Part shown: piece after piece, positions 1 through 64,000 of the stretch
Layout of the letters: the number at the start of each line of letters is the position of its first letter
How positions within the stretch are numbered: position 1 is the stretch's first letter
Assembly: GCA_964576615.1 (NCBI GenBank)
Contig: CAZNUU010000003.1
Coordinates: 6,523-70,522 of the forward strand
DNA from: an uncultured Candidatus Saccharibacteria bacterium
Lineage (GTDB): Bacteria > Patescibacteriota > Minisyncoccia > Phycocordibacterales > DATDWN01
Direction: 5' to 3'
Length of the DNA stretch: 64,000 bases
The notes under the pieces: generated by a model
Seen by the model: only the letters and a program-made list of their open reading frames with translations
Database searches by the model: none
What the model was told of the DNA's origin: nothing
Made by a program: the position numbers and the translations under genes

Positions 1-1305
1 CCTATGTCTCGCCTGCTAGAAGGCGACGTGGGATCGGGTAAAACAGCTGTGGCAGCCACTACTATATATGCAACAGTTCAACAAAGGCCCTTCGACTCCG
101 CTCAGGGCAACTTGCAAAGTTTTGGGAACCTGCAAGTTGCTTACATGGTCCCAACTGAGATCTTAGCCAAACAGCACTATGACAGTTTCGTGGCCTACTT
201 TAGCCATTTACCCCTCAAAATTGGCCTAATAACTGGCAGCGAGTGTAAAATCTTCCCCTCTAAGTCCGACCCTTCCAAACCAACCAAAATTTCCAAATCC
301 CAGCTCCTAAAATGGGTAGCAAACGGCGAAGTGCCAATTTTAATCGGTACCCACGCACTTATTCAGAAATCTGTAACATTTAAACATCTGGCTTTCGTAA
401 TTATCGATGAACAACATAGATTTGGAACACTTCAGAGACAAAAATTAGCAAGTAAAAATTCTGTAACACCACATTTGCTATCAATGACAGCCACGCCAAT
501 CCCCCGCACACTTGCTCTCACACTTTATGGCGACTTGGATATTACAGTTTTGGAAGGTATGCCGCATGGTAGAAAACCAATTATCACCAAACTAATTTGG
601 CCAAACCAACGAAAACAATGTTATGAGGAAATCCGCAGTGAATTAAAAGCTGGTAGACAACTTTATGTTATTTGTCCGAGGATTGACGAACCAGATCCAA
701 CTAAAGAATTAGCTGTCATGGCCAAATCAGTAAAACTGGAAGCAGAAAGACTCAAAAAAGAAGATTTTCCGGAGTACTCGATTGATATTTTGCACTCCAA
801 GATGACGCCTGTAGAAAAAGAGAAGGTTATGGGTGATTTCTCCTCGGGAAAAACCAAAATTCTATGTGCGACTTCGGTAGTCGAAGTCGGTGTAAATGTA
901 CCAAATGCGACCATGATAATAATCGAAGGCGCCGAAAGATTTGGACTCTCCCAACTTCACCAACTGCGAGGCCGAGTTATCCGTTCCAATCATCAGGCTT
1001 ACTGCTATGTTTTCTCGGAAAGTCACAGCGGCAAAACTCGGGATCGCTTGAAAGCACTGACCACTGCGAAAAATGGTTTTGAACTAGCAGAGTTTGATCT
1101 GGCTCAGCGCGGTGCCGGCGAACTTTACGGCAGAAAACAATGGGGTATTTCCGATGTGGCCATGGAAGCAATAAAAAATATAAAAATGGTGGAGGCTTCG
1201 CGCGAAGAAGCTTCAAAAATTATTGAGACTGATTTTGATTTAAAAAAATATCCGTTGATTAAAAATCACATAGCCAGTCGCCCCGAAAAAATCCATTTCG
1301 AATAG
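1..1305 (+). CDS. recG: ATP-dependent DNA helicase RecG, C-terminal part (5' end lies upstream of window)
   Basis: Walker A LLEGDVGSGKT, DEQHRFG box, helicase C-terminal motifs (ATPIPRTL, HQLRGRVIR); ORF open to window edge. Confidence 0.85.
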   Translation, partial: PMSRLLEGDVGSGKTAVAATTIYATVQQRPFDSAQGNLQSFGNLQVAYMVPTEILAKQHYDSFVAYFSHLPLKIGLITGSECKIFPSKSDPSKPTKISKSQLLKWVANGEVPILIGTHALIQKSVTFKHLAFVIIDEQHRFGTLQRQKLASKNSVTPHLLSMTATPIPRTLALTLYGDLDITVLEGMPHGRKPIITKLIWPNQRKQCYEEIRSELKAGRQLYVICPRIDEPDPTKELAVMAKSVKLEAERLKKEDFPEYSIDILHSKMTPVEKEKVMGDFSSGKTKILCATSVVEVGVNVPNATMIIIEGAERFGLSQLHQLRGRVIRSNHQAYCYVFSESHSGKTRDRLKALTTAKNGFELAEFDLAQRGAGELYGRKQWGISDVAMEAIKNIKMVEASREEASKIIETDFDLKKYPLIKNHIASRPEKIHFE

Positions 1306-1307
1306 CT

Positions 1308-1336
1308 TTGACATTAAAATTTTGCTAGATATTCTT
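1308..1336 (+). promoter_or_regulatory. Putative sigma70-type promoter for cassette gene (TTGACA 1308-1313, N16/17, TATTCT/ATTCTT), followed by AAGAGG RBS 1341-1346
   Basis: Read directly from sequence immediately after recG stop. Confidence 0.4.
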
Positions 1337-1351
1337 ATTTAAGAGGTGATT

Positions 1352-1636
1352 ATGGCACATACTGCCACATCGACGCACGCACCTGTCATCGACTGGCGCT
1401 GGTATCACGAGAGAGCAATCCCTCAGAGTGGGCCGTGGCCGGATACCGACTTCAAGATTCTCGGAAGAGAAGACTTTGAGAGACATCGGGGTCGGGCTGA
1501 GACATGTCCCAACTGCCTGGCCTCGCGGCAAAGCATGAGAACCTGGAAAAACAAGATGACCTGGAAGGCAATCTGGGTACACATCGGGCTGCTTCTCCTA
1601 ATTGCTGGGCTCGTCGCCGGGTGGGGGCTGTATTAA
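1352..1636 (+). CDS. Hypothetical small protein with C-terminal TM helix (GC-rich cassette gene)
   Basis: GC-rich ORF, ATG 1352 six nt after AAGAGG; ORF table 1346..1636 uses upstream GTG. Confidence 0.5.
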   Translation: MAHTATSTHAPVIDWRWYHERAIPQSGPWPDTDFKILGREDFERHRGRAETCPNCLASRQSMRTWKNKMTWKAIWVHIGLLLLIAGLVAGWGLY

Positions 1637-1641
1637 GAAAA

Positions 1642-1662
1642 GGGGCTGGCGCGTGCCAGCCC
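1642..1662 (+). terminator. Hairpin GGGCTGGC-gcgtg-CCAGCCC after cassette gene
   Basis: Perfect 8-bp GC stem. Confidence 0.45.
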
Positions 1663-1684
1663 TCATCGTTATAAAATAAAAAGA

Positions 1685-1711
1685 CGAACCGGGCTCATGT
1701 GAGCCCGGTTG
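1685..1711 (-). terminator. Rho-independent terminator (AACCGGGCTC-loop-GAGCCCGGTT, T-run on minus strand) for 1733..2011
   Basis: Stem identical to hairpin at 3080-3104. Confidence 0.55.
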
Positions 1712-1732
1712 TTGCGTTCTGTTGTCGCGGTT

Positions 1733-2011
1733 TTAAGCCGCCGACTCGATGATCTTCTCCTTCGTTGCCCAGATCCATCCCTGACGCAGTGCCCTCTCGG
1801 CATTATCCCTTCCGTAGGGCTTGTATGCCTTGAAGAACACTGCTCCTCGGATGGGATCGACCAGGAATCCGTCATCCTCGTGGGTGACGGGCAGACCCGC
1901 CGACCTTGTGACCATCCTGACCAACTCTTCGGACGGTTCACCGAAGGGACTTTGGGCCGCCAAGTCAAGTGCCGCTATCTGAACACGATTCGAGTAGTCA
2001 GTGAACGTCAT
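1733..2011 (-). CDS. Hypothetical protein (GC-rich cassette gene)
   Basis: Minus-strand TTGACA(2051-2056)-N16-TATAGT(2029-2034), AGGAGG (2016-2021) 4 nt from ATG 2011. Confidence 0.55.
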   Translation of the reverse strand: MTFTDYSNRVQIAALDLAAQSPFGEPSEELVRMVTRSAGLPVTHEDDGFLVDPIRGAVFFKAYKPYGRDNAERALRQGWIWATKEKIIESAA

Positions 2012-2060
2012 CTCTACCTCCTAGTATTACTATACTTAAAATATAAAATTTGTCAATAGA

Positions 2061-2399
2061 CTACCGCCCCATCATTCTGTTTGCATGACCTAATGCTCCG
2101 ATTACAGTCGTTACCGCGATTGTACCAGCAAGGATCAGATCGCTAGTTGTCATATTATTTGTACCAATCATAAAACCTTCATAAGCAGCCGTGCCGATTG
2201 CAGAAATCAACGCTGCTCCTTCAAATATACTCTTGAGCATCAACTTTAAACCCTCGTGTTGTTCAGGAGTAACTTGTTCCGGATTAATCAGAGCAAGTTC
2301 GTCCTTGAGACCTTCTAGATTTTCTCGCAGAGTTTGCTCATTACTTTCAATCTGCGAGTCAACTGATCCAGCTAAAATTTCAAAATTATTTTCGTGCAT
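2061..2399 (-). CDS. Hypothetical protein, low-GC, hydrophobic C-terminal segment
   Basis: 112-aa ORF; start overlaps stop of small upstream ORF. Confidence 0.45.
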   Translation of the reverse strand: MHENNFEILAGSVDSQIESNEQTLRENLEGLKDELALINPEQVTPEQHEGLKLMLKSIFEGAALISAIGTAAYEGFMIGTNNMTTSDLILAGTIAVTTVIGALGHANRMMGR

Positions 2400-2529
2400 A
2401 GGTTTTAATTACTGACCTCAAATCAGAAACAGCTTTGTTTGTATGTTGTAAAATTTCCAATCTTTCTTCCTTAGAAAATCCGACAGTTTTTGCTTTTTCC
2501 ATTAATTCTTTTAATCTTTTTTCGTTCAT
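2386..2529 (-). CDS. Small ORF (47 aa, MNEKRLKELMEKAKTVGF...), stop overlaps start of 2061..2399
   Basis: Hand-translated; ATGcacgaaaaTAA overlap typical of translational coupling; below ORF-table size cutoff. Confidence 0.3.
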   Translation of the reverse strand: MNEKRLKELMEKAKTVGFSKEERLEILQHTNKAVSDLRSVIKTYARK

Positions 2530-2586
2530 ACTTTTATTATACATGATGAAGGCGGGTCACTTTGACCCGCCTTTACGCAAACAGAA

Positions 2587-3021
2587 CTACAGTGCCGCCG
2601 AGAGACCGGTTGCTCCCAGGGGAGGCCAGCCTCTTTCGAGGTAAACCTGCTGAAACATTGCCAGGACTTCGGGGCGAGCACGATGCCCACCTTCCCGCTC
2701 CAGCCGACTGTCGAGCTCGTGGATGTCGACTGCATTCGAGATCTCTTCGTGCAGACGATTGAGTCGATCGATCTCGTCGAGCTCAGACTTCTTCTTCGAG
2801 ACAACCTCGAAGATCACAAGGTCGCTGTGATAGAGCTCAGGACGCAGCGGGGCGAGGATCGCCAAACCGCGTATTAGCTCGTTCTCGAAGGAATAGCCGG
2901 GCTGGTTGCCCTGACTCCCCGGCGAAAAACCAGCTCTCCTCATCACGTCGAGATACTGGTCTTTGGTGGCCTCTTGCCACCCGAGACCGTGAATCCGCAG
3001 AAAGTAGTACATATCGGCCAT
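2587..3021 (-). CDS. Hypothetical protein (GC-rich cassette gene)
   Basis: Minus-strand TTGACT-N16-TAGTAT, GGAGG 5 nt from ATG 3021; hairpin GGCGGGTCA-cttt-GACCCGCC at 2548-2570 downstream. Confidence 0.55.
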   Translation of the reverse strand: MADMYYFLRIHGLGWQEATKDQYLDVMRRAGFSPGSQGNQPGYSFENELIRGLAILAPLRPELYHSDLVIFEVVSKKKSELDEIDRLNRLHEEISNAVDIHELDSRLEREGGHRARPEVLAMFQQVYLERGWPPLGATGLSAAL

Positions 3022-3079
3022 GCTGCCCTCCGGATTAAATACTATTTACAAAAACGAAAAAGTCAACTGTAATAAAAAC

Positions 3080-3104
3080 GAACCGGGCTACGAGAGCCCG
3101 GTTG
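3080..3104 (-). terminator. Rho-independent terminator, same stem as 1685-1711
   Basis: AACCGGGCT-acgag-AGCCCGGTT followed by T-run on minus strand. Confidence 0.5.
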
Positions 3105-3435
3105 CGGTTGTGGAACTTGGGATACGTGGAGCCGACAGAACTTCACCACGCAGACGAGCGAAAAATTCTCTCGTCGGATGCCGCTTGGCGTAGCCATCGA
3201 AGATCATCCCGCGATAATTGAGATCTTGATGGCGAAGCTCGTCTTGATAATGAGCCTCCATGAGCGTCAGAACATCCTCGACTTTCCCGAGCCGAACCGC
3301 TCGATCAATCACGTCCTGCACATCAGGAGAAAGAGCGGGGCCGAACTGTCTGAAGACAGCCAGGGCCCGCGAAAACTCGCCGTTGCATCGCATCGTAAAA
3401 ACCCGAACGAAATGTTCCTCTGTAACTACTTGCAC
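3088..3435 (-). CDS. Hypothetical protein (GC-rich cassette gene, GTG start)
   Basis: AGAGGGG RBS then GTG; stop codon lies in loop of terminator hairpin 3080-3104. Confidence 0.45.
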   Translation of the reverse strand: MQVVTEEHFVRVFTMRCNGEFSRALAVFRQFGPALSPDVQDVIDRAVRLGKVEDVLTLMEAHYQDELRHQDLNYRGMIFDGYAKRHPTREFFARLRGEVLSAPRIPSSTTATGLS

Positions 3436-3493
3436 AAAACACCCCCTCTTTTTTTAGAATAACAAGAGAAATTTTGAGATGCAAATTTTCTTG

Positions 3494-3567
3494 TCCATCC
3501 TCCTGGACTCGAACCAGGGACCCCAGAGGTATAAGCTCTGTGCTCTAACCAACTGAGCTAAGGATGG
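3494..3567 (-). tRNA. tRNA, anticodon loop cuUAUac (anticodon UAU, Ile/AUA) by manual fold
   Basis: 7-bp acceptor CCATCCT/AGGATGG, D-arm GCTC..GAGC, anticodon stem CAGAG/CTCTG, T-arm CCTGG-TTCGAGT-CCAGG, discriminator A; no encoded CCA. Confidence 0.7.
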
Positions 3568-3594
3568 TTGGTGTTATACTAAATTATCACAGTT

Positions 3595-3876
3595 ATGGAC
3601 AAAAATAAATTATGGTTCAGGGCAAAGAACTACGGTTGGGGTTGGTACCCTATCACCTGGCAAGGTTGGTTAGTTGTTTTAATTTATGTTTTTGGAATTG
3701 TGAGTCATGCGTTTCGTACAATAGATAAAGCCAAGACAGAAGGAAGTAGTGAAAAAGAATTTTTGTGGAGTTATTTATCCGGAATCTTCATCCTCACAGT
3801 AATCATGATTTGGATTTGTTACAAAAAAGGTGAAAAGCCGGAATGGCGCTGGGGTGGCAAAAGAATTTTTAAATAA
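3595..3876 (+). CDS. Small membrane protein (2 TM), hypothetical
   Basis: Low-GC ORF with hydrophobic helices; followed by hairpin 3884-3905. Confidence 0.5.
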   Translation: MDKNKLWFRAKNYGWGWYPITWQGWLVVLIYVFGIVSHAFRTIDKAKTEGSSEKEFLWSYLSGIFILTVIMIWICYKKGEKPEWRWGGKRIFK

Positions 3877-3883
3877 TGGAAAA

Positions 3884-3905
3884 GGCCAGCGATGTATTGC
3901 TGGCC
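3884..3905. terminator. Hairpin GGCCAGC-gatgtatt-GCTGGCC
   Basis: Perfect 7-bp GC stem immediately after 3595..3876. Confidence 0.4.
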
Positions 3906-3976
3906 TCGCTCTTGGAGAGCTTTGAGGAATTCTGGTGCCATCTTTAGGAAATTTCTTGGCACCAAAGGCAGGAAAA

Positions 3977-4180
3977 CTAGCGGAAGTCCGTTGTTCCCTC
4001 CGGTACGGCAGCTGCTTGTCGCAGCGCCTCATCCGGATCGATCTTGTCGCCATCCAGTGCGTCTAGGAGTTCAGTCAGTTGATGGGTCCCACGTCCGCAG
4101 ATACCCATACGACCGACTACTTCCTGCCGCATCTCGCTGATACTGGCGATTGCGTCCACTACTCCTTTCCGTCGTGGCAT
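3977..4180 (-). CDS. Alternative-frame ORF (67 aa, MPRRKGVVDAIAS...) preceded by AGGAGG; possible frameshifted continuation of 4071..4373
   Basis: AGGAGGgcgcATG at 4180; higher GC3 than the overlapping frame. Confidence 0.3.
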   Translation of the reverse strand: MPRRKGVVDAIASISEMRQEVVGRMGICGRGTHQLTELLDALDGDKIDPDEALRQAAAVPEGTTDFR

Positions 4181-4373
4181 GCGCCCTCCTATCGTCTTCT
4201 GGAATCGGTTCGGTAGGACTGTCGGAATCAACTTGTCCGCAGTAGGTACAGACAAGATTGAATTGCAACGAGGAACCTGATCTAACACGAGTCACTTCAA
4301 GTGGCCCTTTGCAGATCCTCTCGCCGCGAGGTCGCGAGCTTGAGATTACCTTTTGACTGCAACGGCCAACCAT
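4071..4373 (-). CDS. Hypothetical Cys-containing small protein (GC-rich cassette; overlaps alternative ORF 3977..4180)
   Basis: TTGACT-N17-TAGGAT then GGAGG 5 nt from ATG 4373; overlaps 3' end of ftsH. Confidence 0.35.
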   Translation of the reverse strand: MVGRCSQKVISSSRPRGERICKGPLEVTRVRSGSSLQFNLVCTYCGQVDSDSPTEPIPEDDRRAHATTERSSGRNRQYQRDAAGSSRSYGYLRTWDPSTD

Positions 4374-4423
4374 GTGACCCTCCGCGCTCAATCCTACATC
4401 ATTTTCTATACAAAGTCAAGGCG

Positions 4424-6433
4424 CTAGGAGATTGCTCCGGAGTGCTCAATATCTAGCTTTTTTTGCTTTGGACTTATACCGTGAGCAACAAGTATCCCCT
4501 CAAATTCCGGTCTTTCTATTGTTTCTTTTTCAATTAGTCTCTTTGCGATTGCATCAAGAAGCCCTCTGTTAGCCACTACAGTTTCTTGAGCTTTTTTTAG
4601 TGCACCATTCATTATTTTTGAAACTTCCGAATCGATGTCCGCTGCAACTTTTTCTGAAAATTCTTTTTCCTCCACACCTCGTCCAAATAAAACCTTGCCT
4701 CCCATTCCCTCTAGAGCAACTGGGCCAACCATATCTGACATACCATATTTAGTAACCATATCGCGAGCCAATGCAGTTGAAACTTGTAGATCATTGGATG
4801 GCCCGGTTGTAACATCGTTAAAAAGTAATTTTTCTGTGACATACCCACCCAGAGAAACCGCTATATCATCTAGAAATTCTTTTCGAGATTGAAGTTTTGT
4901 TTCTTCAATTGGCAGTTTTAAAACATAACCTGCCGCATGACCTCTGGAAATTATTGAAATCTTATGAACTGGATCAGCATAAGGCAAAATCGAGGCAAGA
5001 ACAGCGTGACCTGCTTCGTGATACGCGGTAATTTCTTTTTCTCTTTTAGAAAGAATATGACTTTTTCTCTCTGGGCCTAACATTACTTTTTCAATCGAGC
5101 GAATCAAGTCGTACTGAGCAACTTTGGTTCTGTTTTCTCGTGCAGCGACTATCGCCCCCTCGTTCATAAGAGAATAAAGATCCGCACCAGAAAATCCTGG
5201 GGTTCTTTCTGCAATAACTTTTAGATCCACATCTTCCGCAAATGGTTTTTCTTTACTATGAACTCGGAGAATATCTTCTCTGTCTTTTCTATCTGGTAAA
5301 TCAAGTGTGACTCGTCTGTCGAATCTACCCGGTCGAAGAAGTGCGGGATCTAAAACATCCGGTCTATTTGTTGCAGCCATGACGATAACTTTTTCATTTG
5401 GCTCGAAACCATCCATTTCAACTAGAATTTGGTTTAGGGTCTGCTCCCTCTCGTCATTTCCACCACCCGCACCAACTCCTCGCACACGTCCCACCGCATC
5501 AATTTCGTCCACGAAAATAATCGAAGGCGAATTTTTCTTGGCCAAAAGGAACAGATCGCGTACACGCGATGCTCCGACACCGACAAACATTTCCACAAAT
5601 TCCGAACCAGAAATAGAGAAGAAGGCTACACCTGCTTCACCCGCTACTGCTCGGGCTAGCAAAGTCTTACCCGTACCCGGGGCACCCATAAGTAGAATAC
5701 CCTTTGGGATACGTGCACCAATGTCTAAAAACTTTTTAGGATTACGTAGGAAATCAACAATTTCAGAGAGTTCTTCCTTGGCTTCTTTTGCCCCGGCAAC
5801 ATCCTTAAATGTTACTCTCTGGGCCTTGTCGTTTGGACTTATCATTCGAGCTTTGGATTGACCGAAGGTAAGAGCCTGCATACCAGCACCTTTTACCTGA
5901 CGAGTAATAAACCAAATGAAAATTAAAATAAAAAGAATTGGGAAAATAATTGGCGAGAGATTTACAAACCAATAGCCGAAACCATTTTGATTTTTAATTT
6001 GGATATCGACTGGTGCAAGTTGCTCCTTGGTTACCCCGTAGTTAACAAGTGTCTGAGATAAAGCTTCGCCTTCTTCTTTCTTGGATTCTTTGGTGGTGTT
6101 ATTTTTATACGAGATCGAAAGCGAATCACCCTGAACCACAACCGATTTTACTTGGCCGGATTTAATATCAGTGCTCAACTGGGAAATTGAAATCTGCTCT
6201 GGTTTTTTTGAAATCGAGCCAGAGATAAGAGAGTAGATTGCCGAGAGAATAATAAAAATTATTAAGACAGAAACAATGTAGCTCATTAAGGAACTCTCTT
6301 CGGGTCCTTTATTGCCACTTGGGCTTTTTTTAATGATAACCTTCTTCTTTTCTGGCATTTGCGCCATATTTTTACTCATAGAATGACTGAAGTATACATC
6401 CCAAACGAGTTTTAGCAAACAATTAATGGACAA
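4424..6433 (-). CDS. ftsH: ATP-dependent zinc metalloprotease FtsH (likely true start at Met 6379, MSKNMAQ)
   Basis: N-terminal TMs, AAA Walker [17 protein letters not shown] zinc motif. Confidence 0.92.
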
Positions 6434-6548
6434 AAATTATTATAACTGGTGATTATAAAAACAACTGAAAAACACTGTAGTAAAAACTCGCACGGGACAG
6501 GTTAAAAGTCCCAAAATGAAAGTGAAGAGTCTGTGATATATTTACTCC

Positions 6549-6992
6549 ATGTCACTCGTTACAAACCGCAAAGCCAGCTTCAATTATGAAATTCTCGACA
6601 AGTATACTGCAGGTATAGAGCTTTTTGGGTTTGAGGTGAAATCTCTCATGAAAGGCCAGGGTTCACTTGATGGTTCACATGTTACAATCCGAGGCAAAGA
6701 AGCATTCGTTATTGGTATGTTCATCCCCCCATATCAAGCTGGCAATACACCAAAAGACTACGACCCTCATCGAAACAGGAAACTTTTGCTGACCAAGAAA
6801 GAAATTCATACTTTGGGTGAAATCGAGATGAAACGTGGCTTGACAATAGTGCCACTTTCAGTGTACAATGAGGGACGCAAGTTGAAACTCGATATCGCCA
6901 GCGTTAAAGGAAAGAAGAAATTTGATAAAAGAGAGTCAATTAAGAAACGCGATACTGAGCGAGACTTAAAAAGAGAGTTCTCTGACAAATAA
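6549..6992 (+). CDS. smpB: SsrA-binding protein SmpB
   Basis: SmpB family sequence (FNYEILDKYTAGIELFGFEVKSL...); tmRNA lies 370 bp downstream. Confidence 0.85.
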   Translation: MSLVTNRKASFNYEILDKYTAGIELFGFEVKSLMKGQGSLDGSHVTIRGKEAFVIGMFIPPYQAGNTPKDYDPHRNRKLLLTKKEIHTLGEIEMKRGLTIVPLSVYNEGRKLKLDIASVKGKKKFDKRESIKKRDTERDLKREFSDK

Positions 6993-7042
6993 GGCCAAAC
7001 ATTTTATAATAAAATGTCGCCTAAACCTGTTTCGCCTAAAGC

Positions 7043-7306
7043 ATGTCTTATGTAGTTTATATTCTATATAGTTTGAAAGACAAAAAATTATATGTTGGCT
7101 GTACTTCGAATATTGTTAAAAGAATAAAAAAACATAATGATGGCCAAGTATCAGCAACAGAGAATAGAAGACCACTTAAACTAATTTACAAGGAAGCATT
7201 TGTAGACAAAAAACCAGCTTTTAATAGAGAAAGATTTTTGAAAAGCTTGTGGGGAGCAAGAGACAAGAAAAAAATACTCAAAAATTATTTAGCGAGTATT
7301 GGCTAA
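7043..7306 (+). CDS. GIY-YIG nuclease superfamily protein (UPF0213-like)
   Basis: YVVYILYS...KLYVGCTSNIVKRIKKHN motif. Confidence 0.75.
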   Translation: MSYVVYILYSLKDKKLYVGCTSNIVKRIKKHNDGQVSATENRRPLKLIYKEAFVDKKPAFNRERFLKSLWGARDKKKILKNYLASIG

Positions 7307-7360
7307 ATCAATTTTCCTAAAGAAAATTGATCGCCCGAACACACCCAAGGTGTGTTTTAG

Positions 7361-7743
7361 GGGGATGACAGGTTTTGACATAAAAAGATACTGCGACGTT
7401 GCAATGCGGAGTTCCAGAAACTCTCAAAACTTCTGGAAAGATTAAGCGTAAAAAACTTATCTAAAAAGGCATCCGTTTCTCCATATTTTGGATCTAACGA
7501 TCTTGTCTTCTCTTACGCTTTAGCTTAAGGGACGGTAACCTCTCTTATTCCTCATGCGAGAGGCCCACCGATATAAACTGAGGATATGACCTTGATTTCC
7601 TCGATCAAGGTCGAAACATAGAGGATCGACTGTAATGTATTTTGTTTGTTCTAAGCCTTACAGTTTAAAACTTAAAACAGACTAGGCATTGTAGATGCGT
7701 TTCAATTCTTTTTATGGATGTGGTTTCGATACCACCATCTCCA
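7361..7743 (+). ncRNA. ssrA: tmRNA (ssrA)
   Basis: 5' GGGGAUGACAGGUUUUGACA and 3' GUGGUUUCGAUACCACCAUCUCCA form tRNA-Ala-like acceptor with G3:U70; internal tag frame ...SNDLVFSYALA-TAA; downstream of smpB. Confidence 0.75.
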
Positions 7744-7750
7744 CAACGAA

Positions 7751-7778
7751 CAAAATAGCCCTATACAGGGCTATTTTG
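7751..7778 (+). terminator. Hairpin AAAATAGCCCTG-tata-CAGGGCTATTTT after ssrA
   Basis: Perfect inverted repeat plus T-run. Confidence 0.5.
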
Positions 7779-7783
7779 TTTAC

Positions 7784-7811
7784 TTGACATAAACGTATAT
7801 TATGATATTAT
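7784..7811 (+). promoter_or_regulatory. Promoter TTGACA-N16-TGaTATTAT (extended -10) for cassette gene; AGGAGG 7819-7824
   Basis: Same TGATATTAT...cAGGAGG module as at 25636-25676. Confidence 0.55.
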
Positions 7812-7830
7812 CCGAAACAGGAGGTAATGC

Positions 7831-8136
7831 ATGGCGAAGAACTCGGCCGAAGAAACAGTGGTAAAGACACCCGGGGGAACCTGGCACAGGGATCGTTTCG
7901 GGATGTGGCACTACGACAACACGGGTTGTCATGACGTGGAGGGCGCAGCAAGGGTGGCAGTTAAGAGCCGTCCGAAATCCACCGGAGCATGGTTCTGGTT
8001 CAACAACATTCCAGTTCCTGTGGATCTCAACGACACGCCGGAGCAGCTATATGAACGCTGGCGCACCTGGCGCAGTCTGATCGAGGCGAGCAACGGGAAT
8101 CTGCACAAGCTTCTCATCACCATGGTCGATCAGTAA
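7831..8136 (+). CDS. Hypothetical Trp-rich protein (GC-rich cassette gene)
   Basis: GC-rich ORF, ATG 6 nt after AGGAGG. Confidence 0.6.
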   Translation: MAKNSAEETVVKTPGGTWHRDRFGMWHYDNTGCHDVEGAARVAVKSRPKSTGAWFWFNNIPVPVDLNDTPEQLYERWRTWRSLIEASNGNLHKLLITMVDQ

Positions 8137-8143
8137 CCGCAAG

Positions 8144-8186
8144 AAACCGCGAGACCTAGTTCTCGGCCCGGGTCTCGCGGTTTTCC
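8144..8186 (+). terminator. Hairpin AAACCGCGAGACC...GGTCTCGCGGTTT plus T-run
   Basis: 13-bp perfect stem. Confidence 0.55.
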
Positions 8187-8199
8187 TTTGACTTATTTT

Positions 8200-8330
8200 C
8201 TAGTTTTAGTAGGCTTTCAAACTAGCGTAACAGGGCTGAGAGAGGCCCAAGTGAGGGTTAAGGAGTGCCGTGGCACGCCCTCGCCAAAGTAACGCTCCGC
8301 GTGGGAACCTCCCCTACGCGGCCTTTTTTA
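8200..8330 (+). ncRNA. Candidate GC-rich structured small RNA (or leaderless short ORF), promoter-like TTGACT-N16-TAGGCT upstream, hairpin CCGCGTGGG..CCCTACGCGG plus T-run at 3' end
   Basis: No downstream plus-strand gene; GC-rich in AT-rich context; only ORF is a 46-codon GTG frame running through the terminator. Confidence 0.25.
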
Positions 8331-8894
8331 TACCTGCAAATATGCTGGCTTTACTAGAAGGGTTGGATCAACTATCCATGGTCTACAATTCCAACTAGCA
8401 TTATTTAGACCAGAACCAAGACTTACCCCAGTAAGAATATTTTTTGGAATAATTGATGGAAAATCAGCAAGGGATTTTGGATGTGAGATTTCACCTGTAG
8501 CTTTACCTTCAGTCCACTTGTAAATATTTACACCATCGTAAACCATAAGAGTATTTGTGCCAGATTGAGCTGTGTAAGTTCTGAACTCTGCTCGCATCCT
8601 GCCACCAGAGAGATAAACAACGTCTGTGCTTCTCTGAGCTGGAGTAGTTTCTTCATAAGTACATGCGTAGTTACCGATTTTTGGCAAAAGATTTGTAAAG
8701 GTATCAACCACAGGATTTGGAGCAGGAGTAGTGTTAGTAGATTTTTTAGTGGTTGTAGTCGTTTTTGTTGCATTCTCCGTATTATTCCCAACCACCTCAT
8801 AGTTAGAATTTGTTCCCCACCACCAAACTAAAACAAGGGCGATAACAATTACCACCCCCGCCACAATATACTCATCTCTTTTTTTCATTTTCAA
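8328..8894 (-). CDS. Hypothetical signal-anchored Thr/Asn-rich secreted protein
   Basis: N-terminal TM, low-complexity T-rich linker. Confidence 0.5.
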   Translation of the reverse strand: MKMKKRDEYIVAGVVIVIALVLVWWWGTNSNYEVVGNNTENATKTTTTTKKSTNTTPAPNPVVDTFTNLLPKIGNYACTYEETTPAQRSTDVVYLSGGRMRAEFRTYTAQSGTNTLMVYDGVNIYKWTEGKATGEISHPKSLADFPSIIPKNILTGVSLGSGLNNASWNCRPWIVDPTLLVKPAYLQV

Positions 8895-9020
8895 ATAATT
8901 AATTATAAACCTAGGTTAATTATAGCGCTTAGATGCCAAGGGACAACAGATTTACCCACAGGTCAATAATTTTGCTAAAGTAGAGCCAATATGCTATATT
9001 TTTATGACTTTAATAGTTAA

Positions 9021-9536
9021 ATTAAGCATATTTCAATTACCAGGGTAAACAACCAGATTCAAGCTGCGACTCTTAGAGTCATTTTAGAAGATGGACAAAA
9101 TTTAGGTGTCATATCTTTTAAGGAGGCACTGGATAAAGCAAGGGAGCTTGGTTTAGATCTAATTGAGATCTCGCCAAACGCCAATCCGCCGGTTGCAAAA
9201 ATCATGGATTATGGTAAGTTTCGATATGCTGAAAACAAGAAGCAAAAGGTAGCAAAAACCAAGACTCACACTGTTGAAGTAAAGAACATTCAAGTTAAGG
9301 TAGGCACAGGAGATCACGATTTAGAGCTCAAAGCAAAGAAAGCCTCAAGTTGGCTCAAAGAAGGTAATCGCATCAAAATTGATCTATTTTTGCCAGGCAG
9401 GACAAAGGCACTGGATGAGAATTTCTTAAAAGAAAGGCTTGCAAGATTACTTAAACTTATTACTGAAGAGTATAAAATCGCAGATCCTGCTAAAAAAAGC
9501 CCAAAAGGACTAAGTACGATAATCGAAAAAGCCTAA
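9021..9536 (+). CDS. infC: Translation initiation factor IF-3, non-AUG start (in-frame ATT at 9021/9030/9036; first ATG 9204 is internal)
   Basis: N-domain ITRVNNQIQAATLRV...LDLIEISPNANPPVAKIMDYGKF is in frame upstream of ATG 9204 and bounded by TAA at 9018. Confidence 0.7.
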   Translation: MKHISITRVNNQIQAATLRVILEDGQNLGVISFKEALDKARELGLDLIEISPNANPPVAKIMDYGKFRYAENKKQKVAKTKTHTVEVKNIQVKVGTGDHDLELKAKKASSWLKEGNRIKIDLFLPGRTKALDENFLKERLARLLKLITEEYKIADPAKKSPKGLSTIIEKA

Positions 9537-9552
9537 AAAACAAGAAAATATA

Positions 9553-9738
9553 ATGTCCACGAAAACAAACAAATCATTTACCAAGAGACTAAAAGTCACC
9601 AGAAGTGGCAAAATTTTGGTACGTAAAACTGGGCGAAACCATTTCAGAGCAAAAGAGAGTCGCAGATCCCAGCTTAAAGGAAACAGAATGGTTAATTTCC
9701 CAATGTCGAACAAAGATATAGCTTTTTATATAAAATAA
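9553..9738 (+). CDS. rpmI: 50S ribosomal protein L35
   Basis: Sequence family; infC-rpmI-rplT order. Confidence 0.85.
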   Translation: MSTKTNKSFTKRLKVTRSGKILVRKTGRNHFRAKESRRSQLKGNRMVNFPMSNKDIAFYIK

Positions 9739-9739
9739 C

Positions 9740-10084
9740 ATGACACGAGTTAAAGGAGCGGTACACGCACTAAAGAGACGCCGAAAAGTTTTGTTTAGAA
9801 CAAAAGGTTTTCGACATGGACGATCTACCAAGGAAAGACAGGCGAAAGAAGCAATTCTTCATGCGGGAAATTATGCTTTTGCTCACAGACGAGATAAAAA
9901 AGGCGACGCTCGCAGAATGTGGAACGTAAATATTTCATACGCACTCAAAGATATGGGTCTTTCCTACAGCAAAGTGATGGGAGGTTTAAAGAAAAAAGGA
10001 GTAAATTTAGATAGAAAAATATTGGCAACACTGGCTAAAGAAAATCCTGAAGCCTTTAAGAAAGTTGTATTACTGGCAAAATAA
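9740..10084 (+). CDS. rplT: 50S ribosomal protein L20
   Basis: MTRVKGAVHALKRRRKVL... family. Confidence 0.9.
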   Translation: MTRVKGAVHALKRRRKVLFRTKGFRHGRSTKERQAKEAILHAGNYAFAHRRDKKGDARRMWNVNISYALKDMGLSYSKVMGGLKKKGVNLDRKILATLAKENPEAFKKVVLLAK

Positions 10085-10085
10085 A

Positions 10086-10112
10086 AATTCCCGGTTAAAC
10101 CGGGAATTTTTA
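10086..10112. terminator. Bidirectional hairpin AATTCCCGGTT/AACCGGGAATT between convergent rplT and 10110..11450
   Basis: A-run upstream, T-run downstream. Confidence 0.5.
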
Positions 10113-11450
10113 TTTCAAATAGAATTCTTGCCCTGCTTCAGGACAAATTGCTTTTACATCAAGTTCGTCACGCAAGCGTTGGGCTAAAAAGGCTGAGGCT
10201 TTTGGCTCCCCCATCACCACAAACACTTGTTTTATTGTCTTTACAGTATCGGAAACCATTTCAACCAAGTGATCCGAATCCTTATGTGAGGAATAGCCTG
10301 ATATCATCTCTATCCGAGCACGAATAGGGACTACACTACCGTTTATTTCGACTTCCTTTGGTTTGTCTTGAATTCTACGGCCCAGAGTCCCGATTGCCTG
10401 GTAACCCATGAGAAGAAGGGTGCTTTTGGGATCAGGCAAGAAGTTTACTTCGTGACCAACTACTCTTCCCCCTTCCGACATACCAGAACCAGCAATAATT
10501 ATTTTTGGTCCCGCTATTTTAATTATCTCGTTTGATTCCTGATAGTTATGTACCACATGAAGTTTAGGAAACTGAAAAATATCATCACCTGATTTTATTT
10601 GACTTTGAACAGCCGAATTAAAATCTTGTGTTTCTTTCATATAAACAGCTGTAACTTTTTGAGCTAGTGGAGAATCAAGAAAGACCGGGACTTTTGGAAT
10701 TTCATTTTTTTCAACTAGGTTGTTTAGTTCATACAAAATCACCTGAGTGCGTTCGATTGAAAATGCCGGGATGAGGAGTGTCCCGCCACCTTGGATAGTA
10801 CTTAGAACAATTTCTTTAAACCTTTCATCTCTCTCTTCCTTCGGCTCGTGATTTCTATCACCATAAACACTATCTATGACTAAATAATCTGCGTCGGTTA
10901 TTTTTTCTGTATCTTTTAAAAGTGGCGAGGGTGAATTCCCGGAATCCCCCGTAAAATAAATATTTTTGCCACCGTATTTAAACTTGTACATCGCAGAGCC
11001 CAAAATATGTCCCGCGTCTTTTGGGGTAACGGAAAACTCATTGTTTATTTTAAATTCTTCGTCATATTTGACTGTCATCCATAGTTCCAAGGCCTTGTTA
11101 ACATCCTCTAAACTATAGAGATTGTCATCTTGCAGTTTCAAGGCGTCTGACAGCATTATCCTCGCCAACTCACGAGTCTCAACAGTTGAATATATTTTGC
11201 CTCGAAACCCCTCGCGAGTAAGTTTTGGAATGAGGCCAATGTGGTCCATGTGGGCGTGGGTTATAAAAAGATAATTTATCGTTTTTGGGTCATAGGAAAA
11301 AGGCTTTCTATTTTTTAGAGAGGCTTCAGCTGTCCCCTGCTCCAAACCACAGTCAACTAGAATTTTAGTATTCTTATCTTCAAGTAGAAAATTCGCACCG
11401 GTTACTGAACCAACTCCTCCGTAAAATGTAAGTTTTAAATTTTCTGCCAT
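10110..11450 (-). CDS. Metallo-beta-lactamase / beta-CASP family ribonuclease (RNase J / CPSF-like)
   Basis: HAHMDHIG motif, beta-CASP-like middle domain. Confidence 0.65.
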   Translation of the reverse strand: MAENLKLTFYGGVGSVTGANFLLEDKNTKILVDCGLEQGTAEASLKNRKPFSYDPKTINYLFITHAHMDHIGLIPKLTREGFRGKIYSTVETRELARIMLSDALKLQDDNLYSLEDVNKALELWMTVKYDEEFKINNEFSVTPKDAGHILGSAMYKFKYGGKNIYFTGDSGNSPSPLLKDTEKITDADYLVIDSVYGDRNHEPKEERDERFKEIVLSTIQGGGTLLIPAFSIERTQVILYELNNLVEKNEIPKVPVFLDSPLAQKVTAVYMKETQDFNSAVQSQIKSGDDIFQFPKLHVVHNYQESNEIIKIAGPKIIIAGSGMSEGGRVVGHEVNFLPDPKSTLLLMGYQAIGTLGRRIQDKPKEVEINGSVVPIRARIEMISGYSSHKDSDHLVEMVSDTVKTIKQVFVVMGEPKASAFLAQRLRDELDVKAICPEAGQEFYLK

Positions 11451-11846
11451 TTATTTTTTAGATACGTAACTTGCGTAAAATACACCGATTAAACCACCTA
11501 GTAGATCCATAGATAGATCACTGCCAGTATCGAGAACGTATAGCCATCCATCGGAAAGAGTAGTGGAACCGATAGAGAGTTCAAATAGCTCCCAGAGTAT
11601 TCCAACTGCCAGAACCAAGATAAGGGTTATGGATATCATTTCTCGTTTACTTATTGAAATATGGGAATAAAATTCCCCCACCACCAGAATAACCGCGAGA
11701 GCCACCGACGCTCCAGCTGTAAAATGAACTACCATGTCGAACCAAGAGATAGTCCAGTAAAAATAAAAGAAGACAGCTGAGATGTGGAGGACAGCTGCGA
11801 TTATAAGTAGAGTAAGAAAGTGTTTGAAAAGAGGTTTTTTAATCAC
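11451..11846 (-). CDS. Hypothetical membrane protein (4 TM)
   Basis: Hydrophobic helices. Confidence 0.45.
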   Translation of the reverse strand: MIKKPLFKHFLTLLIIAAVLHISAVFFYFYWTISWFDMVVHFTAGASVALAVILVVGEFYSHISISKREMISITLILVLAVGILWELFELSIGSTTLSDGWLYVLDTGSDLSMDLLGGLIGVFYASYVSKK

Positions 11847-12212
11847 CTAACAATTTTAGCAATTAAAATTCCCACAAGCTATGTGGGGATCTTAATGGGG
11901 TACGTAGATATTTCCTTAGCAAAAAGCTAAGTGGGTATCCGCAGAGACACAGATCATAAGAAGTTAATCTTTCTCACTGTGCAACGATTTGGGATTCCCT
12001 TAAAAAAATTATTCGGAAAATATCTCGTATCCCTGAAGGACATTATATCATAACAAAATAAATTTTTGATTAAGTTCAATAAGATAATTTCTCGCTCCCC
12101 TCAAGCTTCCAGCTAAGCTCTCGGCTGTCCTCGGCCGCAATTTGTCAAGAATGGTGCCTTGACAAAACCATGCTTGCGGCCTGCGGAGGCTCGAAATTAT
12201 CTTTTTGAACTT

Positions 12213-12797
12213 TTATTCATCTACACCAAAGCGCTTATAGTCAAAAATTGGTTTTTTACCAAACCAAAAATCAATTTCGTGCTCCGCTTCTTCTGGAGTA
12301 GCAGATGCATGAACTATATTGTAAACAGCTCTTTTTTCCTTGTTAGCAAGCGCTGGAGAGTCAGCAGAAAAATCACCTCTTATCGTCCCCATTTCAGCTT
12401 TAAATGGAAGGGTGTTGCCTGAAATTTTACGAACCATATCTATTGCGTGAACACCTTGGATGACCATTTTTACCATGGGTGCATCAGTTAGGTAATCGAG
12501 TAACCAGTTTCTTACTTTCTTGCCAATTTCAAGCGCATCATCCGTTCCGAGTTCGGCTTTTGGGTCATAGCCATACTTTTCGTATGTAGCTAGAGTTTTG
12601 TTACCCATTCCGACAATCCATTCCTCGTCTTTTGGATAATGAGTATCAGCTTGTTCTCTGGTAGCATGAAACATCTCAAGTCCCACTACCTTCAAGTCTC
12701 TTTGTTCCATTCGCCTGATCGTCTCACCAATGAGACCCTTTCTCACACCATCTGATTTAACCATTACAAACGTTCTTTCTTCTTTGGGATGTTTCAT
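12213..12797 (-). CDS. ndk: Nucleoside diphosphate kinase with ~50-aa insertion
   Basis: ERTFVMVKSDGV..., NIVHAS...EIDFWF motifs. Confidence 0.8.
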   Translation of the reverse strand: MKHPKEERTFVMVKSDGVRKGLIGETIRRMEQRDLKVVGLEMFHATREQADTHYPKDEEWIVGMGNKTLATYEKYGYDPKAELGTDDALEIGKKVRNWLLDYLTDAPMVKMVIQGVHAIDMVRKISGNTLPFKAEMGTIRGDFSADSPALANKEKRAVYNIVHASATPEEAEHEIDFWFGKKPIFDYKRFGVDE

Positions 12798-12847
12798 AAA
12801 TTTTTCAATAAAGAATTATTATAACCTGCCTGCGCAGGCAGGCCAAG

Positions 12848-13615
12848 TTATTTAGTTAAGACAATGGGTTTTTTGTCGGTAATCACAATTGTGTGTTCAA
12901 AGTGGCAGGCTTTTGATCCATCGTAAGTTTTGTATGTATAACCATCGGAGTCCAGAAAAATTTTATCTCCTCCCTGGGTAATCATCGGTTCAATTGCAAT
13001 AACCATTCCCGGCACCAAAAGTTCACCTTCCCCAGGATGACCTTCGTTTGGTACATAGGGATCCTCGTGAACCTTGTAACCTACGCCATGACCAGCAAGC
13101 CCCTCGCATAAACCATAGCCTAATGGCCTTATATATGACTCTATTGCATGGCTTATATCACCTATGTGTCTACCTGCTATAGCAGCTGAAATACCCCTAT
13201 TTAGGGCCTCCTTGCAGTGTTTTATCATATCCCGATCCTTCTTGGAGCTCTCCCCAACAGAGACTGTAACTGCACCATCTGTGATAAGACCTTTGTGGAC
13301 CAGACCTAAATCTAGCGAAACAACGTCACCATTTTTTAATACTTTCGGTTTCTCGTTTGGAATGCCATGAACTATTTCATCATTTAGAGAGACACAGAGA
13401 CTAGCTGGATATGCTCTTTTTGCTCCACGCGGGGTGTAACCAAGAAAGGCAGCCTTGTCATTATTTTCATCAATTAATTTTTTTGCAAAATCATCTAACT
13501 CTTTTGTCGAAACTCCTACATAAACTTTTTTAGCAACTTCAGATAAAATGAAAGCGTGGCGTTTGCCGCCCTCTTTAAGTGTTTTTACTTCTTCTTTTGT
13601 TTTAATCCTTACCAT
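12848..13615 (-). CDS. map: Methionine aminopeptidase type I
   Basis: MAP family sequence and metal-ligand pattern. Confidence 0.9.
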   Translation of the reverse strand: MVRIKTKEEVKTLKEGGKRHAFILSEVAKKVYVGVSTKELDDFAKKLIDENNDKAAFLGYTPRGAKRAYPASLCVSLNDEIVHGIPNEKPKVLKNGDVVSLDLGLVHKGLITDGAVTVSVGESSKKDRDMIKHCKEALNRGISAAIAGRHIGDISHAIESYIRPLGYGLCEGLAGHGVGYKVHEDPYVPNEGHPGEGELLVPGMVIAIEPMITQGGDKIFLDSDGYTYKTYDGSKACHFEHTIVITDKKPIVLTK

Positions 13616-14199
13616 CCCAAAGATTTCAAAATGTCAGCATGGACCTGTGGTATTGTTTGTTCACCGTCGATAGCATGAAACCTGTAGCTGCCACTCACTT
13701 TGAAGTACCCTACAGCAGGCATAGAGTCCCTGTCAAACCAATCTAGCCTTTTGACATCTTTTGCGATGTCTTTATCATCGGCCCTTCCTCTTTCCATCAT
13801 CCTCTTTTGTGACCATTCTCGCGAGACATTTATAAAAATAACATCTGCCTTTCGGCCATAGAATTCCAATGCAGTAGTAAAAGCCATGGCTTCTGGCAAA
13901 GACCTTGTTATGCCATCGAGCAGGAGATGTTCCTTACCATTCATTTTTTCAAGTAAAATGTGCGCCCACATCCAGATGGCAATAAAATCAGGTTGTCTTT
14001 CACCGTTTTGATATATTACATTCGATAGTTTGTTGGAATAATTCTGACCACGAATGAATTCCCTAAAGTTTGCACCTGTTTCGAGATAAAAAATCTCCGA
14101 GTTTGGATCTCTTTGTTTAAGAGACTCTTTTAGAAGATCTACCTGAGTTCCTTTGCCGCAACCAGAGCGACCAATAAATATAAAAGCTTGAGGAGGCAT
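13609..14199 (-). CDS. adk: Adenylate kinase (divergent)
   Basis: GCGKGTQ P-loop, LLLDGITRSLPEA (cf. DGFPRTxxQA); secY-adk-map order. Confidence 0.7.
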   Translation of the reverse strand: MPPQAFIFIGRSGCGKGTQVDLLKESLKQRDPNSEIFYLETGANFREFIRGQNYSNKLSNVIYQNGERQPDFIAIWMWAHILLEKMNGKEHLLLDGITRSLPEAMAFTTALEFYGRKADVIFINVSREWSQKRMMERGRADDKDIAKDVKRLDWFDRDSMPAVGYFKVSGSYRFHAIDGEQTIPQVHADILKSLGW

Positions 14200-14237
14200 T
14201 TGGTAATTATACCAACTTAATTACCAAATTTGGAAGT

Positions 14238-15506
14238 TTAATATTCCCGAATAGAGACCTGAGCGTCAACTTTCTTAACTAGATCAATTACAACTGAAAC
14301 AACGATAAGTAAGGCTGTGCCGCCAACTGAAACAGCAGTAATGCCAGTCACACCCCTCATAATTAGTGGCAAAATAGCAATAAGCCCCAAGAAAAGTGCA
14401 CCAACCAAGGTCAGGCGAGTAAGAATTTTGGAGATATGATCAGATGTTGATTTGCCTGGTCTAACTCCTGGAATAAATGCTCCATTTTTTTGTAAGTTAG
14501 TTGAAATTTGGTCTGGATCAAATGTTACTGCGGTATAAAAATAGGTAAAAACAAAAACCAAAAGGAAATAAGCAATGCCGTAAAACCATTGATTAGCTAG
14601 GATAGAAAGAATTGTGGATGAAACCGTTTTTATAATTGCATGAGTAGAATTTTGCAAAAATCTTAGAATCATTTGAGGGAAAAGTAGAATAGATAGAGCA
14701 AAAATTATTGGAATAACTCCAGCCTGGTTTATACGGAGTGGCAAATAAGTGGAAGTACCGCCGTAAATTCGATTCCCTCGAACTTGCTTTGCGTAAGTAA
14801 CTGGAATCGGTCTCTCAGCCTCTGTCACAATGACAACACCAACTATGACCGCTAGAGCTACTACTAGAAATGCTAGGTAAACCGGTATCTGAGAAGCATC
14901 AAAAGCAAAAAGAAGTTGTCCTGCTTCTGTTGGAAGTGCCGCAACTATACCTGAAAAAATAATAAGTGAGACTCCATTACCAATTCCATATTCAGATATC
15001 AGTTCCCCAATCCACATGAGAAGCATTGAGCCCGCAGTAATAACTAAGAGGTTTGAAGTTAACTGAAAAGCAGAAAGATGCGCAAAGACTTGCTGGCTTT
15101 GAAGAATTTTTATAAAGCTGAAAGATTGGATCAGGGCAAGTGGCACAGTCAAATATCTGCTGTACTGCGCAAATTTGAGTCTGCCAGCTTCCCCTTCTTC
15201 TTGATACATCTCCTTTAGTCTGGGAGACATAATAGTCATAAGCTGCATGATAATGGAGCTTGTGATAAAGGGACCGACACCGAGCATTACTATGGAAAGC
15301 TGAGAGAGCCCACCACCAGAGAAAATATTAAGAAGCCCAAAGAATTCGTTACTTGAGAAAAAGGCCGCAAGTCTGCCATGATCAACTCCCGGCACAGGAA
15401 TGGCAGCCAAAATCCTAAACAATACCAAAGCAAATAGGGTAAAAATGATTCTTTTTCTTAGAATCTTGTCTTCAAAAACCAATTTTAGTTTGGCTGTAAA
15501 TCCCAT
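14238..15506 (-). CDS. secY: Protein translocase SecY
   Basis: 10-TM SecY family sequence. Confidence 0.95.
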   Translation of the reverse strand: MGFTAKLKLVFEDKILRKRIIFTLFALVLFRILAAIPVPGVDHGRLAAFFSSNEFFGLLNIFSGGGLSQLSIVMLGVGPFITSSIIMQLMTIMSPRLKEMYQEEGEAGRLKFAQYSRYLTVPLALIQSFSFIKILQSQQVFAHLSAFQLTSNLLVITAGSMLLMWIGELISEYGIGNGVSLIIFSGIVAALPTEAGQLLFAFDASQIPVYLAFLVVALAVIVGVVIVTEAERPIPVTYAKQVRGNRIYGGTSTYLPLRINQAGVIPIIFALSILLFPQMILRFLQNSTHAIIKTVSSTILSILANQWFYGIAYFLLVFVFTYFYTAVTFDPDQISTNLQKNGAFIPGVRPGKSTSDHISKILTRLTLVGALFLGLIAILPLIMRGVTGITAVSVGGTALLIVVSVVIDLVKKVDAQVSIREY

Positions 15507-15507
15507 A

Positions 15508-15936
15508 TTAATTTATTGTACCACCTGCCTTCTCGATAGCTTCTCTAGCCCCACTTGAGACACTGCAGTTCTCAATTGTCAATTTTTTAGTTAATTTCCC
15601 CTCACCCAGTATTTTTACTTTGGAATAACCCCTGGTTAGACCAAGATTCATTATTGAAATCGGCGAAACTACATCTCCAGCCTTAAATAATTTCTCTAAA
15701 TTACCTACATTAATGACAAAAGGCTTTGGATTTATCGGAGTGTTTATGTTTTTACCTCGCCCCCGAAGTTTTGGCATTCGTTTTATAAAATCACGAATCT
15801 CTGGACGCTTTTTGTGACCCGCTCTAGCATTCTGACCTTTTGTGCCGCGACCAGAAGTTTTACCACGCTTAGAACCACGCCCGACTTTGATCGATTTTTT
15901 GTTTGGGTGCTGCCTTTTTATAGTGTTGAATTGCAT
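15508..15936 (-). CDS. rplO: 50S ribosomal protein L15
   Basis: Sequence family, operon position. Confidence 0.9.
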   Translation of the reverse strand: MQFNTIKRQHPNKKSIKVGRGSKRGKTSGRGTKGQNARAGHKKRPEIRDFIKRMPKLRGRGKNINTPINPKPFVINVGNLEKLFKAGDVVSPISIMNLGLTRGYSKVKILGEGKLTKKLTIENCSVSSGAREAIEKAGGTIN

Positions 15937-15940
15937 AAAA

Positions 15941-16612
15941 TTATTTTGCTGGCCTAAGTTGCGAGAGAGCCTTCACTGCTGCTTTCGCATTGTTTATCTT
16001 GTTCTTACTTCGAGAGAAGAGTTTAGATGAAACTTCCTTTATACCTGCAAGTTCCAGGACTGTTCTTACCGAACTTCCAGCCATCACACCCTTGCCTTTA
16101 GCATTCATTATTTTTACAACAGAACTAGAATATTTTGCTTCAACTTCGTGAGGAATGGTTCCGTTTTTGGTTAAGTTTACTTTTATCATGTTTTTTCGAG
16201 CATCCCTTGCAGCCTTGTCGATAGCAATTGGAGTATCCCCCGCCTTGCCTAAGCCGACTCCAACTCGGCCCTTGTGGTCTCCAATTACAACTGCCACAGA
16301 AAAAGCAAATCTTCGTCCTCCGGTTACCACACGAGTTACACGTCTAATACTTATAATCTTTTGATCAAATTCAGATCTAGCTCTTGCTTCTCTTCGAGGT
16401 GCGCCCTTTCTAGGATTTTTCTTAAACTCCCTCCTAACCGGTTCAGCTTTAACCGGTGTTGCTTCTGAAATCTCAGCAATATTCGCACTATCGGCACCTT
16501 GTGCTAATGTTTCGACCGCTTCTTCTTGGCCGACGTCAGGAGTCGGCCCTCCGACCTCTGCGAGCGTCGGAGTTTTTATTTCCATATCTGCTTTTGTTTT
16601 TTTAGTTTCCAT
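15941..16612 (-). CDS. rpsE: 30S ribosomal protein S5 with ~75-aa acidic N-terminal extension
   Basis: S5 core VVTGGRRFAFSVAVVIGD... Confidence 0.9.
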   Translation of the reverse strand: METKKTKADMEIKTPTLAEVGGPTPDVGQEEAVETLAQGADSANIAEISEATPVKAEPVRREFKKNPRKGAPRREARARSEFDQKIISIRRVTRVVTGGRRFAFSVAVVIGDHKGRVGVGLGKAGDTPIAIDKAARDARKNMIKVNLTKNGTIPHEVEAKYSSSVVKIMNAKGKGVMAGSSVRTVLELAGIKEVSSKLFSRSKNKINNAKAAVKALSQLRPAK

Positions 16613-16616
16613 TGTT

Positions 16617-16967
16617 TTAGAATTTAAGTCCGCCCGCTCTTGCTCCTTCGGCTAAAGCTCTAACGTTACCTGTATAAATAAATCCACCTCGATCAAAAAC
16701 GACTTCTTTTATTTTCTTGGCCTGTGCTTTTTTAGCTAGACTTTCCCCTACCATCTCCGATTTTTCCATCATTGTCTTACCCTTGACCTCACGAGAGTGA
16801 GAAGCGACTAGTGTTTTGCCATTCAAATCGTCGATGAGTTGCGCCGAAATATGTTTATTTGATTTAAAAACCGAAAGTCTAGGTATCTCCGGCATGCCAA
16901 AGACCTTGGCTCTGATTCGGGCATGTCGTCTTTGTCTTTGTTTTACTTTTAAATCTGATTTTTTCAT
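16617..16967 (-). CDS. rplR: 50S ribosomal protein L18
   Basis: Sequence family. Confidence 0.9.
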
Positions 16968-16976
16968 GGATTTACT

Positions 16977-17510
16977 TTATACAGTTTTCTTACCCTGCTT
17001 ACGCTTGATAACTTCCTTCTCGTACCTCATGCCCTTGCCCTTGTAAGGTTCAGGTTTTTTAAGCGCTCTTATTTTTGCAGCAAATTCTCCGACCAATTCC
17101 TTGTCCATACCACTTATGGTAATAATATTTTTTTCTGCCGTAACTTTTAATCCTTCTGGTATTGGAACATTAACTGGATGAGAAAATCCGAGGGCCAAAA
17201 CAAGATTTACACCTTTTACATCGGACTTGTAACCAATTCCTTCCAGAATCAATTTTTTAGAGTAGGGTGTGTTTACTCCTGCAATCATATTTTTTACATG
17301 AGAAGCATATGTGCCCCACAAAGCTTTCGATTCGAGCGTAATCTCTTTTGGAAGAAGTGTGACTTCGGTTGGAGTTACACTTACCACAATCTCGGGATTA
17401 AAGTTTTTGGTAAGTGTGCCAAGAGGTCCTTTTACAGTTAAGACAGAGCCTGACATGGAGACTTCAGTCTTAGGTAGCACTGTTATTACTTTTTTTCCGA
17501 TTCGTGACAT
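16977..17510 (-). CDS. rplF: 50S ribosomal protein L6
   Basis: Sequence family. Confidence 0.9.
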   Translation of the reverse strand: MSRIGKKVITVLPKTEVSMSGSVLTVKGPLGTLTKNFNPEIVVSVTPTEVTLLPKEITLESKALWGTYASHVKNMIAGVNTPYSKKLILEGIGYKSDVKGVNLVLALGFSHPVNVPIPEGLKVTAEKNIITISGMDKELVGEFAAKIRALKKPEPYKGKGMRYEKEVIKRKQGKKTV

Positions 17511-17521
17511 TTGATTTTAAT

Positions 17522-17908
17522 TTACCAAATCTTGAACAACGCCTCCCCTCCCAGATTAGCTGCCTTAGCTTCCTTATCTGACATAATCCCCTTTGGCGTT
17601 GAGAGAACTAACATACCATAGCCGTTCTTAACTCCTCTTATTTCTTTGGCTTTTTGATAAACTCTTTTGGAAGTTTTAGAAACTCTTTCTACTCCGTAGA
17701 TTTTTGGCTGTCCATCATTGTAAATAAGTCCAACTTCAATCCACTTGGCTATTTTTTTACCTCGTTTGCCAAAAGACTTAATGAATCCATTTTTCATAAG
17801 AACATCAAGGATGGCTACTTTCATGTTGGAATAAGGAAAAACGACAGATTCTTTCTTCGAATCCGAAGCATTCTTTATTCGCACAATCATGTCAGATATT
17901 GGATCCAT
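17522..17908 (-). CDS. rpsH: 30S ribosomal protein S8
   Basis: Sequence family. Confidence 0.9.
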   Translation of the reverse strand: MDPISDMIVRIKNASDSKKESVVFPYSNMKVAILDVLMKNGFIKSFGKRGKKIAKWIEVGLIYNDGQPKIYGVERVSKTSKRVYQKAKEIRGVKNGYGMLVLSTPKGIMSDKEAKAANLGGEALFKIW

Positions 17909-17970
17909 ATTTATTATATTTTCCTAGTATCCTCCACCTAGCGATCTTGGACTTAGGAAAACTACTTTTA

Positions 17971-18156
17971 TTACCAGCTGGCTTTCTTTATTCCTGGTAT
18001 CTTACCTTCGTTCGCCAGTTCGCGGAAGCAAATTCGGCACAGACCAAAGTCTCTCATAAAACCTCTTTTGCGTCCACAGCGAAAACATCGGTTTGTAGCC
18101 CTAGTTCTATATTTAGGCTTCTTTAAAGCCCTTGCTTTAACACTTGTTTTCGCCAT
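17971..18156 (-). CDS. rpsZ: 30S ribosomal protein S14 type Z (zinc-binding)
   Basis: 61 aa, CxxC...CxxC. Confidence 0.9.
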
Positions 18157-18236
18157 TCTAATTAAAAATAACTCTCTCGAGTTGCGCTTTATACTAGCAA
18201 TTAGGCCATTTTAAGTCAATGCGAACGGCCGGCACC

Positions 18237-18413
18237 TTACGATGCCGGCCTTTTTCTGAGAGCCTCCTTTTCCTGGATTCCCATTCGGAACTTGTAGCGA
18301 CGATACATGAGTTTGATCTTGCTCACAGCATCGCTACGATCTTGCACTGCACGCACTGCATAGCCAACGCCTCCTGATACGATTGCGACTGTTAACGCTA
18401 CCTGAATGCTCAT
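18237..18413 (-). CDS. Small hypothetical protein, 58 aa (GC-rich cassette between rplE and rpsZ); not in ORF table
   Basis: Hand-translated MSIQVALTVAIVSGGVGYAVRAVQDRSDAVSKIKLMYRRYKFRMGIQEKEALRKRPAS; GGGAGAGG RBS; stop in loop of hairpin GGCCGGCA..TGCCGGCC (18227-18250); TTGACT-N17-TAGTAT restart promoter toward rpsZ at ~18195-18223. Confidence 0.45.
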   Translation of the reverse strand: MSIQVALTVAIVSGGVGYAVRAVQDRSDAVSKIKLMYRRYKFRMGIQEKEALRKRPAS

Positions 18414-18482
18414 GAAGAAACCTCTCCCATTTTTATATCACAAAATAAATCGTGTAAAAAGCCACATTTCTGTGGCCTTTTA

Positions 18483-19091
18483 CTACGCTGCGGCTGGAGT
18501 TTCTTTCTTCTTCCTTACCCTAGCCTTCTTTTCCTTCACAACTTCATCTTTAGTCTCAACTTTTTTAAATGGAAAACCTAGGTGTTTCAAAAATGCCTTT
18601 GTTTCTTCTTTATTTTTAATATTTGTAACAACCGTAACCGAAAGCCCGAACACATCTCGAAGATCTTCGTCCGATGTTTCCGGAAAAATTGTGTTTTCAC
18701 GAATACCTAGAGTGTAGTTACCCATACCATCAACAGAGTTAGCGGAGACACCTCGAAAGTCCTTTGTTCGTGGAAGAGCAATGTTTATTAATTTATCTAA
18801 AAAGTCGTACATCCTCTGACCTCGAAGAGTTATTTGCATCCCAACTGTATCGCCCTGTCGTATTTTAAAACCAGCCACAGAAATTTTTGCACCTTTTCTA
18901 ACCGGTTTCTGGCCTGTTATTTTTGAAAGCCTGTCTTCGATTAAATCAAGTTTCTTCTTGTCCTTACCTGCACTAATACCACAAGAGACTACCACTTTTT
19001 CTATTCGTGGAGCTTGCATAGCATTTGTATAATGAAACTCTTCTTTCATTCCTTCAAATGCTGTATTTATTTTTTGTTTAACTGATTCCAT
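18483..19091 (-). CDS. rplE: 50S ribosomal protein L5
   Basis: Sequence family. Confidence 0.9.
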   Translation of the reverse strand: MESVKQKINTAFEGMKEEFHYTNAMQAPRIEKVVVSCGISAGKDKKKLDLIEDRLSKITGQKPVRKGAKISVAGFKIRQGDTVGMQITLRGQRMYDFLDKLINIALPRTKDFRGVSANSVDGMGNYTLGIRENTIFPETSDEDLRDVFGLSVTVVTNIKNKEETKAFLKHLGFPFKKVETKDEVVKEKKARVRKKKETPAAA

Positions 19092-19093
19092 TT

Positions 19094-19312
19094 TTATTTT
19101 GTCTTCTTTACGTTAGATATGTGAATGGGCATAGCCTTATCCAGTATCTGCCCCTTCTCACCTCCTTTTCGTGGACCTTGGTGAACCTTGAGCACATTTA
19201 CCCCAGAGACAATGACTTTGTTCTCTTTTGGCAGAGCTTTAACAACTGTGCCAGTTTTGCCTTTGTCTTTGCCAGTTAAAACTATTACTTTGTCATCTTT
19301 CTTTACGTGCAT
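19094..19312 (-). CDS. rplX: 50S ribosomal protein L24
   Basis: Sequence family. Confidence 0.9.
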   Translation of the reverse strand: MHVKKDDKVIVLTGKDKGKTGTVVKALPKENKVIVSGVNVLKVHQGPRKGGEKGQILDKAMPIHISNVKKTK

Positions 19313-19322
19313 GATATTAAAA

Positions 19323-19700
19323 TTAGACCACTTCCGGAGCTAAGGAAATAATTTTCTGAAACCCCACTTCGCCAACCTCTCTTGGAATTGGACCGAAAAC
19401 ACGACCAGCTAAAGGTTCTTTCTTCTTTGGATCTTTTAGTATAAGAACAACTGCATTTTCATCAAAGCGAATGTAAGATCCATCTTTTCTCCTAAAGGGC
19501 GCTTTTTGCCTCACTACAATTCCACGAACTACATCTTTTTTCTTTATCGCCTCACGCGGTTTTGCTTTCTGAATTGAAAGCACCACAATCTCGCCGATGG
19601 AAGCATATCTTTTCTTGGATGATCCGAGCACTTTGAAAATTCTGCCGATTTTTCCACCGGAGTTGTCTGCAATTTTTACAATTGAGCGTGGTTGAATCAT
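19323..19700 (-). CDS. rplN: 50S ribosomal protein L14
   Basis: Sequence family. Confidence 0.92.
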   Translation of the reverse strand: MIQPRSIVKIADNSGGKIGRIFKVLGSSKKRYASIGEIVVLSIQKAKPREAIKKKDVVRGIVVRQKAPFRRKDGSYIRFDENAVVLILKDPKKKEPLAGRVFGPIPREVGEVGFQKIISLAPEVV

Positions 19701-19704
19701 AAAA

Positions 19705-19968
19705 TTAAATTACTTTGAAGTGTTTGGTCTTAGAAATCGGCCGACACTCTTCAATCTCCACAATCTCACCAAGTTTTTTAGTATTTCCTGGATCATGAAC
19801 CTTGAATTTTTTACTATAGGAAATGTACTTGCCGTATTTTGGGTGCTTTACATAACGAGAAACCAAAACAACGATTGTATCTTTCATCTTGTCAGAGACG
19901 ACTTTACCAGAAATTCTCTTGCGAGCTCCTTTTACTTCTGTATTTTGTTTTTGTAATGTTGCAGTCAT
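19705..19968 (-). CDS. rpsQ: 30S ribosomal protein S17
   Basis: Sequence family. Confidence 0.9.
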   Translation of the reverse strand: MTATLQKQNTEVKGARKRISGKVVSDKMKDTIVVLVSRYVKHPKYGKYISYSKKFKVHDPGNTKKLGEIVEIEECRPISKTKHFKVI

Positions 19969-19983
19969 TTTATTTTGAATATT

Positions 19984-20172
19984 TTAAGATTTCTTCGCAT
20001 TTAACAGAGTCAAAATTTTAGCAATATCTTTCCTTATCGCTCTGCCCTCTCTTACGTTTCTAGTATTACTGCCAGAGACAGAAAATCTGAAAGTTCTTAG
20101 AGCATTTCTCTTTTCCGTAAGGAGCGTTCCTAGTTCTTTACCACTTTTATTTTTTAGTTCTTTTATCTTCAT
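19984..20172 (-). CDS. rpmC: 50S ribosomal protein L29
   Basis: Sequence family. Confidence 0.85.
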   Translation of the reverse strand: MKIKELKNKSGKELGTLLTEKRNALRTFRFSVSGSNTRNVREGRAIRKDIAKILTLLNAKKS

Positions 20173-20186
20173 AAAGTTATCAGAAA

Positions 20187-20612
20187 TTAACTGTGGGTAG
20201 CAGAAATTACCTTGGTCTTAACTGGAAGTTTTGTCCCCGCTTTTCTAAGTGACTCTCTTGCTATCTCATCCGTTACACCGTCCACTTCAAAAATAATTCG
20301 TCCAGGCTTAACAGGAGCACAGTAGCCAAACAAATCACCCTTACCTTTTCCAAGTTTCACTTCCGCTGGTTTTTTTGTAAGAGGCATATCTGGAAAAACT
20401 CTTATCCAGATCTTGCCGGTCTTACCCAACTCTCGAGAAAGAGCTTTTCTAGCTGCTTCCAGTTGATTCGACATGATTCTGCCTCCGGTAATCGCCTTAA
20501 TTGCATGCGAGCCGAAATCAACATGCGTGCCGCGGGAAGCTACCCCAACCTTTTCCGGGTTTTTTCTAAATGTATGCCATTTTCTGTATTTAACTTTTTT
20601 TGGAAGCAGCAT
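20187..20612 (-). CDS. rplP: 50S ribosomal protein L16
   Basis: Sequence family. Confidence 0.92.
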   Translation of the reverse strand: MLLPKKVKYRKWHTFRKNPEKVGVASRGTHVDFGSHAIKAITGGRIMSNQLEAARKALSRELGKTGKIWIRVFPDMPLTKKPAEVKLGKGKGDLFGYCAPVKPGRIIFEVDGVTDEIARESLRKAGTKLPVKTKVISATHS

Positions 20613-20620
20613 AATATTTA

Positions 20621-21280
20621 TTATTTCTTAGCAAATACCTCACCTTTGTAGATCCAGACCTTTATGCCAATCCCGCCGTAAGGCAATCTGGCCTCGTACT
20701 TTGCAAATTCAACATCAGCTCGAAGCGTCTGGAGTGGAATTCTGCCTCTTTTTATTTTTTCCTTTCTGGCCATAGTTGCTCCACCAAGTCGCCCTGACAA
20801 TTCCAGCTTTACCCCTTGGACATCTCGGTTCGCCATAACTTTTTCCACGACCTGCTTTGCAACTCGCCTAAAAGGAAGTCTTTTCTCTAATCCATCTGCA
20901 ATCATTTGAACCACGATCATCGCATTCGATTCCGGAGACTTAACTTCTTTTATATCAACCTTCACTTCACCTCCAGAAGAAAGTTTGTTTTTGGACAGAA
21001 ATGACAAAATGTCGTTTTTCAGCTTTACTGCACCATCACCTGAGCGACCAATAATCATTCCAGGTCTAGATGTTTCAATAATAATTCTTAAAATTTTTTC
21101 TCCTCTCTCCATCTCGATATTTGAAACATAAAAACCTCGTAATTTCTTTTGTAAATGTTCTCGAAGCAATACATCGCTTTTCAAAAATTCTTTGTATTTT
21201 GACTTCACGCCAAACCAGCGAGATTTCCAATCTCTGATAATGCCTAGTCTGTGGGAATATGGATGGACTGTGTGTGTCAT
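20621..21280 (-). CDS. rpsC: 30S ribosomal protein S3 (start at MTHTVHP; ORF table extends upstream into rplV)
   Basis: S3 N-terminus MTHTVHPYSHRLGIIRDWKSRWF. Confidence 0.9.
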   Translation of the reverse strand: MTHTVHPYSHRLGIIRDWKSRWFGVKSKYKEFLKSDVLLREHLQKKLRGFYVSNIEMERGEKILRIIIETSRPGMIIGRSGDGAVKLKNDILSFLSKNKLSSGGEVKVDIKEVKSPESNAMIVVQMIADGLEKRLPFRRVAKQVVEKVMANRDVQGVKLELSGRLGGATMARKEKIKRGRIPLQTLRADVEFAKYEARLPYGGIGIKVWIYKGEVFAKK

Positions 21281-21281
21281 G

Positions 21282-21629
21282 TTATTTCTTTGCTTTGCCC
21301 TCAGCCAATTCAACATATATTGAACTTGTGCGCTTGCGTATAGGATGAGCACTACCCCTCGCAGCTGGTCGTCTCCGGTAAAGGATTGCTCCCCCATCAA
21401 CTGTAATTTTCTTTACAATTAAGTTCTCTGTTGGAATATCTAAATGTTTTGCATTGGCCAAAGCAGAGAGAATTAGATTTTTTAATGGCTTGGAAGCCTT
21501 TTTAGTAACGAAATCTAAGTTTACTAAAACATCAGAAACTTTTTTGCCCCGTAAGGTGTTGGCCACCAACCTCATCTTGCGAGGAGCTTGCCGGAAATCA
21601 TTTAGTAATGCGTGTGCCTTCTTTTCCAT
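21282..21629 (-). CDS. rplV: 50S ribosomal protein L22
   Basis: Sequence family. Confidence 0.9.
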   Translation of the reverse strand: MEKKAHALLNDFRQAPRKMRLVANTLRGKKVSDVLVNLDFVTKKASKPLKNLILSALANAKHLDIPTENLIVKKITVDGGAILYRRRPAARGSAHPIRKRTSSIYVELAEGKAKK

Positions 21630-21637
21630 GATAAAAA

Positions 21638-21985
21638 TTATTTCTTAGCTGCATCTGCGGTAGTTGCTTTGGCAGCTTGAGCTGCAGCTATTTCACCTTC
21701 TTTTTTAGCCTGCTCCAGTTCTTTTTGCATTCGACCTCCGTGTTTTATGAATTTCTTAGTCGGAGAAAACTCTCCTAGTCTGTGACCCACCATATCTTCC
21801 GAAACTAAAACATCTAAATGTGTTTTGCCATTATGAACCCCAAAAGTAAAACCAATCATCTCTGGAGAAATAACACAGGCTCGAGACCAAGTCTTAATAA
21901 CCCCTGTCTCCAGTGGCTTTTTGCCTTCGATCTTCTTTAGAACACGAGGATCGACATATGGACCTTTTTTACTTGAGCGTGTCAT
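21638..21985 (-). CDS. rpsS: 30S ribosomal protein S19 with Ala/Lys-rich C-terminal extension
   Basis: Sequence family. Confidence 0.9.
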
Positions 21986-22155
21986 TTTTTAATTTCTTAA
22001 AAAGAAAAACCACGATGTTAGTGGTACTTGACTGAGACTTAGCACCGCAAACAAATGAGTAAGAGGTAATGGCTTCTTACGTGGAAACATACTATACAAA
22101 TACCCCTAAAATGTCAAAGGCGGTACCAGACTTTCCGATACCGCCTATAGTGCTA

Positions 22156-22458
22156 TTACATAACATGCACAGAAGAGACCATCCCCTCGTGGACTTCCCA
22201 GGCTCGTTCTAGAAGAATGGCGACCTCGACGGTTGTCATCTCCTTTTTACGAGCAAAGACCTCCACGATCTCAACCATCTCCTGTGGTGGATTTGCTCCG
22301 AGATAGACCGCGGCCCAACCTGCGGCCCCTTTCGGATCACTGGGCGGGGTTGGCGGAGGATCAATCTCACGAATGAGCTCTGCTGCTGCACTCCGTACCC
22401 TGTCGAACAGTTCAGATCGTCTCAACTGACCCATCTGACAAGCCTCCTCTGGCACCAT
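22156..22458 (-). CDS. Hypothetical Pro-rich protein (GC-rich cassette between rpsS and rplB)
   Basis: TTGACA 22495-22500 upstream; hairpin 22119-22145 downstream, then TTGACA-N17-TAGTAT restart promoter toward rpsS. Confidence 0.45.
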   Translation of the reverse strand: MVPEEACQMGQLRRSELFDRVRSAAAELIREIDPPPTPPSDPKGAAGWAAVYLGANPPQEMVEIVEVFARKKEMTTVEVAILLERAWEVHEGMVSSVHVM

Positions 22459-22543
22459 GCCATCCAACCAGAACATTAATTAATTTCATAAAAATGTCAA
22501 AGGGCGACGTAGGTTTTCACCTAGTCGCCCCTGAAGAACCCCC

Positions 22544-22792
22544 TCACTTCACCAGACGTGCTAGCACTCTCTCGGTGCACGGCACATAGGTGATTGTGAG
22601 ACTCTGCTCTGATAGTGTGGCTCCATTGTGCGTTGCCACCATTGCGAAGCAGAGATCGGTCGTCTCGTCTTTTCCGTAGACGAGAGACTTGATGATCTCA
22701 CGCGCATTTGCTGGTTTCACCTCGGAAGCCTGCTGCGTGCAAGCAACCGAGAGAATCGCCACCAGAAAAGCCGTTACGAGCAATTTGGTCAT
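22544..22792 (-). CDS. Hypothetical small secreted lipoprotein-like protein (GC-rich cassette)
   Basis: Signal peptide ending LSVAC; AGGAGG 22800-22805. Confidence 0.55.
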   Translation of the reverse strand: MTKLLVTAFLVAILSVACTQQASEVKPANAREIIKSLVYGKDETTDLCFAMVATHNGATLSEQSLTITYVPCTERVLARLVK

Positions 22793-22811
22793 GTCTGACC
22801 CTCCTGCTACA

Positions 22812-22840
22812 ATTATACACTAATATTAGATAATAGTCAA
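22812..22840 (-). promoter_or_regulatory. Promoter TTGACT-N17-TATAAT for cassette 22544..22792, immediately after rplB terminator hairpin 22847-22872
   Basis: Read from sequence. Confidence 0.55.
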
Positions 22841-22872
22841 GTAAGAAAAGAGCCCTATGTAGGGCTCTTTTC

Positions 22873-23715
22873 TTACTTCTGCTTCCCAACTCGTCTACGA
22901 CTAACAATATATCTATTTGAATATTTCTTAGGAGTTCGAGACTTCTGCCCCTTACCGGTTGGTTTACCGTAAACTGAGATTGCTCGCCTCCTACCTCGGC
23001 CCTGCCTTTGTTCACCTCCACCGTATGGGTGATCAACTGGGTTTTGAGCAGTACCTCGAACTGTAGGACGAATGCCGAGCCAGCGACTTCTTCCAGCTTT
23101 GCCCAAATTAACCAATCTATTTTCATCGTTTGAAACATCACCAATGGATGCCCAAGCATTTTCCGAAACTTTTCTAACTTCGGTTGATGGCATTTTTATA
23201 TCAACATAACCGGCATCTTTTGCCACCACCTCCACATAGTTTCCCGCAGATCGGGCTAGCTTTGCCCCACCGCCTGGTTTTATTTCCACATTGTAAACAA
23301 ATGTACCGATATCAATATTTTTTAAAGGAAGCCTATTACCGGCTTTTCTTTCTGCTTTTTCCGAAGTGATATAGGTTTCTTCAACCCTGGCTTGTTTTGG
23401 TATAAGCACATATCTTTTTTCTCCATCTTGGTATTGAGCAAGACCGATGAAACCAGATCTATTTGGATCATACTCCACTGTTTTTAAAATATAAGGCACA
23501 TCAAATTTGTCGTATCTAAAATCCACTTCCCTGAAAAGCCTCTTGTGTCCACCACCTTTGTGACGAGTTGTAATCTCCCCAGCATTATTTCGTCCCATTG
23601 CTCTTTTGAATCCATGAGTGAGAGATTTATTTGGTTCTGAAGCAGTCAAAAAGTTGCCGAATGAAATTGTCGACATTTGCCTTCTACTTTTTGTATATGG
23701 TCTGTATCGTTTCAT
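22873..23715 (-). CDS. rplB: 50S ribosomal protein L2
   Basis: Sequence family. Confidence 0.95.
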   Translation of the reverse strand: MKRYRPYTKSRRQMSTISFGNFLTASEPNKSLTHGFKRAMGRNNAGEITTRHKGGGHKRLFREVDFRYDKFDVPYILKTVEYDPNRSGFIGLAQYQDGEKRYVLIPKQARVEETYITSEKAERKAGNRLPLKNIDIGTFVYNVEIKPGGGAKLARSAGNYVEVVAKDAGYVDIKMPSTEVRKVSENAWASIGDVSNDENRLVNLGKAGRSRWLGIRPTVRGTAQNPVDHPYGGGEQRQGRGRRRAISVYGKPTGKGQKSRTPKKYSNRYIVSRRRVGKQK

Positions 23716-23719
23716 TTTT

Positions 23720-24058
23720 TTACAAGTTTTCTATTTTTGTTCCAGGCTTAAGGTATATATATGCTTTTTTGTAACCAGATTTTTTACCCCGCTTGCCCCT
23801 GACAAAAACATTTTTAGCTGGAATAGTAACTGTGTTTATTTTAATTGGAGAGATCTTGTATTTTTCAACAAAAGCTTTTTCCACATTCGCCTTTGTAGCA
23901 CCTGGGTCAATTTCAAAAACGTACACCGAGTTTTCAGACTTAACCGTAGCTTTTTCGGTAACATGAGGACTTATTAAAATGTGAGATGTATCTTTCACCC
24001 CGTGAGATAACGTGTTGTAAGATCTTTGATTATTTTTTTGTAAAGTTTGTTTTGCCAT
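23720..24058 (-). CDS. rplW: 50S ribosomal protein L23
   Basis: Sequence family. Confidence 0.88.
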   Translation of the reverse strand: MAKQTLQKNNQRSYNTLSHGVKDTSHILISPHVTEKATVKSENSVYVFEIDPGATKANVEKAFVEKYKISPIKINTVTIPAKNVFVRGKRGKKSGYKKAYIYLKPGTKIENL

Positions 24059-24079
24059 ACTCGTTTAACAACAACTATT

Positions 24080-24832
24080 TTATCTCATGGGGTTATCTAA
24101 CTTACCAGATATTTGGGCGAGTGATTTCTCCGGATTTGAAATAACCACATATTTGTATTTCATAAGATTAAGAGGATTTAGATTGCGAATCTCATCTACG
24201 TGCATGTTAGAGAAATTTCGAAAACTTTTTTCTGTATTTACATCCTTGGAATCAAGAGCAATGTAAGCAGAATTTTTCCCTTTCCTAAGTAGAGATTCGT
24301 ACCCCTTAACCTTTGAAAGAGAAACCAAAACTTCTCTCGCTTCTTTGGTCTTTGGAGCCTTAAGAGAAAGATCGTTTACAAATAAAATCTCACCTTGTTT
24401 TAGTTTTCGAGAAAGAATAGTGTAGAGAGCCTTTGCCTTCATTTTCTTGTTTACTTTTCTGTAAAAATCTTTTTCATTGGTAGGACCGTGAGTTACACCA
24501 CCTCCAACCCAGATTGGAGATCGAATAGAACCGTGCCTGGCTCGTCCCGTACCTTTCTGTTGCCAAGGTTTTTTACCCCCCCCAGAGACATCACCTCGGC
24601 CTTTCGTATGAGCAACTGGAGTTCTTTTGGTTGATTCCATAGATGTAACCACTTGGTGAACTAAGTCAGCATTCCAAGGTAAACCAAAAACTGTAGCAGG
24701 TAATTCCAGTTTTCCGGAAGCTGTACCTTTTGTGTTATAGACTGTTGTCTCTAAGCCGTTAGTTGCTTCGGTAGCTACCTTTTTAGTTTTTCTTACTTTT
24801 GTTTCAGGAGTTTCCATAATATTTAAATTCAT
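24080..24832 (-). CDS. rplD: 50S ribosomal protein L4
   Basis: Sequence family. Confidence 0.9.
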   Translation of the reverse strand: MNLNIMETPETKVRKTKKVATEATNGLETTVYNTKGTASGKLELPATVFGLPWNADLVHQVVTSMESTKRTPVAHTKGRGDVSGGGKKPWQQKGTGRARHGSIRSPIWVGGGVTHGPTNEKDFYRKVNKKMKAKALYTILSRKLKQGEILFVNDLSLKAPKTKEAREVLVSLSKVKGYESLLRKGKNSAYIALDSKDVNTEKSFRNFSNMHVDEIRNLNPLNLMKYKYVVISNPEKSLAQISGKLDNPMR

Positions 24833-24846
24833 CTTATCTAACTGGT

Positions 24847-25458
24847 TTATCCGTTTACTTCTATTAGTGTGCCTCTTCTTCCGGGAACTGCACCCTGTAT
24901 TAAAAGTTCACCTGTCTCTGCATTTGCCGAAATAACTGTCAGACCTTTTGATGTAACTCGCTCGCCGCCCATTCTGCCGGCCATTCTCTTGCCTTTAGCC
25001 ACACGACCTCCATCACGACCACCTCCTCCGAGTGAGCCAGGCTCTCTTTCAGAATGTTTTTGACCATGAGTTCGCGGACCACCTTTAAAACCGTGTCTTT
25101 TTACGCCGCCTTGAAAACCTTTGCCTTTTGAAATACCAGAGACTGTAACTTTATCACCTGCTACAAATGAAGTTAAATCAATTATGTCCCCAATTTTAAC
25201 TGTTGGTTCCTCACTCGTTCTAAATTCTTTCAAAACTTGATAGTTACCTCCTTTCATCTGACCCTTAACTGCTTTAGAAATATTTTTTTCTTTTCTGGAA
25301 CCAAAACCGACTTGAATAGCATTATAACCATCTGTCTTTACAGTTTTAACGGCTGTAACAGTCAATGGACCAGACTGAAGAACAGTAACAGGATGAACCA
25401 GTCCTGCCTCGTCAAAAACTTGAGTCATATTTAATTTTTTTCCCAATGTGAATTTCAT
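24847..25458 (-). CDS. rplC: 50S ribosomal protein L3
   Basis: Sequence family. Confidence 0.92.
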   Translation of the reverse strand: MKFTLGKKLNMTQVFDEAGLVHPVTVLQSGPLTVTAVKTVKTDGYNAIQVGFGSRKEKNISKAVKGQMKGGNYQVLKEFRTSEEPTVKIGDIIDLTSFVAGDKVTVSGISKGKGFQGGVKRHGFKGGPRTHGQKHSEREPGSLGGGGRDGGRVAKGKRMAGRMGGERVTSKGLTVISANAETGELLIQGAVPGRRGTLIEVNG

Positions 25459-25635
25459 CTCTATTTACCTAATTTGCGGTAGCGGTTTGCGGACAGTAAT
25501 GGGGACAGATAATCCTCAACATTGCCCTTCGCTAGCTACCATAAAAAAATCGCTTATGCGATTGGAATACAGTATCAGATATCGTTTAAAAAGACAACTG
25601 CAAATTTAGCCCCAGAAATAGAGTGTTTTTTCAGA

Positions 25636-25664
25636 TTGACAAATTAGTTGATTTGTGATATTAT
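25636..25664 (+). promoter_or_regulatory. Promoter TTGACA-N17-TGaTATTAT, AGGAGG 25671-25676
   Basis: Near-identical to module at 7784-7824. Confidence 0.55.
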
Positions 25665-25682
25665 GTACACAGGAGGCAGATC

Positions 25683-25886
25683 ATGTTGGTATTGAGACTG
25701 GCCTGGTTAGTACTCGGTTTGCTCCTCATCACGGTAATTGGAGGAGCGATCGACAGTGCGACAGGCGCGGGCTTGGCACTTCTGGTGCTTTCGCCGGCTG
25801 CTCGCATGTTCCATTTCGTGGTAGGAGGCCTGTGGGGAGTGGGAATTTACTTCCTCATAACGAGGCTTCTCATCCGCAAACGCTGA
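25683..25886 (+). CDS. Small membrane protein, 2 TM (GC-rich cassette between rpsJ and rplC, antisense to the operon)
   Basis: Hairpin CGCCGGTCC-aagttt-GGACCGGCG at 25892-25915. Confidence 0.55.
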   Translation: MLVLRLAWLVLGLLLITVIGGAIDSATGAGLALLVLSPAARMFHFVVGGLWGVGIYFLITRLLIRKR

Positions 25887-25925
25887 AAGAACCCACGCCG
25901 GTCCAAGTTTGGACCGGCGATTTGT

Positions 25926-26372
25926 TTAGATAATTTTTACGTCTATGTTAACTCCACTCGGAAGTGAAAGATTTGTAAGCGCCTCCATTATTTTTGGGGT
26001 TGGATTTAAAATATCAATAAGTCTCTTATGAATTCTCATTTCAAATTGTTCCCGGGCATTTTTGTAAACAAAAGATGAACGATTGACTGTATACTTTTTA
26101 TTCTCCGTAGGAAGTGGAATTGGACCTTCAACTATTGCATCGTACCTTAGAGCTGTATCTATAATTTGCTTTACTGAAACATCTAGGATTTTATACTCAT
26201 AAGCCCTTACTCGAATTCGAAGTTTGGAGATAACATCACCTTTTGCGGGAGCTTTTGCTGCTTTAGGTGCAGGAGTTTTTGTGGCAGTTTTTGTTGCTCT
26301 TGGTTTTCTAGCTTTTGGCTCTTTTGTTTCCTCGCCTGCGCGGGCAGGTGTTGCAGCTTTCTTCGTCGGCAT
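25926..26372 (-). CDS. rpsJ: 30S ribosomal protein S10 with Lys/Ala/Pro-rich N-terminal extension (ATG 26372; ORF table begins at TTG 26381)
   Basis: S10 core ...RIRVRAYEYKILD...PLPTENKKYTVNRS... Confidence 0.88.
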   Translation of the reverse strand: MPTKKAATPARAGEETKEPKARKPRATKTATKTPAPKAAKAPAKGDVISKLRIRVRAYEYKILDVSVKQIIDTALRYDAIVEGPIPLPTENKKYTVNRSSFVYKNAREQFEMRIHKRLIDILNPTPKIMEALTNLSLPSGVNIDVKII

Positions 26373-26392
26373 AATTTTCAAATGATTAAAAG

Positions 26393-26421
26393 ATAGTAGC
26401 AGGTATTAGTTTTTTGTTCAA
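26393..26421 (-). promoter_or_regulatory. Putative S10-operon promoter TTGAAC-N17-TACTAT
   Basis: Read from sequence; short leader with no RBS. Confidence 0.5.
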
Positions 26422-26492
26422 CCCTACTAGTAGAGCATAGCTCACTACGGGGTAAAGTAAACGAATAGGCGCGCACCTTTTCAGTGCGCGCC

Positions 26493-27095
26493 CTACTTCT
26501 TCGCAGAACGTTTAGGCGCCGGCTTTCTCGGACGAAGTTGCGACTTCACGTAAGAGGCATACTTGTCCTGAAAGATGGCTACGTGAAAGTGGGGCGGACT
26601 TTTCTCTCGCGTCGCCTCAATCACCTTTAGCCCCTCGAGGTAAAGCAGGGTCTTTTCAAATTGCAGCACACACGACGGGTCGGCTGGAATTCGAAAATCG
26701 ACTGCAATGCCTGTCGGATGAACCGACTTGGGCGAAGCGTTTCGGGGTTGCTCTATCTTTGATCTCGTCGCACTAGTCACAACCAGATCACAGATCGGCG
26801 CAATTTCTTGAGCAAATCGCTCCACGAAAAGTTTCGCGACCGGCCGAACAAACGGATGAACGGCACCCTCGACCCGGTAACGACTGTTACCAGGAAGTGC
26901 CACCAGTCTCCCCTGCCTTATGAAACGATCCACATCAGCAGGAGTCTCTAGCCGGGTGAAACCCTCTCGGGTTGCATCTTTGTCCATCCGATCCACGGAC
27001 GCCTTCGAGCCTTTTAGGCTCGGTTTTTGTGCCTGTGCAGACATTGTGAAGCACAAGCACAGTGCAAGTGCACACAAAAGTTTCTGCATATTCAC
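26493..27095 (-). CDS. Secreted peptidase M15-like (VanY/YcbK-type zinc D,D-peptidase fold) (GC-rich cassette)
   Basis: Signal peptide; S-x-HPTGIAVD, E-x-x-H and H-F-H motifs; TTGACT-N17-TAAAAT, AGAGGTGA RBS. Confidence 0.45.
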   Translation of the reverse strand: MNMQKLLCALALCLCFTMSAQAQKPSLKGSKASVDRMDKDATREGFTRLETPADVDRFIRQGRLVALPGNSRYRVEGAVHPFVRPVAKLFVERFAQEIAPICDLVVTSATRSKIEQPRNASPKSVHPTGIAVDFRIPADPSCVLQFEKTLLYLEGLKVIEATREKSPPHFHVAIFQDKYASYVKSQLRPRKPAPKRSAKK

Positions 27096-27222
27096 CTCTT
27101 TTCGGATTTTACACTATTTTTGAAATAAAGTCAAATATAAAATCTAATTTTTTATAAACAAAAACCGCCGACCAATTTGGTCGGGGTCGCTCTCGTGGGG
27201 CAGAAGCCCCACGAGACAGAGT

Positions 27223-27441
27223 TTACGCTCTTTCAGGGCCAAAGGTCACTTCGACGCTGTGGTTAGTGTTGATCTCCAGGAGAAATTCTGTGAGATCTTC
27301 GGGTGAAATGCCCATTGCCCGAGCGAAGTTGTCCAGATCCCGGCACGGCTCCACCAGGATCTTTGGATTTCGACGGACGAGTTCCTCGAGGAACGCGCGG
27401 CATTGCGCAGTTACCTTGATGGTTCTGATCGCGTGTGTCAT
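27223..27441 (-). CDS. Hypothetical small protein (GC-rich cassette)
   Basis: TTGACA-N16-TATTCT, GGTGGAGG 5 nt from second ATG. Confidence 0.5.
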   Translation of the reverse strand: MTHAIRTIKVTAQCRAFLEELVRRNPKILVEPCRDLDNFARAMGISPEDLTEFLLEINTNHSVEVTFGPERA

Positions 27442-27650
27442 GAAAGCCTCCACCGATGAGAATACTTTAAAACCTTAGAATGTCAACAAAACCGCCTTTC
27501 GGCGGCTTTGTTAGATTCTTTAAGAAATTTCAATTTTTGATGCAATGCTAGGCGGACGAGGAAAATAATGTGAGCCTTATCGAGTATAAGGTGAACATTA
27601 TTTTACCGAAGTCCAACAACGCAGTGCGCTAAAATTGGAATTTCTTCTGT

Positions 27651-28844
27651 TTAGGCGATGATCTTGGTGACCACCCCTGCACCGACTGTCTTGCCCCCCT
27701 CCCTAATAGCAAATCTAGTCTTATCTTCTAGAGCAACTGGAGCCACAAGTTTAACTTTGAAAGTAACTGTATCTCCTGGCATAACCATTTCTACTCCTTC
27801 GTTAAGTGTTACATCTCCAGTTACGTCTGTTGTTCGAACGTAGAACTGTGGCTTGTAACCAGTGAAAAATGGTGTGTGTCTTCCACCTTCCTCTTTCTTA
27901 AGGATGTAAACTTCGGCCATAAATTCTGTATGAGGTGTCACTGATTTTGGCTTTGCAAGAACCTGACCTCGGGAAATGTCCTCTTTCTTAGCACCTCGGA
28001 GAAGAATTCCGGCATTGTCTCCGGCCTGACCTTGGTTAAGAGATTTGTTAAACATTTCAATACCAGTAACTGTGTATTTTTGAGTATCTCGTAGACCAAC
28101 ACACTCGATTTCCTCGCCAACATTTACGACTCCTCTTTCAATTCTTCCAGTAACTACAGTACCTCTTCCTTCAATTGAGAAGATGTCTTCAACTGGCATT
28201 AGAAACGGTTTATCTAACTCTCGAGTTGGAAGTGGGAATGCATCTAGAGCATTTGCAAGCTCAAGTATTTTCTTTGCCCACTCATCATTGTTGTCCTTCG
28301 ACTCTAGAGCCTTTAGACCTGAACCTCTTATAACTGCTGTGTTAGCACCATCGAAGCCTTGTTTTGTAAGGAGTTCTCGAACTTCTTCCTCAACCAAATC
28401 AATAAGCTCTTTGTCTGGTACCATGTCGCATTTGTTTAGAAACACGATCATTTGTGGCACACCAACTTGTTTTGCCAAAAGTACGTGTTCTCGTGTTTGT
28501 GGCATAACACCGTCAGTTGCAGCAACAACTAGAATAGCGCCGTCCATCTGGGCAGCACCAGTAATCATGTTCTTAATAAAGTCCGCGTGACCAGGCGCAT
28601 CTACGTGTGCATAGTGTCTACTTGGTGTGGAATACTCCGAGTGGTGAAGCGAGATGGTAATACCTCTTGCTTTTTCTTCCGGAGCTTTGTCGATTTGGTC
28701 AATACCTTCGACACGAGCTTCATAGCCACCGCCTTGTCGTCCTAGAACGTTTAGGATGGAAGCTGTTAATGTTGTCTTTCCATGGTCAACGTGACCGATG
28801 GTGCCCACATTCATGTGAGGCTTACTGCGATCAAACTCTGCCAT
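27651..28844 (-). CDS. tuf: Elongation factor Tu
   Basis: [22 protein letters not shown] motifs. Confidence 0.97.
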
Positions 28845-28852
28845 ATAAATGT

Positions 28853-28867
28853 TGTGACTAAGTCACA
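28853..28867. promoter_or_regulatory. 15-bp perfect palindrome TGTGACT-A-AGTCACA in tuf 5' leader, 9 nt from the start codon
   Basis: Read from sequence. Confidence 0.3.
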
Positions 28868-29260
28868 TAAGTTTAAAATTTGGCGAACTCCTTACAGGAG
28901 CTGTACACCTCTCGCATTTTGATTACAAAACGCTCAAGGTCTTGCGAAGCTACGCTTCTCACCTCGTTCCAAAATTAAACATGTTCGTCATCTTAGTGTT
29001 ACTAAGACTCCTTACCTGTTTAATTTCTCACGTCGGATTTCATCCAAATTTTAAACTCAGTGTTAATCTAAAATTATTACTAATAATGCAAACGCCATTT
29101 TGGAAATTCCAAAAACTCAATGTTCGAGAAACCTGAATTCTTAAAACTTCCTAAAACAAAAATCGCAAAAGCGACGAATAATATATTAGACAATATGTAT
29201 TAAATAGTCAACAAGAATGAAAACAGCCCCTCGCCAAGTTGGCGAAGGGCTGAACAAAAA

Positions 29261-29752
29261 CTACGACTGCAGACGGGGCAGGGGCGCTGTCTCGACGAGT
29301 ACCTGGCGAAGATTCGCGAGATACTTTTCGAACTTGCCCGCAAGCATCATCTCCTGCATTGAGGAGCTGATGTACTTGCCCTCGCGAGCGAGCCCGGCGA
29401 TCGCGTCGAGTCGTTCACCGACATCCGCCATCGAGGCGCCCAGCTTGCGCGCCTGGATCAGCTGGGGCACGAAGTAATTGGAAAGTGATCCCTCGACCAT
29501 CTCGGGATGATCGGTCTTCACGAGCCAGATCTGCCCATCGAGGTTTGCGAGGACCGCCGCCGGACTGGAATCCCGGATCGCCCGGACTTCCTTCCCGAGC
29601 TGCGCGTTCTTTCGCTCGAGTCCCCGCATCTCCTCACCCGCCTTGGCGATCGACACCGATAGCCGGTACGTCACGTATCCGGCGCCCGACGCCACCGCAA
29701 GTGCGAGAGATGCCACCACCGCGAGAACCACGAAACTTCTTCTGCTCACCAT
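29261..29752 (-). CDS. Signal-anchored coiled-coil protein (GC-rich cassette)
   Basis: TTGACA-N17-TTTAAT, AGGAGG 6 nt from ATG; terminator hairpin 29226-29253. Confidence 0.55.
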   Translation of the reverse strand: MVSRRSFVVLAVVASLALAVASGAGYVTYRLSVSIAKAGEEMRGLERKNAQLGKEVRAIRDSSPAAVLANLDGQIWLVKTDHPEMVEGSLSNYFVPQLIQARKLGASMADVGERLDAIAGLAREGKYISSSMQEMMLAGKFEKYLANLRQVLVETAPLPRLQS

Positions 29753-29808
29753 CTCTGACCTCCTTCTTATATTAAAACAAAATTAATCGTATTTGTCAAA
29801 TAGAACAT

Positions 29809-30126
29809 CTAGATACTTTGGAGCATGAGATCCTCCTTTAAGGCCTGTCTTTCTTCTATCACCAGGGAATCAAAAGTTGGAATTCTTGCCTTTAAAAAAC
29901 TCAAAACTTCGTGAGGAGTAGTTTTGTCCTGACCAAGTAAATTATCCAACTCGTCCTGTTCCCTCTCAGATAAAATATCTAGAGATCTTGTAAGAAGAGC
30001 TTGGTATAAAATTTTACCGATTCTTTCCGCAACCTCTCTTTGTTTTATGGGAGGAAGACCTTCTAGGTTCCACTCCTTAATTATTTCTTTTAAAAGAATC
30101 ATCTTAGATTTTTTATTAGTATCCAA
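29809..30126 (-). CDS. Small acidic protein, paralog of 39385..39684
   Basis: Shared C-terminal motif ...SFL+.+IP.FD.LV.E...LK. Confidence 0.5.
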   Translation of the reverse strand: MDTNKKSKMILLKEIIKEWNLEGLPPIKQREVAERIGKILYQALLTRSLDILSEREQDELDNLLGQDKTTPHEVLSFLKARIPTFDSLVIEERQALKEDLMLQSI

Positions 30127-31352
30127 GCTCTCTCAAAGACTTGCTGTTGTACTGTCTTCGCAAAAAGAAACCCTGCCTTGTATTTTTTATCCAATTTCAC
30201 ATCCGGACCTTTCTTGGTCATTGTTCCCCTTGCAATTTCTACACCGTCACAAGTAATTTTAATTACCACTGTCTCCCCATCCATTTCTTTAATAATTTCT
30301 CCCTTGTGGCCTTCAAACTCAATAGGAATTGTTTCACTTTGTGGTAAAGAAACGACACCTTCCTCATTACCTGCCTTAAACGACTCGGGTTGGTTAATTA
30401 TTGAGGTCGAAACTACTTCTGGTTCTGGAGCTGCCGGCACGGCCTCGTTTACTCTAAGACCACTAAAAGTGCTCGGGGATAGATTCTCAGGTGAGAACAA
30501 ATTAAAATCATGATTTAGTGCGACAGACAAATCGTCTGCACTCCCCTCATCTAGATTGCCCCAAGTCTTTTCAGCTTTAATAATAATTCTTTCAGATCTT
30601 GGTGAACTTCTGACCAGTTCCCGTCTTATCATTTCAATTTCACCCAGATCAAATTCTGGCCCAGGGCCCAGACTCTCTCTCTTATCTCTCCTAGTTCTGT
30701 AATATTCATCCCTAGCTGCTATTAATTCACTTGGCTCATCTTTTTGAGGCATGCTGCGAACACCACCTAGGGATTCCATCAATCTGCGAAAAACATCCTT
30801 GTTTTTTTTAGCATTCTCTAAGTAGGGACCTAGTAATTTAATGTAATTTTCTCTAGCTTTTATTAACTTTCTATCTAGATCGATGGAAGGCTCAGTTTCC
30901 GTGTTCCTGGCAACTACTCCGGGCCTAATCCCGAGAAGTGAGAGTACATCCCTCGTCTCAAGGGGCGTAATCAAAGTGGAGTTGGAGATTATTTTAACTA
31001 CCTCCTCCATAGAAGCCCTGTCTGTAATATCCCAAATTAAATTCTTTACATTTGCTCGGTCGACAGAAATCTTTTTCAAATAATCTAGAACAGGGCCTGG
31101 AGCGGAAAAAGTTGCATCTTTTTTTTCTTTCTGTTCTTTGGGTGGAAGCGGTGCTGGCTCGGAGAATTGTTTTTCAATTTTTTTATCTTGCTCCGTTTCA
31201 AGCGGAGGAAGTTCGGTTGGTTTTGCCATTGCCTCAAACCCAATTATTTTTATTGGGACTCTAGTCTCGTCTAAACCAACGGAGTCAACGACTTCGTCAA
31301 AGGCTGGAGGGTGAATACTTACTTCACTTTCGATTGGAGAAGGACTATTCAT
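30099..31352 (-). CDS. Hypothetical protein (417 aa), local similarity to 36946..39357
   Basis: PSELIAARDEYYRTRR vs PQELVDARSEYFKAKR. Confidence 0.5.
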   Translation of the reverse strand: MNSPSPIESEVSIHPPAFDEVVDSVGLDETRVPIKIIGFEAMAKPTELPPLETEQDKKIEKQFSEPAPLPPKEQKEKKDATFSAPGPVLDYLKKISVDRANVKNLIWDITDRASMEEVVKIISNSTLITPLETRDVLSLLGIRPGVVARNTETEPSIDLDRKLIKARENYIKLLGPYLENAKKNKDVFRRLMESLGGVRSMPQKDEPSELIAARDEYYRTRRDKRESLGPGPEFDLGEIEMIRRELVRSSPRSERIIIKAEKTWGNLDEGSADDLSVALNHDFNLFSPENLSPSTFSGLRVNEAVPAAPEPEVVSTSIINQPESFKAGNEEGVVSLPQSETIPIEFEGHKGEIIKEMDGETVVIKITCDGVEIARGTMTKKGPDVKLDKKYKAGFLFAKTVQQQVFERAWILIKNLR

Positions 31353-31414
31353 CCCCCAATTTTAACTTTTTTGTTTTCTCGGAGCAATTTAAAAAGCGGA
31401 AAAACTGTGTTTTT

Positions 31415-31582
31415 AAAAGCCTTTCGCAGGAGCTTAGAAAATAAACGCAAATTAGATAGCTGAAGGCATTGTTTGAGCGTAGCGAGTTTGCCGAGAAGCT
31501 AAGTCTCATTTGCGCATTATTTTCTTGAGCGACGAGAAGTTCGCTAGGCCAGCAGGCCTAGATAGATTGCTTTTAAAAATAC
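31415..31582 (+). repeat. Copy 1 of ~165-bp repeat (inverted copy at 43800-43968, ~90% identity)
   Basis: Manual alignment, e.g. AAAAGCCTTTCGCAGGAGCTTAGAAAATAAA...CTCATTTGCGCATTATTTTCTTGAGCGACGAGAAGTTCGCTAG shared. Confidence 0.6.
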
Positions 31583-31593
31583 GTTTTTGGAGC

Positions 31594-33735
31594 TTACTTT
31601 CTACTCTCTATTATGGATTTCTCCACGTTAGCTGGCACCACCTCATAGTGATCAAACTCCATCATGACCGATCCGCGACCTTGAGTAAGAGAGCGAATTT
31701 CAGTTGTATATCCAAACATTTCGGAGAGTGGAACTTTAGCATGAATTACTCTTAGCATCCCCCTCTCATCCATTCCTTCTATTTGACCGCGCTTGCCTGA
31801 CAGTGAACCAGTGATATCCCCCATGAACTGCTCTGGCATCACAGCTTCAACTTTCATAATTGGCTCGAGAATAACTGGCTTAGCCCTTTTAGCGGCGTCC
31901 TGGAAAGCTTGGGAGGCAGCGATCTTGTAGGCAATTTCAGATGAGTCCACATCGTGGTAAGAGCCGTAGGTTAAAACAGAGGAAATATTTACCATTGGAT
32001 AGCCTGCGACAATGCCTCGACCCATCGCTTCGTGTATACCTTTTTCTACTGCAGGGATAAATTCCTGAGGTATAACCCCCCCTTTAATTTCATCAATGAA
32101 TTCAAAATCCTCATGGCGATGAACATTTTTGGGAATTTTTGCACCTTCTTTGAGTGCTTCCATAGGTTTAATCGTAATTTTTACATGGCCATATTGACCC
32201 TTACCTCCAGTCTGTTTAATATATTTGTTTTCAGCTTCTGCTGTACCCAAAATTGTTTCCTTGTAAGCAACCTGGGGTTTGCCGACATTTACCTCCACTC
32301 CGAATTCTCTTTTCATTCGATCAACCATAATTTCTAGGTGAAGCTCTCCCATTCCAGAAATAATGGACTCGCCCGTATCAGTGTTTGAGGAAATAACAAA
32401 AGTTGGATCTTCATCTGAAAGTTTTTTGAGAGCCATACCCATTTTTTCCTGATCTGCTTTTGTTTTTGGTTCAACCCGAAGAGACACCACTGGTGCTACG
32501 AATTTAATTGGATCTAGGACAATTGGATTGTTTTCATCACAAAGAGTGTGAGATGTTTTTGCGTTTTTTAATCCAACCGCTGCAGCAATTTCACCCGCAA
32601 AAACTTTTTTAACTTCTTCTCGTTTGTCTGCCTGCAGTCTAACAATTCTTCCCAGTCTTTCCTTCTCGCCGGTAGTTGAGTTGTAAATATATGTGCCAGA
32701 TTCAATTGTGCCGGAGTAAACTCGAAAGAAAGTAAGCTGACCTACGAAAGGATCGTTTTGAAGTTTGAAGGCTAGAGCAGAAAATGGCTCTGTGTCAGAT
32801 GCTTTTCGATATATTTCATCCCCAGTTTTTGGATCAATGCCATGAACGGGAGGAATATCTAGAGGTGAAGGCAGGTAATCAACCACCCCATCAAGCACAA
32901 GTTGAACACCTTTATTTTTTAAAGCAGAACCCGTAAAGACAGGCACAATCTTTACGGCAAGGGTTGCTTTTCTTAGAGTTGCCTTTAATTCATCTAATGT
33001 AGGTTCCTTGCCTTCTAGATAAGCTGCCATCTGCGCATCATCTTGTTCAACTATCTTTTCGATCAATTCCCCACGATATTTTTTAGCTTCTTCCAGATAT
33101 TCTGCAGGAATTTCAGCTTCTTTTATCTGATTTCCCATGTTGCCTTCAAAGTAATAGGCCTTCATTTTGAGAAGGTCGATAACTCCTTCGTGTTTATCTT
33201 CTAGACCAATCGGAATCTGCATCCTGACAGCATTTTTTGTAAGTCTATCTAAAATTGATTGGTATGATCTCTCAAATGATGCGCCAGTTCGGTCGAGTTT
33301 GTTGATAAAGCAAATTCGAGGCACATTGCCATCATCCGCATAGCGCCAGTTGGTTTCTGACTGTGGTTCAACCCCAGCCACACCATCAAAAACCACCACC
33401 GCACCGTCGAGGACTCGAAGTGACCTCTTCACTTCCGCAGTAAAATCAATGTGACCTGGAGTATCAATAATATTGAATCTGTACTCTGGTTTAGCACCCT
33501 TCTCTTTATATGTCGGATTCCAAAAACAAGTAATCGCAGCCGCAGTAATAGTAATGCCTCGCTCTCTTTCTTGCTCCATCCAATCCGTAACAGTCTCACC
33601 CTCGTGCACTTCACCTATCTTGTGAGTCATGCCTGTATAGTAAAGTACTCGCTCGGATGTGGTTGTTTTACCCGCATCAATGTGAGCGATGATTCCGAAA
33701 TTTCTAACTTTTTCTAACGAGTAATCTCTGTTCAT
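31594..33735 (-). CDS. fusA: Elongation factor G
   Basis: [17 protein letters not shown] and EF-G domains. Confidence 0.97.
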
Positions 33736-33837
33736 TTTTTAAAACAAAAAGGCCTTGCGGCAGATAAAACTATATACTAAAAGCTTTTTTGTTGCAATTA
33801 GATGGTCGTAGTGATAGAAATTATCTAGGAGGTACTG

Positions 33838-34092
33838 ATGTTTCACCCAGATGAAGATGTCAACAGTGCAATTGTCCGTCTCATCGATGCCCTGACAAGC
33901 TGGGAACGCTCAACAGGCCGGGAATCATTTCTGGTTTTAGTTCCAGTTGAATCAGAGGAGAGGGTCGTCGTGGTTGACTCTGGCAGACTCATGGATCTGG
34001 AGTCTCTCACAGATGAACTGATCGCTGAACGTGTCTTGCAGGCTCTGGTCTGCCATGACAATCCAGAGGTTCATCGTTTTATCGATGGCTAG
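33838..34092 (+). CDS. Hypothetical acidic small protein (GC-rich cassette)
   Basis: TTGCAA-N17-TAGAAA, AGGAGG 5 nt from ATG; hairpin CTAACAGAGG..CCTTTGTTAG downstream. Confidence 0.5.
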   Translation: MFHPDEDVNSAIVRLIDALTSWERSTGRESFLVLVPVESEERVVVVDSGRLMDLESLTDELIAERVLQALVCHDNPEVHRFIDG

Positions 34093-34125
34093 GGCTCGAC
34101 CTAACAGAGGCCGGGCCTTTGTTAG

Positions 34126-36900
34126 TTATTTTTTATACTTCTCGAGTATTGTTGCTTCTATTTCCGCTCGATTGCCCCCATAAGTTTCGTAAGAAAGTTG
34201 TTTTAATTTCTCAGCTGTGGCAGCATCCCCTTTTGGTGGGAATGGTTCTCTTATATTAAAAGCTTTGCTAGGTATTCCATTAACTAACATTTTTACATAA
34301 GCATTTAGATTCTCGATGTTCATAATATCTTTGGCAGTAAATGTCGGAGAAAATTGTTTTTCCAAATATTCTGCATCCTCGGCACTCACCCGGAAAGAGA
34401 CAATAGAACCAACGTTACCAAAAACAGAATCTTTTATCTTTTCTTCCAATTGAGCGATGAATTGATGAGCAACGGTTAGAGAAAGTTTATATTTCCTAGC
34501 TTCGGATAATATAGAGGATATCGAGTCTGTAGTAATATTTTGAAATTCGTCCATATAAAGATAGAACGCCGGAAAATCTTTACCTACAAGATCGACCCGT
34601 GACAGAGAAGCCATTAGAATTTTACCAACTAGAATAAGACCGATTAGGTTTGCATTTATAGCCCCCAAACGACCCTTGGAAAGGTTAACCAAAAGGATTT
34701 TCCGACCATCCATTATTTCCCGGAAGTTAAAAGAGGATTTTTCCTGCGCAACTATTGGCCGCATAATGTCGTTAGCCAAGAACACATCAAATTTACTAGT
34801 TATGTAAGGGACGATATTGGCTAGTGCGGCATCACCTCCAGCTTTCTCTGCGACCTCCTTCCAAAACTGCACAACTACTGGATTTTTACATTTGGAAATC
34901 TTCAGGTCACGATAAGCTTTATTCGACATCACTCGCGAAACATCTAGGAGGGTATGCCCTGTTTCCGGATCTTCGATTACCAGCATGGTGGCATTTCTAA
35001 AATACTGTTCAAACATTGGACCCATCGATTCCGGTACCGCACCATAAAGTTTTTGGAAGATAGAAAATAGTTCATTTACAACGAAAGTTTTTTGCTCGGG
35101 ATATTTTGGATCATACTCCAGCATGTTTAAGGCCATAGGCCTTTCGGTGTAAGCAGGATCAAAGTAAATAACGTCTTTGTAACGGCTCTCCGGAATATTC
35201 GACAAAATATCAAAAATATCTGTACCATGAGGATCTATAAAACAACAACCATTCCCCCGGTTTATATCCTGGATTATCGAATTTTTTAAAAATACAGTTT
35301 TACCAGTTCCAGTTTGCCCTACCACATACATATGTCTTAAGCGATCTTGGTCCTGAATATATACTTTAGTTTCGGCATTGCGGTAATTATTTACACCCAA
35401 GTAAATACCACTCTCTGACATACCGCTAGGCGCCGGAGCAGAAGTGGCGAGTGATTGTTTAAGCTGAGGCGCCGCCTTGCCAATATGAGTTGCAGGGAAA
35501 TGTAGGCAAGTTGTCATTTCTTCTATGTTCAAAATCATTTGATTTTTTTCGTCAAATGTTCGTAAGGAAAAATTCTCCAAAAAATCTCGCAGGTTACCCT
35601 TCTCCATTTTTTGCCACTCTATTCTATTGCCATGGCCATTCTCAAACTGATTGAAGGCCGACTCAATGTCATTAAGGATCGTCTTAGCTTTTTCTTCAGT
35701 ACTAGAGGAAGCCGCAGCTCTAATGTTTACAGATATAAATGAGCTTTTGATCTTTCTTATAAACTGCTCGATCGCTTTTTGGTCATTGTTTTGGGCTCTT
35801 TTTTCTTTTGCCTCATTTTCCTTTTCTAGTTTCTCTGCACTTTTAAAAATACTTGTTAATTCCTTAAACACACTTGAACCCAAGGAGCGATCGATGTCAG
35901 AGACAGCATCAGAGACTTTTTCTCCCTTCTTTATATTTTCAATTGCATGCTCTGCAGACTTAAATAGATCATCCCTCCTGCCTCCAACTATGAGTTGAAT
36001 TGCTGCACCCTCCCCATCTTTATCTATCTTAGAGAAACTATTTAAAATAACTCCCAGCGGATCAATATTAAATTCTTCGTAAGGTTTTAGTGGATATAAA
36101 AATTGCTTAGAGAGTTTCGCACTTCCAGCGACAGAGACACCTTGTTCGTTAAAAATATTGTAGTCATCTTTGTGTTCCTTTATGAGTGAGCCAGGGAAAA
36201 CCGCTAGAATCTGTTTTTCAAACAATTCTTTTCTTTTAGTAGGAACCGAAACATAAAAAACAAACTGGTCACTGCCATTGGCACAAGCAATTTCCACCGA
36301 AAACCACATCGGATCGTTTTTATCCGAAGAAATAGAGAGCATACCAGAATAAAACTGTTCCATCCCGGAGATTAGCTCTTTTATGTGTTTATTTTTGTCT
36401 TCCTCCGATGCTTCTGGCAGACTTATTTCAAATAAAGTCATGTGCAGCGGCTTCCACAGAAAATCTTTTTCCTTCAAATCGGCTATAGGATAGCCGGATG
36501 CAATAAACTGGACCAGAAAACGGTGAAAATCATCAAATATATGTGGGTCATTCATTTTTTCAATGACACTTAAAACATTTTTTATGCCTTTTTCCTGCAT
36601 TAGGCTGAGAAGTTCGCCCATTTTTACATCGTGTGATTCGGGAGAAAGCTCTAGAGTAATCGCCCCAGCTTCCTTATCGTTCATGACATATTCTTTCTCC
36701 AAAACTTCTTCGTGAGGCAGGCCAGCATAACTTTTAACAACTTCCTTGGCGGCTTGATTAGTAGAAGTTTCTATCCCTCTTTCGCGTAAAATCGTTTCGT
36801 AGTTTATGACTGATTCACGGAGTTTGTTAATCTCTTGTTCCGGACTTGCGACTTTTGGCTGAAATTCCAGACTTGGGTTCATACAGCAATTATATAACAA
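34126..36900 (-). CDS. VirD4/TraG/FtsK-like P-loop ATPase (putative DNA/protein translocase) with ~500-aa N-terminal domain of unknown function
   Basis: Walker A VVGQTGTGKT...IDPHGT, Walker B FYLYMDEF, ARKYKLSLTVAHQ motif. Confidence 0.55.
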   Translation of the reverse strand: MLYNCCMNPSLEFQPKVASPEQEINKLRESVINYETILRERGIETSTNQAAKEVVKSYAGLPHEEVLEKEYVMNDKEAGAITLELSPESHDVKMGELLSLMQEKGIKNVLSVIEKMNDPHIFDDFHRFLVQFIASGYPIADLKEKDFLWKPLHMTLFEISLPEASEEDKNKHIKELISGMEQFYSGMLSISSDKNDPMWFSVEIACANGSDQFVFYVSVPTKRKELFEKQILAVFPGSLIKEHKDDYNIFNEQGVSVAGSAKLSKQFLYPLKPYEEFNIDPLGVILNSFSKIDKDGEGAAIQLIVGGRRDDLFKSAEHAIENIKKGEKVSDAVSDIDRSLGSSVFKELTSIFKSAEKLEKENEAKEKRAQNNDQKAIEQFIRKIKSSFISVNIRAAASSSTEEKAKTILNDIESAFNQFENGHGNRIEWQKMEKGNLRDFLENFSLRTFDEKNQMILNIEEMTTCLHFPATHIGKAAPQLKQSLATSAPAPSGMSESGIYLGVNNYRNAETKVYIQDQDRLRHMYVVGQTGTGKTVFLKNSIIQDINRGNGCCFIDPHGTDIFDILSNIPESRYKDVIYFDPAYTERPMALNMLEYDPKYPEQKTFVVNELFSIFQKLYGAVPESMGPMFEQYFRNATMLVIEDPETGHTLLDVSRVMSNKAYRDLKISKCKNPVVVQFWKEVAEKAGGDAALANIVPYITSKFDVFLANDIMRPIVAQEKSSFNFREIMDGRKILLVNLSKGRLGAINANLIGLILVGKILMASLSRVDLVGKDFPAFYLYMDEFQNITTDSISSILSEARKYKLSLTVAHQFIAQLEEKIKDSVFGNVGSIVSFRVSAEDAEYLEKQFSPTFTAKDIMNIENLNAYVKMLVNGIPSKAFNIREPFPPKGDAATAEKLKQLSYETYGGNRAEIEATILEKYKK

Positions 36901-36901
36901 A

Positions 36902-36927
36902 AAAGCGCTGATGAAAGCGCTTTTTTG
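36902..36927. terminator. Bidirectional hairpin AAAAAGCGCT-gatgaa-AGCGCTTTTTT
   Basis: Between 803-aa gene and ATPase gene; TATAAT follows. Confidence 0.45.
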
Positions 36928-36945
36928 TTATATCTTTTTGTTTAG

Positions 36946-39357
36946 TTAAATTGTGCCTCTCAATACTCGTTCAACAATGGAGCTATTCATTACTTTTCCG
37001 GATTGAACTAGCTCTTGTCCGTGGGCCGAAAGCCAATCAAATATTACTTTGTTATTTTTGACAATACTTGCCACTTGATCTGGACTTAGACCTCTAGCAT
37101 TTAAGAGAGCTTGAGAAATAAGAGATGGATCTTCGACTTTACCAGCAATGTCTATTGCATCACCAATATGGAGAATGTTTGCATCGCCACTAGTAAAGCC
37201 AAGATCTTTAAGTTCAGTTGCGCTCATCTTGTCAAAGATATCTTTGAAAGAATCGATGACATGAGTTCTCGCCCCCTCGTCTAAACCGTTAAGAACACTG
37301 TTAGAGTCAAGGTTACGCTCTATTATTTTCCATGTATTTTCCCCTGCAACTACTCTGTGTAGCGAATGTACATTTGGAAGTACCCCAGTCTCTGGTAAGC
37401 GAGTTGAATCGAGTGGAGGCTTTGGAGTATTTGGGATATTTATGTCCCCTGATCTTGAGGGCTGAACTCTGTGGAAAAGTTTATTGCCAATGAGCCACCC
37501 GGTTGCTCCTCCCGCCGCTGCTGCTATTATTTTACGCAGCATTTTATTTATTCTTTCTCGGTCAACTTCAGATTCAATTACTTCGTTTCTGGAATTTGTT
37601 TCTCGATTTAATTTATCCGCAATTAGAACAGCTACTCCTGGACCAGAGGCATCAATGCCTTCGGCCACTTGTCTTGCTTGAAGGATATCATCCATTCTGA
37701 TTATTGCTTCAGCAATCGCACCCGTGCTATCTCCTGCAGAAAGGAGATCCCTCATTGCAACTCCTCGCTCAACCTGAAGCATTCTTAACCTAGAAGCTTC
37801 TTTTCTTATATCTTCCGGATTGATATTTGATACTGCTCTATCAACTGCATCCGGATTTACGGATCTGCCTATTTGTTTAGCTATTGCTGATACTAAACCT
37901 TTATGCCCAATAAGTTTTGAATACCTCTCCAGACCTGCTTCTGTACCTGTATATGTTCCAACAGACCCCCACACTGCTCTACCTCCCATTACTAGAGGAA
38001 CAGCCACACCTGTCATAGCAGAAGCTACACCTGCACCCCCAAGCAGAGCACCGGTTACCAGTCTGAATCTGCCCATCTGTCGCCACTTTGTCTTCAATTT
38101 CTCAAGTCTGTTTCTTTCAATACCTTCCGTTGAAATTTCATCAACATTTCTCTGTTCTTCCCGAATCAAGTCCAAAGCTCTCCTGGCTAAAAATACACGA
38201 AGCATCTTAGGTTGTTCTTGCCCACCTTCCATTCGAGCTCTTAGGGCTGCTTCCTCCATGCTCAATTCCCGTATCCTATGACGATCGAGTTGAACTTGAT
38301 ATCTATCTCGAAACCCCTCTAGCTCTTTCTTACCTTCTTCACCTCCAAAATCCATTTCTTCTTCACCAAATGACATTAAGCGTTTAAGGAACCCCCCAGC
38401 TTTGCCTCTAATTACATTGCCACGTAACCTTTTGGCCTTGAAATATTCACTTCTTGCATCAACTAACTCCTGAGGATTGAAAATTTCCGGAGTCCTAGTA
38501 GTATCTGGTCCTTCTGGCGGTTGAGGTGGTTCTTCTTGACCTCCTCCGCCACCACCTCCACCTCCGTCACCTCCACCATCAACTGGCCCTTCTCCTCCAT
38601 CTTCTTTATCCTTCCCACTCATTTCTTTTATTTTGCCTTCAACCTCCTTGGCTAAGCGCTCGATAAGATCATGGGAAGCATCTCTCGTATTTGTGTAAGG
38701 CTCACCATTTTTACCTACTGCAAAATCTTTAAGCAAATCAGGGCGATTGACCCAGTCCCCTGGATAATCAGCTGAACTAGTAGAGCCCTTACCGAAGACA
38801 TGCCAGTAAACATCTTCGTGCTCAACATTGCCTTGCCTAGCTTTGTTTAATAAATCTAGAATTCTTTTTTGTTCCGCAATTTGCCTCATTCTCTCTGCAT
38901 TTCTTTCCTGTCGCTCTCTTTCTTTTGCCGCATTTTTCTCTACTACCTCTTCAGCACGAATGTCTTGCTCAGTCTCTTTTGCTAGGTACTCAACAAGATC
39001 ATGGGCAGCGTCCCTGGTAGATTGGTATGCTTCACCGTTTTTGCCCACAGAAAACATTTTCGCCAAGTCAGGTCTCTCAGAAGTAAAATTCCTGTATGCT
39101 TCTTCATACTCAACATTTCCCTGTCTTACTTTATCTAAATAGTTAATCCTCTCTCTTAACTGTTCCAGGCTTAATGTAGGCCTTTCTTCAGCTCCTAAGT
39201 TAAGTTCTTCTCTGGTTTTGGCTGGACCTCTTTTGATTTCGTACTCAATTCCATCGTTGGCTGGAACAATTTTGGCCTTTGGGTTTGGTTTTGGAGAATC
39301 ATCTAAAACTACCAACGGTTCCTCATTTGGTCCGGCATCTGGCTTGAATCTTTCCAT
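36946..39357 (-). CDS. Large hypothetical membrane-associated protein: coiled coil, ~70-aa internal tandem duplication, Gly run, TM region, C-terminal LysM-like segment
   Basis: YLDKVRQGNVEYEEAY...GKNGEAYQSTRDAAHDLVEYLAKE repeated as LLNKARQGNVEHEDVY...GKNGEPYTNTRDASHDLIERLAKE; GGGDGGGGGGGGG. Confidence 0.5.
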   Translation of the reverse strand: MERFKPDAGPNEEPLVVLDDSPKPNPKAKIVPANDGIEYEIKRGPAKTREELNLGAEERPTLSLEQLRERINYLDKVRQGNVEYEEAYRNFTSERPDLAKMFSVGKNGEAYQSTRDAAHDLVEYLAKETEQDIRAEEVVEKNAAKERERQERNAERMRQIAEQKRILDLLNKARQGNVEHEDVYWHVFGKGSTSSADYPGDWVNRPDLLKDFAVGKNGEPYTNTRDASHDLIERLAKEVEGKIKEMSGKDKEDGGEGPVDGGGDGGGGGGGGGQEEPPQPPEGPDTTRTPEIFNPQELVDARSEYFKAKRLRGNVIRGKAGGFLKRLMSFGEEEMDFGGEEGKKELEGFRDRYQVQLDRHRIRELSMEEAALRARMEGGQEQPKMLRVFLARRALDLIREEQRNVDEISTEGIERNRLEKLKTKWRQMGRFRLVTGALLGGAGVASAMTGVAVPLVMGGRAVWGSVGTYTGTEAGLERYSKLIGHKGLVSAIAKQIGRSVNPDAVDRAVSNINPEDIRKEASRLRMLQVERGVAMRDLLSAGDSTGAIAEAIIRMDDILQARQVAEGIDASGPGVAVLIADKLNRETNSRNEVIESEVDRERINKMLRKIIAAAAGGATGWLIGNKLFHRVQPSRSGDINIPNTPKPPLDSTRLPETGVLPNVHSLHRVVAGENTWKIIERNLDSNSVLNGLDEGARTHVIDSFKDIFDKMSATELKDLGFTSGDANILHIGDAIDIAGKVEDPSLISQALLNARGLSPDQVASIVKNNKVIFDWLSAHGQELVQSGKVMNSSIVERVLRGTI

Positions 39358-39384
39358 GGATGTTTTTTATATTTAGATAATAAT

Positions 39385-39684
39385 TTATGCCGCAGGATGA
39401 GCTAGTTCAAGCATTTCCTTCTTGAGCCCCGCAACCGTTTCCGCAACTAAAACATCAAAATTTGGAATCTTATCTCTTAGAAATGAAACTAGGTCAGCAT
39501 CGGAATCTAGAACCTTATCTAACTCCTTTTTGTCCTCGTCCGAAAGATAAGAGAGAGCAGCTAAACTTATCCTACTATGTAAAACTTCTTCCATCTGACC
39601 TATCATTGCGTCTCTTTGTTCCTTTGGCATTTGATCCAGTCCTAATTCTTGCACCAAATTAACATTTAACAAATCTGTAAGCAT
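39385..39684 (-). CDS. Small acidic protein, paralog of 29809..30126
   Basis: Alignable over ~85 aa. Confidence 0.5.
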   Translation of the reverse strand: MLTDLLNVNLVQELGLDQMPKEQRDAMIGQMEEVLHSRISLAALSYLSDEDKKELDKVLDSDADLVSFLRDKIPNFDVLVAETVAGLKKEMLELAHPAA

Positions 39685-39760
39685 ATTATTATTGTTATGA
39701 ATATACCTGAAGTATAAAGCTAGATTAAATCCTGGTAAAGGGAATTGTGGATTATCGATT

Positions 39761-39964
39761 TTATGAAGATTTATTTTTTTCTTTTAGGACTTTTACTTCG
39801 TTTTCAAGATCTTCCAGTCTTTCATGATCCGACTTGTGATGAGTCAGAGCTTTTTGAATAAAAGGCCAAATAAATATACCAATCACAACATCGAAAACTA
39901 CCATTAAAAAAACCTCAAATTCCCAGTGAGCTGGATCTTTTAGTAAGTCAAAAAATGTTTCCAT
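39761..39964 (-). CDS. Small membrane protein (1 TM plus charged coiled-coil tail)
   Basis: 67-aa low-GC ORF heading the locus. Confidence 0.4.
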   Translation of the reverse strand: METFFDLLKDPAHWEFEVFLMVVFDVVIGIFIWPFIQKALTHHKSDHERLEDLENEVKVLKEKNKSS

Positions 39965-40000
39965 ATAAATATTCTATGATAAAATTTTGCTGGAGGCGAC

Positions 40001-40240
40001 ATGCAAAGTGTACGGGAGCTCGTGCCCGATTTGGAAAAATGCGATAAGAACCCGGACCACCCCGGCGCGTTTTACCTGCCCCAGTACAAAACGCTTATAG
40101 AAATCGCGACGGGCCAACCAGTTACGGTGATTACTGCTGACCTGTTCGGCAAGAACCCCGAGTGCGTTTACACTCCGGAGTTGGCCGAGTGGCACCACAT
40201 TTCCAAATTCGAGCTCCCCAGCTCGACTAACACTGCTTAG
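40001..40240 (+). CDS. Hypothetical small protein (GC-rich cassette)
   Basis: GGAGG 4 nt from ATG. Confidence 0.5.
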   Translation: MQSVRELVPDLEKCDKNPDHPGAFYLPQYKTLIEIATGQPVTVITADLFGKNPECVYTPELAEWHHISKFELPSSTNTA

Positions 40241-40292
40241 TCGAGCTTTGTTAGTTAAGTAGAGAGCCCTGGACGAATCCAGGGCTCGAAGA

Positions 40293-40649
40293 CTACGAGG
40301 TTTTGATGCGGTAAATCCCAAAAACTCCCTCACCTCGGTAATCACACGTGAAATCAGCGTGCGTTCCAGAGAGCGCGTCGAGAGCTTCGTGCAACTGTCT
40401 CTCGAAGACTCTCACCGCATCGTTACCTATTTGGACGGAGTGGAAATGAACTGAGTAGATCACTGCCTCAGAGCACCCACACCGGATGAAGTTTAAAACC
40501 TGGCCTAGGGTATGCATCCAATCCTTTATGTTAGAGGTTGGATGGGCACCCGGCAAAACTACAGGTTGACCAACCGGAATCATGGTAACGTCATCACCTT
40601 GAACGATGAACTTCTGACCCTTCGCAGCGACCGGATTTTCATTGCGCAT
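40293..40649 (-). CDS. Hypothetical protein (GC-rich cassette), convergent with 40001..40240
   Basis: TTGACT-N16-TAAGGT; shared hairpin GAGCCCTGGA-cgaa-TCCAGGGCTC 40266-40289. Confidence 0.5.
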   Translation of the reverse strand: MRNENPVAAKGQKFIVQGDDVTMIPVGQPVVLPGAHPTSNIKDWMHTLGQVLNFIRCGCSEAVIYSVHFHSVQIGNDAVRVFERQLHEALDALSGTHADFTCDYRGEGVFGIYRIKTS

Positions 40650-40943
40650 CGTACTTCTCCACGCTTTACGCGCATCACCTGACTCGTGATTGAGTCTAGG
40701 CTAGGAATCTAAAGTCACCTTACAGCTAAATATTAAAAAGTCAAAATCAAAACCCGCTTTCGGCGGCCAGGTGCTATTATATTTATTTTTGCGTGCTAAA
40801 ATCTGAGCAAAATTTTTTGCTCAGAGGATTTTTGCTCAAGGTCGCGTATAAATTTAAAACTGGAGTCGGAGATGTACATTAGTACATTGACGATCCCAGT
40901 TTTAAATTTAGACGTTAGAGATTGAGTAAAAAGACCTGAGCAA

Positions 40944-41414
40944 CTACCAGGCGAAATGAGCGAAAGCTTTATTTGCTTCAGCCATTTTATGAGTATCCTC
41001 TCTCTTCTTTACCGCCTTACCTTCGTTCTTGGATGCCAAGATAATTTCGTCAGCTAGCTTGGATGCCATTGGTTTACCTTTTGCACTACGAGCAGCTTCG
41101 ATAATCCATTTCATAGAAAGTGCAGAGCGTCTTTCTGGTCTAACTTCGCGAGGAATCTGGTAGTTTGCTCCTCCCACTCGTCTAGATCTTACTTCTGTAA
41201 GAGGCCCTGTATTTTTTAGTGCAGCATCTAAAATTTCTAGAGGATTCTCAACTTTTGTTTTATCTTTTACCTCTTCTAGAGCAGAGTATACGATTTTTCT
41301 GGCGGTCTCCTTTTGACCTCGAAGCATTAGATAGTTAATAAACTTACTGATTTTTTCAGAATCGTATTTATAATCTTTCTTTACAATATTTCTGTTAGTA
41401 ACTTTTCTTCGCAT
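40944..41414 (-). CDS. rpsG: 30S ribosomal protein S7
   Basis: Sequence family. Confidence 0.92.
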   Translation of the reverse strand: MRRKVTNRNIVKKDYKYDSEKISKFINYLMLRGQKETARKIVYSALEEVKDKTKVENPLEILDAALKNTGPLTEVRSRRVGGANYQIPREVRPERRSALSMKWIIEAARSAKGKPMASKLADEIILASKNEGKAVKKREDTHKMAEANKAFAHFAW

Positions 41415-41463
41415 GGTTTTGATTAATTTGCTTCGGAATACCTCAGCACAAGTGTTCCCTTAT

Positions 41464-41874
41464 TTATTTCTTAGCTCTTTTTGCACCATAACGTGATCGT
41501 CCCTTCTTTCTGTTTTCAACTCCAGTTGCGTCAAGAACACCTCGTACAATTGTGTATCTGACCCCGACATCTTTTACCTTTCCGCCTCGTAGTAATACCA
41601 CGGAGTGCTCCTGCAAATTATGGCCCATGCCTGGAATGTAGGCTGTAACTTCTTGGCCGTTTGTAAGCCTGACTCTGGCAATCTTTCGAATAGCCGAGTT
41701 AGGTTTCTTGGGAGTCTTTGTGGTTACTTTGGTGCACACACCTCTTTTAAAGGGAGACGGATAAAAAACTGGTCGGTTAGTCAAGGTATTGAAACCACGC
41801 ATAAGAGCCACAGCTTTTGGCTTGGCTTTGAAGATTTTTCTCTTGCGTCTGACCAACTGATTTATAGTAGACAT
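41464..41874 (-). CDS. rpsL: 30S ribosomal protein S12
   Basis: Sequence family. Confidence 0.95.
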
Positions 41875-41929
41875 CGCACGTTACTTTAATATAAGTATTC
41901 AAAAATTGCAATAAAAGAATTGAGCGCAG

Positions 41930-42110
41930 CCTTTTAGCTGCGCTCGGGTATGCCGCGGCCTTTTTAGGCGGTCGAGATTTGGGCTCTGCCAAGGAGGGAC
42001 TTACGAGCCACACTCAGTTGCCTGTCGGCGTTGGGCAGCCGGTTTGATACCGGCCTTTCTCTTGGATCATGCGGGCGCGCGATGAGCCGTGAGATGCTTG
42101 CTTCCATTTA
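41930..42110 (-). other. GC-rich structured leader / candidate sRNA upstream of rpsL: promoter-like TTGCAG-N15-TATATA, hairpins, terminator-like GAGCGCAGC-taaaag-GCTGCGCTC plus T-run before rpsL
   Basis: No convincing ORF (18-codon ATG frame only); GC-rich in AT-rich context. Confidence 0.3.
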
Positions 42111-42216
42111 TAAATATATAACAGTATTAATCGATCTGCAAGAAAAGTTTTCCACCTTTATAAAGAATCACCCAGCAGCTTTTTGAGCGGCTGGGTGACA
42201 GAAGGACCAGGTGAGA

Positions 42217-42774
42217 TCAAGCGGCCAGGAGCAAGCTCCAGGCAAGAGCATTCTCATCCTCCCTGCGTTGACGAGTGAGGGTCGAGAAGTCGTCGAGCAG
42301 ACTCTGTTTCCAGCCCATGAGCTTCACCAGAAGCATCCCGAGGGCCTCGTCGCCAATTTCCGGAAGGCCCGAGAAGGAAACGAGAATCTTGAACCTGCCA
42401 CCGAGCTCAGGAACGTCTGCGTACAAGATGAACGCCCCGCCATATGCCCAACGGCTACGCTCGCGGAACTGCCAGGAGCTGACGACTCTGTGGTCAAGCG
42501 CATGTTCCACCATGAGAGTACTGGCTTTGTGTCCCGATACGATTGAGCGGCGACCGAAGGCGTCCTCCTCCGCAGTGCCAATGTTGGACTTGAAGAATCT
42601 CTGCCAACCCTGAACTCCCTGAGTGGAATCAACCGCATAGAAGAGTTGGAGAACTCCGCCGGTCGCACCATTCGCCTCTTCGCGAAGGACCTCAAGTACT
42701 TTCCTGAGAGCCTCCAGCGCAACCGAAGAGATATTCCCCCACTCACGCTGTGAAAGACGCAGAACTACTGCCAT
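42217..42774 (-). CDS. Hypothetical protein, 185 aa (GC-rich cassette)
   Basis: TTGACT-N16-TAGTCT, GAGGTGA RBS; hairpin CACCCAGC..GCTGGGTG downstream. Confidence 0.55.
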   Translation of the reverse strand: MAVVLRLSQREWGNISSVALEALRKVLEVLREEANGATGGVLQLFYAVDSTQGVQGWQRFFKSNIGTAEEDAFGRRSIVSGHKASTLMVEHALDHRVVSSWQFRERSRWAYGGAFILYADVPELGGRFKILVSFSGLPEIGDEALGMLLVKLMGWKQSLLDDFSTLTRQRREDENALAWSLLLAA

Positions 42775-42845
42775 GTCACCTCACAATCAGATCAAGCTCA
42801 CTGCTTGTCTAAAAATAGACTACTATCGATTATTTAGAAGTCAAA

Positions 42846-43460
42846 TTAGGCAACCAAGCCAGTTATGAGATGAAATTCCCAGCCGACGAGAGGAATGATA
42901 AATTGCCAAAGGAAGAATATAAAAAATATTATGATAAAGATACTATTTCTTTCCAAAAAGTTTCGGATATTTTGCAAGTGGTATGGCAATACCGAGAAAA
43001 GAATCTTGGAACCATCCAAGGGTGGAATGGGAACTAGATTAAACGTAGCTAAAACAAGATTGATGAAAACAATTATGGTGGCAATGTAAACAAAGCCTCC
43101 CCCAAACTGCTGCAATACTCCAAAACGAAGAAGTAAGCCGAAGAAAAGTGCTAGCACTATATTAGATAGTGGCCCAGCAACTGCTACGATGGCTTCACCC
43201 CATCTCTGATTTCTCAAGTTATACGGATTAAAAGGCACGGGCTTTGCCCAACCAATAATAAATCCGCCGAGAAAATAAGACATGACAGGAAGGATAAAAG
43301 AGCCAAACCACTCTAAGTGATTTAAGGGATTTAGATTTAGTCTTCCAGCAAACTTGGCTGTATTGTCGCCTTGATAATATGCCGCATAACCATGAGAGAC
43401 CTCATGGATTATGACTGAGAAAATAAGAATTATTATTGAAAAAATTAAATCAATTTGCAT
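42846..43460 (-). CDS. Site-2 protease family (M50) membrane zinc metalloprotease, short form
   Basis: HEVSHG (HExxH) in TM helix, multiple TMs. Confidence 0.7.
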   Translation of the reverse strand: MQIDLIFSIIILIFSVIIHEVSHGYAAYYQGDNTAKFAGRLNLNPLNHLEWFGSFILPVMSYFLGGFIIGWAKPVPFNPYNLRNQRWGEAIVAVAGPLSNIVLALFFGLLLRFGVLQQFGGGFVYIATIIVFINLVLATFNLVPIPPLDGSKILFSVLPYHLQNIRNFLERNSIFIIIFFIFFLWQFIIPLVGWEFHLITGLVA

Positions 43461-43542
43461 GTATATCTTTCGCTAAGATGTTTTCGAAAACATCTTAGCT
43501 CGATTTGCTAGAGGAACTATTGCATGATAGCATAACTCTGCT

Positions 43543-43785
43543 ATGGCAAAACCTTGCCCAGTTACAAAAAAATCATCTCGCGTAGGCGGTGGCTATTCAA
43601 ACCGAACTCGTGCCACACAGTTTAATCCTACCGGAATGGTTCGAAAGTACCCTAATCTTCAGAAAAAGAAGATCTATATTCCTGAACTCAAAAAATCCAT
43701 CTCTCTAACTCTATCTACTAAAGCGATCAAAACTATTCAAAAGAATGGGGCTTTTAGAACACTCAAAGCTGCTGGAGTAATATAA
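43543..43785 (+). CDS. rpmB: 50S ribosomal protein L28
   Basis: MAKPCPVTKK...NPTGMVRKYPNLQ family. Confidence 0.8.
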   Translation: MAKPCPVTKKSSRVGGGYSNRTRATQFNPTGMVRKYPNLQKKKIYIPELKKSISLTLSTKAIKTIQKNGAFRTLKAAGVI

Positions 43786-43799
43786 CCGTTCGTGATTTC

Positions 43800-43968
43800 T
43801 TTCAAAAAGCAATCTGTCTAGCAAAGCTTTACTAGCGAACTTCTCGTCGCTCAAGAAAATAATGCGCAAATGAGATTGTGCTTTTCGACAAACTCGCTAC
43901 GCTCAAACAATGCCTTCAGCTCTCTCATTTGCTTTTATTTTCTAAGCTCCTGCGAAAGGCTTTTTGAA
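43800..43968 (-). repeat. Copy 2 (inverted) of ~165-bp repeat
   Basis: Reverse complement aligns with 31415-31582. Confidence 0.6.
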
Positions 43969-43983
43969 AGAAATCACTCACTC

Positions 43984-44220
43984 TTACAAATTTGAACGCC
44001 GGCTCGAATGAGCCGGCGTTACGAACTTCTCTGGATACATTTGAATCACTTCCCCAATCAAGGCCAGCATGAGTGAGCCGATGCAAAACATCGCCACCCA
44101 AAACTTGATCTCGATCGGTAGCCCTTTGCCTCTCAGGAGGGCCAAGAGGGTGATTCCGAAAATGATCCAGCAAGCGATTTCCATGCCCATCGCTCGAAAG
44201 AAAATCTCGTTTGCGTCCAT
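43984..44220 (-). CDS. Small membrane protein, 2 TM (GC-rich cassette)
   Basis: TTGACA(44260-44265)-N16-TACTGT, AGGAGG 5 nt from ATG 44220; terminator AACGCCGGCTC..GAGCCGGCGTT. Confidence 0.55.
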   Translation of the reverse strand: MDANEIFFRAMGMEIACWIIFGITLLALLRGKGLPIEIKFWVAMFCIGSLMLALIGEVIQMYPEKFVTPAHSSRRSNL

Positions 44221-44321
44221 CAGATCCTCCTTATATAACAGTAACACTCTAATTTTATTTGTCAAATATTACGATTTTGACTCCCAATCTAGGGAGAGTA
44301 GAATTATACCGGAGGCGTCCA

Positions 44322-44513
44322 ATGAAACTGCGACTTCTCTTACAGATCGCAAAAAACATTGGATACTTGTTTTCTTTGGACTTCTGGAGGTCTGCGTGGG
44401 TGGATCCGGAGACAGCAAGAACACTTGTCGTCCTAGTATTGTTTGTTGGATGTGCAGACATCCTGCGAATGATACTCATACCTGGATATCCAGGTTCTGA
44501 AGCCGCCGAGTAA
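44322..44513 (+). CDS. Small hydrophobic protein, 63 aa (GC-rich cassette)
   Basis: TTGACT(44277-44282)-N16-TAGAAT, GGAGG 6 nt from ATG 44322; divergent from 43984..44220. Confidence 0.5.
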   Translation: MKLRLLLQIAKNIGYLFSLDFWRSAWVDPETARTLVVLVLFVGCADILRMILIPGYPGSEAAE

Positions 44514-44567
44514 TTGGGCGGCTTTCCTCTTAAAATTGAACGACCAGCGAAAAGCTGGTCGTTTCAC

Positions 44568-44816
44568 TTACAGTACATCCTTCGGCTCGAGGCCAAGACC
44601 AACACAAAACTTGATGATGGTCTTGAGCTCAATGTTCTTAAGCCTGCCACCCTCAAGTTTCACGAGATAGGATTCTGAAACCCTGCAGACTCTCGCCGCA
44701 TGCGAGATGCTCATGGCCATCTCATCTCGCTTACACTTCACAGCATGAACGAATTTCTGCATCGAGTGAGCCGCATTTCTCCTGACCAAGTGGTCAAACA
44801 ATCTAAATGATCGCAT
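44568..44816 (-). CDS. XRE-family helix-turn-helix transcriptional regulator (GC-rich cassette)
   Basis: HTH_3 signature ISHAARVCRVSESYLVKLEGG; GGGAGG RBS; shares hairpin AACGACCAGC-gaaaa-GCTGGTCGTT (44530-44555) with 44322..44513. Confidence 0.6.
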   Translation of the reverse strand: MRSFRLFDHLVRRNAAHSMQKFVHAVKCKRDEMAMSISHAARVCRVSESYLVKLEGGRLKNIELKTIIKFCVGLGLEPKDVL

Positions 44817-44857
44817 GGATACCTCCCATATTCAAACTATCAGAAACCAGAAAAATA

Positions 44858-45781
44858 TCAAAACCTGCACCCAACAACTGCTTCCTTAATATTTTTATTT
44901 TTTAAAACAAAATTCTTGCCATCTGATTCAAAAGTAATTCGTCCATTGTTACATGTGTCATAAGCTGGGATATTTAGCTTTGCTGTTGTCTCCAGAGTCT
45001 CTTTGTGGGGATGACCGTACTCGTTATTTTGACCCGAAGACATAACCATCCATTTTGGATTAACTTCTTTTACATATTCTTCGGAACTCGAGGTGTGAGA
45101 TCCATGATGTCCGGCTTTTAAAATATCTGCTTCTAGACTTGTACCATCCAATCCCACAAGATAATGCTCAATTTTTGCCGTAGAATCACCCTGCAGCATG
45201 ACTGAAGTTCCGCCGTAAACAAGTTTCATAACAATTGAACCGTCATTTGTAGACATACCAGTAGGATCTCGGTCGGGAAATAGAACCTCGAGATAAGCTC
45301 CCCCACCTAGATCTATTTTTTCACCACGTCTTGCTAAAATTTTTGTGATTTTTTTGTCAGCGACCTCTTTCTCTAGAACATCGTAAGCTGGGTAATGAGC
45401 CTGTGTGCCTGGTTCCATAAAAACATCCGCGGAATATTTTTGCAGTAGGGGGATAAAACCAGAATAGTGATCAAGGTCGGGATTGGTGACAATTATCATA
45501 TCTATATGCCGGTCATACCAAGCCATAACGTGAGATATTTCCTTCATCAAATTTTTATTTGGACCACCGTCGATTAAAACCTGTGTACCTGTTGGTGACT
45601 CAATAAAAAGTGAATCCCCCTGACCGATATCCAGAACGGAGAAAGTAAGTAGCCCTTTATGGTCTTCATAATAAACTGCCCACCAGAGGACTGTGCTTAT
45701 TACAACTAGAGAAGCGAGAAGATAGGTTCGCCAATTCGCCTTAAAATGAGTTTGCATTATAATTAGTATACTAATTAACAT
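44858..45781 (-). CDS. ComEC/Rec2-type metallo-beta-lactamase domain protein (separate gene)
   Basis: VLDIGQGDS...DHYSGF MBL motifs, N-terminal TM. Confidence 0.65.
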   Translation of the reverse strand: MLISILIIMQTHFKANWRTYLLASLVVISTVLWWAVYYEDHKGLLTFSVLDIGQGDSLFIESPTGTQVLIDGGPNKNLMKEISHVMAWYDRHIDMIIVTNPDLDHYSGFIPLLQKYSADVFMEPGTQAHYPAYDVLEKEVADKKITKILARRGEKIDLGGGAYLEVLFPDRDPTGMSTNDGSIVMKLVYGGTSVMLQGDSTAKIEHYLVGLDGTSLEADILKAGHHGSHTSSSEEYVKEVNPKWMVMSSGQNNEYGHPHKETLETTAKLNIPAYDTCNNGRITFESDGKNFVLKNKNIKEAVVGCRF

Positions 45782-45796
45782 TTTTCTAATAAAACC

Positions 45797-46378
45797 ATGA
45801 AACCATTTGTCGAGAAAAAATTTAATATCCCAGAGTTAAAGGGAATCTCAAGAAAAACAATCGAAGAGCACCTAAAGCTTTACGCCGGTTATGTAAAACA
45901 CCTAAATTTGGTTCACGAAATAGTGGAAAACCAAGGTAATCCAGAGTATGCCAGACGCGAAACCTATAGAAGACAAGCTTTTGAATTCGATGGTATGAGA
46001 AACCATGAATACTACTTTGAAAGCTTTGAAGGCGGCCCTCAAAAAATATCGGAAGATTCAGATTTGTATAAAAAAATTGTGGACTGGTGTGGTTCATTTG
46101 AAACTTTTATGACAATTTTCAAAAACCTAGCTACGACACGTGGAGTGGGTTGGGCAATGCTCGGTTATGACAAAAAAACTGACAGGCTAATTCAATATTG
46201 GGTGGACGAACAACATTTTGGACATTTAACTGGAGTCTCTCCAGTTCTCGCCCTCGATATGTGGGAACACTCTTATGTTGCGGATTACCAGCCAAGCGGC
46301 AAAGCTCAATATGTTGCGGATTTTTTTGAGAATCTAAACTGGGGAAAGATTGAAGAGAATTTTAAGAATGCATTGTAA
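45797..46378 (+). CDS. sodA: Fe/Mn superoxide dismutase family protein
   Basis: C-terminal DMWEHSYVADY signature, NHEYYF. Confidence 0.7.
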   Translation: MKPFVEKKFNIPELKGISRKTIEEHLKLYAGYVKHLNLVHEIVENQGNPEYARRETYRRQAFEFDGMRNHEYYFESFEGGPQKISEDSDLYKKIVDWCGSFETFMTIFKNLATTRGVGWAMLGYDKKTDRLIQYWVDEQHFGHLTGVSPVLALDMWEHSYVADYQPSGKAQYVADFFENLNWGKIEENFKNAL

Positions 46379-46430
46379 AGATACTTGACTCTCTAATAAT
46401 TCATGTTACTATCATAGCTAGGAGGTTGGA

Positions 46431-46730
46431 ATGACGCTGTACCAGACAGTGAAGAATCGCCCACATCCCGATTGGGTCACGCAGCATGCTCGACTCGGCG
46501 CAGTTGCCGAGATCGAAGGACACAAGGCGGCAATCTTGGTCCTGGAGGAGTTCCTCAGGGACACCGATCCAGGGAAAGTGGCGACTTCGAAGACAAAAGC
46601 CCCTACGGAGAAGAGCGGGGGGCGCCGGCGAAAGGCGATGTCTGCCAAGAACCGTAAGGCCGTCTCAGTCCGGATGAAGAAGTACTGGGCCGACAGGCGG
46701 AAGGCCAAGAGGGCCTCTCGCAAGAAGTAA
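46431..46730 (+). CDS. Hypothetical protein with basic C-terminal tail (GC-rich cassette)
   Basis: TTGACT-N16-TACTAT, AGGAGG 5 nt from ATG. Confidence 0.55.
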   Translation: MTLYQTVKNRPHPDWVTQHARLGAVAEIEGHKAAILVLEEFLRDTDPGKVATSKTKAPTEKSGGRRRKAMSAKNRKAVSVRMKKYWADRRKAKRASRKK

Positions 46731-46769
46731 CAAGTTCGGCATCTGATCGCAAGGTCAGGTGCCGAATTC

Positions 46770-48338
46770 TCATTTATGCGAAAGTTTGTTTATGGAATAC
46801 AGACCGGCAACTACTGCCAAATATATAAAAACCAAAACAATCGGAGAAAAAGCAGGGAGACTTACAGCTCCAAACGGGAGACTCGCGCCGATATGAATTA
46901 TCTTTAGCTGATACCAGAGAAGCGCATAAGCAAAAAGAGCTGGGATAAAAGAAAGATAGAGAGAAATTGTTCCAACTAAGCCCGTAAGAAACCCCAGAAA
47001 CATTGTAAGTGGTACAACTCCTAAAATTAGAATATTTACCGGCAAAGAAACCAGAGAAAGTATGCCAGTATTGTAAATCAAAAATGGCAAAACTGTAATT
47101 TGAGTTGCTATCGTGCTTGAAACTATCTCGCCTAAAACTCCACTTTGTGGAGTTCGGCCGATCGATCCTTTGGATCGATTTAGGCGTAAGCCATATTTTT
47201 CGGTAACGAATTTTAGGTACGGTGAAATAATTGGCGAGACCCAGATAAGACCAATTGTCGCCAGGACAGAAAGCTGAAAAGAGGAATCGAAAACCAAAAG
47301 AAGCGGGTTTGGTGCAAGCATTAAAACAACAGCAAAACCCAACGCGCGACTAGCTTTGTAATCTCTGTTTAATTTCTTAGCCGAGAGTGCAACCAAAACC
47401 ATTATCGCGGCTCGCCAAGCTGATGCCCCTCCTCCAGAGAGAACTGTAAACAAAATTACAGCGATTGATCCGAAAACAAAGGAGAGATTTTGGGGCAGAA
47501 ATCTCAAAGCGCTCATTATACTGTTTGCAACAATTGCAATATTGTATCCAGAAAGAACAACCACATGGGAAACTCCAGCTCTTTGAAACTCGGTGAGTAA
47601 TTCTTTGCCTAACGACTGTTTTGCCCCCAAAAGAAGACCGGTCATGAAACTTGATTCTGGTTCAGGAAGTGCTTGACCCAGAGCATTTGTGAAAGCATTT
47701 TTGATTTTATATAGAATGCTTTTTATCCCTGAACCGTTGTTATGAGAAATTAGGGTAACCTTGTCGTATTTATTGTTACTGGTATACCAAATTCCTCTAG
47801 CTCGCAGATACCCACTGTAATCAAAAACTCTACCATCACTTGATTCGATGTTTTTTGGCTCTTGGAGCAAGAGGCTTAATCTAATTTTGTCACCATAAGA
47901 GAACTCGGGGTAAATCGGCACCGTGACTAAAACTTTTTCCCTAAATCCAGACGAAGTCTGGATCGGGCGACCATCTGCAGTCGCAGATGGTTTAGCCTCT
48001 ATTTCGGTAATCTGTAAAGTCAGTTTTGTATTATCTTCCCGCACATCTGGTTCAGAGGCAATAATCCCCTCGACTGAAACTTTTTGTCCCACGTAATCTT
48101 TGAGATTTGACGTTTGATAAAGATTAGAAAAATTTACTCTTACCGCACCAACAATAAATCCAACTAAAAACAATGATGTTAAAACCAAAACAAGCCTACC
48201 TTTTTGCTCTACGAAATATCTGTAGAGAAAGACTACTGCCGTGACAACAAGAAGGACAATGATTGATAAATATGAGAAATGAAAGAAGGATGCAACTGCG
48301 ACCCCACCTAAAAATCCGAATATAAAAGATAAAATCAT
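46770..48338 (-). CDS. comEC: Competence protein ComEC/Rec2, membrane channel portion
   Basis: Polytopic; competence-domain motif GVSHVVVLSGYNIAIVA. Confidence 0.7.
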   Translation of the reverse strand: MILSFIFGFLGGVAVASFFHFSYLSIIVLLVVTAVVFLYRYFVEQKGRLVLVLTSLFLVGFIVGAVRVNFSNLYQTSNLKDYVGQKVSVEGIIASEPDVREDNTKLTLQITEIEAKPSATADGRPIQTSSGFREKVLVTVPIYPEFSYGDKIRLSLLLQEPKNIESSDGRVFDYSGYLRARGIWYTSNNKYDKVTLISHNNGSGIKSILYKIKNAFTNALGQALPEPESSFMTGLLLGAKQSLGKELLTEFQRAGVSHVVVLSGYNIAIVANSIMSALRFLPQNLSFVFGSIAVILFTVLSGGGASAWRAAIMVLVALSAKKLNRDYKASRALGFAVVLMLAPNPLLLVFDSSFQLSVLATIGLIWVSPIISPYLKFVTEKYGLRLNRSKGSIGRTPQSGVLGEIVSSTIATQITVLPFLIYNTGILSLVSLPVNILILGVVPLTMFLGFLTGLVGTISLYLSFIPALFAYALLWYQLKIIHIGASLPFGAVSLPAFSPIVLVFIYLAVVAGLYSINKLSHK

Positions 48339-49072
48339 TTAGAATACTCCTTTATTGTCTGTGCCTCCTCTTCTTCGGAAAATACTTTTTTATATTTTGC
48401 ACCAGATACACCATGAACTCTCACCTTGCATTCTTCCCAAGTTTTGTGAGTTTCTATCCTACCATTTACAACACTTACATAAGAGTATGGTTTTTTTGTT
48501 GTTTTTGATTTTTTACTTTTAGAATTTTGTATCTGGTCGACAGAAATTGAAACTTTGTAATCCGAAAGTTTGCCTTTATACAAGGTTGTTGGATTTTTGT
48601 CCGCAAAGGACGTGGCAATTTCGTCACATCTTTCGTTTGCGGCTGTACCTGAGTGCCCCTTTATTAATTTCCAATCAATTATTTTAAAATCCGTAAGCTT
48701 CACCAGTTTTTCCCAAAGATCTCTGTTTATGACATCCTCCTTTTTTGATGTTCGCCAATTATTTTTCTGCCAACCTTTGACCCAGCGAGTAATTCCATTA
48801 AGAACATAAGCCGAATCCGCATAAATTGTTATTTCCTCGCCATCTGAGACTTCCTGCAAAGCAGAAATAACAGCCATTAGTTCCATTCTATTATTCGTAG
48901 TATTATCTTCTCTACCTCCTAACTCTGTAACCCCGCCATCTTTTATTAAAATAGCTCCCCAACCTCCGGGACCAGGATTGGATCTCGCCGCTCCATCAGT
49001 AAAAATAGTTGTTGTCATTAATTTAAAGTATAACAAAAGCGGCGTCCACATTAGAGACGCCGCTTGACTCAT
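48335..49072 (-). CDS. rnhA: Ribonuclease HI with C-terminal hybrid-binding-like extension (likely start 49018, MTTTIFTDGAA)
   Basis: TDGAARSNPGPGG...ELMAVISAL RNase H fold. Confidence 0.8.
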   Translation of the reverse strand: MSQAASLMWTPLLLYFKLMTTTIFTDGAARSNPGPGGWGAILIKDGGVTELGGREDNTTNNRMELMAVISALQEVSDGEEITIYADSAYVLNGITRWVKGWQKNNWRTSKKEDVINRDLWEKLVKLTDFKIIDWKLIKGHSGTAANERCDEIATSFADKNPTTLYKGKLSDYKVSISVDQIQNSKSKKSKTTKKPYSYVSVVNGRIETHKTWEECKVRVHGVSGAKYKKVFSEEEEAQTIKEYSK

Positions 49073-49142
49073 GGTGACCTTTCCGCTCCGGTGAAGGAGC
49101 AGTTGCCATTACCAGCCGTCGAGGCAAGCCCCGAGCGCTATT

Positions 49143-49367
49143 TCATGCTTGTTTCTCCAATGCCCCGGCGATGAACAAAGCCAGAGCCATACCTGCAGCA
49201 ACTACCCCACCTACGGATACCCCAATCAAGATATCCGAGCTGTAGACGGGAATATCACCCTGGGGCGTATAGATTACGCCGTGAAATCCGTACTTGGTCG
49301 CCAGAGTTACGCAGACAGCGAGTGCAAGGGTAAACTCGACTATCAGAATATAAAAGAGTTTTCTCAC
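49143..49367 (-). CDS. Small membrane protein (GC-rich cassette, GTG start)
   Basis: TTGACC-N17-TATCCT, GGAGG 5 nt from GTG 49367; terminator AGCGGCGTC-tctaatgtg-GACGCCGCT plus T-run at ~49040-49075. Confidence 0.45.
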   Translation of the reverse strand: MRKLFYILIVEFTLALAVCVTLATKYGFHGVIYTPQGDIPVYSSDILIGVSVGGVVAAGMALALFIAGALEKQA

Positions 49368-49414
49368 TGAAACCTCCAGAGAGAGGATAACACATAAAAT
49401 GCTCCTGGTCAAAT

Positions 49415-51121
49415 TTAGTAAACATCAACTATTCTAAGTCTTATTTCGGGAGTATTTCTAAATGTAGACTTTTCCATAGTCGCAATCATGTTTATTTTAT
49501 TGCCTACCTCGAGAGAGACTCTAAATTTTTCTGCAGTTGTAAAAAAAGATATTGCAGTAACATCTTCGCCACGAGAATTTTTAAACTTAAGCTCTAGATG
49601 ATCCTTGGCCTTACCGAACATCTTTACGCCAGAAGTTTCAATATTCTCTAGTAGAAATAGTGGCTTTGGATTATCAAAACCAAACGGGGCAAACCTTTCT
49701 ACCTCATTCCAGGTTTTCTCATTTACATCATCCAGTGTAATTTTTTTATCAATAAAAATCACATCTTCTTTTTTTTCGTCTTTGACCAATTCCCTGAATG
49801 CTTTGTTTAACCTATCTTCCAATTCGTGAATATTTTCCTGCTTCATAGAAAAACCTCCTGCGCCTTTATGCCCACCATACTCCACAAAAAGATCTTTGAC
49901 CTTATCCATAATACTCACTACATCTACTACTCCATCACCTCGACAGGATCCTTTTATAAGTCCGTCCTCATCTCCATTTCTCCCCCAAAAAAATACTGGC
50001 CTGGCATGTTCTTCCGAAAAACTGCTCGCTACCAGACCCAAAAGAGATGGCTTCCAAGCTGGATCACCGAAAACCAGAACATCTTTCATATCCTCCTTAT
50101 TTTTTATTTTTTGTTTTATTTCTCTCACCATACTACCAACTAAGCCTTTCCTCTCTTCGTTCTTATTATTCAAATGAATTGCCATCTCACCTGCCTCTAC
50201 TTCATTCGTTGTAGATAATAGGAGAAAGGCATCGTGAGGTACACCCATTCGCGAGGCCGCATTTATTCTAGGAGTTACCATAAACGTTAGATCATCTTCT
50301 GTGAGAGTTTGTTGATTAATATTTAAAAGTGAAAATAATTTCATAAGCCCAACTCTGGGAGTTTTCTGCAAAACTTTCATACCAAAATAAGAAAGTATTC
50401 TGTTCTCACCAAGTAAGGGAACCATATCCGAAAGAGTAGCTAAGCCTACCATGTCTAGTAACCATTTTTCCTGGCCTTTGGGGAAACTGACTCCCCCAGA
50501 ATTTATGAGAGCCACTATAAGCCTGAAAATTACCCCCGAACCACACAGCATTTTCTCGGGATATTTATCACCTTTTTGCTTGGGGTTAATAATTGCGTAA
50601 GCTTTCGGTAATTTTTCTAGAGGAGTGTGGTGATCGGTTATGATTGTCTCCATATCGAGTTCATTTGCGAGGTCCACCTGATCTACATCGGTTATACCAC
50701 AATCAATAGTTACGATAAGTTTTACACCTTCTTTAGCAATTTTTTCAATTGCTTCTTTGTTTAAACCAAAACCTTCTTCGTTTCGCAGTGGAATATAGTT
50801 AATAAAATTTTTGAAACCTATTTTTTTAAAAAAATCATGCAGAATTACTGCTCCTGGAATACCATCCGCATCATAGTCTGAAAAAATTGCAACTTTTTCT
50901 TTTTTCTTGATTGCTTTGAGAATTCTTTTTACTGCCTTATCCATATCCTTGAGTAAATATGGATCTGCTAAATTTTCGTACTTAGGATTTAGAAACTCTT
51001 CCGCAGAATTTTGGTCCTCAATACCACGAAAATACAATAATTCTTGGGTGAAGGGAGAATAGACTTCTAGTTTTTCCTGGATTGCTCTCGGGATTGGCTC
51101 TCTTACGGAGTAATTTTTCAT
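49415..51121 (-). CDS. recJ: Single-stranded-DNA-specific exonuclease RecJ
   Basis: DHH and DHHA1 motifs (FSDYDADG, DHH). Confidence 0.85.
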   Translation of the reverse strand: MKNYSVREPIPRAIQEKLEVYSPFTQELLYFRGIEDQNSAEEFLNPKYENLADPYLLKDMDKAVKRILKAIKKKEKVAIFSDYDADGIPGAVILHDFFKKIGFKNFINYIPLRNEEGFGLNKEAIEKIAKEGVKLIVTIDCGITDVDQVDLANELDMETIITDHHTPLEKLPKAYAIINPKQKGDKYPEKMLCGSGVIFRLIVALINSGGVSFPKGQEKWLLDMVGLATLSDMVPLLGENRILSYFGMKVLQKTPRVGLMKLFSLLNINQQTLTEDDLTFMVTPRINAASRMGVPHDAFLLLSTTNEVEAGEMAIHLNNKNEERKGLVGSMVREIKQKIKNKEDMKDVLVFGDPAWKPSLLGLVASSFSEEHARPVFFWGRNGDEDGLIKGSCRGDGVVDVVSIMDKVKDLFVEYGGHKGAGGFSMKQENIHELEDRLNKAFRELVKDEKKEDVIFIDKKITLDDVNEKTWNEVERFAPFGFDNPKPLFLLENIETSGVKMFGKAKDHLELKFKNSRGEDVTAISFFTTAEKFRVSLEVGNKINMIATMEKSTFRNTPEIRLRIVDVY

Positions 51122-51161
51122 CCCATCAGTTTAGCACGATAAAACATGCTACTATATTGTC

Positions 51162-51494
51162 ATGGATAATTGTATATTTTGTAAAATTGTAAGAGATGAA
51201 ATCCCCTCTGAGAAAGTCCACCACGAATCAGGTGAGATTGTGAGTTTTCTAGATATCCATCCAGTTGCCCCAGGACATACTTTAGTTGTACCGATGGAAC
51301 ATCACCAGTGGTTTCAAGATCTACCCGATGAACTTTTTGATAAACTTTTTCGAACAGCCAAGAAACTGTCATCGGAGCTAAAGGAAAAATACAAAGCTGA
51401 CTACATAAGGTTATCTGTTGTTGGCAAAGACGTACCCCATGTCCACATTCATCTCATACCCCAAAATCTTAAAGATGATGTCCCTACTTCTTAA
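51162..51494 (+). CDS. HIT-family (histidine triad) hydrolase
   Basis: CIFCKI...HVHIHLIP. Confidence 0.85.
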   Translation: MDNCIFCKIVRDEIPSEKVHHESGEIVSFLDIHPVAPGHTLVVPMEHHQWFQDLPDELFDKLFRTAKKLSSELKEKYKADYIRLSVVGKDVPHVHIHLIPQNLKDDVPTS

Positions 51495-52629
51495 GAGCCT
51501 CAATCCCAACCAGAGTTTCATCAACGAGAAAATCTATCATTGCTCCACCGCCAGTTGAGACGAAGCTAAAGTTGTGATCAATTCCAAGATTTTGGATGGC
51601 AGCAACTGTGTCTCCCCCGCCGATAATACTCATAAACCCTCCGTGCAAAGTTTTCTCGGATATCATTTTGGCTAAACTTTCTGTTTTTTGCTCAAAACCA
51701 GCTTCGTAGTTTCCTAAAGGACCATTCCACACTACAGATCTCGCGTTTTTGAGGAGTAAATCAAGTTGGTTAATTGTTTGATCACCCACATCTGAGATGT
51801 ACTCATCTTTCTCTACTTCATTTGCTGCCTTGGAGACCGACTGTCCGTCCTTGGTAGCAGTAACATCAGCTGGAATAGAGAGCTTTGGACTTGAAAGAAT
51901 ATCTTTTAGATCAATTTCTTCTTTTGAAACAAGAGATGTCCCAACTTCATAGCCTTTTTCCTTAAACAAATCATTAGCTAAAGCTCCTCCCACAAAAACA
52001 TTATCTGCAACTTGCAAATATTTTCGAATTAAGGGAAGTTTTGTTTCAAACTTTGCTCCACCTAGGATAAAGACAAACGGATGGTCAGGATTAAAAATTT
52101 TAGATAAGTGCTCTATCTCCTGCCTCATCTGTAATCCTGCGTAATGGGGCAAAAACTCTGGTACCCCAACAATTGAGGCGTGGCTTCTGTGAGAGACCGA
52201 GAAAGCATCGTTTACATAAAGGTCTGCCATTTGAGCTAGCTTTTTTGCGAATTCGGGATCATTTTTAACTTCGCCAGGATCATTACGTACATTTTCAAAA
52301 AGAAGTACATCTTTGCTTTTCATTTTCAAGATTTTATCTACTGCCTCGGCAGTAAAAAAACTTTTTGAGAATTCTACCTTAAAATAACCATTTAAATAAT
52401 CTAAAACCGGTAACAGAGTTGTTGGATTACCTTCCTTATCCTCAATATGAGAGAGAATTATTATTTGGGCTTCTTTTTCTCGCAGGAAATCGACTGTACC
52501 TATAACCTTTTCAATACGATATGTATCGGAAACTTGGCCATCGACAATCGGCACATTTAAATCGAGAAGTAAAAGAACTCTTTTGCCCTTGAGATCATCT
52601 TTTTCTAACTCATCTAAATATTTGAGCAT
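51484..52629 (-). CDS. pgk: Phosphoglycerate kinase
   Basis: PGK family N- and C-domain motifs. Confidence 0.85.
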   Translation of the reverse strand: MLKYLDELEKDDLKGKRVLLLLDLNVPIVDGQVSDTYRIEKVIGTVDFLREKEAQIIILSHIEDKEGNPTTLLPVLDYLNGYFKVEFSKSFFTAEAVDKILKMKSKDVLLFENVRNDPGEVKNDPEFAKKLAQMADLYVNDAFSVSHRSHASIVGVPEFLPHYAGLQMRQEIEHLSKIFNPDHPFVFILGGAKFETKLPLIRKYLQVADNVFVGGALANDLFKEKGYEVGTSLVSKEEIDLKDILSSPKLSIPADVTATKDGQSVSKAANEVEKDEYISDVGDQTINQLDLLLKNARSVVWNGPLGNYEAGFEQKTESLAKMISEKTLHGGFMSIIGGGDTVAAIQNLGIDHNFSFVSTGGGAMIDFLVDETLVGIEALKK

Positions 52630-52637
52630 ATGAGAAT

Positions 52638-53396
52638 TTAAACCGAATCAACAAGTTTCAAGATTTCAATGAAGTCCTTGGAACGCAGAGACTCCCTCCC
52701 CACCAGAAGTCCTGAAACATTGCCGTCTCGAACCAAGGAGTCTGCATTTACTCGATCTGCAGTACCACCGTAGAGAATTCTGATGTAATCTGCTGAGATC
52801 CCATACATATCTTTCAATACTTTTCTAATAAAAATCGACATCTCGTGCAAATCTCTCGGATGCATTGCCTCTTTTGCACCTATTGCCCAAATTGGTTCAT
52901 AGGCGATAACAACATTGTCAGCTGACTTTTTTGAAACATCTCTAAGACCGGTTTGAATTTGCTGTTTTATGAGATTATAAAACTCTCCGTTTTGATCCCG
53001 GCTTGATTCACCTACACAAAGAATTGCTGTCATATTTGCATTCACCACGGATTTTACTTTTTTATTTATTACTTCGTCTGTTTCTCCCATCTTTCTTCTC
53101 TCCGAGTGGCCCAAAATAACATAATCCACCCCAAACTGTGGCAACTCCGAAAAACTGATTTCCCCCGTGAAGGCTCCGAGATACTCATGATGCGCATTTT
53201 GTGCCCCCAAGTAGAGTGGTTTGTTAACTAATTTTGCCAAGGGTAATAAATAAACAAATGGTGGACAGATACAGACGTTAGTTTTTCTTAAGTTCCTAGC
53301 TGTTCTTTTAACATCTTTAACCAAATCCTTAGCTTCATTTAAAGAGGGCGGATTCATCTTCCAGTTGGCAACTACCAGCTTTTTCTGTTTTTTCAT
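52638..53396 (-). CDS. tpiA: Triosephosphate isomerase
   Basis: VVANWKMN and TIM-barrel motifs. Confidence 0.88.
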   Translation of the reverse strand: MKKQKKLVVANWKMNPPSLNEAKDLVKDVKRTARNLRKTNVCICPPFVYLLPLAKLVNKPLYLGAQNAHHEYLGAFTGEISFSELPQFGVDYVILGHSERRKMGETDEVINKKVKSVVNANMTAILCVGESSRDQNGEFYNLIKQQIQTGLRDVSKKSADNVVIAYEPIWAIGAKEAMHPRDLHEMSIFIRKVLKDMYGISADYIRILYGGTADRVNADSLVRDGNVSGLLVGRESLRSKDFIEILKLVDSV

Positions 53397-53550
53397 AGCT
53401 ATATTTTAACATAAACAAGAGTTCTGAATCTTGTTGAGTCATGTTTCGAAAAAAGCCTTGGGAGCGCGACTGGCGCGAGCACGAGGAATTTTCTAGCAAG
53501 AAAATATCCGAGCTTTTTAAGGAATATGACGAGTAACAAATTTGGAACTT

Positions 53551-54840
53551 TTACTGTATTTCCTGATAGGAAGATATGTCATACCCCCCACTAGGTCCGC
53601 TCTCAAATAAAACGGATGGAAGCCCTGTGTCATAAGTAACATTTGCTGAGTTTTGCAAAATTATTTTATAAGCAGTCACTTCTTTAATACTGACAGATTG
53701 TTGGAGCGTTATCTGACCATGACTTGCGTAGGCAACGAGCGCGGATGCACCCTGTCCCATGGAAATGGCATTGGTAGATCCACCAGTTTCCGAACTATTA
53801 TTTTGGGAAATCATGAAAACATATGAGCCTGTAGAACCCGAACCTTGAAAGACGGTGTTTTGACCAATAGTAATTATTCCACTTCCTGTGGAATTCGAAG
53901 AATTATCAGCAATTATTGCCACATTACTTGAACCAAGAGATGAGGCCATTTTAATAGTCGGACTTACTTGGGTATCGATGTTCCCCGTTGCCCAAATCGG
54001 CCCAGTTACCGTAACCGTTATACCAGAACCCTTGATAAGCAGATCACATGGAATTTTTTTAGGGCCAATAGTAGTGTCACTAGAAATTGTATACTTGCCG
54101 CCTGTACAGGTTACTGATCCTCCAGAAGCAGCATCAGATTCCCACTCACTTATTTGAGAATCAGGAATTGGCAGAGCAACATCACCTTGGTCCGGCGCTC
54201 CAGGATGGCTAGTACCACCAACAGTAGTACTTGTAATTGTTGTGTAATACGCGTCCTTGTCAACAGTCGAATTCTGAATAGTGTGGGCAAAAGCTGTACC
54301 AGTTGCATGAATACCATTTATTAATCCACTCGAACCAGAGGAAACAACATCACCTGCGACAACATTATTGCCAGTACCTGTAACAGAACCGGCGGAATGA
54401 ACATTTCCAGTTATTGATGAGCTGTTTTGAAGATCGAACCCACCTCGACCAGATTGAACTCCATAGTGAAACGAAATTCCTGTTCCCAGAATAATATCCA
54501 TTTTCATTTTACGAGCATTACTAGAAGTCGTAGCCAGAGAAATGATATCTTTTCCTCCGGTGATATCAGATGTAAGGGTAGTTGTTGTACTGTTGTTGAG
54601 ACTTAAATCCTCACGCGTAGAATATACTTTACTGTTTTTTACTCTGTAATAGATATCTTCTAGACCACTTTGTGCGGTATAAAAGCTCTGATAGGAGCGA
54701 ACTAGATTTTTTGAGATTGCTGCTTCTTTTAGAATTGGATTTATGATGCCAAAAACGATAACAATAGAAGCAAACATGAAAAAGATAACCATAGTGAGCA
54801 TGGCTTGACCGGATTTAAAATTTTTTAGATCTTTTTTCAT
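53551..54840 (-). CDS. Large pilin-like (minor pilin/tip) protein with prepilin-type N-terminus, Thr/Ser-rich
   Basis: N-terminal KSGQAMLTMVIFF hydrophobic helix; last gene of pilus cluster. Confidence 0.5.
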   Translation of the reverse strand: MKKDLKNFKSGQAMLTMVIFFMFASIVIVFGIINPILKEAAISKNLVRSYQSFYTAQSGLEDIYYRVKNSKVYSTREDLSLNNSTTTTLTSDITGGKDIISLATTSSNARKMKMDIILGTGISFHYGVQSGRGGFDLQNSSSITGNVHSAGSVTGTGNNVVAGDVVSSGSSGLINGIHATGTAFAHTIQNSTVDKDAYYTTITSTTVGGTSHPGAPDQGDVALPIPDSQISEWESDAASGGSVTCTGGKYTISSDTTIGPKKIPCDLLIKGSGITVTVTGPIWATGNIDTQVSPTIKMASSLGSSNVAIIADNSSNSTGSGIITIGQNTVFQGSGSTGSYVFMISQNNSSETGGSTNAISMGQGASALVAYASHGQITLQQSVSIKEVTAYKIILQNSANVTYDTGLPSVLFESGPSGGYDISSYQEIQ

Positions 54841-54841
54841 A

Positions 54842-55354
54842 TTATTTTCCTCGTACTACCACCGTGGTGTGATAATTTTTTACCTTGGTGGTTGTGCCAA
54901 CTGTTCCCGTGATGGTCAGATCTATTTTAACCGCAGTAGTAGTGCCATTATCCAGATATCTAAAGATTAAACTTGAGACATTGGTATTGGATAGTGTAAG
55001 TGGACCATAGTATGCCCCATTTACATCTACTTTGAGAATGCCGCCTTGAACATAAAACTTCGTGGTAGTAGAAAGAACACCGTTTAAGTTACTCTGAACT
55101 GTAAGAACTCCCGGGCTTGTACCAAAAGTACTGTTCACCGTATCAACATCTGCAGCACCACGAATATCTCTAGTCATTCTTTCCATAGAATCAATCCCTG
55201 ACTGCTCCGTAATACGCAATGCGGTAACAGTGCGATAAGAATTGGTGAAAGACAGCAGCATACTGATAACAACAAACGAGACAAAAGATAAAATAGCGAT
55301 GTAAATAACCATCTCAACTAAGGAATATCCAGATTTTTTTCTAAATTTGTACAT
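54842..55354 (-). CDS. Type IV pilin / pseudopilin
   Basis: Prepilin motif KSGYSLVEMVI. Confidence 0.65.
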   Translation of the reverse strand: MYKFRKKSGYSLVEMVIYIAILSFVSFVVISMLLSFTNSYRTVTALRITEQSGIDSMERMTRDIRGAADVDTVNSTFGTSPGVLTVQSNLNGVLSTTTKFYVQGGILKVDVNGAYYGPLTLSNTNVSSLIFRYLDNGTTTAVKIDLTITGTVGTTTKVKNYHTTVVVRGK

Positions 55355-55355
55355 C

Positions 55356-55817
55356 TTAGATATTGGTTATATAAGCAGAAATGGTTTTGGTGGTTGTAGA
55401 GTGACCTTGAAAATAATCAACGTTCACTGTAATCAGTTTCGTGTACGGGTCATAGGTACCGGATGAGGCAATGCGATCGTTTAGATCTCTTTTCACATCG
55501 GTAACAGTAAAACTTCGCAAAAAAACACCATCTACGTATGTTGGTGTCGTAGTGGTTGCCCAGTCCGTACTAAAAGTTAAATAATATGTCGTGGTTGTTG
55601 AAAGCTTTGCTATATTATTCCAGCCTTTGTCTCTAATAAGCGAAACAACTTCCTGTCCCTCAGCTAAAAGATTGGCTGCCTCGACATTTTTTTGGTTGGC
55701 CAAGGCATATTGCATATAAGTATTAAAAGAAACATTAATAGCCAAGATACCCACAGTCATTATGGCTGCTCCAATGACTATCTCGACTAAAGCTACACCT
55801 CTTTTAAATCGAATCAT
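55356..55817 (-). CDS. Type IV pilin / pseudopilin
   Basis: Prepilin motif KRGVALVEIVI. Confidence 0.65.
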   Translation of the reverse strand: MIRFKRGVALVEIVIGAAIMTVGILAINVSFNTYMQYALANQKNVEAANLLAEGQEVVSLIRDKGWNNIAKLSTTTTYYLTFSTDWATTTTPTYVDGVFLRSFTVTDVKRDLNDRIASSGTYDPYTKLITVNVDYFQGHSTTTKTISAYITNI

Positions 55818-56275
55818 TGTGATTCAATAACTCCTGTCTTATATATTGTAACAGTTTTACTCTGGGATATCCCGGGTGATGAAACCACCACCGTACCGTT
55901 CTGGCTGGTTTCCCCAGTCAAACGGTTGAAAATAACATCGCTCCCCCCGCCAGATAAGCTGATGGTTAGTATGGTGTCAGTTGTGTTTAGGGGATAAACC
56001 ACATTAGTGGAATTTCCCGCGCTGTATGTGCCTCCCGTAAAAAAAGTAACCTTGTCTGAAGCAATGTGTACGCCATAATTTGTCGAATCTTTAGAAGAAA
56101 GAGTGAGACTTCTTGCTTCATTTAGAACTTCAACAATTATTTCAGTATCCTTAACCAAGGCTTGATTTTTTCTGACATGGATGAAGATGTTCAAAACAAT
56201 TACGACTATCAAAGCTATTATGCTCAGGACAACCAGAAGTTCTATCGCATTAAATCCTTGTTTGTTTTTTTTCAT
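55814..56275 (-). CDS. Type IV pilin (major pilin candidate)
   Basis: Prepilin motif KQGFNAIELLVV. Confidence 0.7.
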   Translation of the reverse strand: MKKNKQGFNAIELLVVLSIIALIVVIVLNIFIHVRKNQALVKDTEIIVEVLNEARSLTLSSKDSTNYGVHIASDKVTFFTGGTYSAGNSTNVVYPLNTTDTILTISLSGGGSDVIFNRLTGETSQNGTVVVSSPGISQSKTVTIYKTGVIESQ

Positions 56276-57492
56276 TAGCTAATTTTATCGCCTATTGAAT
56301 AAATTGGAGATATGACCGAGATTGCAAAGAACCCTACTGCAAGACCTATGAAGATCATAAGAAAAGGTTCTATTACCGAAGACAGATCCTTGGTCTTCTG
56401 ATCAATTTCATCCTCATAAAAAGTGGCAACTGAAAGTAACATTTCGCCAATTTTTCCTGTTTCCTCACCCACCGAAGCCATCTCGGAGACAAAAACTGGA
56501 TAAAGTGCCTGATGATTTGAAAAAATAGCTGACATTGCTCCACCTTTTTGAATACTTTTTTCCACTTCACCTAGGATCTCCTTATAATATGAATTTTGAA
56601 TAACATCTTTGGTTACCGAAATTGCAACCACAATATCAACTCCTGCGGAAAGGAGGGAGGAGAGTGTCCTAGCAGTTCTGGCAGAATTAATTTGCTTAAC
56701 CATTTCTTTTAGAATTGGCGTTCGTAGAAGCACATAATCTATTACCCTCTGGCCAATCCTAGATTTAATTGCAAAAATAAATAATGCAATTAGACCAGCA
56801 GTACCAATAATGACAAAAGGAAAGTAATTTAGAAGAAAATTGCTTAAACCAATAATAATTCTGGTGGAAAGGGGCAAGGCTATACCAAGACCGTTAAAGG
56901 TTGTGGTTAAGGTAGGTACCATATATATCATCATAACCACACCGATTGCTAGCATCAGGCTCAAAATAACTGCGGGATAAATTAACGCTCCCCTTATTTT
57001 TCGATTAAGCTGGTAAGATTTTTCAATTTGCATGGCCACATTTTCAAGTGCAGTGGAAAGATTGCCTGATTCTTCACCTGCCTTTACCATGGAGACAAAA
57101 AGTGGCGAGAAAACTCTGGGAAAATTCTTCATTGCTTCACTTAAGTTGTTGCCTTTCGAAATCGAATCATTCAAAAGCCCCAGAATTTTTTTGAGTTGCC
57201 CGGTGGATTCCTTTTGCATGATAGTTAGACCTCGGGTAAGTGGAAGCCCCGCATCCAGCATCTTACCTAGATTTCTAGCAAAGATAATTTTGCTGTGAGT
57301 TGAGACACTATTTACAAAAGGCAAACTAGTTATAAAAGGTATGCCTTTTTTGTCCTTGATTTCTTCCGCAAAAACTACTGTGCTGCCGTCCTGTTTAACC
57401 TCATGAAAAAGTGCAAATTTATCCTTAGCTTCGAGTATGCCATTTACTCTCTTGCCCTCCTTATTCATTACTTCATATCTAAATAGCGGCAT
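56275..57492 (-). CDS. pilC: Type IV pilus assembly platform protein PilC/GspF
   Basis: T2SS-F family, two repeats, 3 TM. Confidence 0.85.
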   Translation of the reverse strand: MPLFRYEVMNKEGKRVNGILEAKDKFALFHEVKQDGSTVVFAEEIKDKKGIPFITSLPFVNSVSTHSKIIFARNLGKMLDAGLPLTRGLTIMQKESTGQLKKILGLLNDSISKGNNLSEAMKNFPRVFSPLFVSMVKAGEESGNLSTALENVAMQIEKSYQLNRKIRGALIYPAVILSLMLAIGVVMMIYMVPTLTTTFNGLGIALPLSTRIIIGLSNFLLNYFPFVIIGTAGLIALFIFAIKSRIGQRVIDYVLLRTPILKEMVKQINSARTARTLSSLLSAGVDIVVAISVTKDVIQNSYYKEILGEVEKSIQKGGAMSAIFSNHQALYPVFVSEMASVGEETGKIGEMLLSVATFYEDEIDQKTKDLSSVIEPFLMIFIGLAVGFFAISVISPIYSIGDKIS

Positions 57493-57493
57493 A

Positions 57494-59248
57494 TTAATCA
57501 GATATAGCTCTTAGAACCTCTTCAATCGTTGTAATCCCCTGCACTGCTTGGAAAATTCCATCTTCTATCATGGTAAGCATCCCTTCCTCTTCCGCTATTT
57601 TTTGAATCTCATCAGTAGTACCAGATTTCAAAATTACATCTTTGATTGCAGGTGTGACTTTAAGAATTTCGTGAATACCCGATCTGCCAGCATATGATTC
57701 TTCGGGCTTAGCATCTTTTTTTGTTCTATAAAAAGGAACCTCCTCCCAGTTATCCCCCTTTGGCACAACCTTTTCCTCCTTTAAAACCTTGAGTACTTTC
57801 TCTAAATTTATTGATTTTCCCAAAGTTTCTATCTCCGGCTTTGAAAGGAAATATTTTTCTTTTTGCTCGGTTAATTTTCTGACCAATCTCTGACCAATAA
57901 TCACATTTACAGTTGAAACAATTAAAAATGGCTCAACTTTCATATCGATAAGTCTAGGAATTGCGCCGGCAGCTGAGTTAGTGTGGAGAGTCGATAATAC
58001 AACGTGGCCCGTGAGCGATGCGTTCACAGCGAGAGATGCGGTTTCGTTATCCCTAATTTCACCAACCATAATAATATCCGGATCTTGACGCACTAAAGTT
58101 CGTAAACCATTTGCAAATGTAAATCCAATTTCCGGCCTAACTTGAGTCTGATTTACCCTTTTCATTTGATACTCGATCGGATCCTCGATTGTTGAAATAT
58201 TTACATCCGGAGTGTTTAAGATATCTAGAATAGTGTACAGGGTTGTGGTTTTTCCAGAGCCAGTTGGACCAGTGGCTAAAATCATTCCGGTTGTGGACTT
58301 CAGAGCCCTATGAATTTTCTCTAATCCATCCCCGTGAAAAGAAAGACCTTCTAAAGTAAAGCCAGAAACATTATCCCGGAGTAGTCGCATAACGATTTTC
58401 TCTCCGAAATGAGTCGGCAGGGTTGAAACACGAAAAGAAACCTTCTCTCCATCCGAGTCAATTTTGAACCTTCCGTCTTGAGGCAACCTCTTTTCGTCCA
58501 GTTTAAGTGAAGTTAAAACTTTTATACGCGCCGCAACTGATGGCGCCATGTTTTTTGGTAAAACCATAGCGTCATGAAGTATGCCGTCTATTCTGTAGCG
58601 AACTAGAAGCTGCGTCTCCTGTGGCTCTATATGAATGTCAGAAGCATTTTGGAGTATTGCATGCTTCAAAAGTGTATCGACAATGCGAACAAGAGGAACT
58701 TCATCCGCCATTTTTTTCAAATCTTTCTCATCCAGTTCTGCACCTCCTTCTTCAGTCGGCAAATTCTTGATTGAACCAATATCTTCTTGGATGAGGTCGC
58801 CAAACTCTGCTTTAAGAGATTTTTGATATTGCAAAATAGCACTCTTCATTGAGTCAGCGTCAGTTAAACGAGGTAAAATCTTTAGACCTGTTTTCTTTTT
58901 TATGAAATCAATCGCAGTGAGATCTTCCGTATCCAGCATGGCAACTTCCAGAGCCGAGTCAGTTTTTTTGAAAGCTACAACGTTGTGATTACGAGCGATC
59001 GGTTCTGGAATTAAAGATAAAACATCAAAAGGCAACTTCTCACCTTTTAGATCGACAAAAGGAATACCGAGAATGTATGCTTGCATTCTGCGCAAGTCAT
59101 CCTCGGTCATCTTGCCCTTATTTACTAAAACTTTGCCTAGATTTATACCTTTTTCCTTGGATTCTTTTTCAGCCGAATTTATATCGGTTCGGGAAACCAG
59201 ACCCGAATCTAGTATGAAATCTTTCAATTGTGACTCTTCAATATGCAT
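57494..59248 (-). CDS. pilB: Type IV pilus assembly ATPase PilB/GspE
   Basis: GPTGSGKTTTLY Walker A, GspE signature. Confidence 0.9.
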   Translation of the reverse strand: MHIEESQLKDFILDSGLVSRTDINSAEKESKEKGINLGKVLVNKGKMTEDDLRRMQAYILGIPFVDLKGEKLPFDVLSLIPEPIARNHNVVAFKKTDSALEVAMLDTEDLTAIDFIKKKTGLKILPRLTDADSMKSAILQYQKSLKAEFGDLIQEDIGSIKNLPTEEGGAELDEKDLKKMADEVPLVRIVDTLLKHAILQNASDIHIEPQETQLLVRYRIDGILHDAMVLPKNMAPSVAARIKVLTSLKLDEKRLPQDGRFKIDSDGEKVSFRVSTLPTHFGEKIVMRLLRDNVSGFTLEGLSFHGDGLEKIHRALKSTTGMILATGPTGSGKTTTLYTILDILNTPDVNISTIEDPIEYQMKRVNQTQVRPEIGFTFANGLRTLVRQDPDIIMVGEIRDNETASLAVNASLTGHVVLSTLHTNSAAGAIPRLIDMKVEPFLIVSTVNVIIGQRLVRKLTEQKEKYFLSKPEIETLGKSINLEKVLKVLKEEKVVPKGDNWEEVPFYRTKKDAKPEESYAGRSGIHEILKVTPAIKDVILKSGTTDEIQKIAEEEGMLTMIEDGIFQAVQGITTIEEVLRAISD

Positions 59249-59321
59249 GAGAAAATTGCTCCCTTAATTATAGCAAAATGAGGCCAATTTAGTACAAAAT
59301 TTGTGTATAAATAAAGGTGAT

Positions 59322-59393
59322 TTGACAAAAATCCTCAGTTCGTGTAGTATTGCGATATTGAAGTTCGGCGCGAGCCGAAACTTTTTTTAAAAA
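59322..59393 (+). promoter_or_regulatory. nusA leader: promoter TTGACA-N17-TAGTAT (59322-59350) followed by hairpin GTTCGGC-gcga-GCCGAAC and T7 run (59363-59390)
   Basis: Read from sequence; terminator-like structure inside 5' leader. Confidence 0.4.
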
Positions 59394-59406
59394 TAACAAA
59401 ACACAT

Positions 59407-60567
59407 ATGGTAGATCTAAAAGTAATTGGCTCAGTTTTAACCCAGCTCGAAGAAGAGCGTGGCATACCTCGAGAAAAAATTATCGAGGCTATTGAGCTTG
59501 CTCTAGCTACTGCATACAGAAAAGAATACGGCAAGAAAGGCCAAATAATTGAAGCAAAATTTGATATTAATACGGGCAAAACTGAAATGTTTCAGGTTAA
59601 AATTGTCGTGGATGACAGTACAGTTGTGATGGAACCAGAAGATCTACCGGAAGAAACACCTGAGGGAGAGACACCGAAGGAAGTCTATAACCCTGAAAAA
59701 CATATTCTAATTGCAGACGCAAAAAGAATCAAAAGGGGTGTAGAGCTAGGAGAAAAAATGGTTTTCCCTCTCGAAAATCAAGAGGACTACAGTCGTATTG
59801 CTGCTCAAACAGCCAAGCAAGTTATAATGCAAAAAATTCGAGAAGCTGAAAAGGTTTCTGTTTTAGGTGAATTCGGTAAACGAGAAGGTGAAATTGTCAC
59901 CGGAACAGTCCAGAGAATAGAGCGTGGCAATATCTTCTTAGACATGGGACGAGCAACCGGACTTCTTCCTTACGAAGAACAAATTCCTGGAGAGAGATTT
60001 TCACAAGGCGAGCGCGTTCGTGCATACCTGTATCGCGTAGAAGAATCCGGCAAAGGTGTTTTCCTAAGACTTAGTAGATCACATCCAAAATTCCTAGAGA
60101 AACTTTTTGAAAGTGAAGCACCAGAAATTGCTAATGGTACAGTCATAGTTAAGTCAATTGCTCGAGAAGCAGGTTCCAGAACAAAAATTGCAGTAGCGAC
60201 AAAGGACCTTCATATTGATCCAGTTGGTTCTATGGTGGGTCAACGTGGTGTGCGTGTCTCAACTGTTATGTCAGAACTAAGAGGCGAGAAAATAGATATT
60301 ATTGAGTGGTCCGAAGATCCAAAGAAATTTATCGAGGATGCTCTTTCCCCTGCCAAAGCCCTCTCTGTAGATATAAACGAGACAGAAAAACAGGCAACGG
60401 TGGTGGTCTCAGAAGATCAGCAATCCCTAGCTATTGGCAAAGGTGGTCAGAATGTTCGCTTAGCAGCCAAACTCACTGGTTGGAAGATCGATATTCAATC
60501 AACTGGAGGAAAAAAGGAAGAAAAATCTGAAAAAATAGAAGCTCCGGAAGAAATCTCTGCAGAATAA
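59407..60567 (+). CDS. nusA: Transcription termination/antitermination factor NusA
   Basis: NusA N-terminal, S1, KH domains. Confidence 0.92.
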   Translation: MVDLKVIGSVLTQLEEERGIPREKIIEAIELALATAYRKEYGKKGQIIEAKFDINTGKTEMFQVKIVVDDSTVVMEPEDLPEETPEGETPKEVYNPEKHILIADAKRIKRGVELGEKMVFPLENQEDYSRIAAQTAKQVIMQKIREAEKVSVLGEFGKREGEIVTGTVQRIERGNIFLDMGRATGLLPYEEQIPGERFSQGERVRAYLYRVEESGKGVFLRLSRSHPKFLEKLFESEAPEIANGTVIVKSIAREAGSRTKIAVATKDLHIDPVGSMVGQRGVRVSTVMSELRGEKIDIIEWSEDPKKFIEDALSPAKALSVDINETEKQATVVVSEDQQSLAIGKGGQNVRLAAKLTGWKIDIQSTGGKKEEKSEKIEAPEEISAE

Positions 60568-60570
60568 TAA

Positions 60571-61533
60571 CTAAGGAAGTTTGAGGACGGGTAGAATCTG
60601 TTTTTTACGAGATAAGATTCCAGGCAACACCTCTGTATCTCCTTCTACTGAAACACCAAAAGAGGCGGAAACTATGTCTTTGGTTAGTTTGCTGTAAGTA
60701 AAGACTGTTGCTTCTTCTCTTAAGATATCGATAACAAAAAGTAGCACATCATCTACATCTTTTTCTTCTTTGACTGTCTCTTTTATCGCGGAAATTATTC
60801 CCGATTTCCTTTTCAAAATTAACTCCGGAGCAGTTGTCTCTAGAACGGAAACTCGGATATTTTTTCCTCCTACAGGATATTTTTTGCTATCTATATTAAT
60901 TAGCCCCTGGTCAGTGAAATCTGAAACATCAGATTTCGCCTTAAACATTTCATCCGAATATTCAACTATATTTATACCTAAAGATTTTGCCAGCTTCTCA
61001 GCCAGATCCTTGTCGTGGGGAGTCGTAGTTGGCGAGCGAAAAGCCAATGTATCCGACAAAACACATGAAAGCATTAACCCCGCCATCTCTTTTGGAAGTG
61101 GAGTACTCCCAATAAGATCATTGATAATAGTAGCAGTTGATGCGTATGTTTTTAGTGTAACGCTAAGTGGAGATTTGGTAGAAAGACCGCTTAACTTGTG
61201 GTGATCGATTATTTGAAGGATATTCGCTTCGCCAATATTGGGAAAAAGCTCTTGGGGGTTATTTGTATCTACAACAATAACCTCCTCGCCATCTTTTATT
61301 GACTCAAGTAGCTCTGGCACAGGAACATGCCATTGGTTTAAAACAAAGATTGTCTCTTTATTAAGAGGCCCTAAAACATAAGGAGTGGCCTTTTGAGTAC
61401 TGTAATTATTTAAATACCAGGCCCATAAAATAGCACTACAGGTTGTATCCGTATCCGGTGCCAGATGGCCAAAAACCTTTACATTATTATTCGCCATAAG
61501 GAAAATCATACATATTAAGTCTATTGAAATCAA
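60571..61533 (-). CDS. ppaC: DHH-family phosphoesterase, probably Mn-dependent inorganic pyrophosphatase (family II); likely start at MANNN (61497)
   Basis: H-x3-D-x-D, DHH, C-terminal ...SRKKQ. Confidence 0.6.
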   Translation of the reverse strand: MISIDLICMIFLMANNNVKVFGHLAPDTDTTCSAILWAWYLNNYSTQKATPYVLGPLNKETIFVLNQWHVPVPELLESIKDGEEVIVVDTNNPQELFPNIGEANILQIIDHHKLSGLSTKSPLSVTLKTYASTATIINDLIGSTPLPKEMAGLMLSCVLSDTLAFRSPTTTPHDKDLAEKLAKSLGINIVEYSDEMFKAKSDVSDFTDQGLINIDSKKYPVGGKNIRVSVLETTAPELILKRKSGIISAIKETVKEEKDVDDVLLFVIDILREEATVFTYSKLTKDIVSASFGVSVEGDTEVLPGILSRKKQILPVLKLP

Positions 61534-61610
61534 TTATAAGTAAGAGTTCCTTTCGACAAGCGTCTTTTCCATAGGTATAATAGCTTTATTATAAGAATAA
61601 TAACTTTCAA

Positions 61611-62183
61611 ATGTTAAAGAAACTTGTTTTGAGAATTTTGCTTGGAGGTTTAATACTTTCCCCTATCGCAGTTTCAGCAAGTGCCAATGCAATGGCCAGT
61701 AGTACCCTAAAAGCTAGGATGGAAGCCTTGCGAATGGAGATGAAAAATATGATGGCCAGTTCGACTATGACCAGAATGGAAAAAATGGAAGGTCATAAAT
61801 TCCTCAGGATGTCAGCAAGGTACGAAGAAGTAATATTTAGGCTTGAAAATATTTTGGCCAAATTAGTTTCAAGAATAGATAAGGTTAAAGCAAATGGTGG
61901 AGACACAACAGAAGCTGAAAGTCTAGCTCTTGAAGCAAAAGGACACTTAGATATGGCAAAAACAGCTTTTGATAAACTTAAACTAGATGTGAAAACTGAA
62001 ATTTCCCAAGAAAACGCATCAAGTACAAAAGCTACTCTTAGAAAGACCCTGGAACTCATGAGAACTGATGGGAAAAACATAGAGTTACACTTGCGGGAAG
62101 CAAAAGAGACTATGATGAAGATCGTGGGTGTACTTCGCGGGGTTTCTGGTCTACACAATGCTACATCTACCAAGGAGGAATAA
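61611..62183 (+). CDS. Secreted coiled-coil protein, hypothetical
   Basis: Signal peptide, Met/Ala-rich heptads. Confidence 0.45.
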   Translation: MLKKLVLRILLGGLILSPIAVSASANAMASSTLKARMEALRMEMKNMMASSTMTRMEKMEGHKFLRMSARYEEVIFRLENILAKLVSRIDKVKANGGDTTEAESLALEAKGHLDMAKTAFDKLKLDVKTEISQENASSTKATLRKTLELMRTDGKNIELHLREAKETMMKIVGVLRGVSGLHNATSTKEE

Positions 62184-62204
62184 AGAAAGATTAATTAAAA
62201 ACAC

Positions 62205-62471
62205 ATGGATAATACACAAAACAAATCTGGAGTTGGCGGAATTATTGCCACAATTATTATTATCGCCATCATTATTTTGGGTGGACTATATTTCTGGGGC
62301 AAGCGAGTTGAAGAGGCTAAATTAAAACAGGATATGGTCTCTGATAACACTCCTCAAAGCAGTGGGCAAGTCACAAATAACACTTCCTCGGATGACTTAA
62401 ATACAATTGATGCAGACCTGCAAAGCACACAAACAGCAAACCTAGGAACTGAAATGCAGACAAATCCGTAA
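62205..62471 (+). CDS. Small membrane-anchored protein with polar tail
   Basis: Single TM IIATIIIIAIIILGGLYF. Confidence 0.45.
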   Translation: MDNTQNKSGVGGIIATIIIIAIIILGGLYFWGKRVEEAKLKQDMVSDNTPQSSGQVTNNTSSDDLNTIDADLQSTQTANLGTEMQTNP

Positions 62472-62487
62472 GAGTGAAAACCAAAGG

Positions 62488-62553
62488 CAACCTAAAAACC
62501 GCCACGTGAGATGCTGACGCATGTTACTATCTCACGTGGCGGTTTTTAGGTTG
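62488..62553. terminator. Long perfect inverted repeat (25-nt arms CAACCTAAAAACCGCCACGTGAGAT / ATCTCACGTGGCGGTTTTTAGGTTG, 16-nt loop) followed by A/T run
   Basis: Read from sequence. Confidence 0.5.
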
Positions 62554-62586
62554 CAAAAAAGACTTTTGCCATGTATGTTTTAATGC

Positions 62587-63657
62587 ATGTCAAAGAAAAA
62601 CTATCAGGATATCGTCGTTAACTCTCTACCAGAAAGAGAGCTGGAGATTGTTGGAAGTATAACTTCCGAAAGAATGTCAGAACTGCGAGAAAGAGCTATA
62701 AAAAAATTCAAAGATTCTGTTGAAATTCCGGGGTTTCGAAAAGGTATGGCACCAGATAACTTGGTTGTAAGCAAAGTTGGTGAAATGACCCTCCTAGAAG
62801 AGGGGGCAGAGATTGCTCTTAACGAAGAGTACCCAAATATTTTGGCAGAAAACAAGATCGATGCCATCGGCAGACCGGAAATATCAATTACTAAATTAGC
62901 CCCAGGCAATCCACTCGAATTTAAAATCAAGACTTCGCTCCTTCCTGAAGTAAAACTCACCGACTACAAAAAAATCGCCGAAGGAGAGAACAAAAAAGAA
63001 AAAGCTACTCCAGAAGCAACCGAGAAAGAAGTGGATGATGTAATTGAGAATATGAGAAAAAATATTGCCCATCAAAAACTGCATGCAAATCAGAATTTGG
63101 ATGAACATTCACACGATCATGCTGAGATAAAAGACGAAGATTTACCTAAGGTAGATGATGATTTCGCTAAAATGCTCGGTGATTTTAAAAATGTTTCTGA
63201 GCTCAGAGAAAAAATAAGGGAAAATATTGTATTTGAAAAGGAACTGAAAGAAAAAGATAAGTTAAGAACAAGAATCCTGGAAGAAATAATTGAAAAATCG
63301 AAAATTGAACTACCCAAAATACTAATTGAAGGTGAACAAGAAAAAATGCTTGCAGGACTTGAAGACGACTTAGCTCGAAACGGTTTGCAGTTTGATGAAT
63401 ACCTAAAACATATAAAGAAAACTAAAGAAGATCTTAAAGTAGACTGGCGTGAAACAGCAGTGAAGCGAGCAAAATCTCAAGTGGTATTAAATAACATCGC
63501 TAAAGATGAGGGGATATCACCAAAAGAGGAGGAAATTAAAAAAGAAGTTGATGGTATTATTTCTCACCACAAAGATGCAGACCGCTTCCGCGTTCGAATT
63601 TACGTTGAAACATTTCTTACTAACGAGCTCGTTTTTCAGTTTCTAGAGAAGCAATAA
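62587..63657 (+). CDS. tig: Trigger factor (short form)
   Basis: N-terminal ribosome-binding domain with GFRKG. Confidence 0.8.
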   Translation: MSKKNYQDIVVNSLPERELEIVGSITSERMSELRERAIKKFKDSVEIPGFRKGMAPDNLVVSKVGEMTLLEEGAEIALNEEYPNILAENKIDAIGRPEISITKLAPGNPLEFKIKTSLLPEVKLTDYKKIAEGENKKEKATPEATEKEVDDVIENMRKNIAHQKLHANQNLDEHSHDHAEIKDEDLPKVDDDFAKMLGDFKNVSELREKIRENIVFEKELKEKDKLRTRILEEIIEKSKIELPKILIEGEQEKMLAGLEDDLARNGLQFDEYLKHIKKTKEDLKVDWRETAVKRAKSQVVLNNIAKDEGISPKEEEIKKEVDGIISHHKDADRFRVRIYVETFLTNELVFQFLEKQ

Positions 63658-63702
63658 CTCTCTCATTGCATTTTTCAAAAAGAAAAGTGTGAGAAAAAAA
63701 TT

Positions 63703-64000
63703 TTATAACAACAGCAGACTTGAGATTGCAATTGCAGCTGTTTCACTACGCAAAACTTGAGAACCCAGGGAGACACTCTGAATATTATGTTTGGAAAACT
63801 CTTTTATCTCCGCATCACTCCACCCCCCTTCCGGACCAATGAATACCGCTAACCTGTCTATTTGTTCCTTGAAAACATCCGTAACTGATTTACCATTTCT
63901 GTCGAGAAATAAAACTCTATCCGGAAGAAGGTTATCACTATCCAAAAGGTTTTTTAGATCGACAACTGGTCGAACTACTGGAACATCTCCCCTACCCGAT
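63703..64000 (-). CDS. rsmE: 16S rRNA (uracil1498-N3)-methyltransferase RsmE, C-terminal part (5' end beyond window)
   Basis: FIGPEGGWSDAEI motif; frame stays open to window end. Confidence 0.6.
   Translation of the reverse strand, partial: SGRGDVPVVRPVVDLKNLLDSDNLLPDRVLFLDRNGKSVTDVFKEQIDRLAVFIGPEGGWSDAEIKEFSKHNIQSVSLGSQVLRSETAAIAISSLLLL

Follow-up and report, generated by a model that had tools for sequence, protein, structure and literature searches.

By what route did some 22 small, GC-rich genes come to be scattered, one or a few at a time, through an AT-rich chromosome? The stretch of DNA analysed here (the window, 64,000 nucleotides) has the backbone of a Paceibacteria (Parcubacteria) chromosome and derives from an uncultured CPR bacterium (MAG). 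The preliminary description had singled out about 22 small ORFs by their composition, and this observation is real and far above chance: the pooled GC of the 22 listed intervals is 0.544 (range 0.46-0.62) vs 0.397 in the remainder of the window, the distribution of GC among the ORFs is bimodal, and all segments of more than 400 nt with a GC of at least 0.5 fall on a listed cassette. The GC-rich block of each cassette extends with sharp borders from the Shine-Dalgarno (SD) sequence to the terminator, the promoter portion being AT-rich, and the GC of the CDS dips in its first 30 nt (0.46 vs 0.54). All three codon positions of the cassettes (GC1/2/3 of 0.593/0.428/0.61) fit a source of 53-60% GC, those of the backbone one of 37-39% GC; the Arg/Lys values are 7.9/4.8 in the cassettes vs 4.9/8.9 in the backbone. 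Of the ORF limits given earlier, two need correction: 3977-4373 comprises two overlapping ORFs (4071-4373 and 3977-4180, with an AGGAGG each), and the DUF5715 gene listed as 26493-27095 starts at ATG 27089.

Table 1. GC-rich units of the window (promoters as -35, spacer length in nt, -10; TG, extended -10; TM, transmembrane segment).
Unit	Location	Span	Strand	Promoter	SD	CDS	Product	Hairpin/terminator
1		1308..1713	+	TTGACA-16-TATTCT	GAGGTG	1352-1636	94 aa, C-terminal TM, GC 0.565	1643-1662 and 1683-1713, common to convergent 1 and 2
2		1687..2056	-	TTGACA-16-TATAGT	AGGAGG	1733-2011	92 aa, orphan	1687-1710, then T-run
3		2540..3066	-	TTGACT-16-TAGTAT	GGAGGG	2587-3021	144 aa	2540-2579
4	adjoins tRNA-Ile(TAT)	3079..3475	-	weak (...TATTCT)	GAGGGGG	3088-3435, GTG start	115 aa	3079-3106, overlaps own stop codon
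5, bicistronic		3931..4419	-	TTGACT-17-TAGGAT	(A)GGAGG(G), separate on A and B	A 4071-4373; B 3977-4180, overlapping	A 100 aa, CxxC motifs; B 67 aa	3931-3966
6	immediately 3' of tmRNA gene	7784..8184	+	TTGACA-16-TGATATTAT (extended -10)	AGGAGG	7831-8136	101 aa	8143-8184
7	L5/S14 gap; S14 promoter follows at 18219-18191	18227..18458	-	TTTACA-17-TAAAAA (TG)	GAGAGGT	18237-18413	58 aa, N-terminal TM	18227-18250
8	L2/S19 gap	22497..22840	-	TTGACT-17-TATAAT	AGGAGGG	22544-22792	82 aa, lipoprotein-like	22497-22534
9	L2/S19 gap; S19 promoter TTGACA-17-TAGTAT follows	22118..22500	-	TTGACA-16-TAATGT	none	22156-22458	100 aa, weak positional homolog in L174	22118-22146
10	S10/L3 gap, opposite strand	25636..25927	+	TTGACA-17-TGATATTAT	AGGAGG	25683-25886	67 aa, 2-3 TM	25896-25919, bidirectional
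11	EF-Tu/S10 gap	26454..27134	-	TTGACT-17-TAAAAT	AGAGGTG	26493-27089	198 aa, DUF5715, VanY/M15-like (SxHxxGxAxD + HxH motifs), signal peptide	26467-26493
12	EF-Tu/S10 gap	27168..27486	-	TTGACA-16-TATTCT	GGAGG	27223-27441	72 aa	27187-27220 and 27168-27184
13	EF-Tu promoter follows	29224..29799	-	TTGACA-17-TTTAAT	AGGAGG	29261-29752	163 aa, N-terminal TM, conserved helical C-terminal domain, 13 distant homologs; highest GC (0.62, GC3 0.77)	29224-29252
14	EF-G/T4SS-like block gap	33792..34130	+	TTGCAA-17-TAGAAA (TG)	AGGAGG	33838-34092	84 aa	34101-34125
15		39958..40294	+	TTTCCA-16-TAAAAT (TG)	GGAGG	40001-40240	79 aa	40264-40287, bidirectional, common to 15 and 16
16	downstream of S7	40264..40740	-	no consensus found upstream	GGAGAAG	40293-40649	118 aa	as for 15
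17	M50 peptidase/S12 gap	42167..42850	-	TTGACT -35; long leader, ~45 nt	GAGGTG	42217-42774	185 aa	42167-42199
18		43918..44265	-	TTGACA-16-TACTGT	AGGAGG	43984-44220	78 aa, 2 TM	weak
19		44277..44564	+	TTGACT-16-TAGAAT	GGAGG	44322-44513	63 aa, TM	44538-44564, common to 19 and 20
20		44529..44861	-	TG-extended -10	GGGAGG	44568-44816	82 aa, weak HTH/XRE matches	as for 19
21	SOD/ComEC gap	46385..46768	+	TTGACT-16-TACTAT (TG)	AGGAGG	46431-46730	99 aa, basic C-terminal tail	46733-46768
22	RecJ/RNase H gap	49072..49412	-	TTGACC-17-TATCCT (TG)	GGAGG	49143-49367, GTG start	74 aa, 2 TM	49072-49114
possible extra unit		8185..8325	+	TTGACT			~110 nt GC-rich predicted transcript	8297-8321 with T-run
possible extra unit	cassette 17/S12 gap; missing in relative L084	41920..42135	-	TTGCAG...TATATA (promoter-like)	none	47-aa Arg-rich ORF	~190 nt, GC-rich	41922-41945

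The cassettes are also set apart from their surroundings by the SD sequence. A core motif lies 3-9 nt upstream of the start in 22 of the 23 cassette ORFs; the SD previously ascribed to every cassette is missing only from 22156-22458, which is possibly near-leaderless. A 5-mer core precedes 20/23 cassette ORFs, where cassette composition would predict 5.1% (p=2e-23), and 2/67 backbone genes; the mean anti-SD duplex energy is -9.4 kcal/mol for cassettes vs -1.2 for backbone genes. The contrast with the flanking conserved genes was thus rightly perceived, even if a 4-mer does occur in 8/67 of the backbone genes. The core genes of the clade as a whole are SD-poor (4.4% of 1175 core ORFs), the frequency of SD in variable ORFs is 3.9 times that in core genes (p=8e-13), and the GC3 of SD-led variable ORFs is elevated clade-wide (0.372 vs 0.292, p=5e-5). 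To our knowledge, no such core/accessory split in the use of SD is on record for CPR bacteria.

A correctly placed sigma70 match of at least 9/12 was found in 14/22 cassettes vs a random rate of 6.1% (p=2e-12), and 21/22 end in a hairpin of -13 kcal/mol or better; in random backbone controls a hairpin of -10 or better was present in 13/60. Together with the SD, these counts uphold the uniform promoter, RBS and terminator modules claimed before, apart from 40293-40649 and 42217-42774, which have no close consensus promoter. The gap between the -10 element and the SD measures 6-7 nt in 14/15 units under strict criteria and in 18/20 under relaxed ones (p~5e-16), hence the mRNA is predicted to start at the SD itself. 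This spacing was not found in the 73 SD-led variable ORFs of the relatives; it is peculiar to this genome, and transfer by itself would not lead one to expect it. The cassette-type promoter also stands before backbone units (S19, S14 and gene 59407), which means that the hexamers are not cassette-specific but belong to the ordinary sigma70 type of the genome. Two terminator stems are found a second time (1687-1710 again at 3081-3103, 27487-27506 again at 40748-40767). Mutual comparison of the cassettes revealed no shared repeats or sequence homology among proteins or regulatory modules, and the term "family", in the sense of related sequences, had to be abandoned.

Searches of the cassette proteins in Pfam, NCBIfam, PHROGs and PADLOC gave no match beyond DUF5715 and a weak HTH. 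The majority of cassettes are orphans. Eight of 10 proteins looked up in a collection of 15 billion proteins were present, all 8 in single-member clusters at 90% identity (the other two had been queried with a different start codon), and no homolog of the cassette 3 protein was found among 5.8 billion protein clusters. A donor of more than 57% identity was not found for any cassette, the named relatives of DUF5715 being mostly high-GC Gemmatimonadota and the homologs of cassette 13 lying on CPR-like contigs of ~51-53% GC. Surface or host-interaction and niche functions are probable, given that small membrane or secreted proteins predominate among the products, next to a single cell-wall peptidase and some small regulators. 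Neither possible extra unit has a match in Rfam, and a convincing ORF is absent from 8185..8325.

The cassettes occupy 13 gaps between core transcription units, three of them within the ribosomal-protein cluster. Comparison with relatives that lack the insertions bears out their accessory nature: the EF-Tu/S10 gap is shorter than 300 nt in about 60 of 68 relatives vs 1269 nt here, and the ComEC/SOD site is empty in the syntenic relative L109. The L2/S19 and L5/S14 gaps are variable in nearly all relatives, the adjacent junctions being tight. For most cassettes even L174, the closest relative, offers no positional homolog; its shared sites mostly hold other genes of the same unit architecture. 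Same-site homologs exist for 3-4 of the 22, and even these genes are patchy accessory ones, not core. Dispersed, compositionally foreign single-gene units with a uniform expression architecture form a real class. Replacement through flanking homology from a GC-rich donor was also considered and is unsupported, as the core-gene ends adjoining cassettes show no rise of GC3 (0.33 vs 0.31, p=0.2).

From the composition, signals, geometry, hot-spot location and patchy distribution observed directly, we infer transcription start sites, a function for the SD and a foreign origin. In our judgement the chances are somewhat better than even that the cassettes are autonomous, moron-like accessory units of foreign composition residing in gene-turnover hot spots of the Paceibacteria chromosome. 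Each unit would be transcribed from a host-type sigma70 promoter (-35 TTGACn, 16-17 nt, -10 TAnnnT, often TG-extended), with a putative start 6-7 nt past the -10 element at the first purine of (A)GGAGG, so that the leader of ~10-13 nt would consist of just the SD and a spacer of 4-7 nt; the GC-rich ORF would follow, and a strong intrinsic terminator would close the unit. Where units interrupt operons (L2/S19, L5/S14, EF-Tu/S10), a new promoter past the terminator would restart the core genes. The coding parts may have come by horizontal transfer from SD-using sources of ~55% GC, to accumulate and turn over at a few hot spots that tolerate them and are flanked by highly conserved genes, while SD-dependent initiation might allow translation of GC-rich, structured mRNAs, the AU-rich core mRNAs needing no SD.

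One feature is left unexplained by the moron-like reading, namely the retention of high GC by old cassettes. Three of them (42217-42774, 26493-27089 and 40001-40240) have same-site homologs of 41-51% identity in relatives with nearly saturated synonymous sites in the backbone. The ortholog of cassette 17 (49% identity, same site in L084-L087) is likewise GC-rich and SD-led and has a long leader too, the homologs of DUF5715 (51-52% identity) occupy the same site in other Paceibacteria, and the positional ortholog of cassette 15 in L109 is again GC-rich and SD-led. In two of the three homolog pairs GC3 remains near 0.56-0.69, the DUF5715 copy of L174 being much less GC-rich (GC3 0.40 vs 0.57 at conserved residues). 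In GC the older cassettes do not fall below the rest, nor is partial amelioration visible in the pooled codon positions. High GC beside saturated synonymous sites is not accounted for by a simple recent transfer followed by amelioration; a neutral acquire-then-ameliorate history does not fit these three cassettes.

These old cassettes lend weight to a rather doubtful alternative, in which the cassettes are a resident, selectively maintained gene class instead of recent imports. The lineage would initiate translation in two ways, without SD on AU-rich core mRNAs and through the SD on a set of short monocistronic ones, whose 5'-terminal SD, GC-rich body and strong 3' hairpin would be kept by selection, e.g. 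because they stabilise the mRNA or allow its translation to be regulated separately. Such a class would agree with positional orthologs that retain SD, promoter, terminator and high GC in three diverged lineages, with the geometry of -10, SD and ATG fixed in 18/20 units, with all three codon positions at an equilibrium of ~55% GC, with the sharp borders, with the lower GC at the beginning of the CDS (expected of translated genes) and with the clade-wide association of SD and GC. However, most cassettes are orphans without a positional homolog even in L174, where DUF5715 is far less GC-rich, no force is known that would hold GC3 high in a gene subset of an AT-rich genome, and the amino-acid composition is shifted too, resembling a past in a GC-richer genome.

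A dedicated mobile system, integron-like or run by some other recombinase and inserting modules of promoter, RBS, gene and terminator at target sites, would account for the dispersed modular units with their sharp borders and uniform geometry, as well as for the recurring stems. We consider it very improbable: a scan of the window found no integrase, transposase or recombinase, and the cassette borders carry no attC-like, terminal or direct repeats, in accordance with the absences noted earlier; the units also bring their own promoters, which integron cassettes do not, and their regulatory modules are not copies of one another. Just as little credence is given to cassettes tuned to another translation apparatus, e.g. 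for expression in a host cell after DNA/RNA transfer. This would cover the SD, the codon usage and amino acids of ~55% GC and long retention in a lineage perhaps without anti-SD, roughly half of Parcubacteria being reported to lack the motif (Tsurumaki et al. 2022, PMC9297842), and would suit the SD-less core genome of the clade, the GC-rich, SD-led orthologs and the T4SS-like ATPase, ComEC and type IV pilus genes that the window also carries. Yet the units lie singly and scattered between core genes, a transfer origin and borders are absent, many encode membrane proteins or lipoproteins with signal sequences fitting the cell's own envelope, and an intact anti-SD is the simpler account of a conserved, functional SD. 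Least credible of all is an artefact (chimeric assembly, contamination) or engineering, the latter having been raised in the preliminary description. For all the foreign composition and the designed-looking layout of promoter, RBS, CDS and terminator at fixed spacings, independently assembled Logan contigs from two runs (SRR12313479/80) are 100% identical to the window over the covered junctions (7 cassettes, 3/13 sites), diverged natural homologs of three cassettes lie at the same sites in unrelated metagenome projects (ERZ1758445/7/8, ERZ27253376, JACCDR01, JGI 3300050046), cassette 17 shares its atypical long leader with its ortholog, and the source organism is an uncultured CPR bacterium.

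As to known systems, morons were reportedly described in temperate phages in the 2000 work of Juhala and Hendrix. By a published definition, a moron has its own promoter and terminator and a deviant GC and sits between two genes that are neighbours in relatives (Cumby et al. 2012, PMC3594210), and as far as anatomy goes the cassettes match it. Like phage morons, they are single accessory genes with a sigma70-type promoter and an intrinsic terminator of their own and a deviant GC, set between genes adjacent in relatives and coding for small proteins that are mostly of unknown function, membrane or regulatory. The carrier, however, is a CPR core chromosome (neighbourhoods of ribosomal proteins, EF-Tu/EF-G and tmRNA), no phage genes or PHROG matches are present, the cassettes are packed very densely (22 in 49 kb), they are GC-richer than their carrier, the SD is confined to them and the -10/SD spacing is fixed. 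With this definition (PMC3594210) and the concept of gene-turnover hot spots at hand, the initial statement that known mobile-element types do not explain the cassettes is not supported.

The cassettes also resemble those of integrons, both being small accessory units with one ORF, for the most part orphan, that cluster in a genome, but here there is no attC, IntI or common Pc promoter, each unit has a promoter and terminator, and 13 dispersed sites take the place of an array. The concept of chromosomal HGT hot spots, or genomic islets between core genes, is said to come from Oliveira, Touchon & Rocha in 2017; it is matched by the few core-flanked intervals with accessory genes that vary across relatives (L2/S19, L5/S14, EF-Tu/S10, M50/S12), although the hot spots here lie within the normally inviolate S10-spc ribosomal-protein cluster and hold one to three tiny self-contained units per site with no mobile-element genes. 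Finally, the core genes of the clade lack SD as in SD-poor systems (Bacteroidetes-type, or with loss of the anti-SD in some Parcubacteria), whereas a subset of genes here is provided with strong, well-spaced and evolutionarily conserved SDs.

The GC-rich ORFs that the preliminary description had placed on an AT-rich backbone stand out clearly in the GC profile. The 22 intervals occupied by these small accessory units, numbered cassettes 1 to 22, range in GC content from 0.46 to 0.62 (pooled 0.544), compared with 0.397 for the rest of the window, and the GC content of the ORFs is bimodally distributed. GC3 is 0.61 in the cassettes and 0.33 in the backbone. All GC-rich segments longer than 400 nt coincide with listed cassettes, and the borders of the GC-rich blocks run from the Shine-Dalgarno (SD) sequence to the terminator, the preceding 40 nt being the most AT-rich (0.25-0.33).

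The same division is seen in the translation signals, where a canonical SD in the cassettes and none in the core genes had been claimed. An SD core is located 3-9 nt before the start in 22 of the 23 cassette ORFs, so that the signal does not, as had been stated, precede every one of them. A 5-mer core was found in 20/23, while the composition of the cassettes themselves would predict 5.1% (p=2e-23); among the 67 backbone genes a 4-mer is present in eight and a 5-mer in two, which is the chance level. The mean anti-SD duplex energy amounts to -9.4 kcal/mol for the cassettes and -1.2 kcal/mol for the backbone. Moreover, the SD is conserved between the members of three ortholog pairs, where the rest of the non-coding flanks cannot be aligned. 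Tight spacing, enrichment beyond composition and this conservation together suggest that the cassette SD is functional. About half of the 16S sequences of Parcubacteria are reported to have no anti-SD motif (PMC9297842), and no 16S rRNA was found in the window or in any retrieved locus.

The uniform promoter proposed for the cassettes was upheld only in part. Sigma70 matches of at least 9/12 in the right place are enriched (14/22 cassettes; random rate 6.1%, p=2e-12), and promoters are predicted for 14 of the 22 units under strict and 20 under relaxed criteria; two units have no nearby consensus promoter, contrary to the statement that each cassette carries one. The regulatory modules are not copies of each other, and hexamers of the same type also precede S19, S14 and gene 59407, hence they represent the ordinary type of this genome. 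A regularity stronger than those originally noted is the fixed distance between the -10 element and the SD: with gaps of 2-30 nt allowed, it is 6 or 7 nt in 14/15 units (strict) or 18/20 (relaxed), the null rate being 6.7% (p~5e-16). Since sigma70 transcription starts about 7 nt downstream of the -10 element, the predicted cassette mRNA has the first purine of (A)GGAGG as its 5' end, i.e. its leader of ~10-13 nt is predicted to open with the SD. In backbone units the -10 element lies 20-56 nt or more from the ATG, with no SD.

In agreement with the GC-rich hairpin terminator ascribed to each unit, a 3' hairpin of -13 kcal/mol or better follows 21 of the 22 (median about -20); in the control, 13 of 60 random backbone windows reached -10 kcal/mol or better. 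These hairpins are mutually unrelated perfect stems followed by T-runs, and convergent neighbouring cassettes have bidirectional terminators in common. The cassettes are thus predicted to be independent transcription units, each with its own promoter and factor-independent terminator, as phage morons are. Two pairs of near-identical terminator stems with different loops (AACCGGGCTC...GAGCCCGGTT and CAAAACCGCCTTTCGGCGGC) are the only sequences recurring near cassettes.

Two ORF assignments had to be corrected. Cassette 5, described as one ORF, comprises two overlapping ORFs in different frames, one of 100 aa, which contains CxxC pairs, and one of 67 aa. A separate AGGAGG precedes each of them, and the cassette may be a two-gene module, e.g. 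toxin/antitoxin-like. The gene of the DUF5715 cassette (cassette 11) has its actual start at 27089. Two additional GC-rich units possess a promoter and a terminator and lack a convincing SD-led ORF; one of them holds a 47-aa Arg-rich, possibly leaderless ORF. An Rfam search with both gave no match; they may represent cassettes in decay or small RNAs.

Features of the window and gaps between core transcription units that hold cassettes
Feature	Position	Strand	Units or remark
Gap after RecG			2 units
Gap before tRNA-Ile			2 units
Gap before FtsH			1 unit
Gap after tmRNA			1 unit
L5/S14 gap			
L2/S19 gap			2 units
S10/L3 gap			
EF-Tu/S10 gap			2 units
DUF5663/EF-Tu gap			
EF-G/T4SS-like block gap			
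Downstream of S7			2 units
M50/S12 gap			
L28/metallo-beta-lactamase gap			3 units
SOD/ComEC gap			
RNase H/RecJ gap			
Cassette 3	2587-3021		
Cassette 5	3977-4373	-	two ORFs
Cassette 6	7831-8136		
Cassette 11 (DUF5715), CDS	26493-27089	-	
Cassette 13	29261-29752		
Cassette 15	40001-40240		
Cassette 17	42217-42774		no nearby consensus promoter
Further cassette	40293-40649		no nearby consensus promoter
Further cassette	22156-22458		no SD
Additional GC-rich unit	8185-8325	+	
Additional GC-rich unit	41920-42135	-	
First terminator-stem pair	1687-1710 with 3081-3103		
Second terminator-stem pair	27487-27506 with 40748-40767		
tRNA-Ile, anticodon TAT (UAU)	3493-3567	-	cassettes on both sides
tmRNA	7361-7744	+	Rfam 112 bits
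S5 to L15	15508-16612	-	uL30 absent
Ribosomal-protein region compared	12213-26381		
Paralogous ~100-aa proteins	29809-30126 and 39385-39684	-	
S7-EF-G block	34126-39964	-	~6 kb
Stretches covered by Logan contigs	144-2406, 29088-31439, 43935-48866, 62431-63812		

The backbone belongs to the chromosome of an uncultured member of the Paceibacteria (Parcubacteria), a class of the Patescibacteria/CPR. It codes for RecG, FtsH, SmpB and tmRNA, IF3, L20, the S10-spc ribosomal-protein cluster, EF-Tu, EF-G, S12/S7, ComEC, SOD, RecJ, RNase H and a type IV pilus operon, and the best matches of its L2 are Paceibacteria MAGs (≤83% identity). S5 and L15 are directly adjacent; the absence of uL30 is a CPR hallmark, and this arrangement, together with an extended S19 (115 aa) and an S10 of 151 aa, matches reported CPR ribosome peculiarities (PMC9297842).

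The preliminary description had also left room for engineered insertions and had called for a check of the assembly at the junctions. Eight of the ten cassette proteins looked up are recorded from NCBI (79,565-bp contig), seven of these also from Logan, and Logan contigs of two runs (SRR12313479/80) are 100% identical to the window over the stretches covered, which cross many cassette/backbone junctions. Independent assemblies and natural homologs in unrelated projects exclude both engineering and an assembly artefact.

Several other features of the backbone deserve mention. A tRNA-Ile(UAU) is a rare bacterial way of decoding AUA, and its presence here may imply that there is no TilS/lysidine route. 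The tmRNA gene follows SmpB and is itself directly followed, after its terminator, by cassette 6; the tag predicted by ARAGORN is unusually long and ends in ...FSYALA. The genes for S7 and EF-G, usually neighbours, are separated by a block of backbone-like GC content encoding a 924-aa TraG/VirD4-like ATPase, an 803-aa protein with no Pfam matches and proteins of 99 and 67 aa. Except for a homolog of 64 aa this block is absent from the syntenic relative L109, and it may be what is left of an element of conjugative or T4SS type. Of the two paralogous backbone proteins, the first is 60% identical to a protein of the relative L174 annotated as DUF5663 (33% for the second). One such paralog lies immediately upstream of the EF-Tu region, likewise in L174 and in another related genome, P0028; the gene is a conserved CPR-specific neighbour of EF-Tu.

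The cassettes lie in 13 gaps between core transcription units. When the region was compared with 80 related Paceibacteria ribosomal-protein loci (L004-L083), the L2/S19 and L5/S14 junctions proved variable in nearly all of them, their gaps measuring between tens of nt and 8.8 kb and having unrelated content, while L23/L2, L24/L5, S19/L22 and S14/S8 are tight. The S10-spc "operon" is routinely split at the two variable junctions by terminator-promoter pairs. The comparison with relatives lacking the insertions gave the expected picture at two sites: the EF-Tu/S10 gap is shorter than 300 nt in about 60 of 68 relatives (1269 nt in the window), and ComEC and SOD abut in L109, representing an empty site; a clean empty counterpart does not exist for every cassette site. 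Other genes occupy the same sites in L174 and in L084/L109, i.e. the same core-flanked interval carries different accessory genes in relatives, as in HGT hot spots. Variable core-flanked gaps, tight neighbouring junctions and the empty ComEC/SOD site identify these cassette intervals as hot spots of gene turnover.

Mostly unrelated small products had been ascribed to this "family", and the cassette proteins are indeed unrelated to one another. About nine are small membrane proteins, one is lipoprotein-like, one zinc-ribbon-like, one basic, and one contains a weak HTH; the DUF5715 product is a secreted, VanY/M15-like peptidase with the motifs SxHxxGxAxD and HxH. Scans against Pfam, NCBIfam, PHROGs and PADLOC returned only DUF5715 and the weak HTH, and a PDB sequence search with DUF5715 was empty. 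Products of these kinds suggest accessory roles in the envelope, in host interaction and in regulation. Cassette 13 is a member of a small yet real family, with 13 distant homologs that have a conserved C-terminal domain and sit in CPR-like contigs of ~51-53% GC; its confident helical structure model (pLDDT 92) has no match in the PDB, and the model of cassette 17 is too poor to be used (pLDDT 47).

For three cassettes (17, DUF5715 and 15), other lineages carry a diverged homolog at the corresponding site. The ortholog of cassette 17 (L084-L087; 49% identity) lies between M50 and S12, has a GC content of 0.54 in a backbone of 0.38-0.44, and displays AGGAGG and a terminator of its own; its leader is unusually long, as is that of cassette 17. 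DUF5715 homologs (51-52% identity) lie between EF-Tu and S10 in two other Paceibacteria. The cassette 15 homolog of L109, with the same place and orientation and the SD ACGGAGGT, has a GC of 0.53 and GC3 of 0.56 in a genome of 0.38 GC. In L174, the closest relative seen (L2 85% identical), the same unit architecture recurs at the same junctions, with mostly different genes and only mildly raised GC. A metagenome scan with S12 yielded 80 loci, close synteny being confined to L109; a scan with ComEC yielded nothing.

The core/accessory split in translation signals is clade-wide: in the AT-rich relatives (loci L004-L083) an SD precedes 52/1175 core ORFs (4.4%) and 74/487 variable ORFs, i.e. 3.9x more often (p=8e-13), and the SD-led variable ORFs are modestly GC-elevated (GC3 0.372 vs 0.292, p=5e-5). 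Strong GC excess and an SD occur densely together in the window and, to some extent, in L084 and L109. An SD precedes 15/19 high-GC ORFs of the window but 3/36 and 2/15 of those in two sets of relatives' loci, which rules out that GC-rich, SD-led ORFs are common in relatives, and no fixed -10/SD spacing was seen there.

As for the origin of the cassettes, their pooled GC1/2/3 values (0.593/0.428/0.61) point, by Lawrence-Ochman regressions, to a source with a genomic GC of 53-60%, and do so at each of the three codon positions (backbone 37-39%), and their amino-acid usage is shifted towards Arg, Ala, Cys and Trp and away from Lys, Ile and Asn. As to the question whether the cassette proteins come from high-GC taxa, the named relatives of the DUF5715 protein belong mainly to high-GC Gemmatimonadota. 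The eight cassette proteins present in the protein collection are all single-member clusters at 90% identity, and for the cassette 3 protein no homolog was found at all. Codon and amino-acid shift, orphan status, patchy distribution and the Gemmatimonadota relatives together support horizontal acquisition, putatively from GC-richer, SD-using sources. We are therefore inclined, with moderate confidence, to regard the cassettes as moron-like, horizontally derived autonomous accessory units residing in hot spots. In each unit, a self-sufficient monocistronic gene, a host-type promoter would drive a transcript that opens with the SD, carries a GC-rich ORF and ends at an intrinsic terminator; a new promoter would follow where downstream core genes need one. 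SD pairing would let structured, GC-rich mRNAs initiate, whereas AU-rich core mRNAs would initiate with no SD, and a ribosome at the extreme 5' end together with the strong 3' hairpin would stabilise the transcript.

The main unexplained point is the retention of GC, for which simple recent import does not account. In the cassette 17 pair the same codon is used at 36% of identical residues (46-49% in flanking genes), indicating saturated synonymous sites, yet GC3 is 0.60 in both copies (0.27-0.39 in the flanks); the cassette 15 pair likewise combines saturation with retained GC3, and older cassettes are no less GC-rich than the remaining ones. Repeated replacement from a GC-rich donor via flanking homology is not supported, as no GC3 rise marks the adjoining core-gene ends. 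The main rival, a gene class that is selectively maintained and separately translated, seems to us rather unlikely. Its fuller version appears more doubtful still: the cassettes would then be not merely un-ameliorated imports but SD-first genes with ~10-nt leaders, GC-rich bodies and hairpin ends, whose GC is kept by selection and which follow a distinct translation route. The setting would be an otherwise SD-independent Paceibacteria lineage, which may even lack the anti-SD, and in the extreme form a different translation apparatus, such as that of the host, would be involved. If true, this version would account for orthologs having kept their SD, codon composition and architecture well beyond synonymous saturation.

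CPR/Patescibacteria make up a large, uncultured share of bacterial diversity, and the window bears on their gene expression and gene acquisition. The observation reported in the preliminary description is confirmed and sharpened, and its interpretation in part supported. Gene turnover via tiny self-contained units can reach inside the ribosomal-protein cluster. An SD-less core and an SD-led accessory set in one genome make it directly testable whether SD/anti-SD pairing works in Parcubacteria, and the placement of the promoter such that the predicted mRNA starts at the SD offers a natural minimal expression module. Genes that have stayed ~15-20 GC points richer than their genome through deep divergence are a counter-example to simple amelioration; if the retention of GC and SD is selective, it would point to a so far unrecognised level at which reduced symbiont genomes are organised post-transcriptionally. 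In the literature on CPR bacteria no account was found of a core without SD next to accessory genes led by one, of an SD placed at the very 5' end of the mRNA, or of a GC excess that persists.

Among known systems, integron cassettes are promoterless ORFs with attC at the 3' end, served by a common Pc next to intI, whereas the present units have their own promoters and no common repeat or imperfect palindrome family. Genomic islands and integrative elements span several kb and carry an integrase, direct repeats and a tRNA/tmRNA target; the cassettes measure 0.25-0.7 kb, and only cassettes 3-6 are near tRNA-Ile or tmRNA. IS elements and MITEs are delimited by terminal inverted repeats and target-site duplications, with a transposase. 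In line with the preliminary description, the window contains no integrase, transposase or recombinase (tyrosine recombinases included), and a direct-repeat search of the window found neither border repeats nor attC-like sites at the units, nor are these bounded by inverted terminal repeats or duplicated targets, so that all three types were rejected. The further statement that known mobile-element types offer no explanation is not supported, since, apart from the carrier, the units are built as phage morons are in the published definition (PMC3594210), which asks for a promoter and a terminator of their own, a deviant GC content and a position between genes adjacent in relatives. The composition of the cassettes is unlike that of the flanking genes, and at EF-Tu/S10 and ComEC/SOD they separate genes adjacent in relatives. 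Strict membership fails on phage or prophage residence and spread, because the cassettes are carried by the core chromosome of a cell, outside any phage context (flanks: RecG, FtsH, tmRNA, ribosomal proteins, EF-Tu/G, ComEC, RecJ); PHROG matches among the cassette proteins are limited to one weak HTH, and viral-contig scans with three cassettes revealed no relatives. In their behaviour the intervals resemble core-flanked HGT hot spots as generally conceived, here located inside a ribosomal-protein cluster and filled with minimal units.

Follow-up and report, generated by a model that had tools for sequence, protein, structure and literature searches.

The ribosomal protein cluster analysed here lies on the minus strand of a 64,000-nucleotide stretch of DNA (the window) from a tiny Paceibacteria (Patescibacteria/CPR) genome with a GC content of about 0.40. 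All genes map to the positions originally predicted, and the mapped ORFs bear out that ribosomal protein genes adjacent in most bacteria are split here by extra genes. Small GC-rich genes occupy the gaps rplE/rpsZ, rplB/rpsS, rpsJ/rplC, and tuf/rpsJ, as well as the region upstream of tuf. A 58-aa ORF (18237-18413) separates rplE (18483-19091) from rpsZ (17971-18156), while an 82-aa ORF (22544-22792) and a 92-aa ORF (22156-22434) lie between rplB (22873-23715) and rpsS (21638-21985); both of these genes had been predicted, the latter with a start giving 106 aa that the recorded ORF does not share. An antisense 67-aa two-helix ORF (25683-25886, plus strand) stands between rpsJ (25926-26381) and rplC (24847-25458), and a 72-aa ORF (27223-27441) together with a 198-aa ORF (26493-27089) separates tuf (27651-28844) from rpsJ. 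Upstream of tuf lies a 163-aa ORF (29261-29752), which the first reading of the sequence had overlooked. The fusA-tuf gap further contains AT-rich genes of 417 and 105 codons (29809..31352, minus strand). These are kept in close relatives, with homologues in L003-L006 and L008, and are not cassettes; the ORFs that take the place of the 105-aa ORF in L088 and in a JGI contig match Pfam DUF5663, and the window's own 105-aa protein has no significant Pfam match.

Each extra gene, as had been proposed, belongs to an autonomous-looking unit of predicted promoter, ORF, and hairpin. Cassette 1 (18227..18458, minus strand) has a weak promoter (18429-18458), the 58-aa ORF (GC 0.50) with a hydrophobic N-terminal helix, and a GC-rich hairpin (18227-18250) that overlaps the stop codon and lacks a U-run, so that transcription may continue past it into the following unit; its protein is a singleton in a collection of 15 billion proteins. 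Cassette 2 (22490..22840, minus strand) combines a TTGACT-N17-TATAAT promoter (22812-22840) with the 82-aa ORF (GC 0.53), which is lipoprotein-like (signal peptide and Cys), and ends in a hairpin followed by TTTGACATTTTT (22490-22531). Cassette 3 (22108..22499, minus strand) carries the 92-aa ORF (GC 0.55) and a hairpin at 22108-22145 (reverse complement AAAATGTCAAAGG), whose U-tract (TTTGACATTTT) also serves the rpsS promoter as its -35 element; the predicted fusion of terminator and -35 hexamer is thus present. The antisense cassette 4 (25636..25919, plus strand) consists of a TTGACA-N17-TATTAT promoter with TG (25636-25664), the 67-aa membrane ORF (GC 0.55), and a bidirectional hairpin common to rpsJ (25896-25919). 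Cassette 5 (within 27158..27506, minus strand) has a promoter at 27459-27486, the 72-aa ORF (GC 0.54), and two hairpins (27192-27215 and 27158-27184), and cassette 6 (26468..27134, minus strand) a promoter at 27106-27134, the 198-aa ORF (GC 0.53), and a terminator at 26468-26493. Cassette 7 (29213..29799, minus strand) comprises a promoter (29769-29799), the 163-aa ORF, and a strong terminator (29213-29252); its product is a membrane-anchored ORFan (GC 0.62, GC3 0.77) without a homologue among 5.8 billion proteins, where it matched only itself.

The cassettes have a GC content of 0.50-0.62 and a GC3 of 0.51-0.77, compared with 0.34-0.44 and about 0.3 in native genes. They are not particular to the ribosomal cluster; about 20 such small GC-rich genes are spread over the whole window, every one of them intergenic. 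Families were found for 8 of 10 cassettes tested against a library of 1.84 billion proteins, and the cassette 6 product has 333 homologues, which argues that the cassettes are real genes. One cassette relative carries the name Paceibacterota. No near-identical donor was found, the top identity to any database protein being 51-57%. The secreted 198-aa protein of cassette 6 matches Pfam DUF5715, in which H124, D131, and H167 are invariant and H169 is retained by 90% or more of the sequences, and its structural model (pLDDT 92) matches the LAS fold of Hedgehog-N, MepA, and VanXY. The original description as M15-peptidase-like holds at the fold level, and the product is putatively Zn-peptidase-like.

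We compared gene order with related Paceibacteria loci, counting a junction as open when the gap between neighbouring genes exceeds 250 bp. Open junctions recur at fusA>tuf (92%, n=38 loci), rplB>rpsS (82%, n=66), rplE>rpsZ (74%, n=50), and rpsJ>rplC (28%, n=75), compared with only 0-2% of loci at the other 17 junctions. The interruptions thus appear ancestral rather than inserted into a polycistronic operon. What fills them differs between genomes: clustering of 375 slot ORFs by similarity gave 302 groups, almost every one a singleton, and across 168 related loci the window cassettes have no counterpart except for DUF5715 (L088) and the G1733 family (L091), the latter in the rplB>rpsS slot. 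The nearest relatives at hand share about 85% L2 identity at closest, which limits the dating of any cassette. Slot ORFs of high GC content were seen in 22 of the 86 loci of AT-rich or intermediate composition and in none of the 29 GC-rich loci, a distribution in keeping with transfer from GC-rich to AT-rich genomes.

Two families keep both their slot and their high GC content in other genomes. DUF5715 genes occupy the tuf-rpsJ slot in two further metagenomic contigs, L088 (GC 0.48) and the JGI contig, which speaks against the cassettes being recent insertions. Outside the ribosomal cluster, a 185-aa gene (42217..42774, minus strand; GC 0.57) lies in the M50-peptidase/rpsL slot, and its family holds that slot in three AT-rich Paceibacteria genomes (GC 0.54-0.59, GC3 0.60-0.75), where the flanking proteins are 74-93% identical and the 185-aa proteins only 30-44%. 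Across AT-rich genomes, same-slot members of the two families are 30-52% identical, and we found neither family in the corresponding slot of a GC-rich genome. This retention could equally reflect vertical descent, with old, fast-evolving residents kept GC-rich by a local force, for example GC-biased gene conversion at sites prone to recombination or selection acting on the composition of the mRNA or protein. In line with such descent, L172 and L175 have a conserved terminator after the 185-aa gene, even though the identity of their ORFs is about 30%. However, the 185-aa identities are out of step with those of the flanks (81-93% at the amino acid level between L172 and L175, the pair with the most distant 185-aa proteins), and slot contents are mostly unrelated from genome to genome. 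Moreover, all three codon positions of the cassettes fit a genome of 52-62% GC, and cassette families that stand out as GC-rich in AT-rich hosts (L170, L172, L175, and the window) are compositionally native in GC-rich contigs (L082, 0.57; L169, 0.56; L174, 0.62). We know of no mechanism that holds GC3 at 0.6-0.77 in a genome with a GC3 of 0.3, and consider long-term vertical residence unlikely.

Morons were reportedly first described in HK97/HK022. They are small single ORFs with their own promoter and terminator and a deviant composition, which lie between genes adjacent in relatives and do not depend on the surrounding operon for their expression ("The moron comes of age", PMC3594210). The cassettes resemble them in all three respects (unit architecture, composition, and placement); in addition, some cassettes adjoin tRNA-Ile and tmRNA, and one encodes an HTH protein. 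An origin from phage morons, or as remnants of prophages or other integrative elements, is nevertheless improbable. The cassettes sit in a cellular chromosome rather than a phage or prophage, and two of their families recur in the same slot elsewhere. None of the 22 cassette proteins had a tblastn match among 50,697 phage records, ten proteins (seven from the cluster and three others) gave no PHROG match beyond a marginal one (E = 0.009), and the 185-aa and DUF5715 families had no relative in IMG/VR. Likewise, we found neither an integrase nor a structural gene, and no att-like direct repeats or ends common to the cassettes.

The native genes downstream of the slots have predicted signals of their own. 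The proposed TTGACA-N17-TAGTAT promoter is present before rpsS (22089-22117, minus strand), whereas before rpsZ (18191..18219, minus strand), where a TG extension is found, the -35 hexamer reads TTGACT. The rpsZ leader contains a short hairpin/U-run (18164-18183, minus strand). The rpsS leader is about 100 nt long (promoter and leader 21986..22117) and ends in a terminator-like hairpin (21999-22025, minus strand) directly before the start codon. In the rplC unit (promoter 25567-25590, minus strand; promoter and leader 25459..25590), a leader hairpin (25543-25563) is followed by a conserved structured element (25478-25540, minus strand) with 20 base pairs, 9 of which show compensatory changes across 10 genomes. 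Neither this element nor the leaders before rplC, rpsS, and rpsZ matched an Rfam family. Further promoters precede rpsJ (26393..26421, minus strand; TTGAAC..CTGCTACTAT) and tuf (29183..29211, minus strand; TTGACT-N17-TAATAT), the tuf leader region 29070-29140 being kept in relatives. Intrinsic terminators are predicted after rplE (18456..18481, minus strand), rplB (22843..22871, minus strand), rpsJ, and tuf (27487-27506, minus strand). Terminator-like hairpins are enriched overall (36 observed, 18 ± 4.2 expected) and promoter-like sites are not (39 observed, 34 ± 5.6 expected); five of the seven sites scoring at least 10/12 lie in inter-gene spacers, four on the operon strand and one on the plus strand before the antisense ORF, and two lie inside genes.

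These promoters were originally attributed to the cassettes: foreign, terminator-bearing genes would recently have entered essential polycistronic S10/spc operons, with cassette-carried promoters rescuing the downstream genes. The foreign composition, the predicted near-consensus sigma-70-type promoter after each co-oriented cassette, and the cassette hairpins abutting -35 hexamers agree with this account, which is nonetheless very improbable and already contradicted by the comparative sequence data. DNA homology to L003 restarts precisely at the -35 hexamers of rpsZ (18219) and rpsS (22120), and the rpsJ promoter region (26412-26459) also matches L003. A motif nearly identical to the rpsS promoter (TTGACAT..TTTTGTATAGTAT) occurs in 9 distinct relatives with differing upstream genes. 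The rpsZ promoter is conserved in L002, L003, L005, L006, and L010, including the gene-free rplE>rpsZ spacer of just 110 bp in L005, and the rpsJ promoter in L001, L003, L006, and L008. Consistently, stringent promoters precede rpsS, rpsZ, and tuf in 40-43% of about 80-110 loci, compared with 0-2% for internal genes. Because promoters and leaders are kept in relatives with different inserts or none, those before rpsS, rpsZ, rplC, rpsJ, and tuf are, on this comparison, ancestral and not cassette-borne; the breaks, in turn, are site-specific and clade-wide, and both L088 and the JGI contig carry the DUF5715 cassette in syntenic position. Finally, it is scarcely credible that reads from an AT-rich and a GC-rich population were assembled into a chimera. 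The source is a metagenome-derived contig (79,565 bp), and AT-rich and GC-rich Paceibacteria occur together in one JGI metagenome (3300025323). However, a chimera would need about 40 switches, every one of them in intergenic DNA that is not conserved and precisely between a hairpin and a promoter, and the pattern recurs in unrelated assemblies (L006, L078, L170, L172, and L175). In addition, Logan assemblies of two runs (L086 and L087) independently give both junctions of the 163-aa cassette with AT-rich native genes, L086 running on into the tuf promoter region.

We therefore regard it as probable that the cluster is made up of sub-operons whose modular arrangement is ancestral, and that the spacers between these units are slots in which autonomous, moron-like accessory genes turn over rapidly. 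The str-S10-spc region would have been divided ancestrally into at least five transcription units (tuf; rpsJ; rplC-rplB; rpsS-rplE; rpsZ onward), each with a conserved sigma-70-type promoter and leader at its start and an intrinsic terminator at its end. With such old, separately promoted units, no essential operon would have been interrupted or repaired. The translational super-cluster is similar in that a few unrelated genes lie between transcription units (bfd-bfr between str and S10, tusDCB between rpoBC and str) while the order within units is kept. In contrast, the boundaries here fall inside classical S10 (rplB/rpsS), inside spc (rplE/rpsZ), and at rpsJ/rplC, most members of an entire class have them open, their contents vary in almost every genome, and the inserts of this genome are compositionally foreign. 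Autoregulatory ribosomal protein leaders include the E. coli S10 leader/L4 attenuator and Rfam leader families. The leaders described here similarly are conserved, structured, and directly upstream of units, with the rpsS hairpin attenuator-like and the rplC leader a covarying structured RNA, but they precede rplC, rpsS, and rpsZ rather than rpsJ/rplE.

In pneumococci, the variable cps locus between dexB and aliA is exchanged by flanking homologous recombination. Both systems have conserved flanks and contents that are unrelated or very divergent between lineages, and the organism studied here also encodes DNA-uptake machinery; however, cps encodes a pathway, whereas each slot accommodates one or two tiny genes, and recombination through their flanks is hypothetical. 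We infer that the cassettes turn over quickly and that they may derive from other, GC-rich Patescibacteria. DNA uptake probably preceded their acquisition, as the organism has ComEC and type IV pilus genes (the window encodes ComEC and PilB), and same-slot replacement may be aided by the highly conserved flanking genes. The spacers from unit terminator to next promoter would be transcriptionally neutral and would accommodate small accessory genes throughout the clade; in this genome, they and about a dozen other intergenic sites of the window appear to be filled by promoter-ORF-terminator units of 58-198 codons, with mostly membrane, lipoprotein, or secreted products predicted. The cassettes would thereby add expression units while leaving ribosomal protein transcription undisturbed.

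The str-S10-spc region lies on the minus strand of a small AT-rich genome (GC 0.41), in the order fusA, tuf, rpsJ, rplC-D-W-B, rpsS through rplE, rpsZ through rplO, secY and adk. Seven small cassette genes lie between or beside these genes, with ORFs of 58 aa (18237-18413), 92 aa (22156-22434), 82 aa (22544-22792), 67 aa (25683-25886, antisense), 198 aa (26493-27089), 72 aa (27223-27441) and 163 aa (29261-29752); the start codons at 22156-22434, 27223-27441 and 26493-27089 were corrected by exact look-up. Every gene that the original prediction named is indeed there, at the position it gave. The intercalated ORFs have a GC content of 0.50-0.62 and a GC3 of 0.51-0.77, against 0.34-0.44 and about 0.3 in neighbouring genes, and five of the seven products, read directly from their sequences, are predicted to be membrane, lipoprotein or secreted proteins. 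All seven proteins are singletons in the public collection, found on one 79.6-kb NCBI contig and in Logan assemblies of two runs. The mosaic is no assembly chimera, since independent Logan assemblies extend across either end of the 163-aa cassette. Among sequenced genomes, Paceibacteria/Parcubacteria MAGs come closest, at no more than 83-85% L2 identity; a search for nearer ones (above about 85% L2 identity), made to date the insertions, yielded none in GTDB representatives or JGI metagenomes. Within the cluster itself, S10 (25926-26381) and S5 (15941-16612) are extended at the N terminus by Lys/Ala-rich stretches of about 50-70 residues and L5 (18483-19091) has a basic C-terminal extension, all common to the relatives, and L30 is missing between rpsE and rplO.

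To compare gene order, we mapped 24 cluster genes in 80 loci of related genomes and determined the length of each junction, counting gaps of more than 250 bp as open. The rplB-rpsS junction is open in 82% of 66 loci (median gap 730 bp, maximum 8.9 kb), rplE-rpsZ in 74% of 50 loci (median 756 bp) and fusA-tuf in 92% of 38 loci. The rpsJ-rplC junction is open in 28% of 75 loci, mostly those of the closest relatives, and 17 other junctions are open in 0-2%. The breaks are thus confined to particular sites and found throughout the clade. The original prediction had read the cassettes as insertions inside polycistronic operons, a reading that does not survive this comparison: the same junctions are open across the clade, which is the very outcome it had named as its refutation. 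The str operon of the window is split too, with about 7 kb between rpsG and fusA (33736-40943) that hold a homologue of VirD4/TraG-like coupling proteins (924 aa), an 803-aa protein of unknown function and three small GC-rich genes; in the related locus L003, rpsG and fusA are only about 300 bp apart.

The ends of the ribosomal protein blocks are marked by predicted transcription signals. A hairpin followed by a U-run closes the block after rplE (18456-18481), rplB (22843-22871), rpsJ (25896-25919) and tuf (27487-27506), and a near-consensus promoter precedes every downstream block. Each cassette in turn has a promoter-like site, a Shine-Dalgarno sequence and a GC-rich hairpin. Terminator-like hairpins occur at twice their expected number (36 against 18 +/- 4.2). 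Promoter-like sites taken together show no enrichment relative to shuffled sequences (39 found, 34 expected), yet five of the seven best-scoring ones fall in spacers, the other two inside genes.

Conservation indicates to which genes the restart promoters belong. Homology to L003 in BLASTN runs through rpsZ to 18219 and through rpsS to 22120, exactly to the -35 hexamers; it then disappears over the cassettes and returns in rplE and rplB. The rpsS promoter, TTGACAT-N-TTTTGTATAGTAT, and its leader of about 100 nt are found again in nine distinct relatives, where the genes upstream are unrelated, and the rpsZ promoter with its small hairpin leader is likewise conserved, being present even in L005, a related locus where the rplE-rpsZ gap measures only 110 bp and contains no gene. 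Conserved promoters of their own also lie upstream of rplC and rpsJ. Across about 80-110 loci, a stringent sigma-70 match occurs within 250 nt upstream of rpsS in 40%, of rpsZ in 42% and of tuf in 43%, compared with 0-2% for internal genes. The proposal that the cassettes had brought these promoters with them thus has to be abandoned, since they are kept in relatives with other inserts or none and homology to L003 restarts at the -35 element; they are very probably ancestral.

Several of the leaders downstream of these promoters may be regulatory RNAs. The rplC leader (25478-25540, minus strand) is predicted to form two stems with invariant loops GCTAGCGAAGGGCAATGTTG and CATTACTGTCCGCAAA; across 10 genomes its fold comprises 20 pairs, nine of them with compensatory changes. 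It thus shows the conserved, covarying 5' UTR structure by which ribosomal protein leader RNAs are recognised, and we consider it a candidate new member of that class. The conserved rpsS leader (21986-22088, minus strand, about 100 nt) ends in a terminator-like hairpin (21999-22025), and the conserved rpsZ leader (18164-18190, minus strand) consists of a short hairpin with a U-run; both could be attenuators. An Rfam search of the leaders, that of rplC included, matched no family. The conservation of promoters and leaders across relatives indicates, at the level of sequence, that the cluster is a chain of separately promoted units with the cassettes in the terminator-to-promoter spacers between them, and the units are probably also separately autoregulated. 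Taken as a whole, we regard this model of modular units and intervening slots as likely.

The contents of these slots are highly variable. Slot ORFs of the relatives are nearly all mutually unrelated, 375 of them falling into 302 similarity clusters, and a remote homology comparison of the window cassettes with same-slot ORFs gave only non-significant matches, such as that of the 92-aa ORF to the ORF directly upstream of rpsS in L088 (E = 0.18). Two AT-rich genes between fusA and tuf, of 417 and 105 aa, are native and conserved in close relatives. All but two of the window's GC-rich cassettes lack counterparts in 168 related loci. The exceptions are the gene for the 198-aa protein, which occupies the same tuf-rpsJ slot in L088 at 51% identity and also in a JGI contig, and the gene at 1733-2011, a relative of which sits in the rplB-rpsS slot of L091. 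The 163-aa protein is a true ORFan in a single-protein search. Upstream of tuf (28889-29050), we further noted two modules of 70-90 nt that recur in either orientation in other junction spacers of four related loci (L003, L008, L018 and L001) and may be small mobile or regulatory elements sharing the slots.

The 198-aa protein belongs to the Pfam family DUF5715 and has 333 homologues. It carries the zinc-ligand pattern H-x6-D/H-x-H, in which H124, D131 and H167 are invariant and H169 is conserved in at least 90% of the sequences. A sequence search of the PDB gave no match; the best structural matches of a model with a pLDDT of 92 are Hedgehog-N, MepA and VanXY (E about 2e-3, TM 0.43-0.58). Zinc peptidases of the LAS/MD clan (M15-like) are defined by H-x(3-6)-D and H-x-H ligands on a Hedgehog/DD-peptidase fold, and the protein combines both features. 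Because of these ligands and structural matches, the modelled protein is classed as a secreted, LAS-fold peptidase-like protein.

GC-rich genes are not confined to the ribosomal cluster. The 64 kb contain about 20 small ones, all intergenic and each with a predicted promoter and hairpin, at sites that include the neighbourhood of tRNA-Ile and tmRNA and the M50 peptidase-rpsL and rpsG-fusA gaps. An exhaustive HMMER search of ten recovered families for eight, whose members are all unnamed metagenomic proteins, one of them annotated as Candidatus Paceibacterota; a Pfam scan of ten from the genome-wide set gave a single weak HTH match. The tRNA-Ile gene (3493-3567, minus strand, ARAGORN), which GC-rich cassettes adjoin, has the anticodon TAT (UAU), an uncommon bacterial way of reading AUA. 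Directly upstream of the tmRNA gene lies a GIY-YIG-like ORF of 87 aa (7043-7306, plus strand, GC 0.29), and directly downstream of the tmRNA region a GC-rich cassette (7831-8136). Two cassettes with unrelated ORFs have terminators (1683-1712 and 3075-3105) with a near-identical hairpin, AACCGGGCTC...GAGCCCGGTTCGT-TTTTTATT. Two further GC-rich stretches (8200-8330, plus strand; about 41900-42110, minus strand) lie between a promoter-like site and a terminator, lack a convincing ORF and may be small RNAs; neither matched Rfam even at E up to 1. A MITE-like element of about 200 nt is present in two inverted copies that are 88-90% identical, each with inverted repeats of about 27 nt at its ends, one between fusA and the 417-aa gene (31394-31595) and the other downstream of rpmB (43783-43986).

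One case that bears on the origin of the GC-rich genes is the 185-aa family (42217-42774, minus strand), which occupies the slot between the M50 peptidase gene and rpsL in the window and in the related loci L172 and L175. The proteins flanking this slot are 74-93% identical, whereas the 185-aa protein reaches only 30-44%, and its distances do not track those of the flanks. Members of the cassette families in general look compositionally native in GC-rich contigs (L082, 0.57; L169, 0.56; L174, 0.62) and stand out as GC-rich in AT-rich hosts, with a gene GC of 0.53 in a host of 0.365 (L170), 0.59 in 0.42 (L172) and 0.54 in 0.42 (L175). Among 115 loci, 22 of the 86 with an AT-rich or mid-range composition have slot ORFs whose GC content exceeds that of the host by more than 0.08; the 29 GC-rich loci have none. 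The route that we infer is high-turnover acquisition from GC-rich Patescibacteria, possibly by same-slot replacement through the conserved flanks, although we put the odds on it at no better than even. Genes for ComEC and a type IV pilus ATPase are present in the genome. A broader and rather doubtful proposal is that AT-rich Paceibacteria keep fixed inter-operon slots, several of them in the ribosomal super-cluster, which would be continually reloaded with small GC-rich genes from GC-rich Patescibacteria or host bacteria through natural transformation, the extremely conserved ribosomal and EF-Tu genes serving as homology arms. If so, the genome would take up its most variable genes, a surface-directed set, in the very region that is most conserved. 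Alternatively, the genes may descend vertically while a local force raises their GC, which would keep GC3 at 0.6-0.77 in a genome of GC3 0.3; this is a live rival because we found neither a near-identical donor of the cassettes nor a GC-rich genome where a given family fills the same slot. Such a locus-specific process, if real, would be as novel as slot reloading.

One of the closest described systems is operon-cluster invasion, in which a few unrelated genes enter between two units of the conserved translational gene cluster and the order inside each unit is kept (Brandis 2021; PMC8046335), as is the case in this cluster. Gammaproteobacteria and Bacilli provide documented cases of a few genes inserted between such units (PMC6735719, PMC8046335), but the insertions described here differ in the boundaries used, the breadth of opening, the variability of content and the composition of the inserts. 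Within the literature collection searched, we found no description of split S10/spc operons in CPR bacteria. Phage morons resemble the cassettes in being independent promoter-ORF-terminator units (PMC3594210), an organisation predicted for all seven, which have a promoter-like site and a hairpin each. A moron also lies between genes that adjoin each other in related genomes and deviates in composition; the cassettes are clearly deviant in composition, but most relatives likewise have other genes between the two flanking ones. Morons reside in phage or prophage genomes and spread among them, whereas the surroundings here are chromosomal ribosomal protein genes. A phage origin is unsupported: none of 22 cassette proteins matched phage records, ten scanned against PHROGs gave no credible match, and IMG/VR held no relative of the two families searched, the 185-aa family and DUF5715. 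Nor are the cassettes tRNA-linked islands, transposons or integron cassettes. Genomic islands at tRNA or tmRNA genes encode an integrase and are bounded by a direct repeat of the tRNA 3' end; cassettes do adjoin tRNA-Ile and tmRNA, but with no integrase and no duplicated tRNA end. Transposable elements and MITEs are recognised by terminal inverted repeats, target-site duplications, a transposase or multiple near-identical copies. The cassettes are single-copy and have no attC-like, TIR or TSD ends in common, nor any shared repeat or imperfect inverted-repeat family at their ends, and the MITE-like repeat is separate from them. Integron gene cassettes have a 3' attC site, stand in an array beside intI/attI and are usually promoterless, whereas those of the window are dispersed, each with a promoter, and lack both a family of end repeats and an integrase in the window. 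A defence-system origin was dismissed after a PADLOC scan of ten proteins gave no credible match, a single marginal one at E = 0.0085 being ignored.

These results imply that S10 and spc, in their classical form, are not transcription units everywhere: in a large uncultivated class they have been divided anew at precise points, each of which has a predicted promoter and leader RNA, and the ribosomal protein leaders are candidate new autoregulatory elements. Phylogenies of 16 ribosomal proteins built from scaffolds, as well as binning by GC or tetranucleotide content, run straight through slots of foreign composition, which are therefore relevant to the quality control of MAGs. That GC-rich genes persist in conserved slots of AT-rich genomes is a compositional puzzle, and one that is now testable. 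The slots also show where the streamlined, roughly 1-Mb genomes of these episymbionts keep fast-changing genes, mostly for envelope or secreted proteins, which are obvious candidates for host interaction.

Follow-up and report, generated by a model that had tools for sequence, protein, structure and literature searches.

SD-led accessory cassettes among SD-less core genes: two apparent regimes of translation initiation in one bacterial chromosome

Introduction

The gene cassettes described here find their closest counterparts in morons, defined in lambdoid, HK97 and Mu-like phages (PMC4378225), and in the mixed initiation of Bacteroidia, where the Flavobacterium exception to starts without a Shine-Dalgarno (SD) sequence is essentially rpsU, plus the prfB frameshift site (PMC7797042, PMC9976891, PMC13000453, PMC13000457). 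Among Parcubacteria, the anti-SD motif has been detected in only 48% (Tsurumaki et al. 2022, PMC9297842). We analysed a 64-kb stretch of DNA, hereafter the window, from a cell that appears to run two ways of starting protein synthesis. The explanation that we favour, with a probability of about 0.6, is that moron-like autonomous accessory cassettes, which need SD pairing, reside in a lineage whose core genes initiate without it.

Results

The native genes framing the cassettes of the ribosomal-protein and tuf region have no SD, and the same is true of two genes further along the window:

20621-28844, minus strand: native SD-less genes, GC3 0.24-0.40, upstream A/T-rich and G-poor
Within it, minus strand: rpsC; rplV 21282-21629; rpsS 21638-21985; rplB 22873-23715; rplW 23720-24058; rplD 24080-24832; rplC 24847-25458; rpsJ 25926-26372; tuf 27651-28844
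59407-60567: nusA (Pfam identification), SD-less
62587-63657: tig (Pfam identification), SD-less

Native leaders contain 11.5% G, and 50-63% A at -14 to -5. Core gene starts are G-depleted, A-rich and weakly folded or leaderless, in all 80 related loci too, where the ribosomal-protein genes carry no SD at any GC. Predicted folding over -15 to +35 is -3.9 kcal/mol for natives versus -9.6 for cassettes (p = 1.5e-8).

Strong SDs (anti-SD duplex of -7 kcal/mol or stronger) precede 13/19 ORFs of high GC3 (>= 0.5) versus 2/70 of low GC3 (< 0.45) in the 64-kb window (Fisher p = 1.7e-9), and duplex strength differs between the classes as well (Mann-Whitney p = 8e-9). Both were handled identically: ORFs were picked greedily by length, and each was scored by its strongest anti-SD duplex at any of its first 15 in-frame starts. 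Of the six high-GC ORFs without a strong SD, three are wrong-strand picks, whose partner on the opposite strand does carry one. GGAGG-N3-9-ATG was seen 27 times, against 10.4 +/- 3.4 expected from dinucleotide shuffles, and the composite of TTGACN, TAnnnT, SD and start 14 times, against 0.04 expected from 200-nt block shuffles, always at a cassette. The SD dichotomy is confirmed as real and far above chance.

These counts bear out an initial annotation which had contrasted SD-less native genes with genes led by an exact AGGAGG at optimal spacing. The motif lies where it had been placed at 7819-7824 (plus strand), 22800-22805 (minus) and 25671-25676 (plus), and the copy put near 29760 was found at 29759-29764 (minus); the one given as 2016-2021 exists, one base away at 2017-2022 (minus), and belongs to the minus-strand ORF 1733-2011. 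All five are 5-7 nt 5' of the ATG of a GC-rich ORF. As had also been proposed, rplB, rplW, rplD, tuf, nusA and tig have no SD within 15 nt. For secY, an AGGTGG about 14 nt upstream is the only SD-like string, and ftsH, whose start codon is ambiguous, shows no SD. The refutation proposed at the time, SDs equally common on low-GC native genes, was put to the test and speaks for the dichotomy: these genes lack SDs in the window and in the 80 related loci.

The SD-led cassettes number about 20 and extend across the whole window, beyond 20621-29752. Those of the ribosomal-protein and tuf region are given here with their putative signals, whose function is judged from consensus matches:

22544-22875, minus: cassette A, rplB/rpsS gap, promoter scan 11/12; -35 TTGACT 22840-22835, -10 TATAAT 22817-22812, SD AGGAGG 22805-22800, ATG 22792; rplB terminator hairpin (~22870-22845) 5' of its promoter; 82-aa product with lipoprotein-like signal peptide, singleton cluster, no Pfam or PHROG match
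22089-22530, minus: cassette B; -35 TTGACA 22500-22495 just after the cassette A terminator hairpin (22530-22502), SD AGAGGAGG 22450-22443, ATG 22434, 92-aa ORF 22156-22434, terminator hairpin 22144-22118, then 3' a restart promoter TTGACA-N17-TAGTAT for rpsS, 22117-22089
25636-25919, plus: cassette C, rpsJ/rplC gap, antisense to the operon; promoter TTGACA-N17-TATTAT 25636-25664, SD AGGAGG 25671-25676, 67-aa membrane ORF 25683-25886, bidirectional terminator shared with rpsJ 25896-25919
26467-27134, minus: cassette D, tuf/rpsJ gap; promoter TTGACT-N17-TAAAAT 27134-27106, SD AAGAGGTGA 27100-27092, ORF 26493-27089 for a 198-aa secreted DUF5715 (M15-like) protein (Pfam DUF5715), terminator 26493-26467
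27168-27486, minus: cassette E, tuf/rpsJ gap; promoter TTGACA-N16-TATTCT 27486-27459, SD GGTGGAGG 27454-27447, 72-aa ORF 27223-27441, then terminator hairpins 27214-27192 and 27184-27168
29224-29799, minus: cassette F; -35 TTGACA 29799-29794, SD AAGGAGGT including AGGAGG 29764-29759, 163-aa ORF 29261-29752 with N-terminal transmembrane helix (GC 0.62, GC3 0.77), terminator with 13-bp stem 29252-29224, then TTGACT at 29211
18227-18460, minus: cassette in the rplE/rpsH gap; SD GGGAGAGG, 58-aa transmembrane ORF 18237-18413, terminator 18227-18250, then TTGACT-N17-TAGTAT 18219-18191

The protein of cassette F is a total ORFan among 5.8e9 proteins, and the cassette has no match in viral contigs. 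The remaining cassettes are:

1320-4400, both strands: five or six cassettes clustered next to tRNA-Ile, the ORFs below all singleton clusters without Pfam or PHROG match
1352-1636, plus: ORF, SD AAGAGGTGA
1733-2011, minus: ORF, SD AGGAGG 2022-2017
2587-3021, minus: ORF, SD GGAGGG
3088-3435, minus: ORF, SD AGAGGGGGTG, GTG start
4071-4373, minus: ORF, SD GGAGGG
3977-4180, minus: ORF overlapping the preceding one, SD AGGAGGG
7780-8185, plus: cassette directly after tmRNA; promoter TTGACA...TATTAT, SD AGGAGG 7819-7824, 101-aa ORF 7831-8136, terminator hairpin ~8147-8182
33769-34125, plus: cassette between fusA and a TraG-like gene; SD TAGGAGGT (AGGAGG 33827-33832), 84-aa ORF 33838-34092, terminator 34101-34125
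39975-40760: convergent cassette pair 3' of rpsG, terminator hairpins back to back; 118-aa ORF 40293-40649, minus, SD GTGGAG; 79-aa ORF 40001-40240, plus, SD GGAGG
42190-42840, minus: cassette between an M50 peptidase gene and rpsL; SD GTGAGGTGA, 185-aa ORF 42217-42774, GC3 0.64
43984-46740, both strands: three further cassettes; membrane protein 43984-44220, minus, SD TAAGGAGGA; XRE-type HTH 44568-44816, minus, SD GGGAGGT; ORF 46431-46730, plus, SD TAGGAGGT, GC 0.60

A common layout emerges, in which a TTGACx-N16-18-TAnnnT promoter leads into a leader that is AT-rich and very short (about 12-18 nt, judging by the distance between -10 and start); the SD and a GC-rich ORF follow, then a hairpin terminator, likewise GC-rich, and often a promoter that restarts transcription for the native gene downstream. 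The SD consensus, A/GGAGGT, is the complement of the canonical 16S tail and stands 4-9 nt from the start (mode 5). The ORFs are small (58-198 aa, GC 0.50-0.62) and mostly ORFans, and their products are often small membrane or secreted proteins; since most cassettes are singletons, coding status rests on signals and gene calls. GC runs at 0.22-0.34 in the promoter, rises at the SD and ATG and falls about 40 nt past the stop, so that the promoter and leader DNA abutting the ORFs is as AT-rich as host intergenic DNA. Between 17 and 35 kb, cassettes own the strongest terminators and all but one of the top six promoter matches. The sites occupied are permissive junctions, some of them inside the S10/spc ribosomal-protein operon.

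Nearly all relatives have the same junctions expanded. Relatives carry other SD-led ORFs there; the rpsG site of one locus (L088), for instance, is taken by a response regulator gene, likewise SD-led and GC-rich. SDs were found at 40% of gap ORFs in the closest loci and at 16-25% in distant ones, and unrelated studies have yielded MAGs and metagenomes with the same split between SD-less core and SD-led gap genes. Protein homologues exist for three cassette families. Orthologues of the cassette D DUF5715 protein, 51-52% identical, occupy the same tuf/rpsJ site in a JGI contig and in L087; the gene in L087 (51%) has kept promoter and SD, and its GC3 is 0.45 versus 0.29-0.36 for tuf, rpsJ, rplC, rplD, rplW and rplB. 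The 185-aa protein beside rpsL has about 52 distant homologues of ~180 aa each, and L088 has a 49% identical orthologue in the same position, which comes with TTGACT, AGGAGG and a terminator, at GC3 0.60 versus 0.30-0.33 for its neighbours. Core proteins flanking these two orthologues are 82-91% identical. The third family, that of ORF 1733-2011, has a 34% homologue at rplB/rpsS in L094.

Discussion

Two same-site orthologues at about 50% identity keep promoter, SD and raised GC3, which argues that the signals are maintained in the lineage and are not simple donor relics. The source is a Parcubacteria chromosome (Paceibacteria, Zambryskibacteria/Nomurabacteria-like) of the small symbiotic type, apparently with two initiation regimes. 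Core genes would start without an SD through A-rich, G-depleted, weakly folded leaders, or else on leaderless mRNAs (ATG 6-7 nt after a -10 box) or by coupling within operons. The accessory genome would consist of self-contained moron-like cassettes, each with a sigma-70-type -35/-10 promoter, a canonical SD, a GC-rich ORF and an intrinsic terminator, lodged in hot spots that are probably class-wide (rplB/rpsS, rpsJ/rplC, tuf/rpsJ, rplE/rpsH, and the vicinity of rpsL/rpsG, of tRNA and of tmRNA). Cassette content would turn over fast, probably by DNA uptake and recombination in the conserved flanks; the window contains competence-type genes (comEC, and pilB/pilC of a type IV pilus). As GC-rich ORFs make for strongly folded initiation regions, the unstructured-leader route would be closed to them and SD/anti-SD pairing needed for 30S recruitment. 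The SD would then be a signal kept by selection in the host, implying an accessible anti-SD; we infer this accessibility, given that the motif was found in under half of Parcubacteria. Structure brought about by high GC cannot alone explain the SD, because in some relatives (L005) SD-led gap ORFs are barely GC-richer than the core. Nor does a need for SDs in GC-rich genes account for the high GC3 of long-resident orthologues, which may instead stem from recurrent replacement out of a GC-rich pool.

It is unlikely, although the composition invites the idea, that the cassettes are recent imports from a high-GC, SD-using bacterium, plasmid or phage, with SDs and promoters as leftovers. Cassette ORFs reach GC3 0.77 at a GC of 0.50-0.62, versus about 0.3 and 0.41 in the host, and their proteins, judged by eye, seem rich in Ala, Arg and Gly; they occupy hot spots and the neighbourhood of tRNA and tmRNA genes in a window with competence genes, named DUF5715 relatives are mostly from GC-rich Gemmatimonadota, the hot spot used by one family varies between genomes, and the cassettes are singletons. 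However, the GC shift follows the limits of ORF plus terminator and leaves promoter and leader host-like, the same architecture exists in L005, whose gap ORFs are not GC-rich, and the same-site orthologues have kept SD and GC3 through ~50% protein divergence. No donor, phage or plasmid relative was found. These data contradict any recent import of donor signals as a whole, and the ORF bodies may come from a different high-GC source. That source was one of the options first raised for this locus; the other, selective use of the SD by the host, fits best, because the split recurs in relatives, the SD outlasts such divergence and the leaders are AT-rich like the host's.

A ribosome that is SD-blind by default, its anti-SD sequestered as in Bacteroidia, with the cassettes translated by specialised ribosomes or under particular conditions, strikes us as hardly probable. 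Core genes do show a Bacteroidia-like G depletion with upstream adenines, bS21-less Flavobacterium ribosomes selectively translate SD-led rpsU (PMC9976891, PMC13000453), and the SD class is a coherent accessory gene set; but bS21, a key sequestering protein, is reported to be frequently absent from Parcubacteria (PMC9297842), and the window holds no sign of a switch. Far less credible is an artefact, be it a chimeric assembly, a binning error, a synthetic construct or SD-like strings arising by chance in GC-rich islands that are non-coding or encode RNA, even if the modular layout looks designed and most ORFs lack homologues. Native-cassette junctions reappear with 100% identity in independent Logan unitigs of SRR12313479 and SRR12313480: L083 equals window 20205-22508 and links cassette B to rpsS-rplV-rpsC-rplP, L084 and L085 (two runs) place cassette C between rpsJ and rplC, L084 and L086 contain cassette E, and L001 and L002 cross the junction of cassette F with its native neighbour. 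Independent contigs from two runs exclude the design once suggested, and chimerism or artefact is largely refuted. The layout recurs in unrelated studies, SDs stand at fixed spacing in AT-rich leaders, composite sites far outnumber those in shuffles, and the islands hold three families with protein homologues and no Rfam match.

The preferred reading of autonomous, SD-dependent cassettes can be set against known systems. Like phage morons, the cassettes are usually single ORFs with their own promoter and terminator, placed between genes whose counterparts lie side by side in related genomes, of a base composition unlike their neighbours and without recognisable recombinase targets. Unlike morons, they sit in a cellular chromosome, including its S10/spc operon, rather than in phage or prophage DNA; their GC exceeds that of the host, a restart promoter lies 3' of many, and some persist as same-site orthologues. 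The SD-less core with A-rich, G-poor upstream regions and few strong-SD genes recalls Bacteroidia, but the phylum differs, the SD class is made up of some 20 accessory genes in 64 kb, and anti-SD sequestration is hypothetical here. The anti-SD loss reported in Parcubacteria (PMC9297842) concerns the same superphylum and is consistent with SD-less core genes; that report dealt with rRNA only, without SD-led accessory genes, and the conserved SDs point to a functional anti-SD in this sub-lineage. Small orphan ORFs, deviant composition, few sites and rapid turnover among relatives are shared with integron cassettes and chromosomal hot spots of horizontal transfer. Unlike integrons, the window has no attC-like repeats, shared boundaries or integrase, and whereas integron cassettes are usually promoterless, each unit here has a promoter of its own.

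Results

Start signals of core and cassette genes

When all ORFs were handled alike (greedy longest ORFs, scored by their best pairing with ACCUCCUUA at any of the first 15 in-frame start codons), a strong Shine-Dalgarno (SD) sequence preceded 13 of the 19 ORFs with GC3 of at least 0.5 and only 2 of the 70 with GC3 below 0.45 (Fisher p = 1.7e-9). Three of the apparent misses among the GC-rich ORFs are wrong-strand picks, and the partner ORF of each has an SD. The motif GGAGG-N3-9-ATG is 2.6-fold more frequent in the window than in dinucleotide shuffles. The initial annotation had contrasted native genes lacking an SD with cassette genes carrying a perfect one, a dichotomy that is borne out and that extends over the whole window and, in 80 genomes, over the clade. 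Four of its five AGGAGG sites lie where it placed them, and the fifth, before a minus-strand ORF, is shifted by one base to 2017-2022. It was also right that rplB, rplW, rplD, tuf, nusA and tig have no SD; secY too lacks a proper one, although an AGGTGG is present there at bad spacing.

The SD of the cassettes (the small, GC-rich accessory ORFs lying in gaps between native genes) has the consensus A/GGAGGT, 4-9 nt before the start codon (mode 5), with duplex energies reaching -7 to -12.4 kcal/mol. Rich in purines, able to pair with a canonical 16S 3' end and placed 4-9 nt upstream, the motif matches the canonical SD-led arrangement. Native starts, at -14 to -5, have 11.5% G and 50-63% A. In adk, tpiA and the ORF at 51162, a -10 box stands only 6-7 nt before the ATG, which suggests that native genes such as these may be expressed from leaderless mRNAs. 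Among low-GC genes, a strong SD-like motif was seen only in two, both of the DNA-uptake machinery:

46770-48338, minus strand: comEC, AAAGGAG 9 nt before ATG
57494-59248, minus strand: pilB (pilus ATPase), GGGAG 12 nt before ATG

Gene content and authenticity of the sequence

The 64-kb window (41% GC) carries on its minus strand rpsL-rpsG, fusA, tuf, the S10-spc ribosomal-protein cluster, secY, adk and map; recG, ftsH, smpB/tmRNA, RNase J, comEC, recJ, pgk, tpiA, type IV pilus genes, nusA and tig are also present. L15 directly follows S5, and the lack of L30 between them is a hallmark of CPR bacteria (PMC9297842). The nearest rplB relatives (82-85% identity) come from MAGs labelled Zambryskibacteria, Paceibacterota or Patescibacteria. 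The rpsG-fusA interval (34126-39357, minus strand) holds two large genes of host-like low GC: one, in an unusual place for a gene resembling those of conjugation or type IV coupling, encodes a 924-aa protein whose C-terminus weakly matches TraG/TraD, and the other an 803-aa protein without a Pfam match.

Cassette proteins occur verbatim on one 79,565-bp NCBI contig and in the Logan assemblies of SRR12313479 and SRR12313480. Across native-cassette junctions, the window is matched at 100% identity by four Logan contigs, as follows (c72 and c67 are cassette ORFs of 72 and 67 aa; DUF5715 is a cassette protein):

29088-31439
20205-22508
tuf-c72-DUF5715-rpsJ-c67-rplC

It follows that this is a natural sequence with correct joins. 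Design, which the initial annotation had entertained as a source of the cassettes, is excluded, and so is artefact. One Logan contig ends at 22508, within the terminator separating cassettes A (22544-22875, minus strand) and B (22089-22530, minus strand), and two others end at 29088-29102, about 160 nt beyond cassette F (29224-29799, minus strand). The cassette A protein (22544-22792) is on record from NCBI only and not from Logan. These breaks and this NCBI-only record may reflect strain-level presence/absence variation at cassette borders.

Anatomy and composition of the cassettes

The cassettes comprise about 20 ORFs of 58-198 aa, with GC of 0.50-0.62 and GC3 of 0.5-0.77, in intergenic gaps throughout the window; their native neighbours have a GC of about 0.40 and a GC3 of about 0.3. 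Downstream of the preceding gene's hairpin terminator comes a predicted promoter, TTGAC(A/T), 16-18 nt, TAnnnT, followed by 5-8 nt, the SD, 4-9 nt, the ATG, the GC-rich ORF and a GC-rich hairpin with a T-run. After many cassettes a further consensus match to a TTGACx promoter would restart the next native gene (e.g. 22117-22089 before rpsS). The composite motif of promoter, SD and start was seen 14 times, always at cassettes, against 0.04 in block shuffles. Across 17-35 kb, five of the six best promoter consensus matches fall at cassettes, as do the strongest predicted terminators. Along a cassette, GC is 0.22-0.34 across the promoter, rises sharply at the SD/ATG and returns about 40 nt past the stop; the deviant composition is thus limited to ORF and terminator, and the control region resembles intergenic DNA of the host. 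Predicted folding of -15 to +35 is stronger in cassettes than in native genes (-9.6 versus -3.9 kcal/mol, p = 1.5e-8).

Two pairs of cassette terminators have near-identical hairpins, 1687-1710 and 3080-3103 (GAACCGGGCT...AGCCCGGTT) and 27487-27506 and 40748-40767 (GCCGCCGAAAGGCGGTTTTG), although the ORFs preceding them are unrelated, and these twins may reflect convergence or a common origin of terminator modules. At 4071-4373 (Zn-ribbon-like, 100 aa) and 3977-4180 (67 aa) stand two GC-rich minus-strand ORFs that share about 110 nt in different reading frames, with GGAGGG/AGGAGGG before each; possible readings are overlapping genes, a gene with a frameshift, or an internal start. On the plus strand, at 8188-8330, a TTGACT-N16-TAGGCT promoter leads into a GC-rich stretch of about 110 nt without an ORF, closed at 8298-8329 by a strong hairpin and T6, with the next gene on the opposite strand. 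It may be a small RNA, although Rfam yields nothing for it even at E <= 1 and the z-score of its folding reaches only -1.7. That the GC islands in general are structured RNAs was rejected, given the lack of Rfam matches.

Cassette products and searches for their origin

Pfam recognizes only a secreted DUF5715 (M15-like) protein and an XRE-type HTH among the cassette products; the remaining proteins have no Pfam or PHROG match, the PHROG search yielding just weak HTH matches. Several have signal peptides or transmembrane helices. The ten proteins that we looked up each fall in a 90% cluster of one or two members, and the 163-aa protein of cassette F, at 62% GC, has no homologue in 5.8e9 proteins. 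Two scans of viral contigs for a donor found nothing. The cassettes are mutually non-paralogous, and their borders show no common att-like sites or repeats, only a few similar terminator hairpins, which led us to reject integron- or IS-type mobility. A cluster of five or six cassettes directly adjoins a tRNA-Ile gene (3493-3567, minus strand) and thereby suggests tRNA-adjacent insertion. The anticodon of this tRNA, TAT (UAU in the RNA), is uncommon for bacteria.

Insertion junctions in relatives

We compared the window with 80 species-representative genomes of the clade and 80 metagenome loci. Ribosomal-protein genes lack an SD in all 80 genomes at any genome GC (0.32-0.63), so that core initiation without SD characterizes the class. 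The junctions that hold cassettes in the window are widened in nearly all of these Paceibacteria genomes, with mostly unrelated genes inserted at four sites of the normally compact tuf-S10-spc cluster:

21986-22872: rplB-rpsS junction
25459-25925: rpsJ-rplC junction
26373-27650: tuf-rpsJ junction
17909-18482: rplE-rpsH junction

The tuf-rpsJ and rpsJ-rplC gaps (1281 and 470 nt in the window) are below 30 nt in many relatives, and the rplB-rpsS gap has other content in each, with lengths from 55 to 8854 nt. Because widening is nearly universal and the inserts are mostly unrelated, the junctions act, across the class, as hot spots for insertion within a syntenic marker region. The variation of gap genes from genome to genome indicates rapid turnover. 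The family of the ORF at 1733-2011, which lies near tRNA-Ile in the window and at rplB-rpsS in one metagenome locus, indicates movement between hot spots. Homologues of window cassette proteins were absent from the 80 genome loci and numbered one in the 80 metagenome loci. No relative more than 90% identical, in which empty-site alleles might be seen, was found, the best rplB match being 85%.

Of the gap ORFs, 40% have a strong SD in the closest relatives; the share falls to 16-25% in more distant relatives, and for ribosomal-protein genes at similar GC it is about 0-10%. The GC3 of gap ORFs is usually above that of the core, and the full pattern of promoter and SD recurs in relatives' loci L003-L006, L087 and L088.

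Two cassettes are long-term residents, judging from orthologues at the same sites. The DUF5715 gene occupies the tuf-rpsJ gap of the window, and its orthologues stand there in L087 (51% identity) and a JGI contig (52%). For a 185-aa family the site is the gap separating the M50 peptidase gene from rpsL, shared by the window and L088 (49%); the flanking core proteins are 82-91% identical. Both the L087 and L088 orthologues keep a TTGACx promoter and an SD (CAAGGAGAG; TAGGAGGC). Their GC3 is 0.45 in L087, versus 0.29-0.36 for tuf, rpsJ, rplC, rplD, rplW and rplB, and 0.60 in L088, versus 0.30-0.33 in the neighbours. The high GC3 that these residents retain might be due to selection, to GC-biased conversion where recombination has hot spots, or to alleles being replaced repeatedly from a GC-rich pool.

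In the rpsJ-rplC gap, the window and three relatives have a small membrane-protein gene antisense to the operon:

25683-25886, plus strand: window
2348-2650, minus strand: L004
7594-7914, minus strand: L005
about 3140-3412, minus strand: L003

Each has a promoter and an SD, and no mutual sequence similarity is detectable; position and type are conserved without conservation of sequence. A perfect hairpin, GTGACTTAGTCAC, lies at 28853-28867 (minus strand), 9-10 nt before the tuf ATG (start 28844), and is kept with one change in L087 (gtgacttaatcac, about 3820-3850). A role as translational operator or leader element is conceivable for it in the tuf mRNA, which has no SD.

Discussion

The initial annotation left two explanations for this partition, selective use of the SD by the host ribosome or derivation of the cassettes from an SD-using, high-GC source. 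Our data favour the former. The SD is retained in orthologues whose proteins have half diverged, and it sits in AT-rich leaders like those of the host; it is therefore most simply read as a signal that selection has preserved in this lineage, and this implies a usable anti-SD. The route open to core genes, loading on an unstructured, A-rich leader, would be closed to the GC-rich mRNAs of cassettes, and, since their starts are predicted to fold more strongly, they would benefit from SD anchoring. The second explanation is partly possible for the ORF bodies, whose composition may be a legacy of a donor; it fits less well with the control regions, which look host-like. Acquisition could plausibly proceed by DNA uptake, for which comEC and pili are present in the window, and recombination in conserved flanks.

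Whether the anti-SD is available bears on two further readings. According to Tsurumaki et al. (PMC9297842), no more than 48% of Parcubacteria 16S genes have the CCTCCT motif, and about half of Parcubacteria have lost the anti-SD. The searchable literature did not show which Parcubacteria phyla lack uL1 and the anti-SD, and we found no 16S rRNA in the window (Rfam) or in the more than 160 loci compared (fuzzy motif search). Ribosomes of the lineage could be blind to the SD by default, their anti-SD lost or sequestered, and the GC-rich, sigma-70-consensus cassettes would form a set translated separately, legible solely to specialised ribosomes or in a particular state or, at the extreme, meant for expression in an SD-using partner cell instead of the symbiont. 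We regard this as improbable. Conditional use of the SD by specialised ribosomes, of the kind seen in Bacteroidia, we hold to be similarly unlikely. In Bacteroidia the anti-SD is sequestered by bS21, bS18 and bS6, and the window holds no genes for them.

We found no report in the searchable literature of initiation signals partitioned between core and accessory genes in CPR bacteria. Confirmation would make this a clear natural example of a single cell whose genes are divided, core from accessory, between two mechanisms of initiation, and an experimentally testable handle on how newly acquired genes are expressed in SD-poor lineages such as CPR bacteria and Bacteroidia. It bears on whether the Parcubacteria reported without an anti-SD truly lack it, and it poses the question of why accessory genes remain rich in GC within an AT-rich, reduced genome. 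In practice, gene callers trained on a single RBS model would mis-start one of the two classes, and the layout of the cassettes supplies expression signals ready for use in future genetic work on CPR bacteria. The ribosomal-protein operon is often assumed to be compact and syntenic and is used for phylogenomics and binning, uses for which insertion hot spots within it matter.

Among known systems, integron cassette arrays have attC/attI sites and an integrase, whereas here there are no border repeats and no integrase among the annotated genes, and the cassettes are scattered across 64 kb on both strands. The regime of the core genes is closest to that of Bacteroidia (PMC7797042, PMC9976891, PMC13000453), with the SD lacking window- and clade-wide and adenine enriched upstream. 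The architecture of the cassettes is closest to that of phage morons (PMC4378225), but in a cellular chromosome: their flanks are ribosomal-protein genes, tuf, fusA, ftsH and tmRNA rather than a phage or prophage, and they have no PHROG or viral-contig relatives. Like morons, they are placed between genes that are adjacent in related genomes, differ in base composition from their neighbours and, on consensus matches, have their own promoter upstream and their own terminator downstream.
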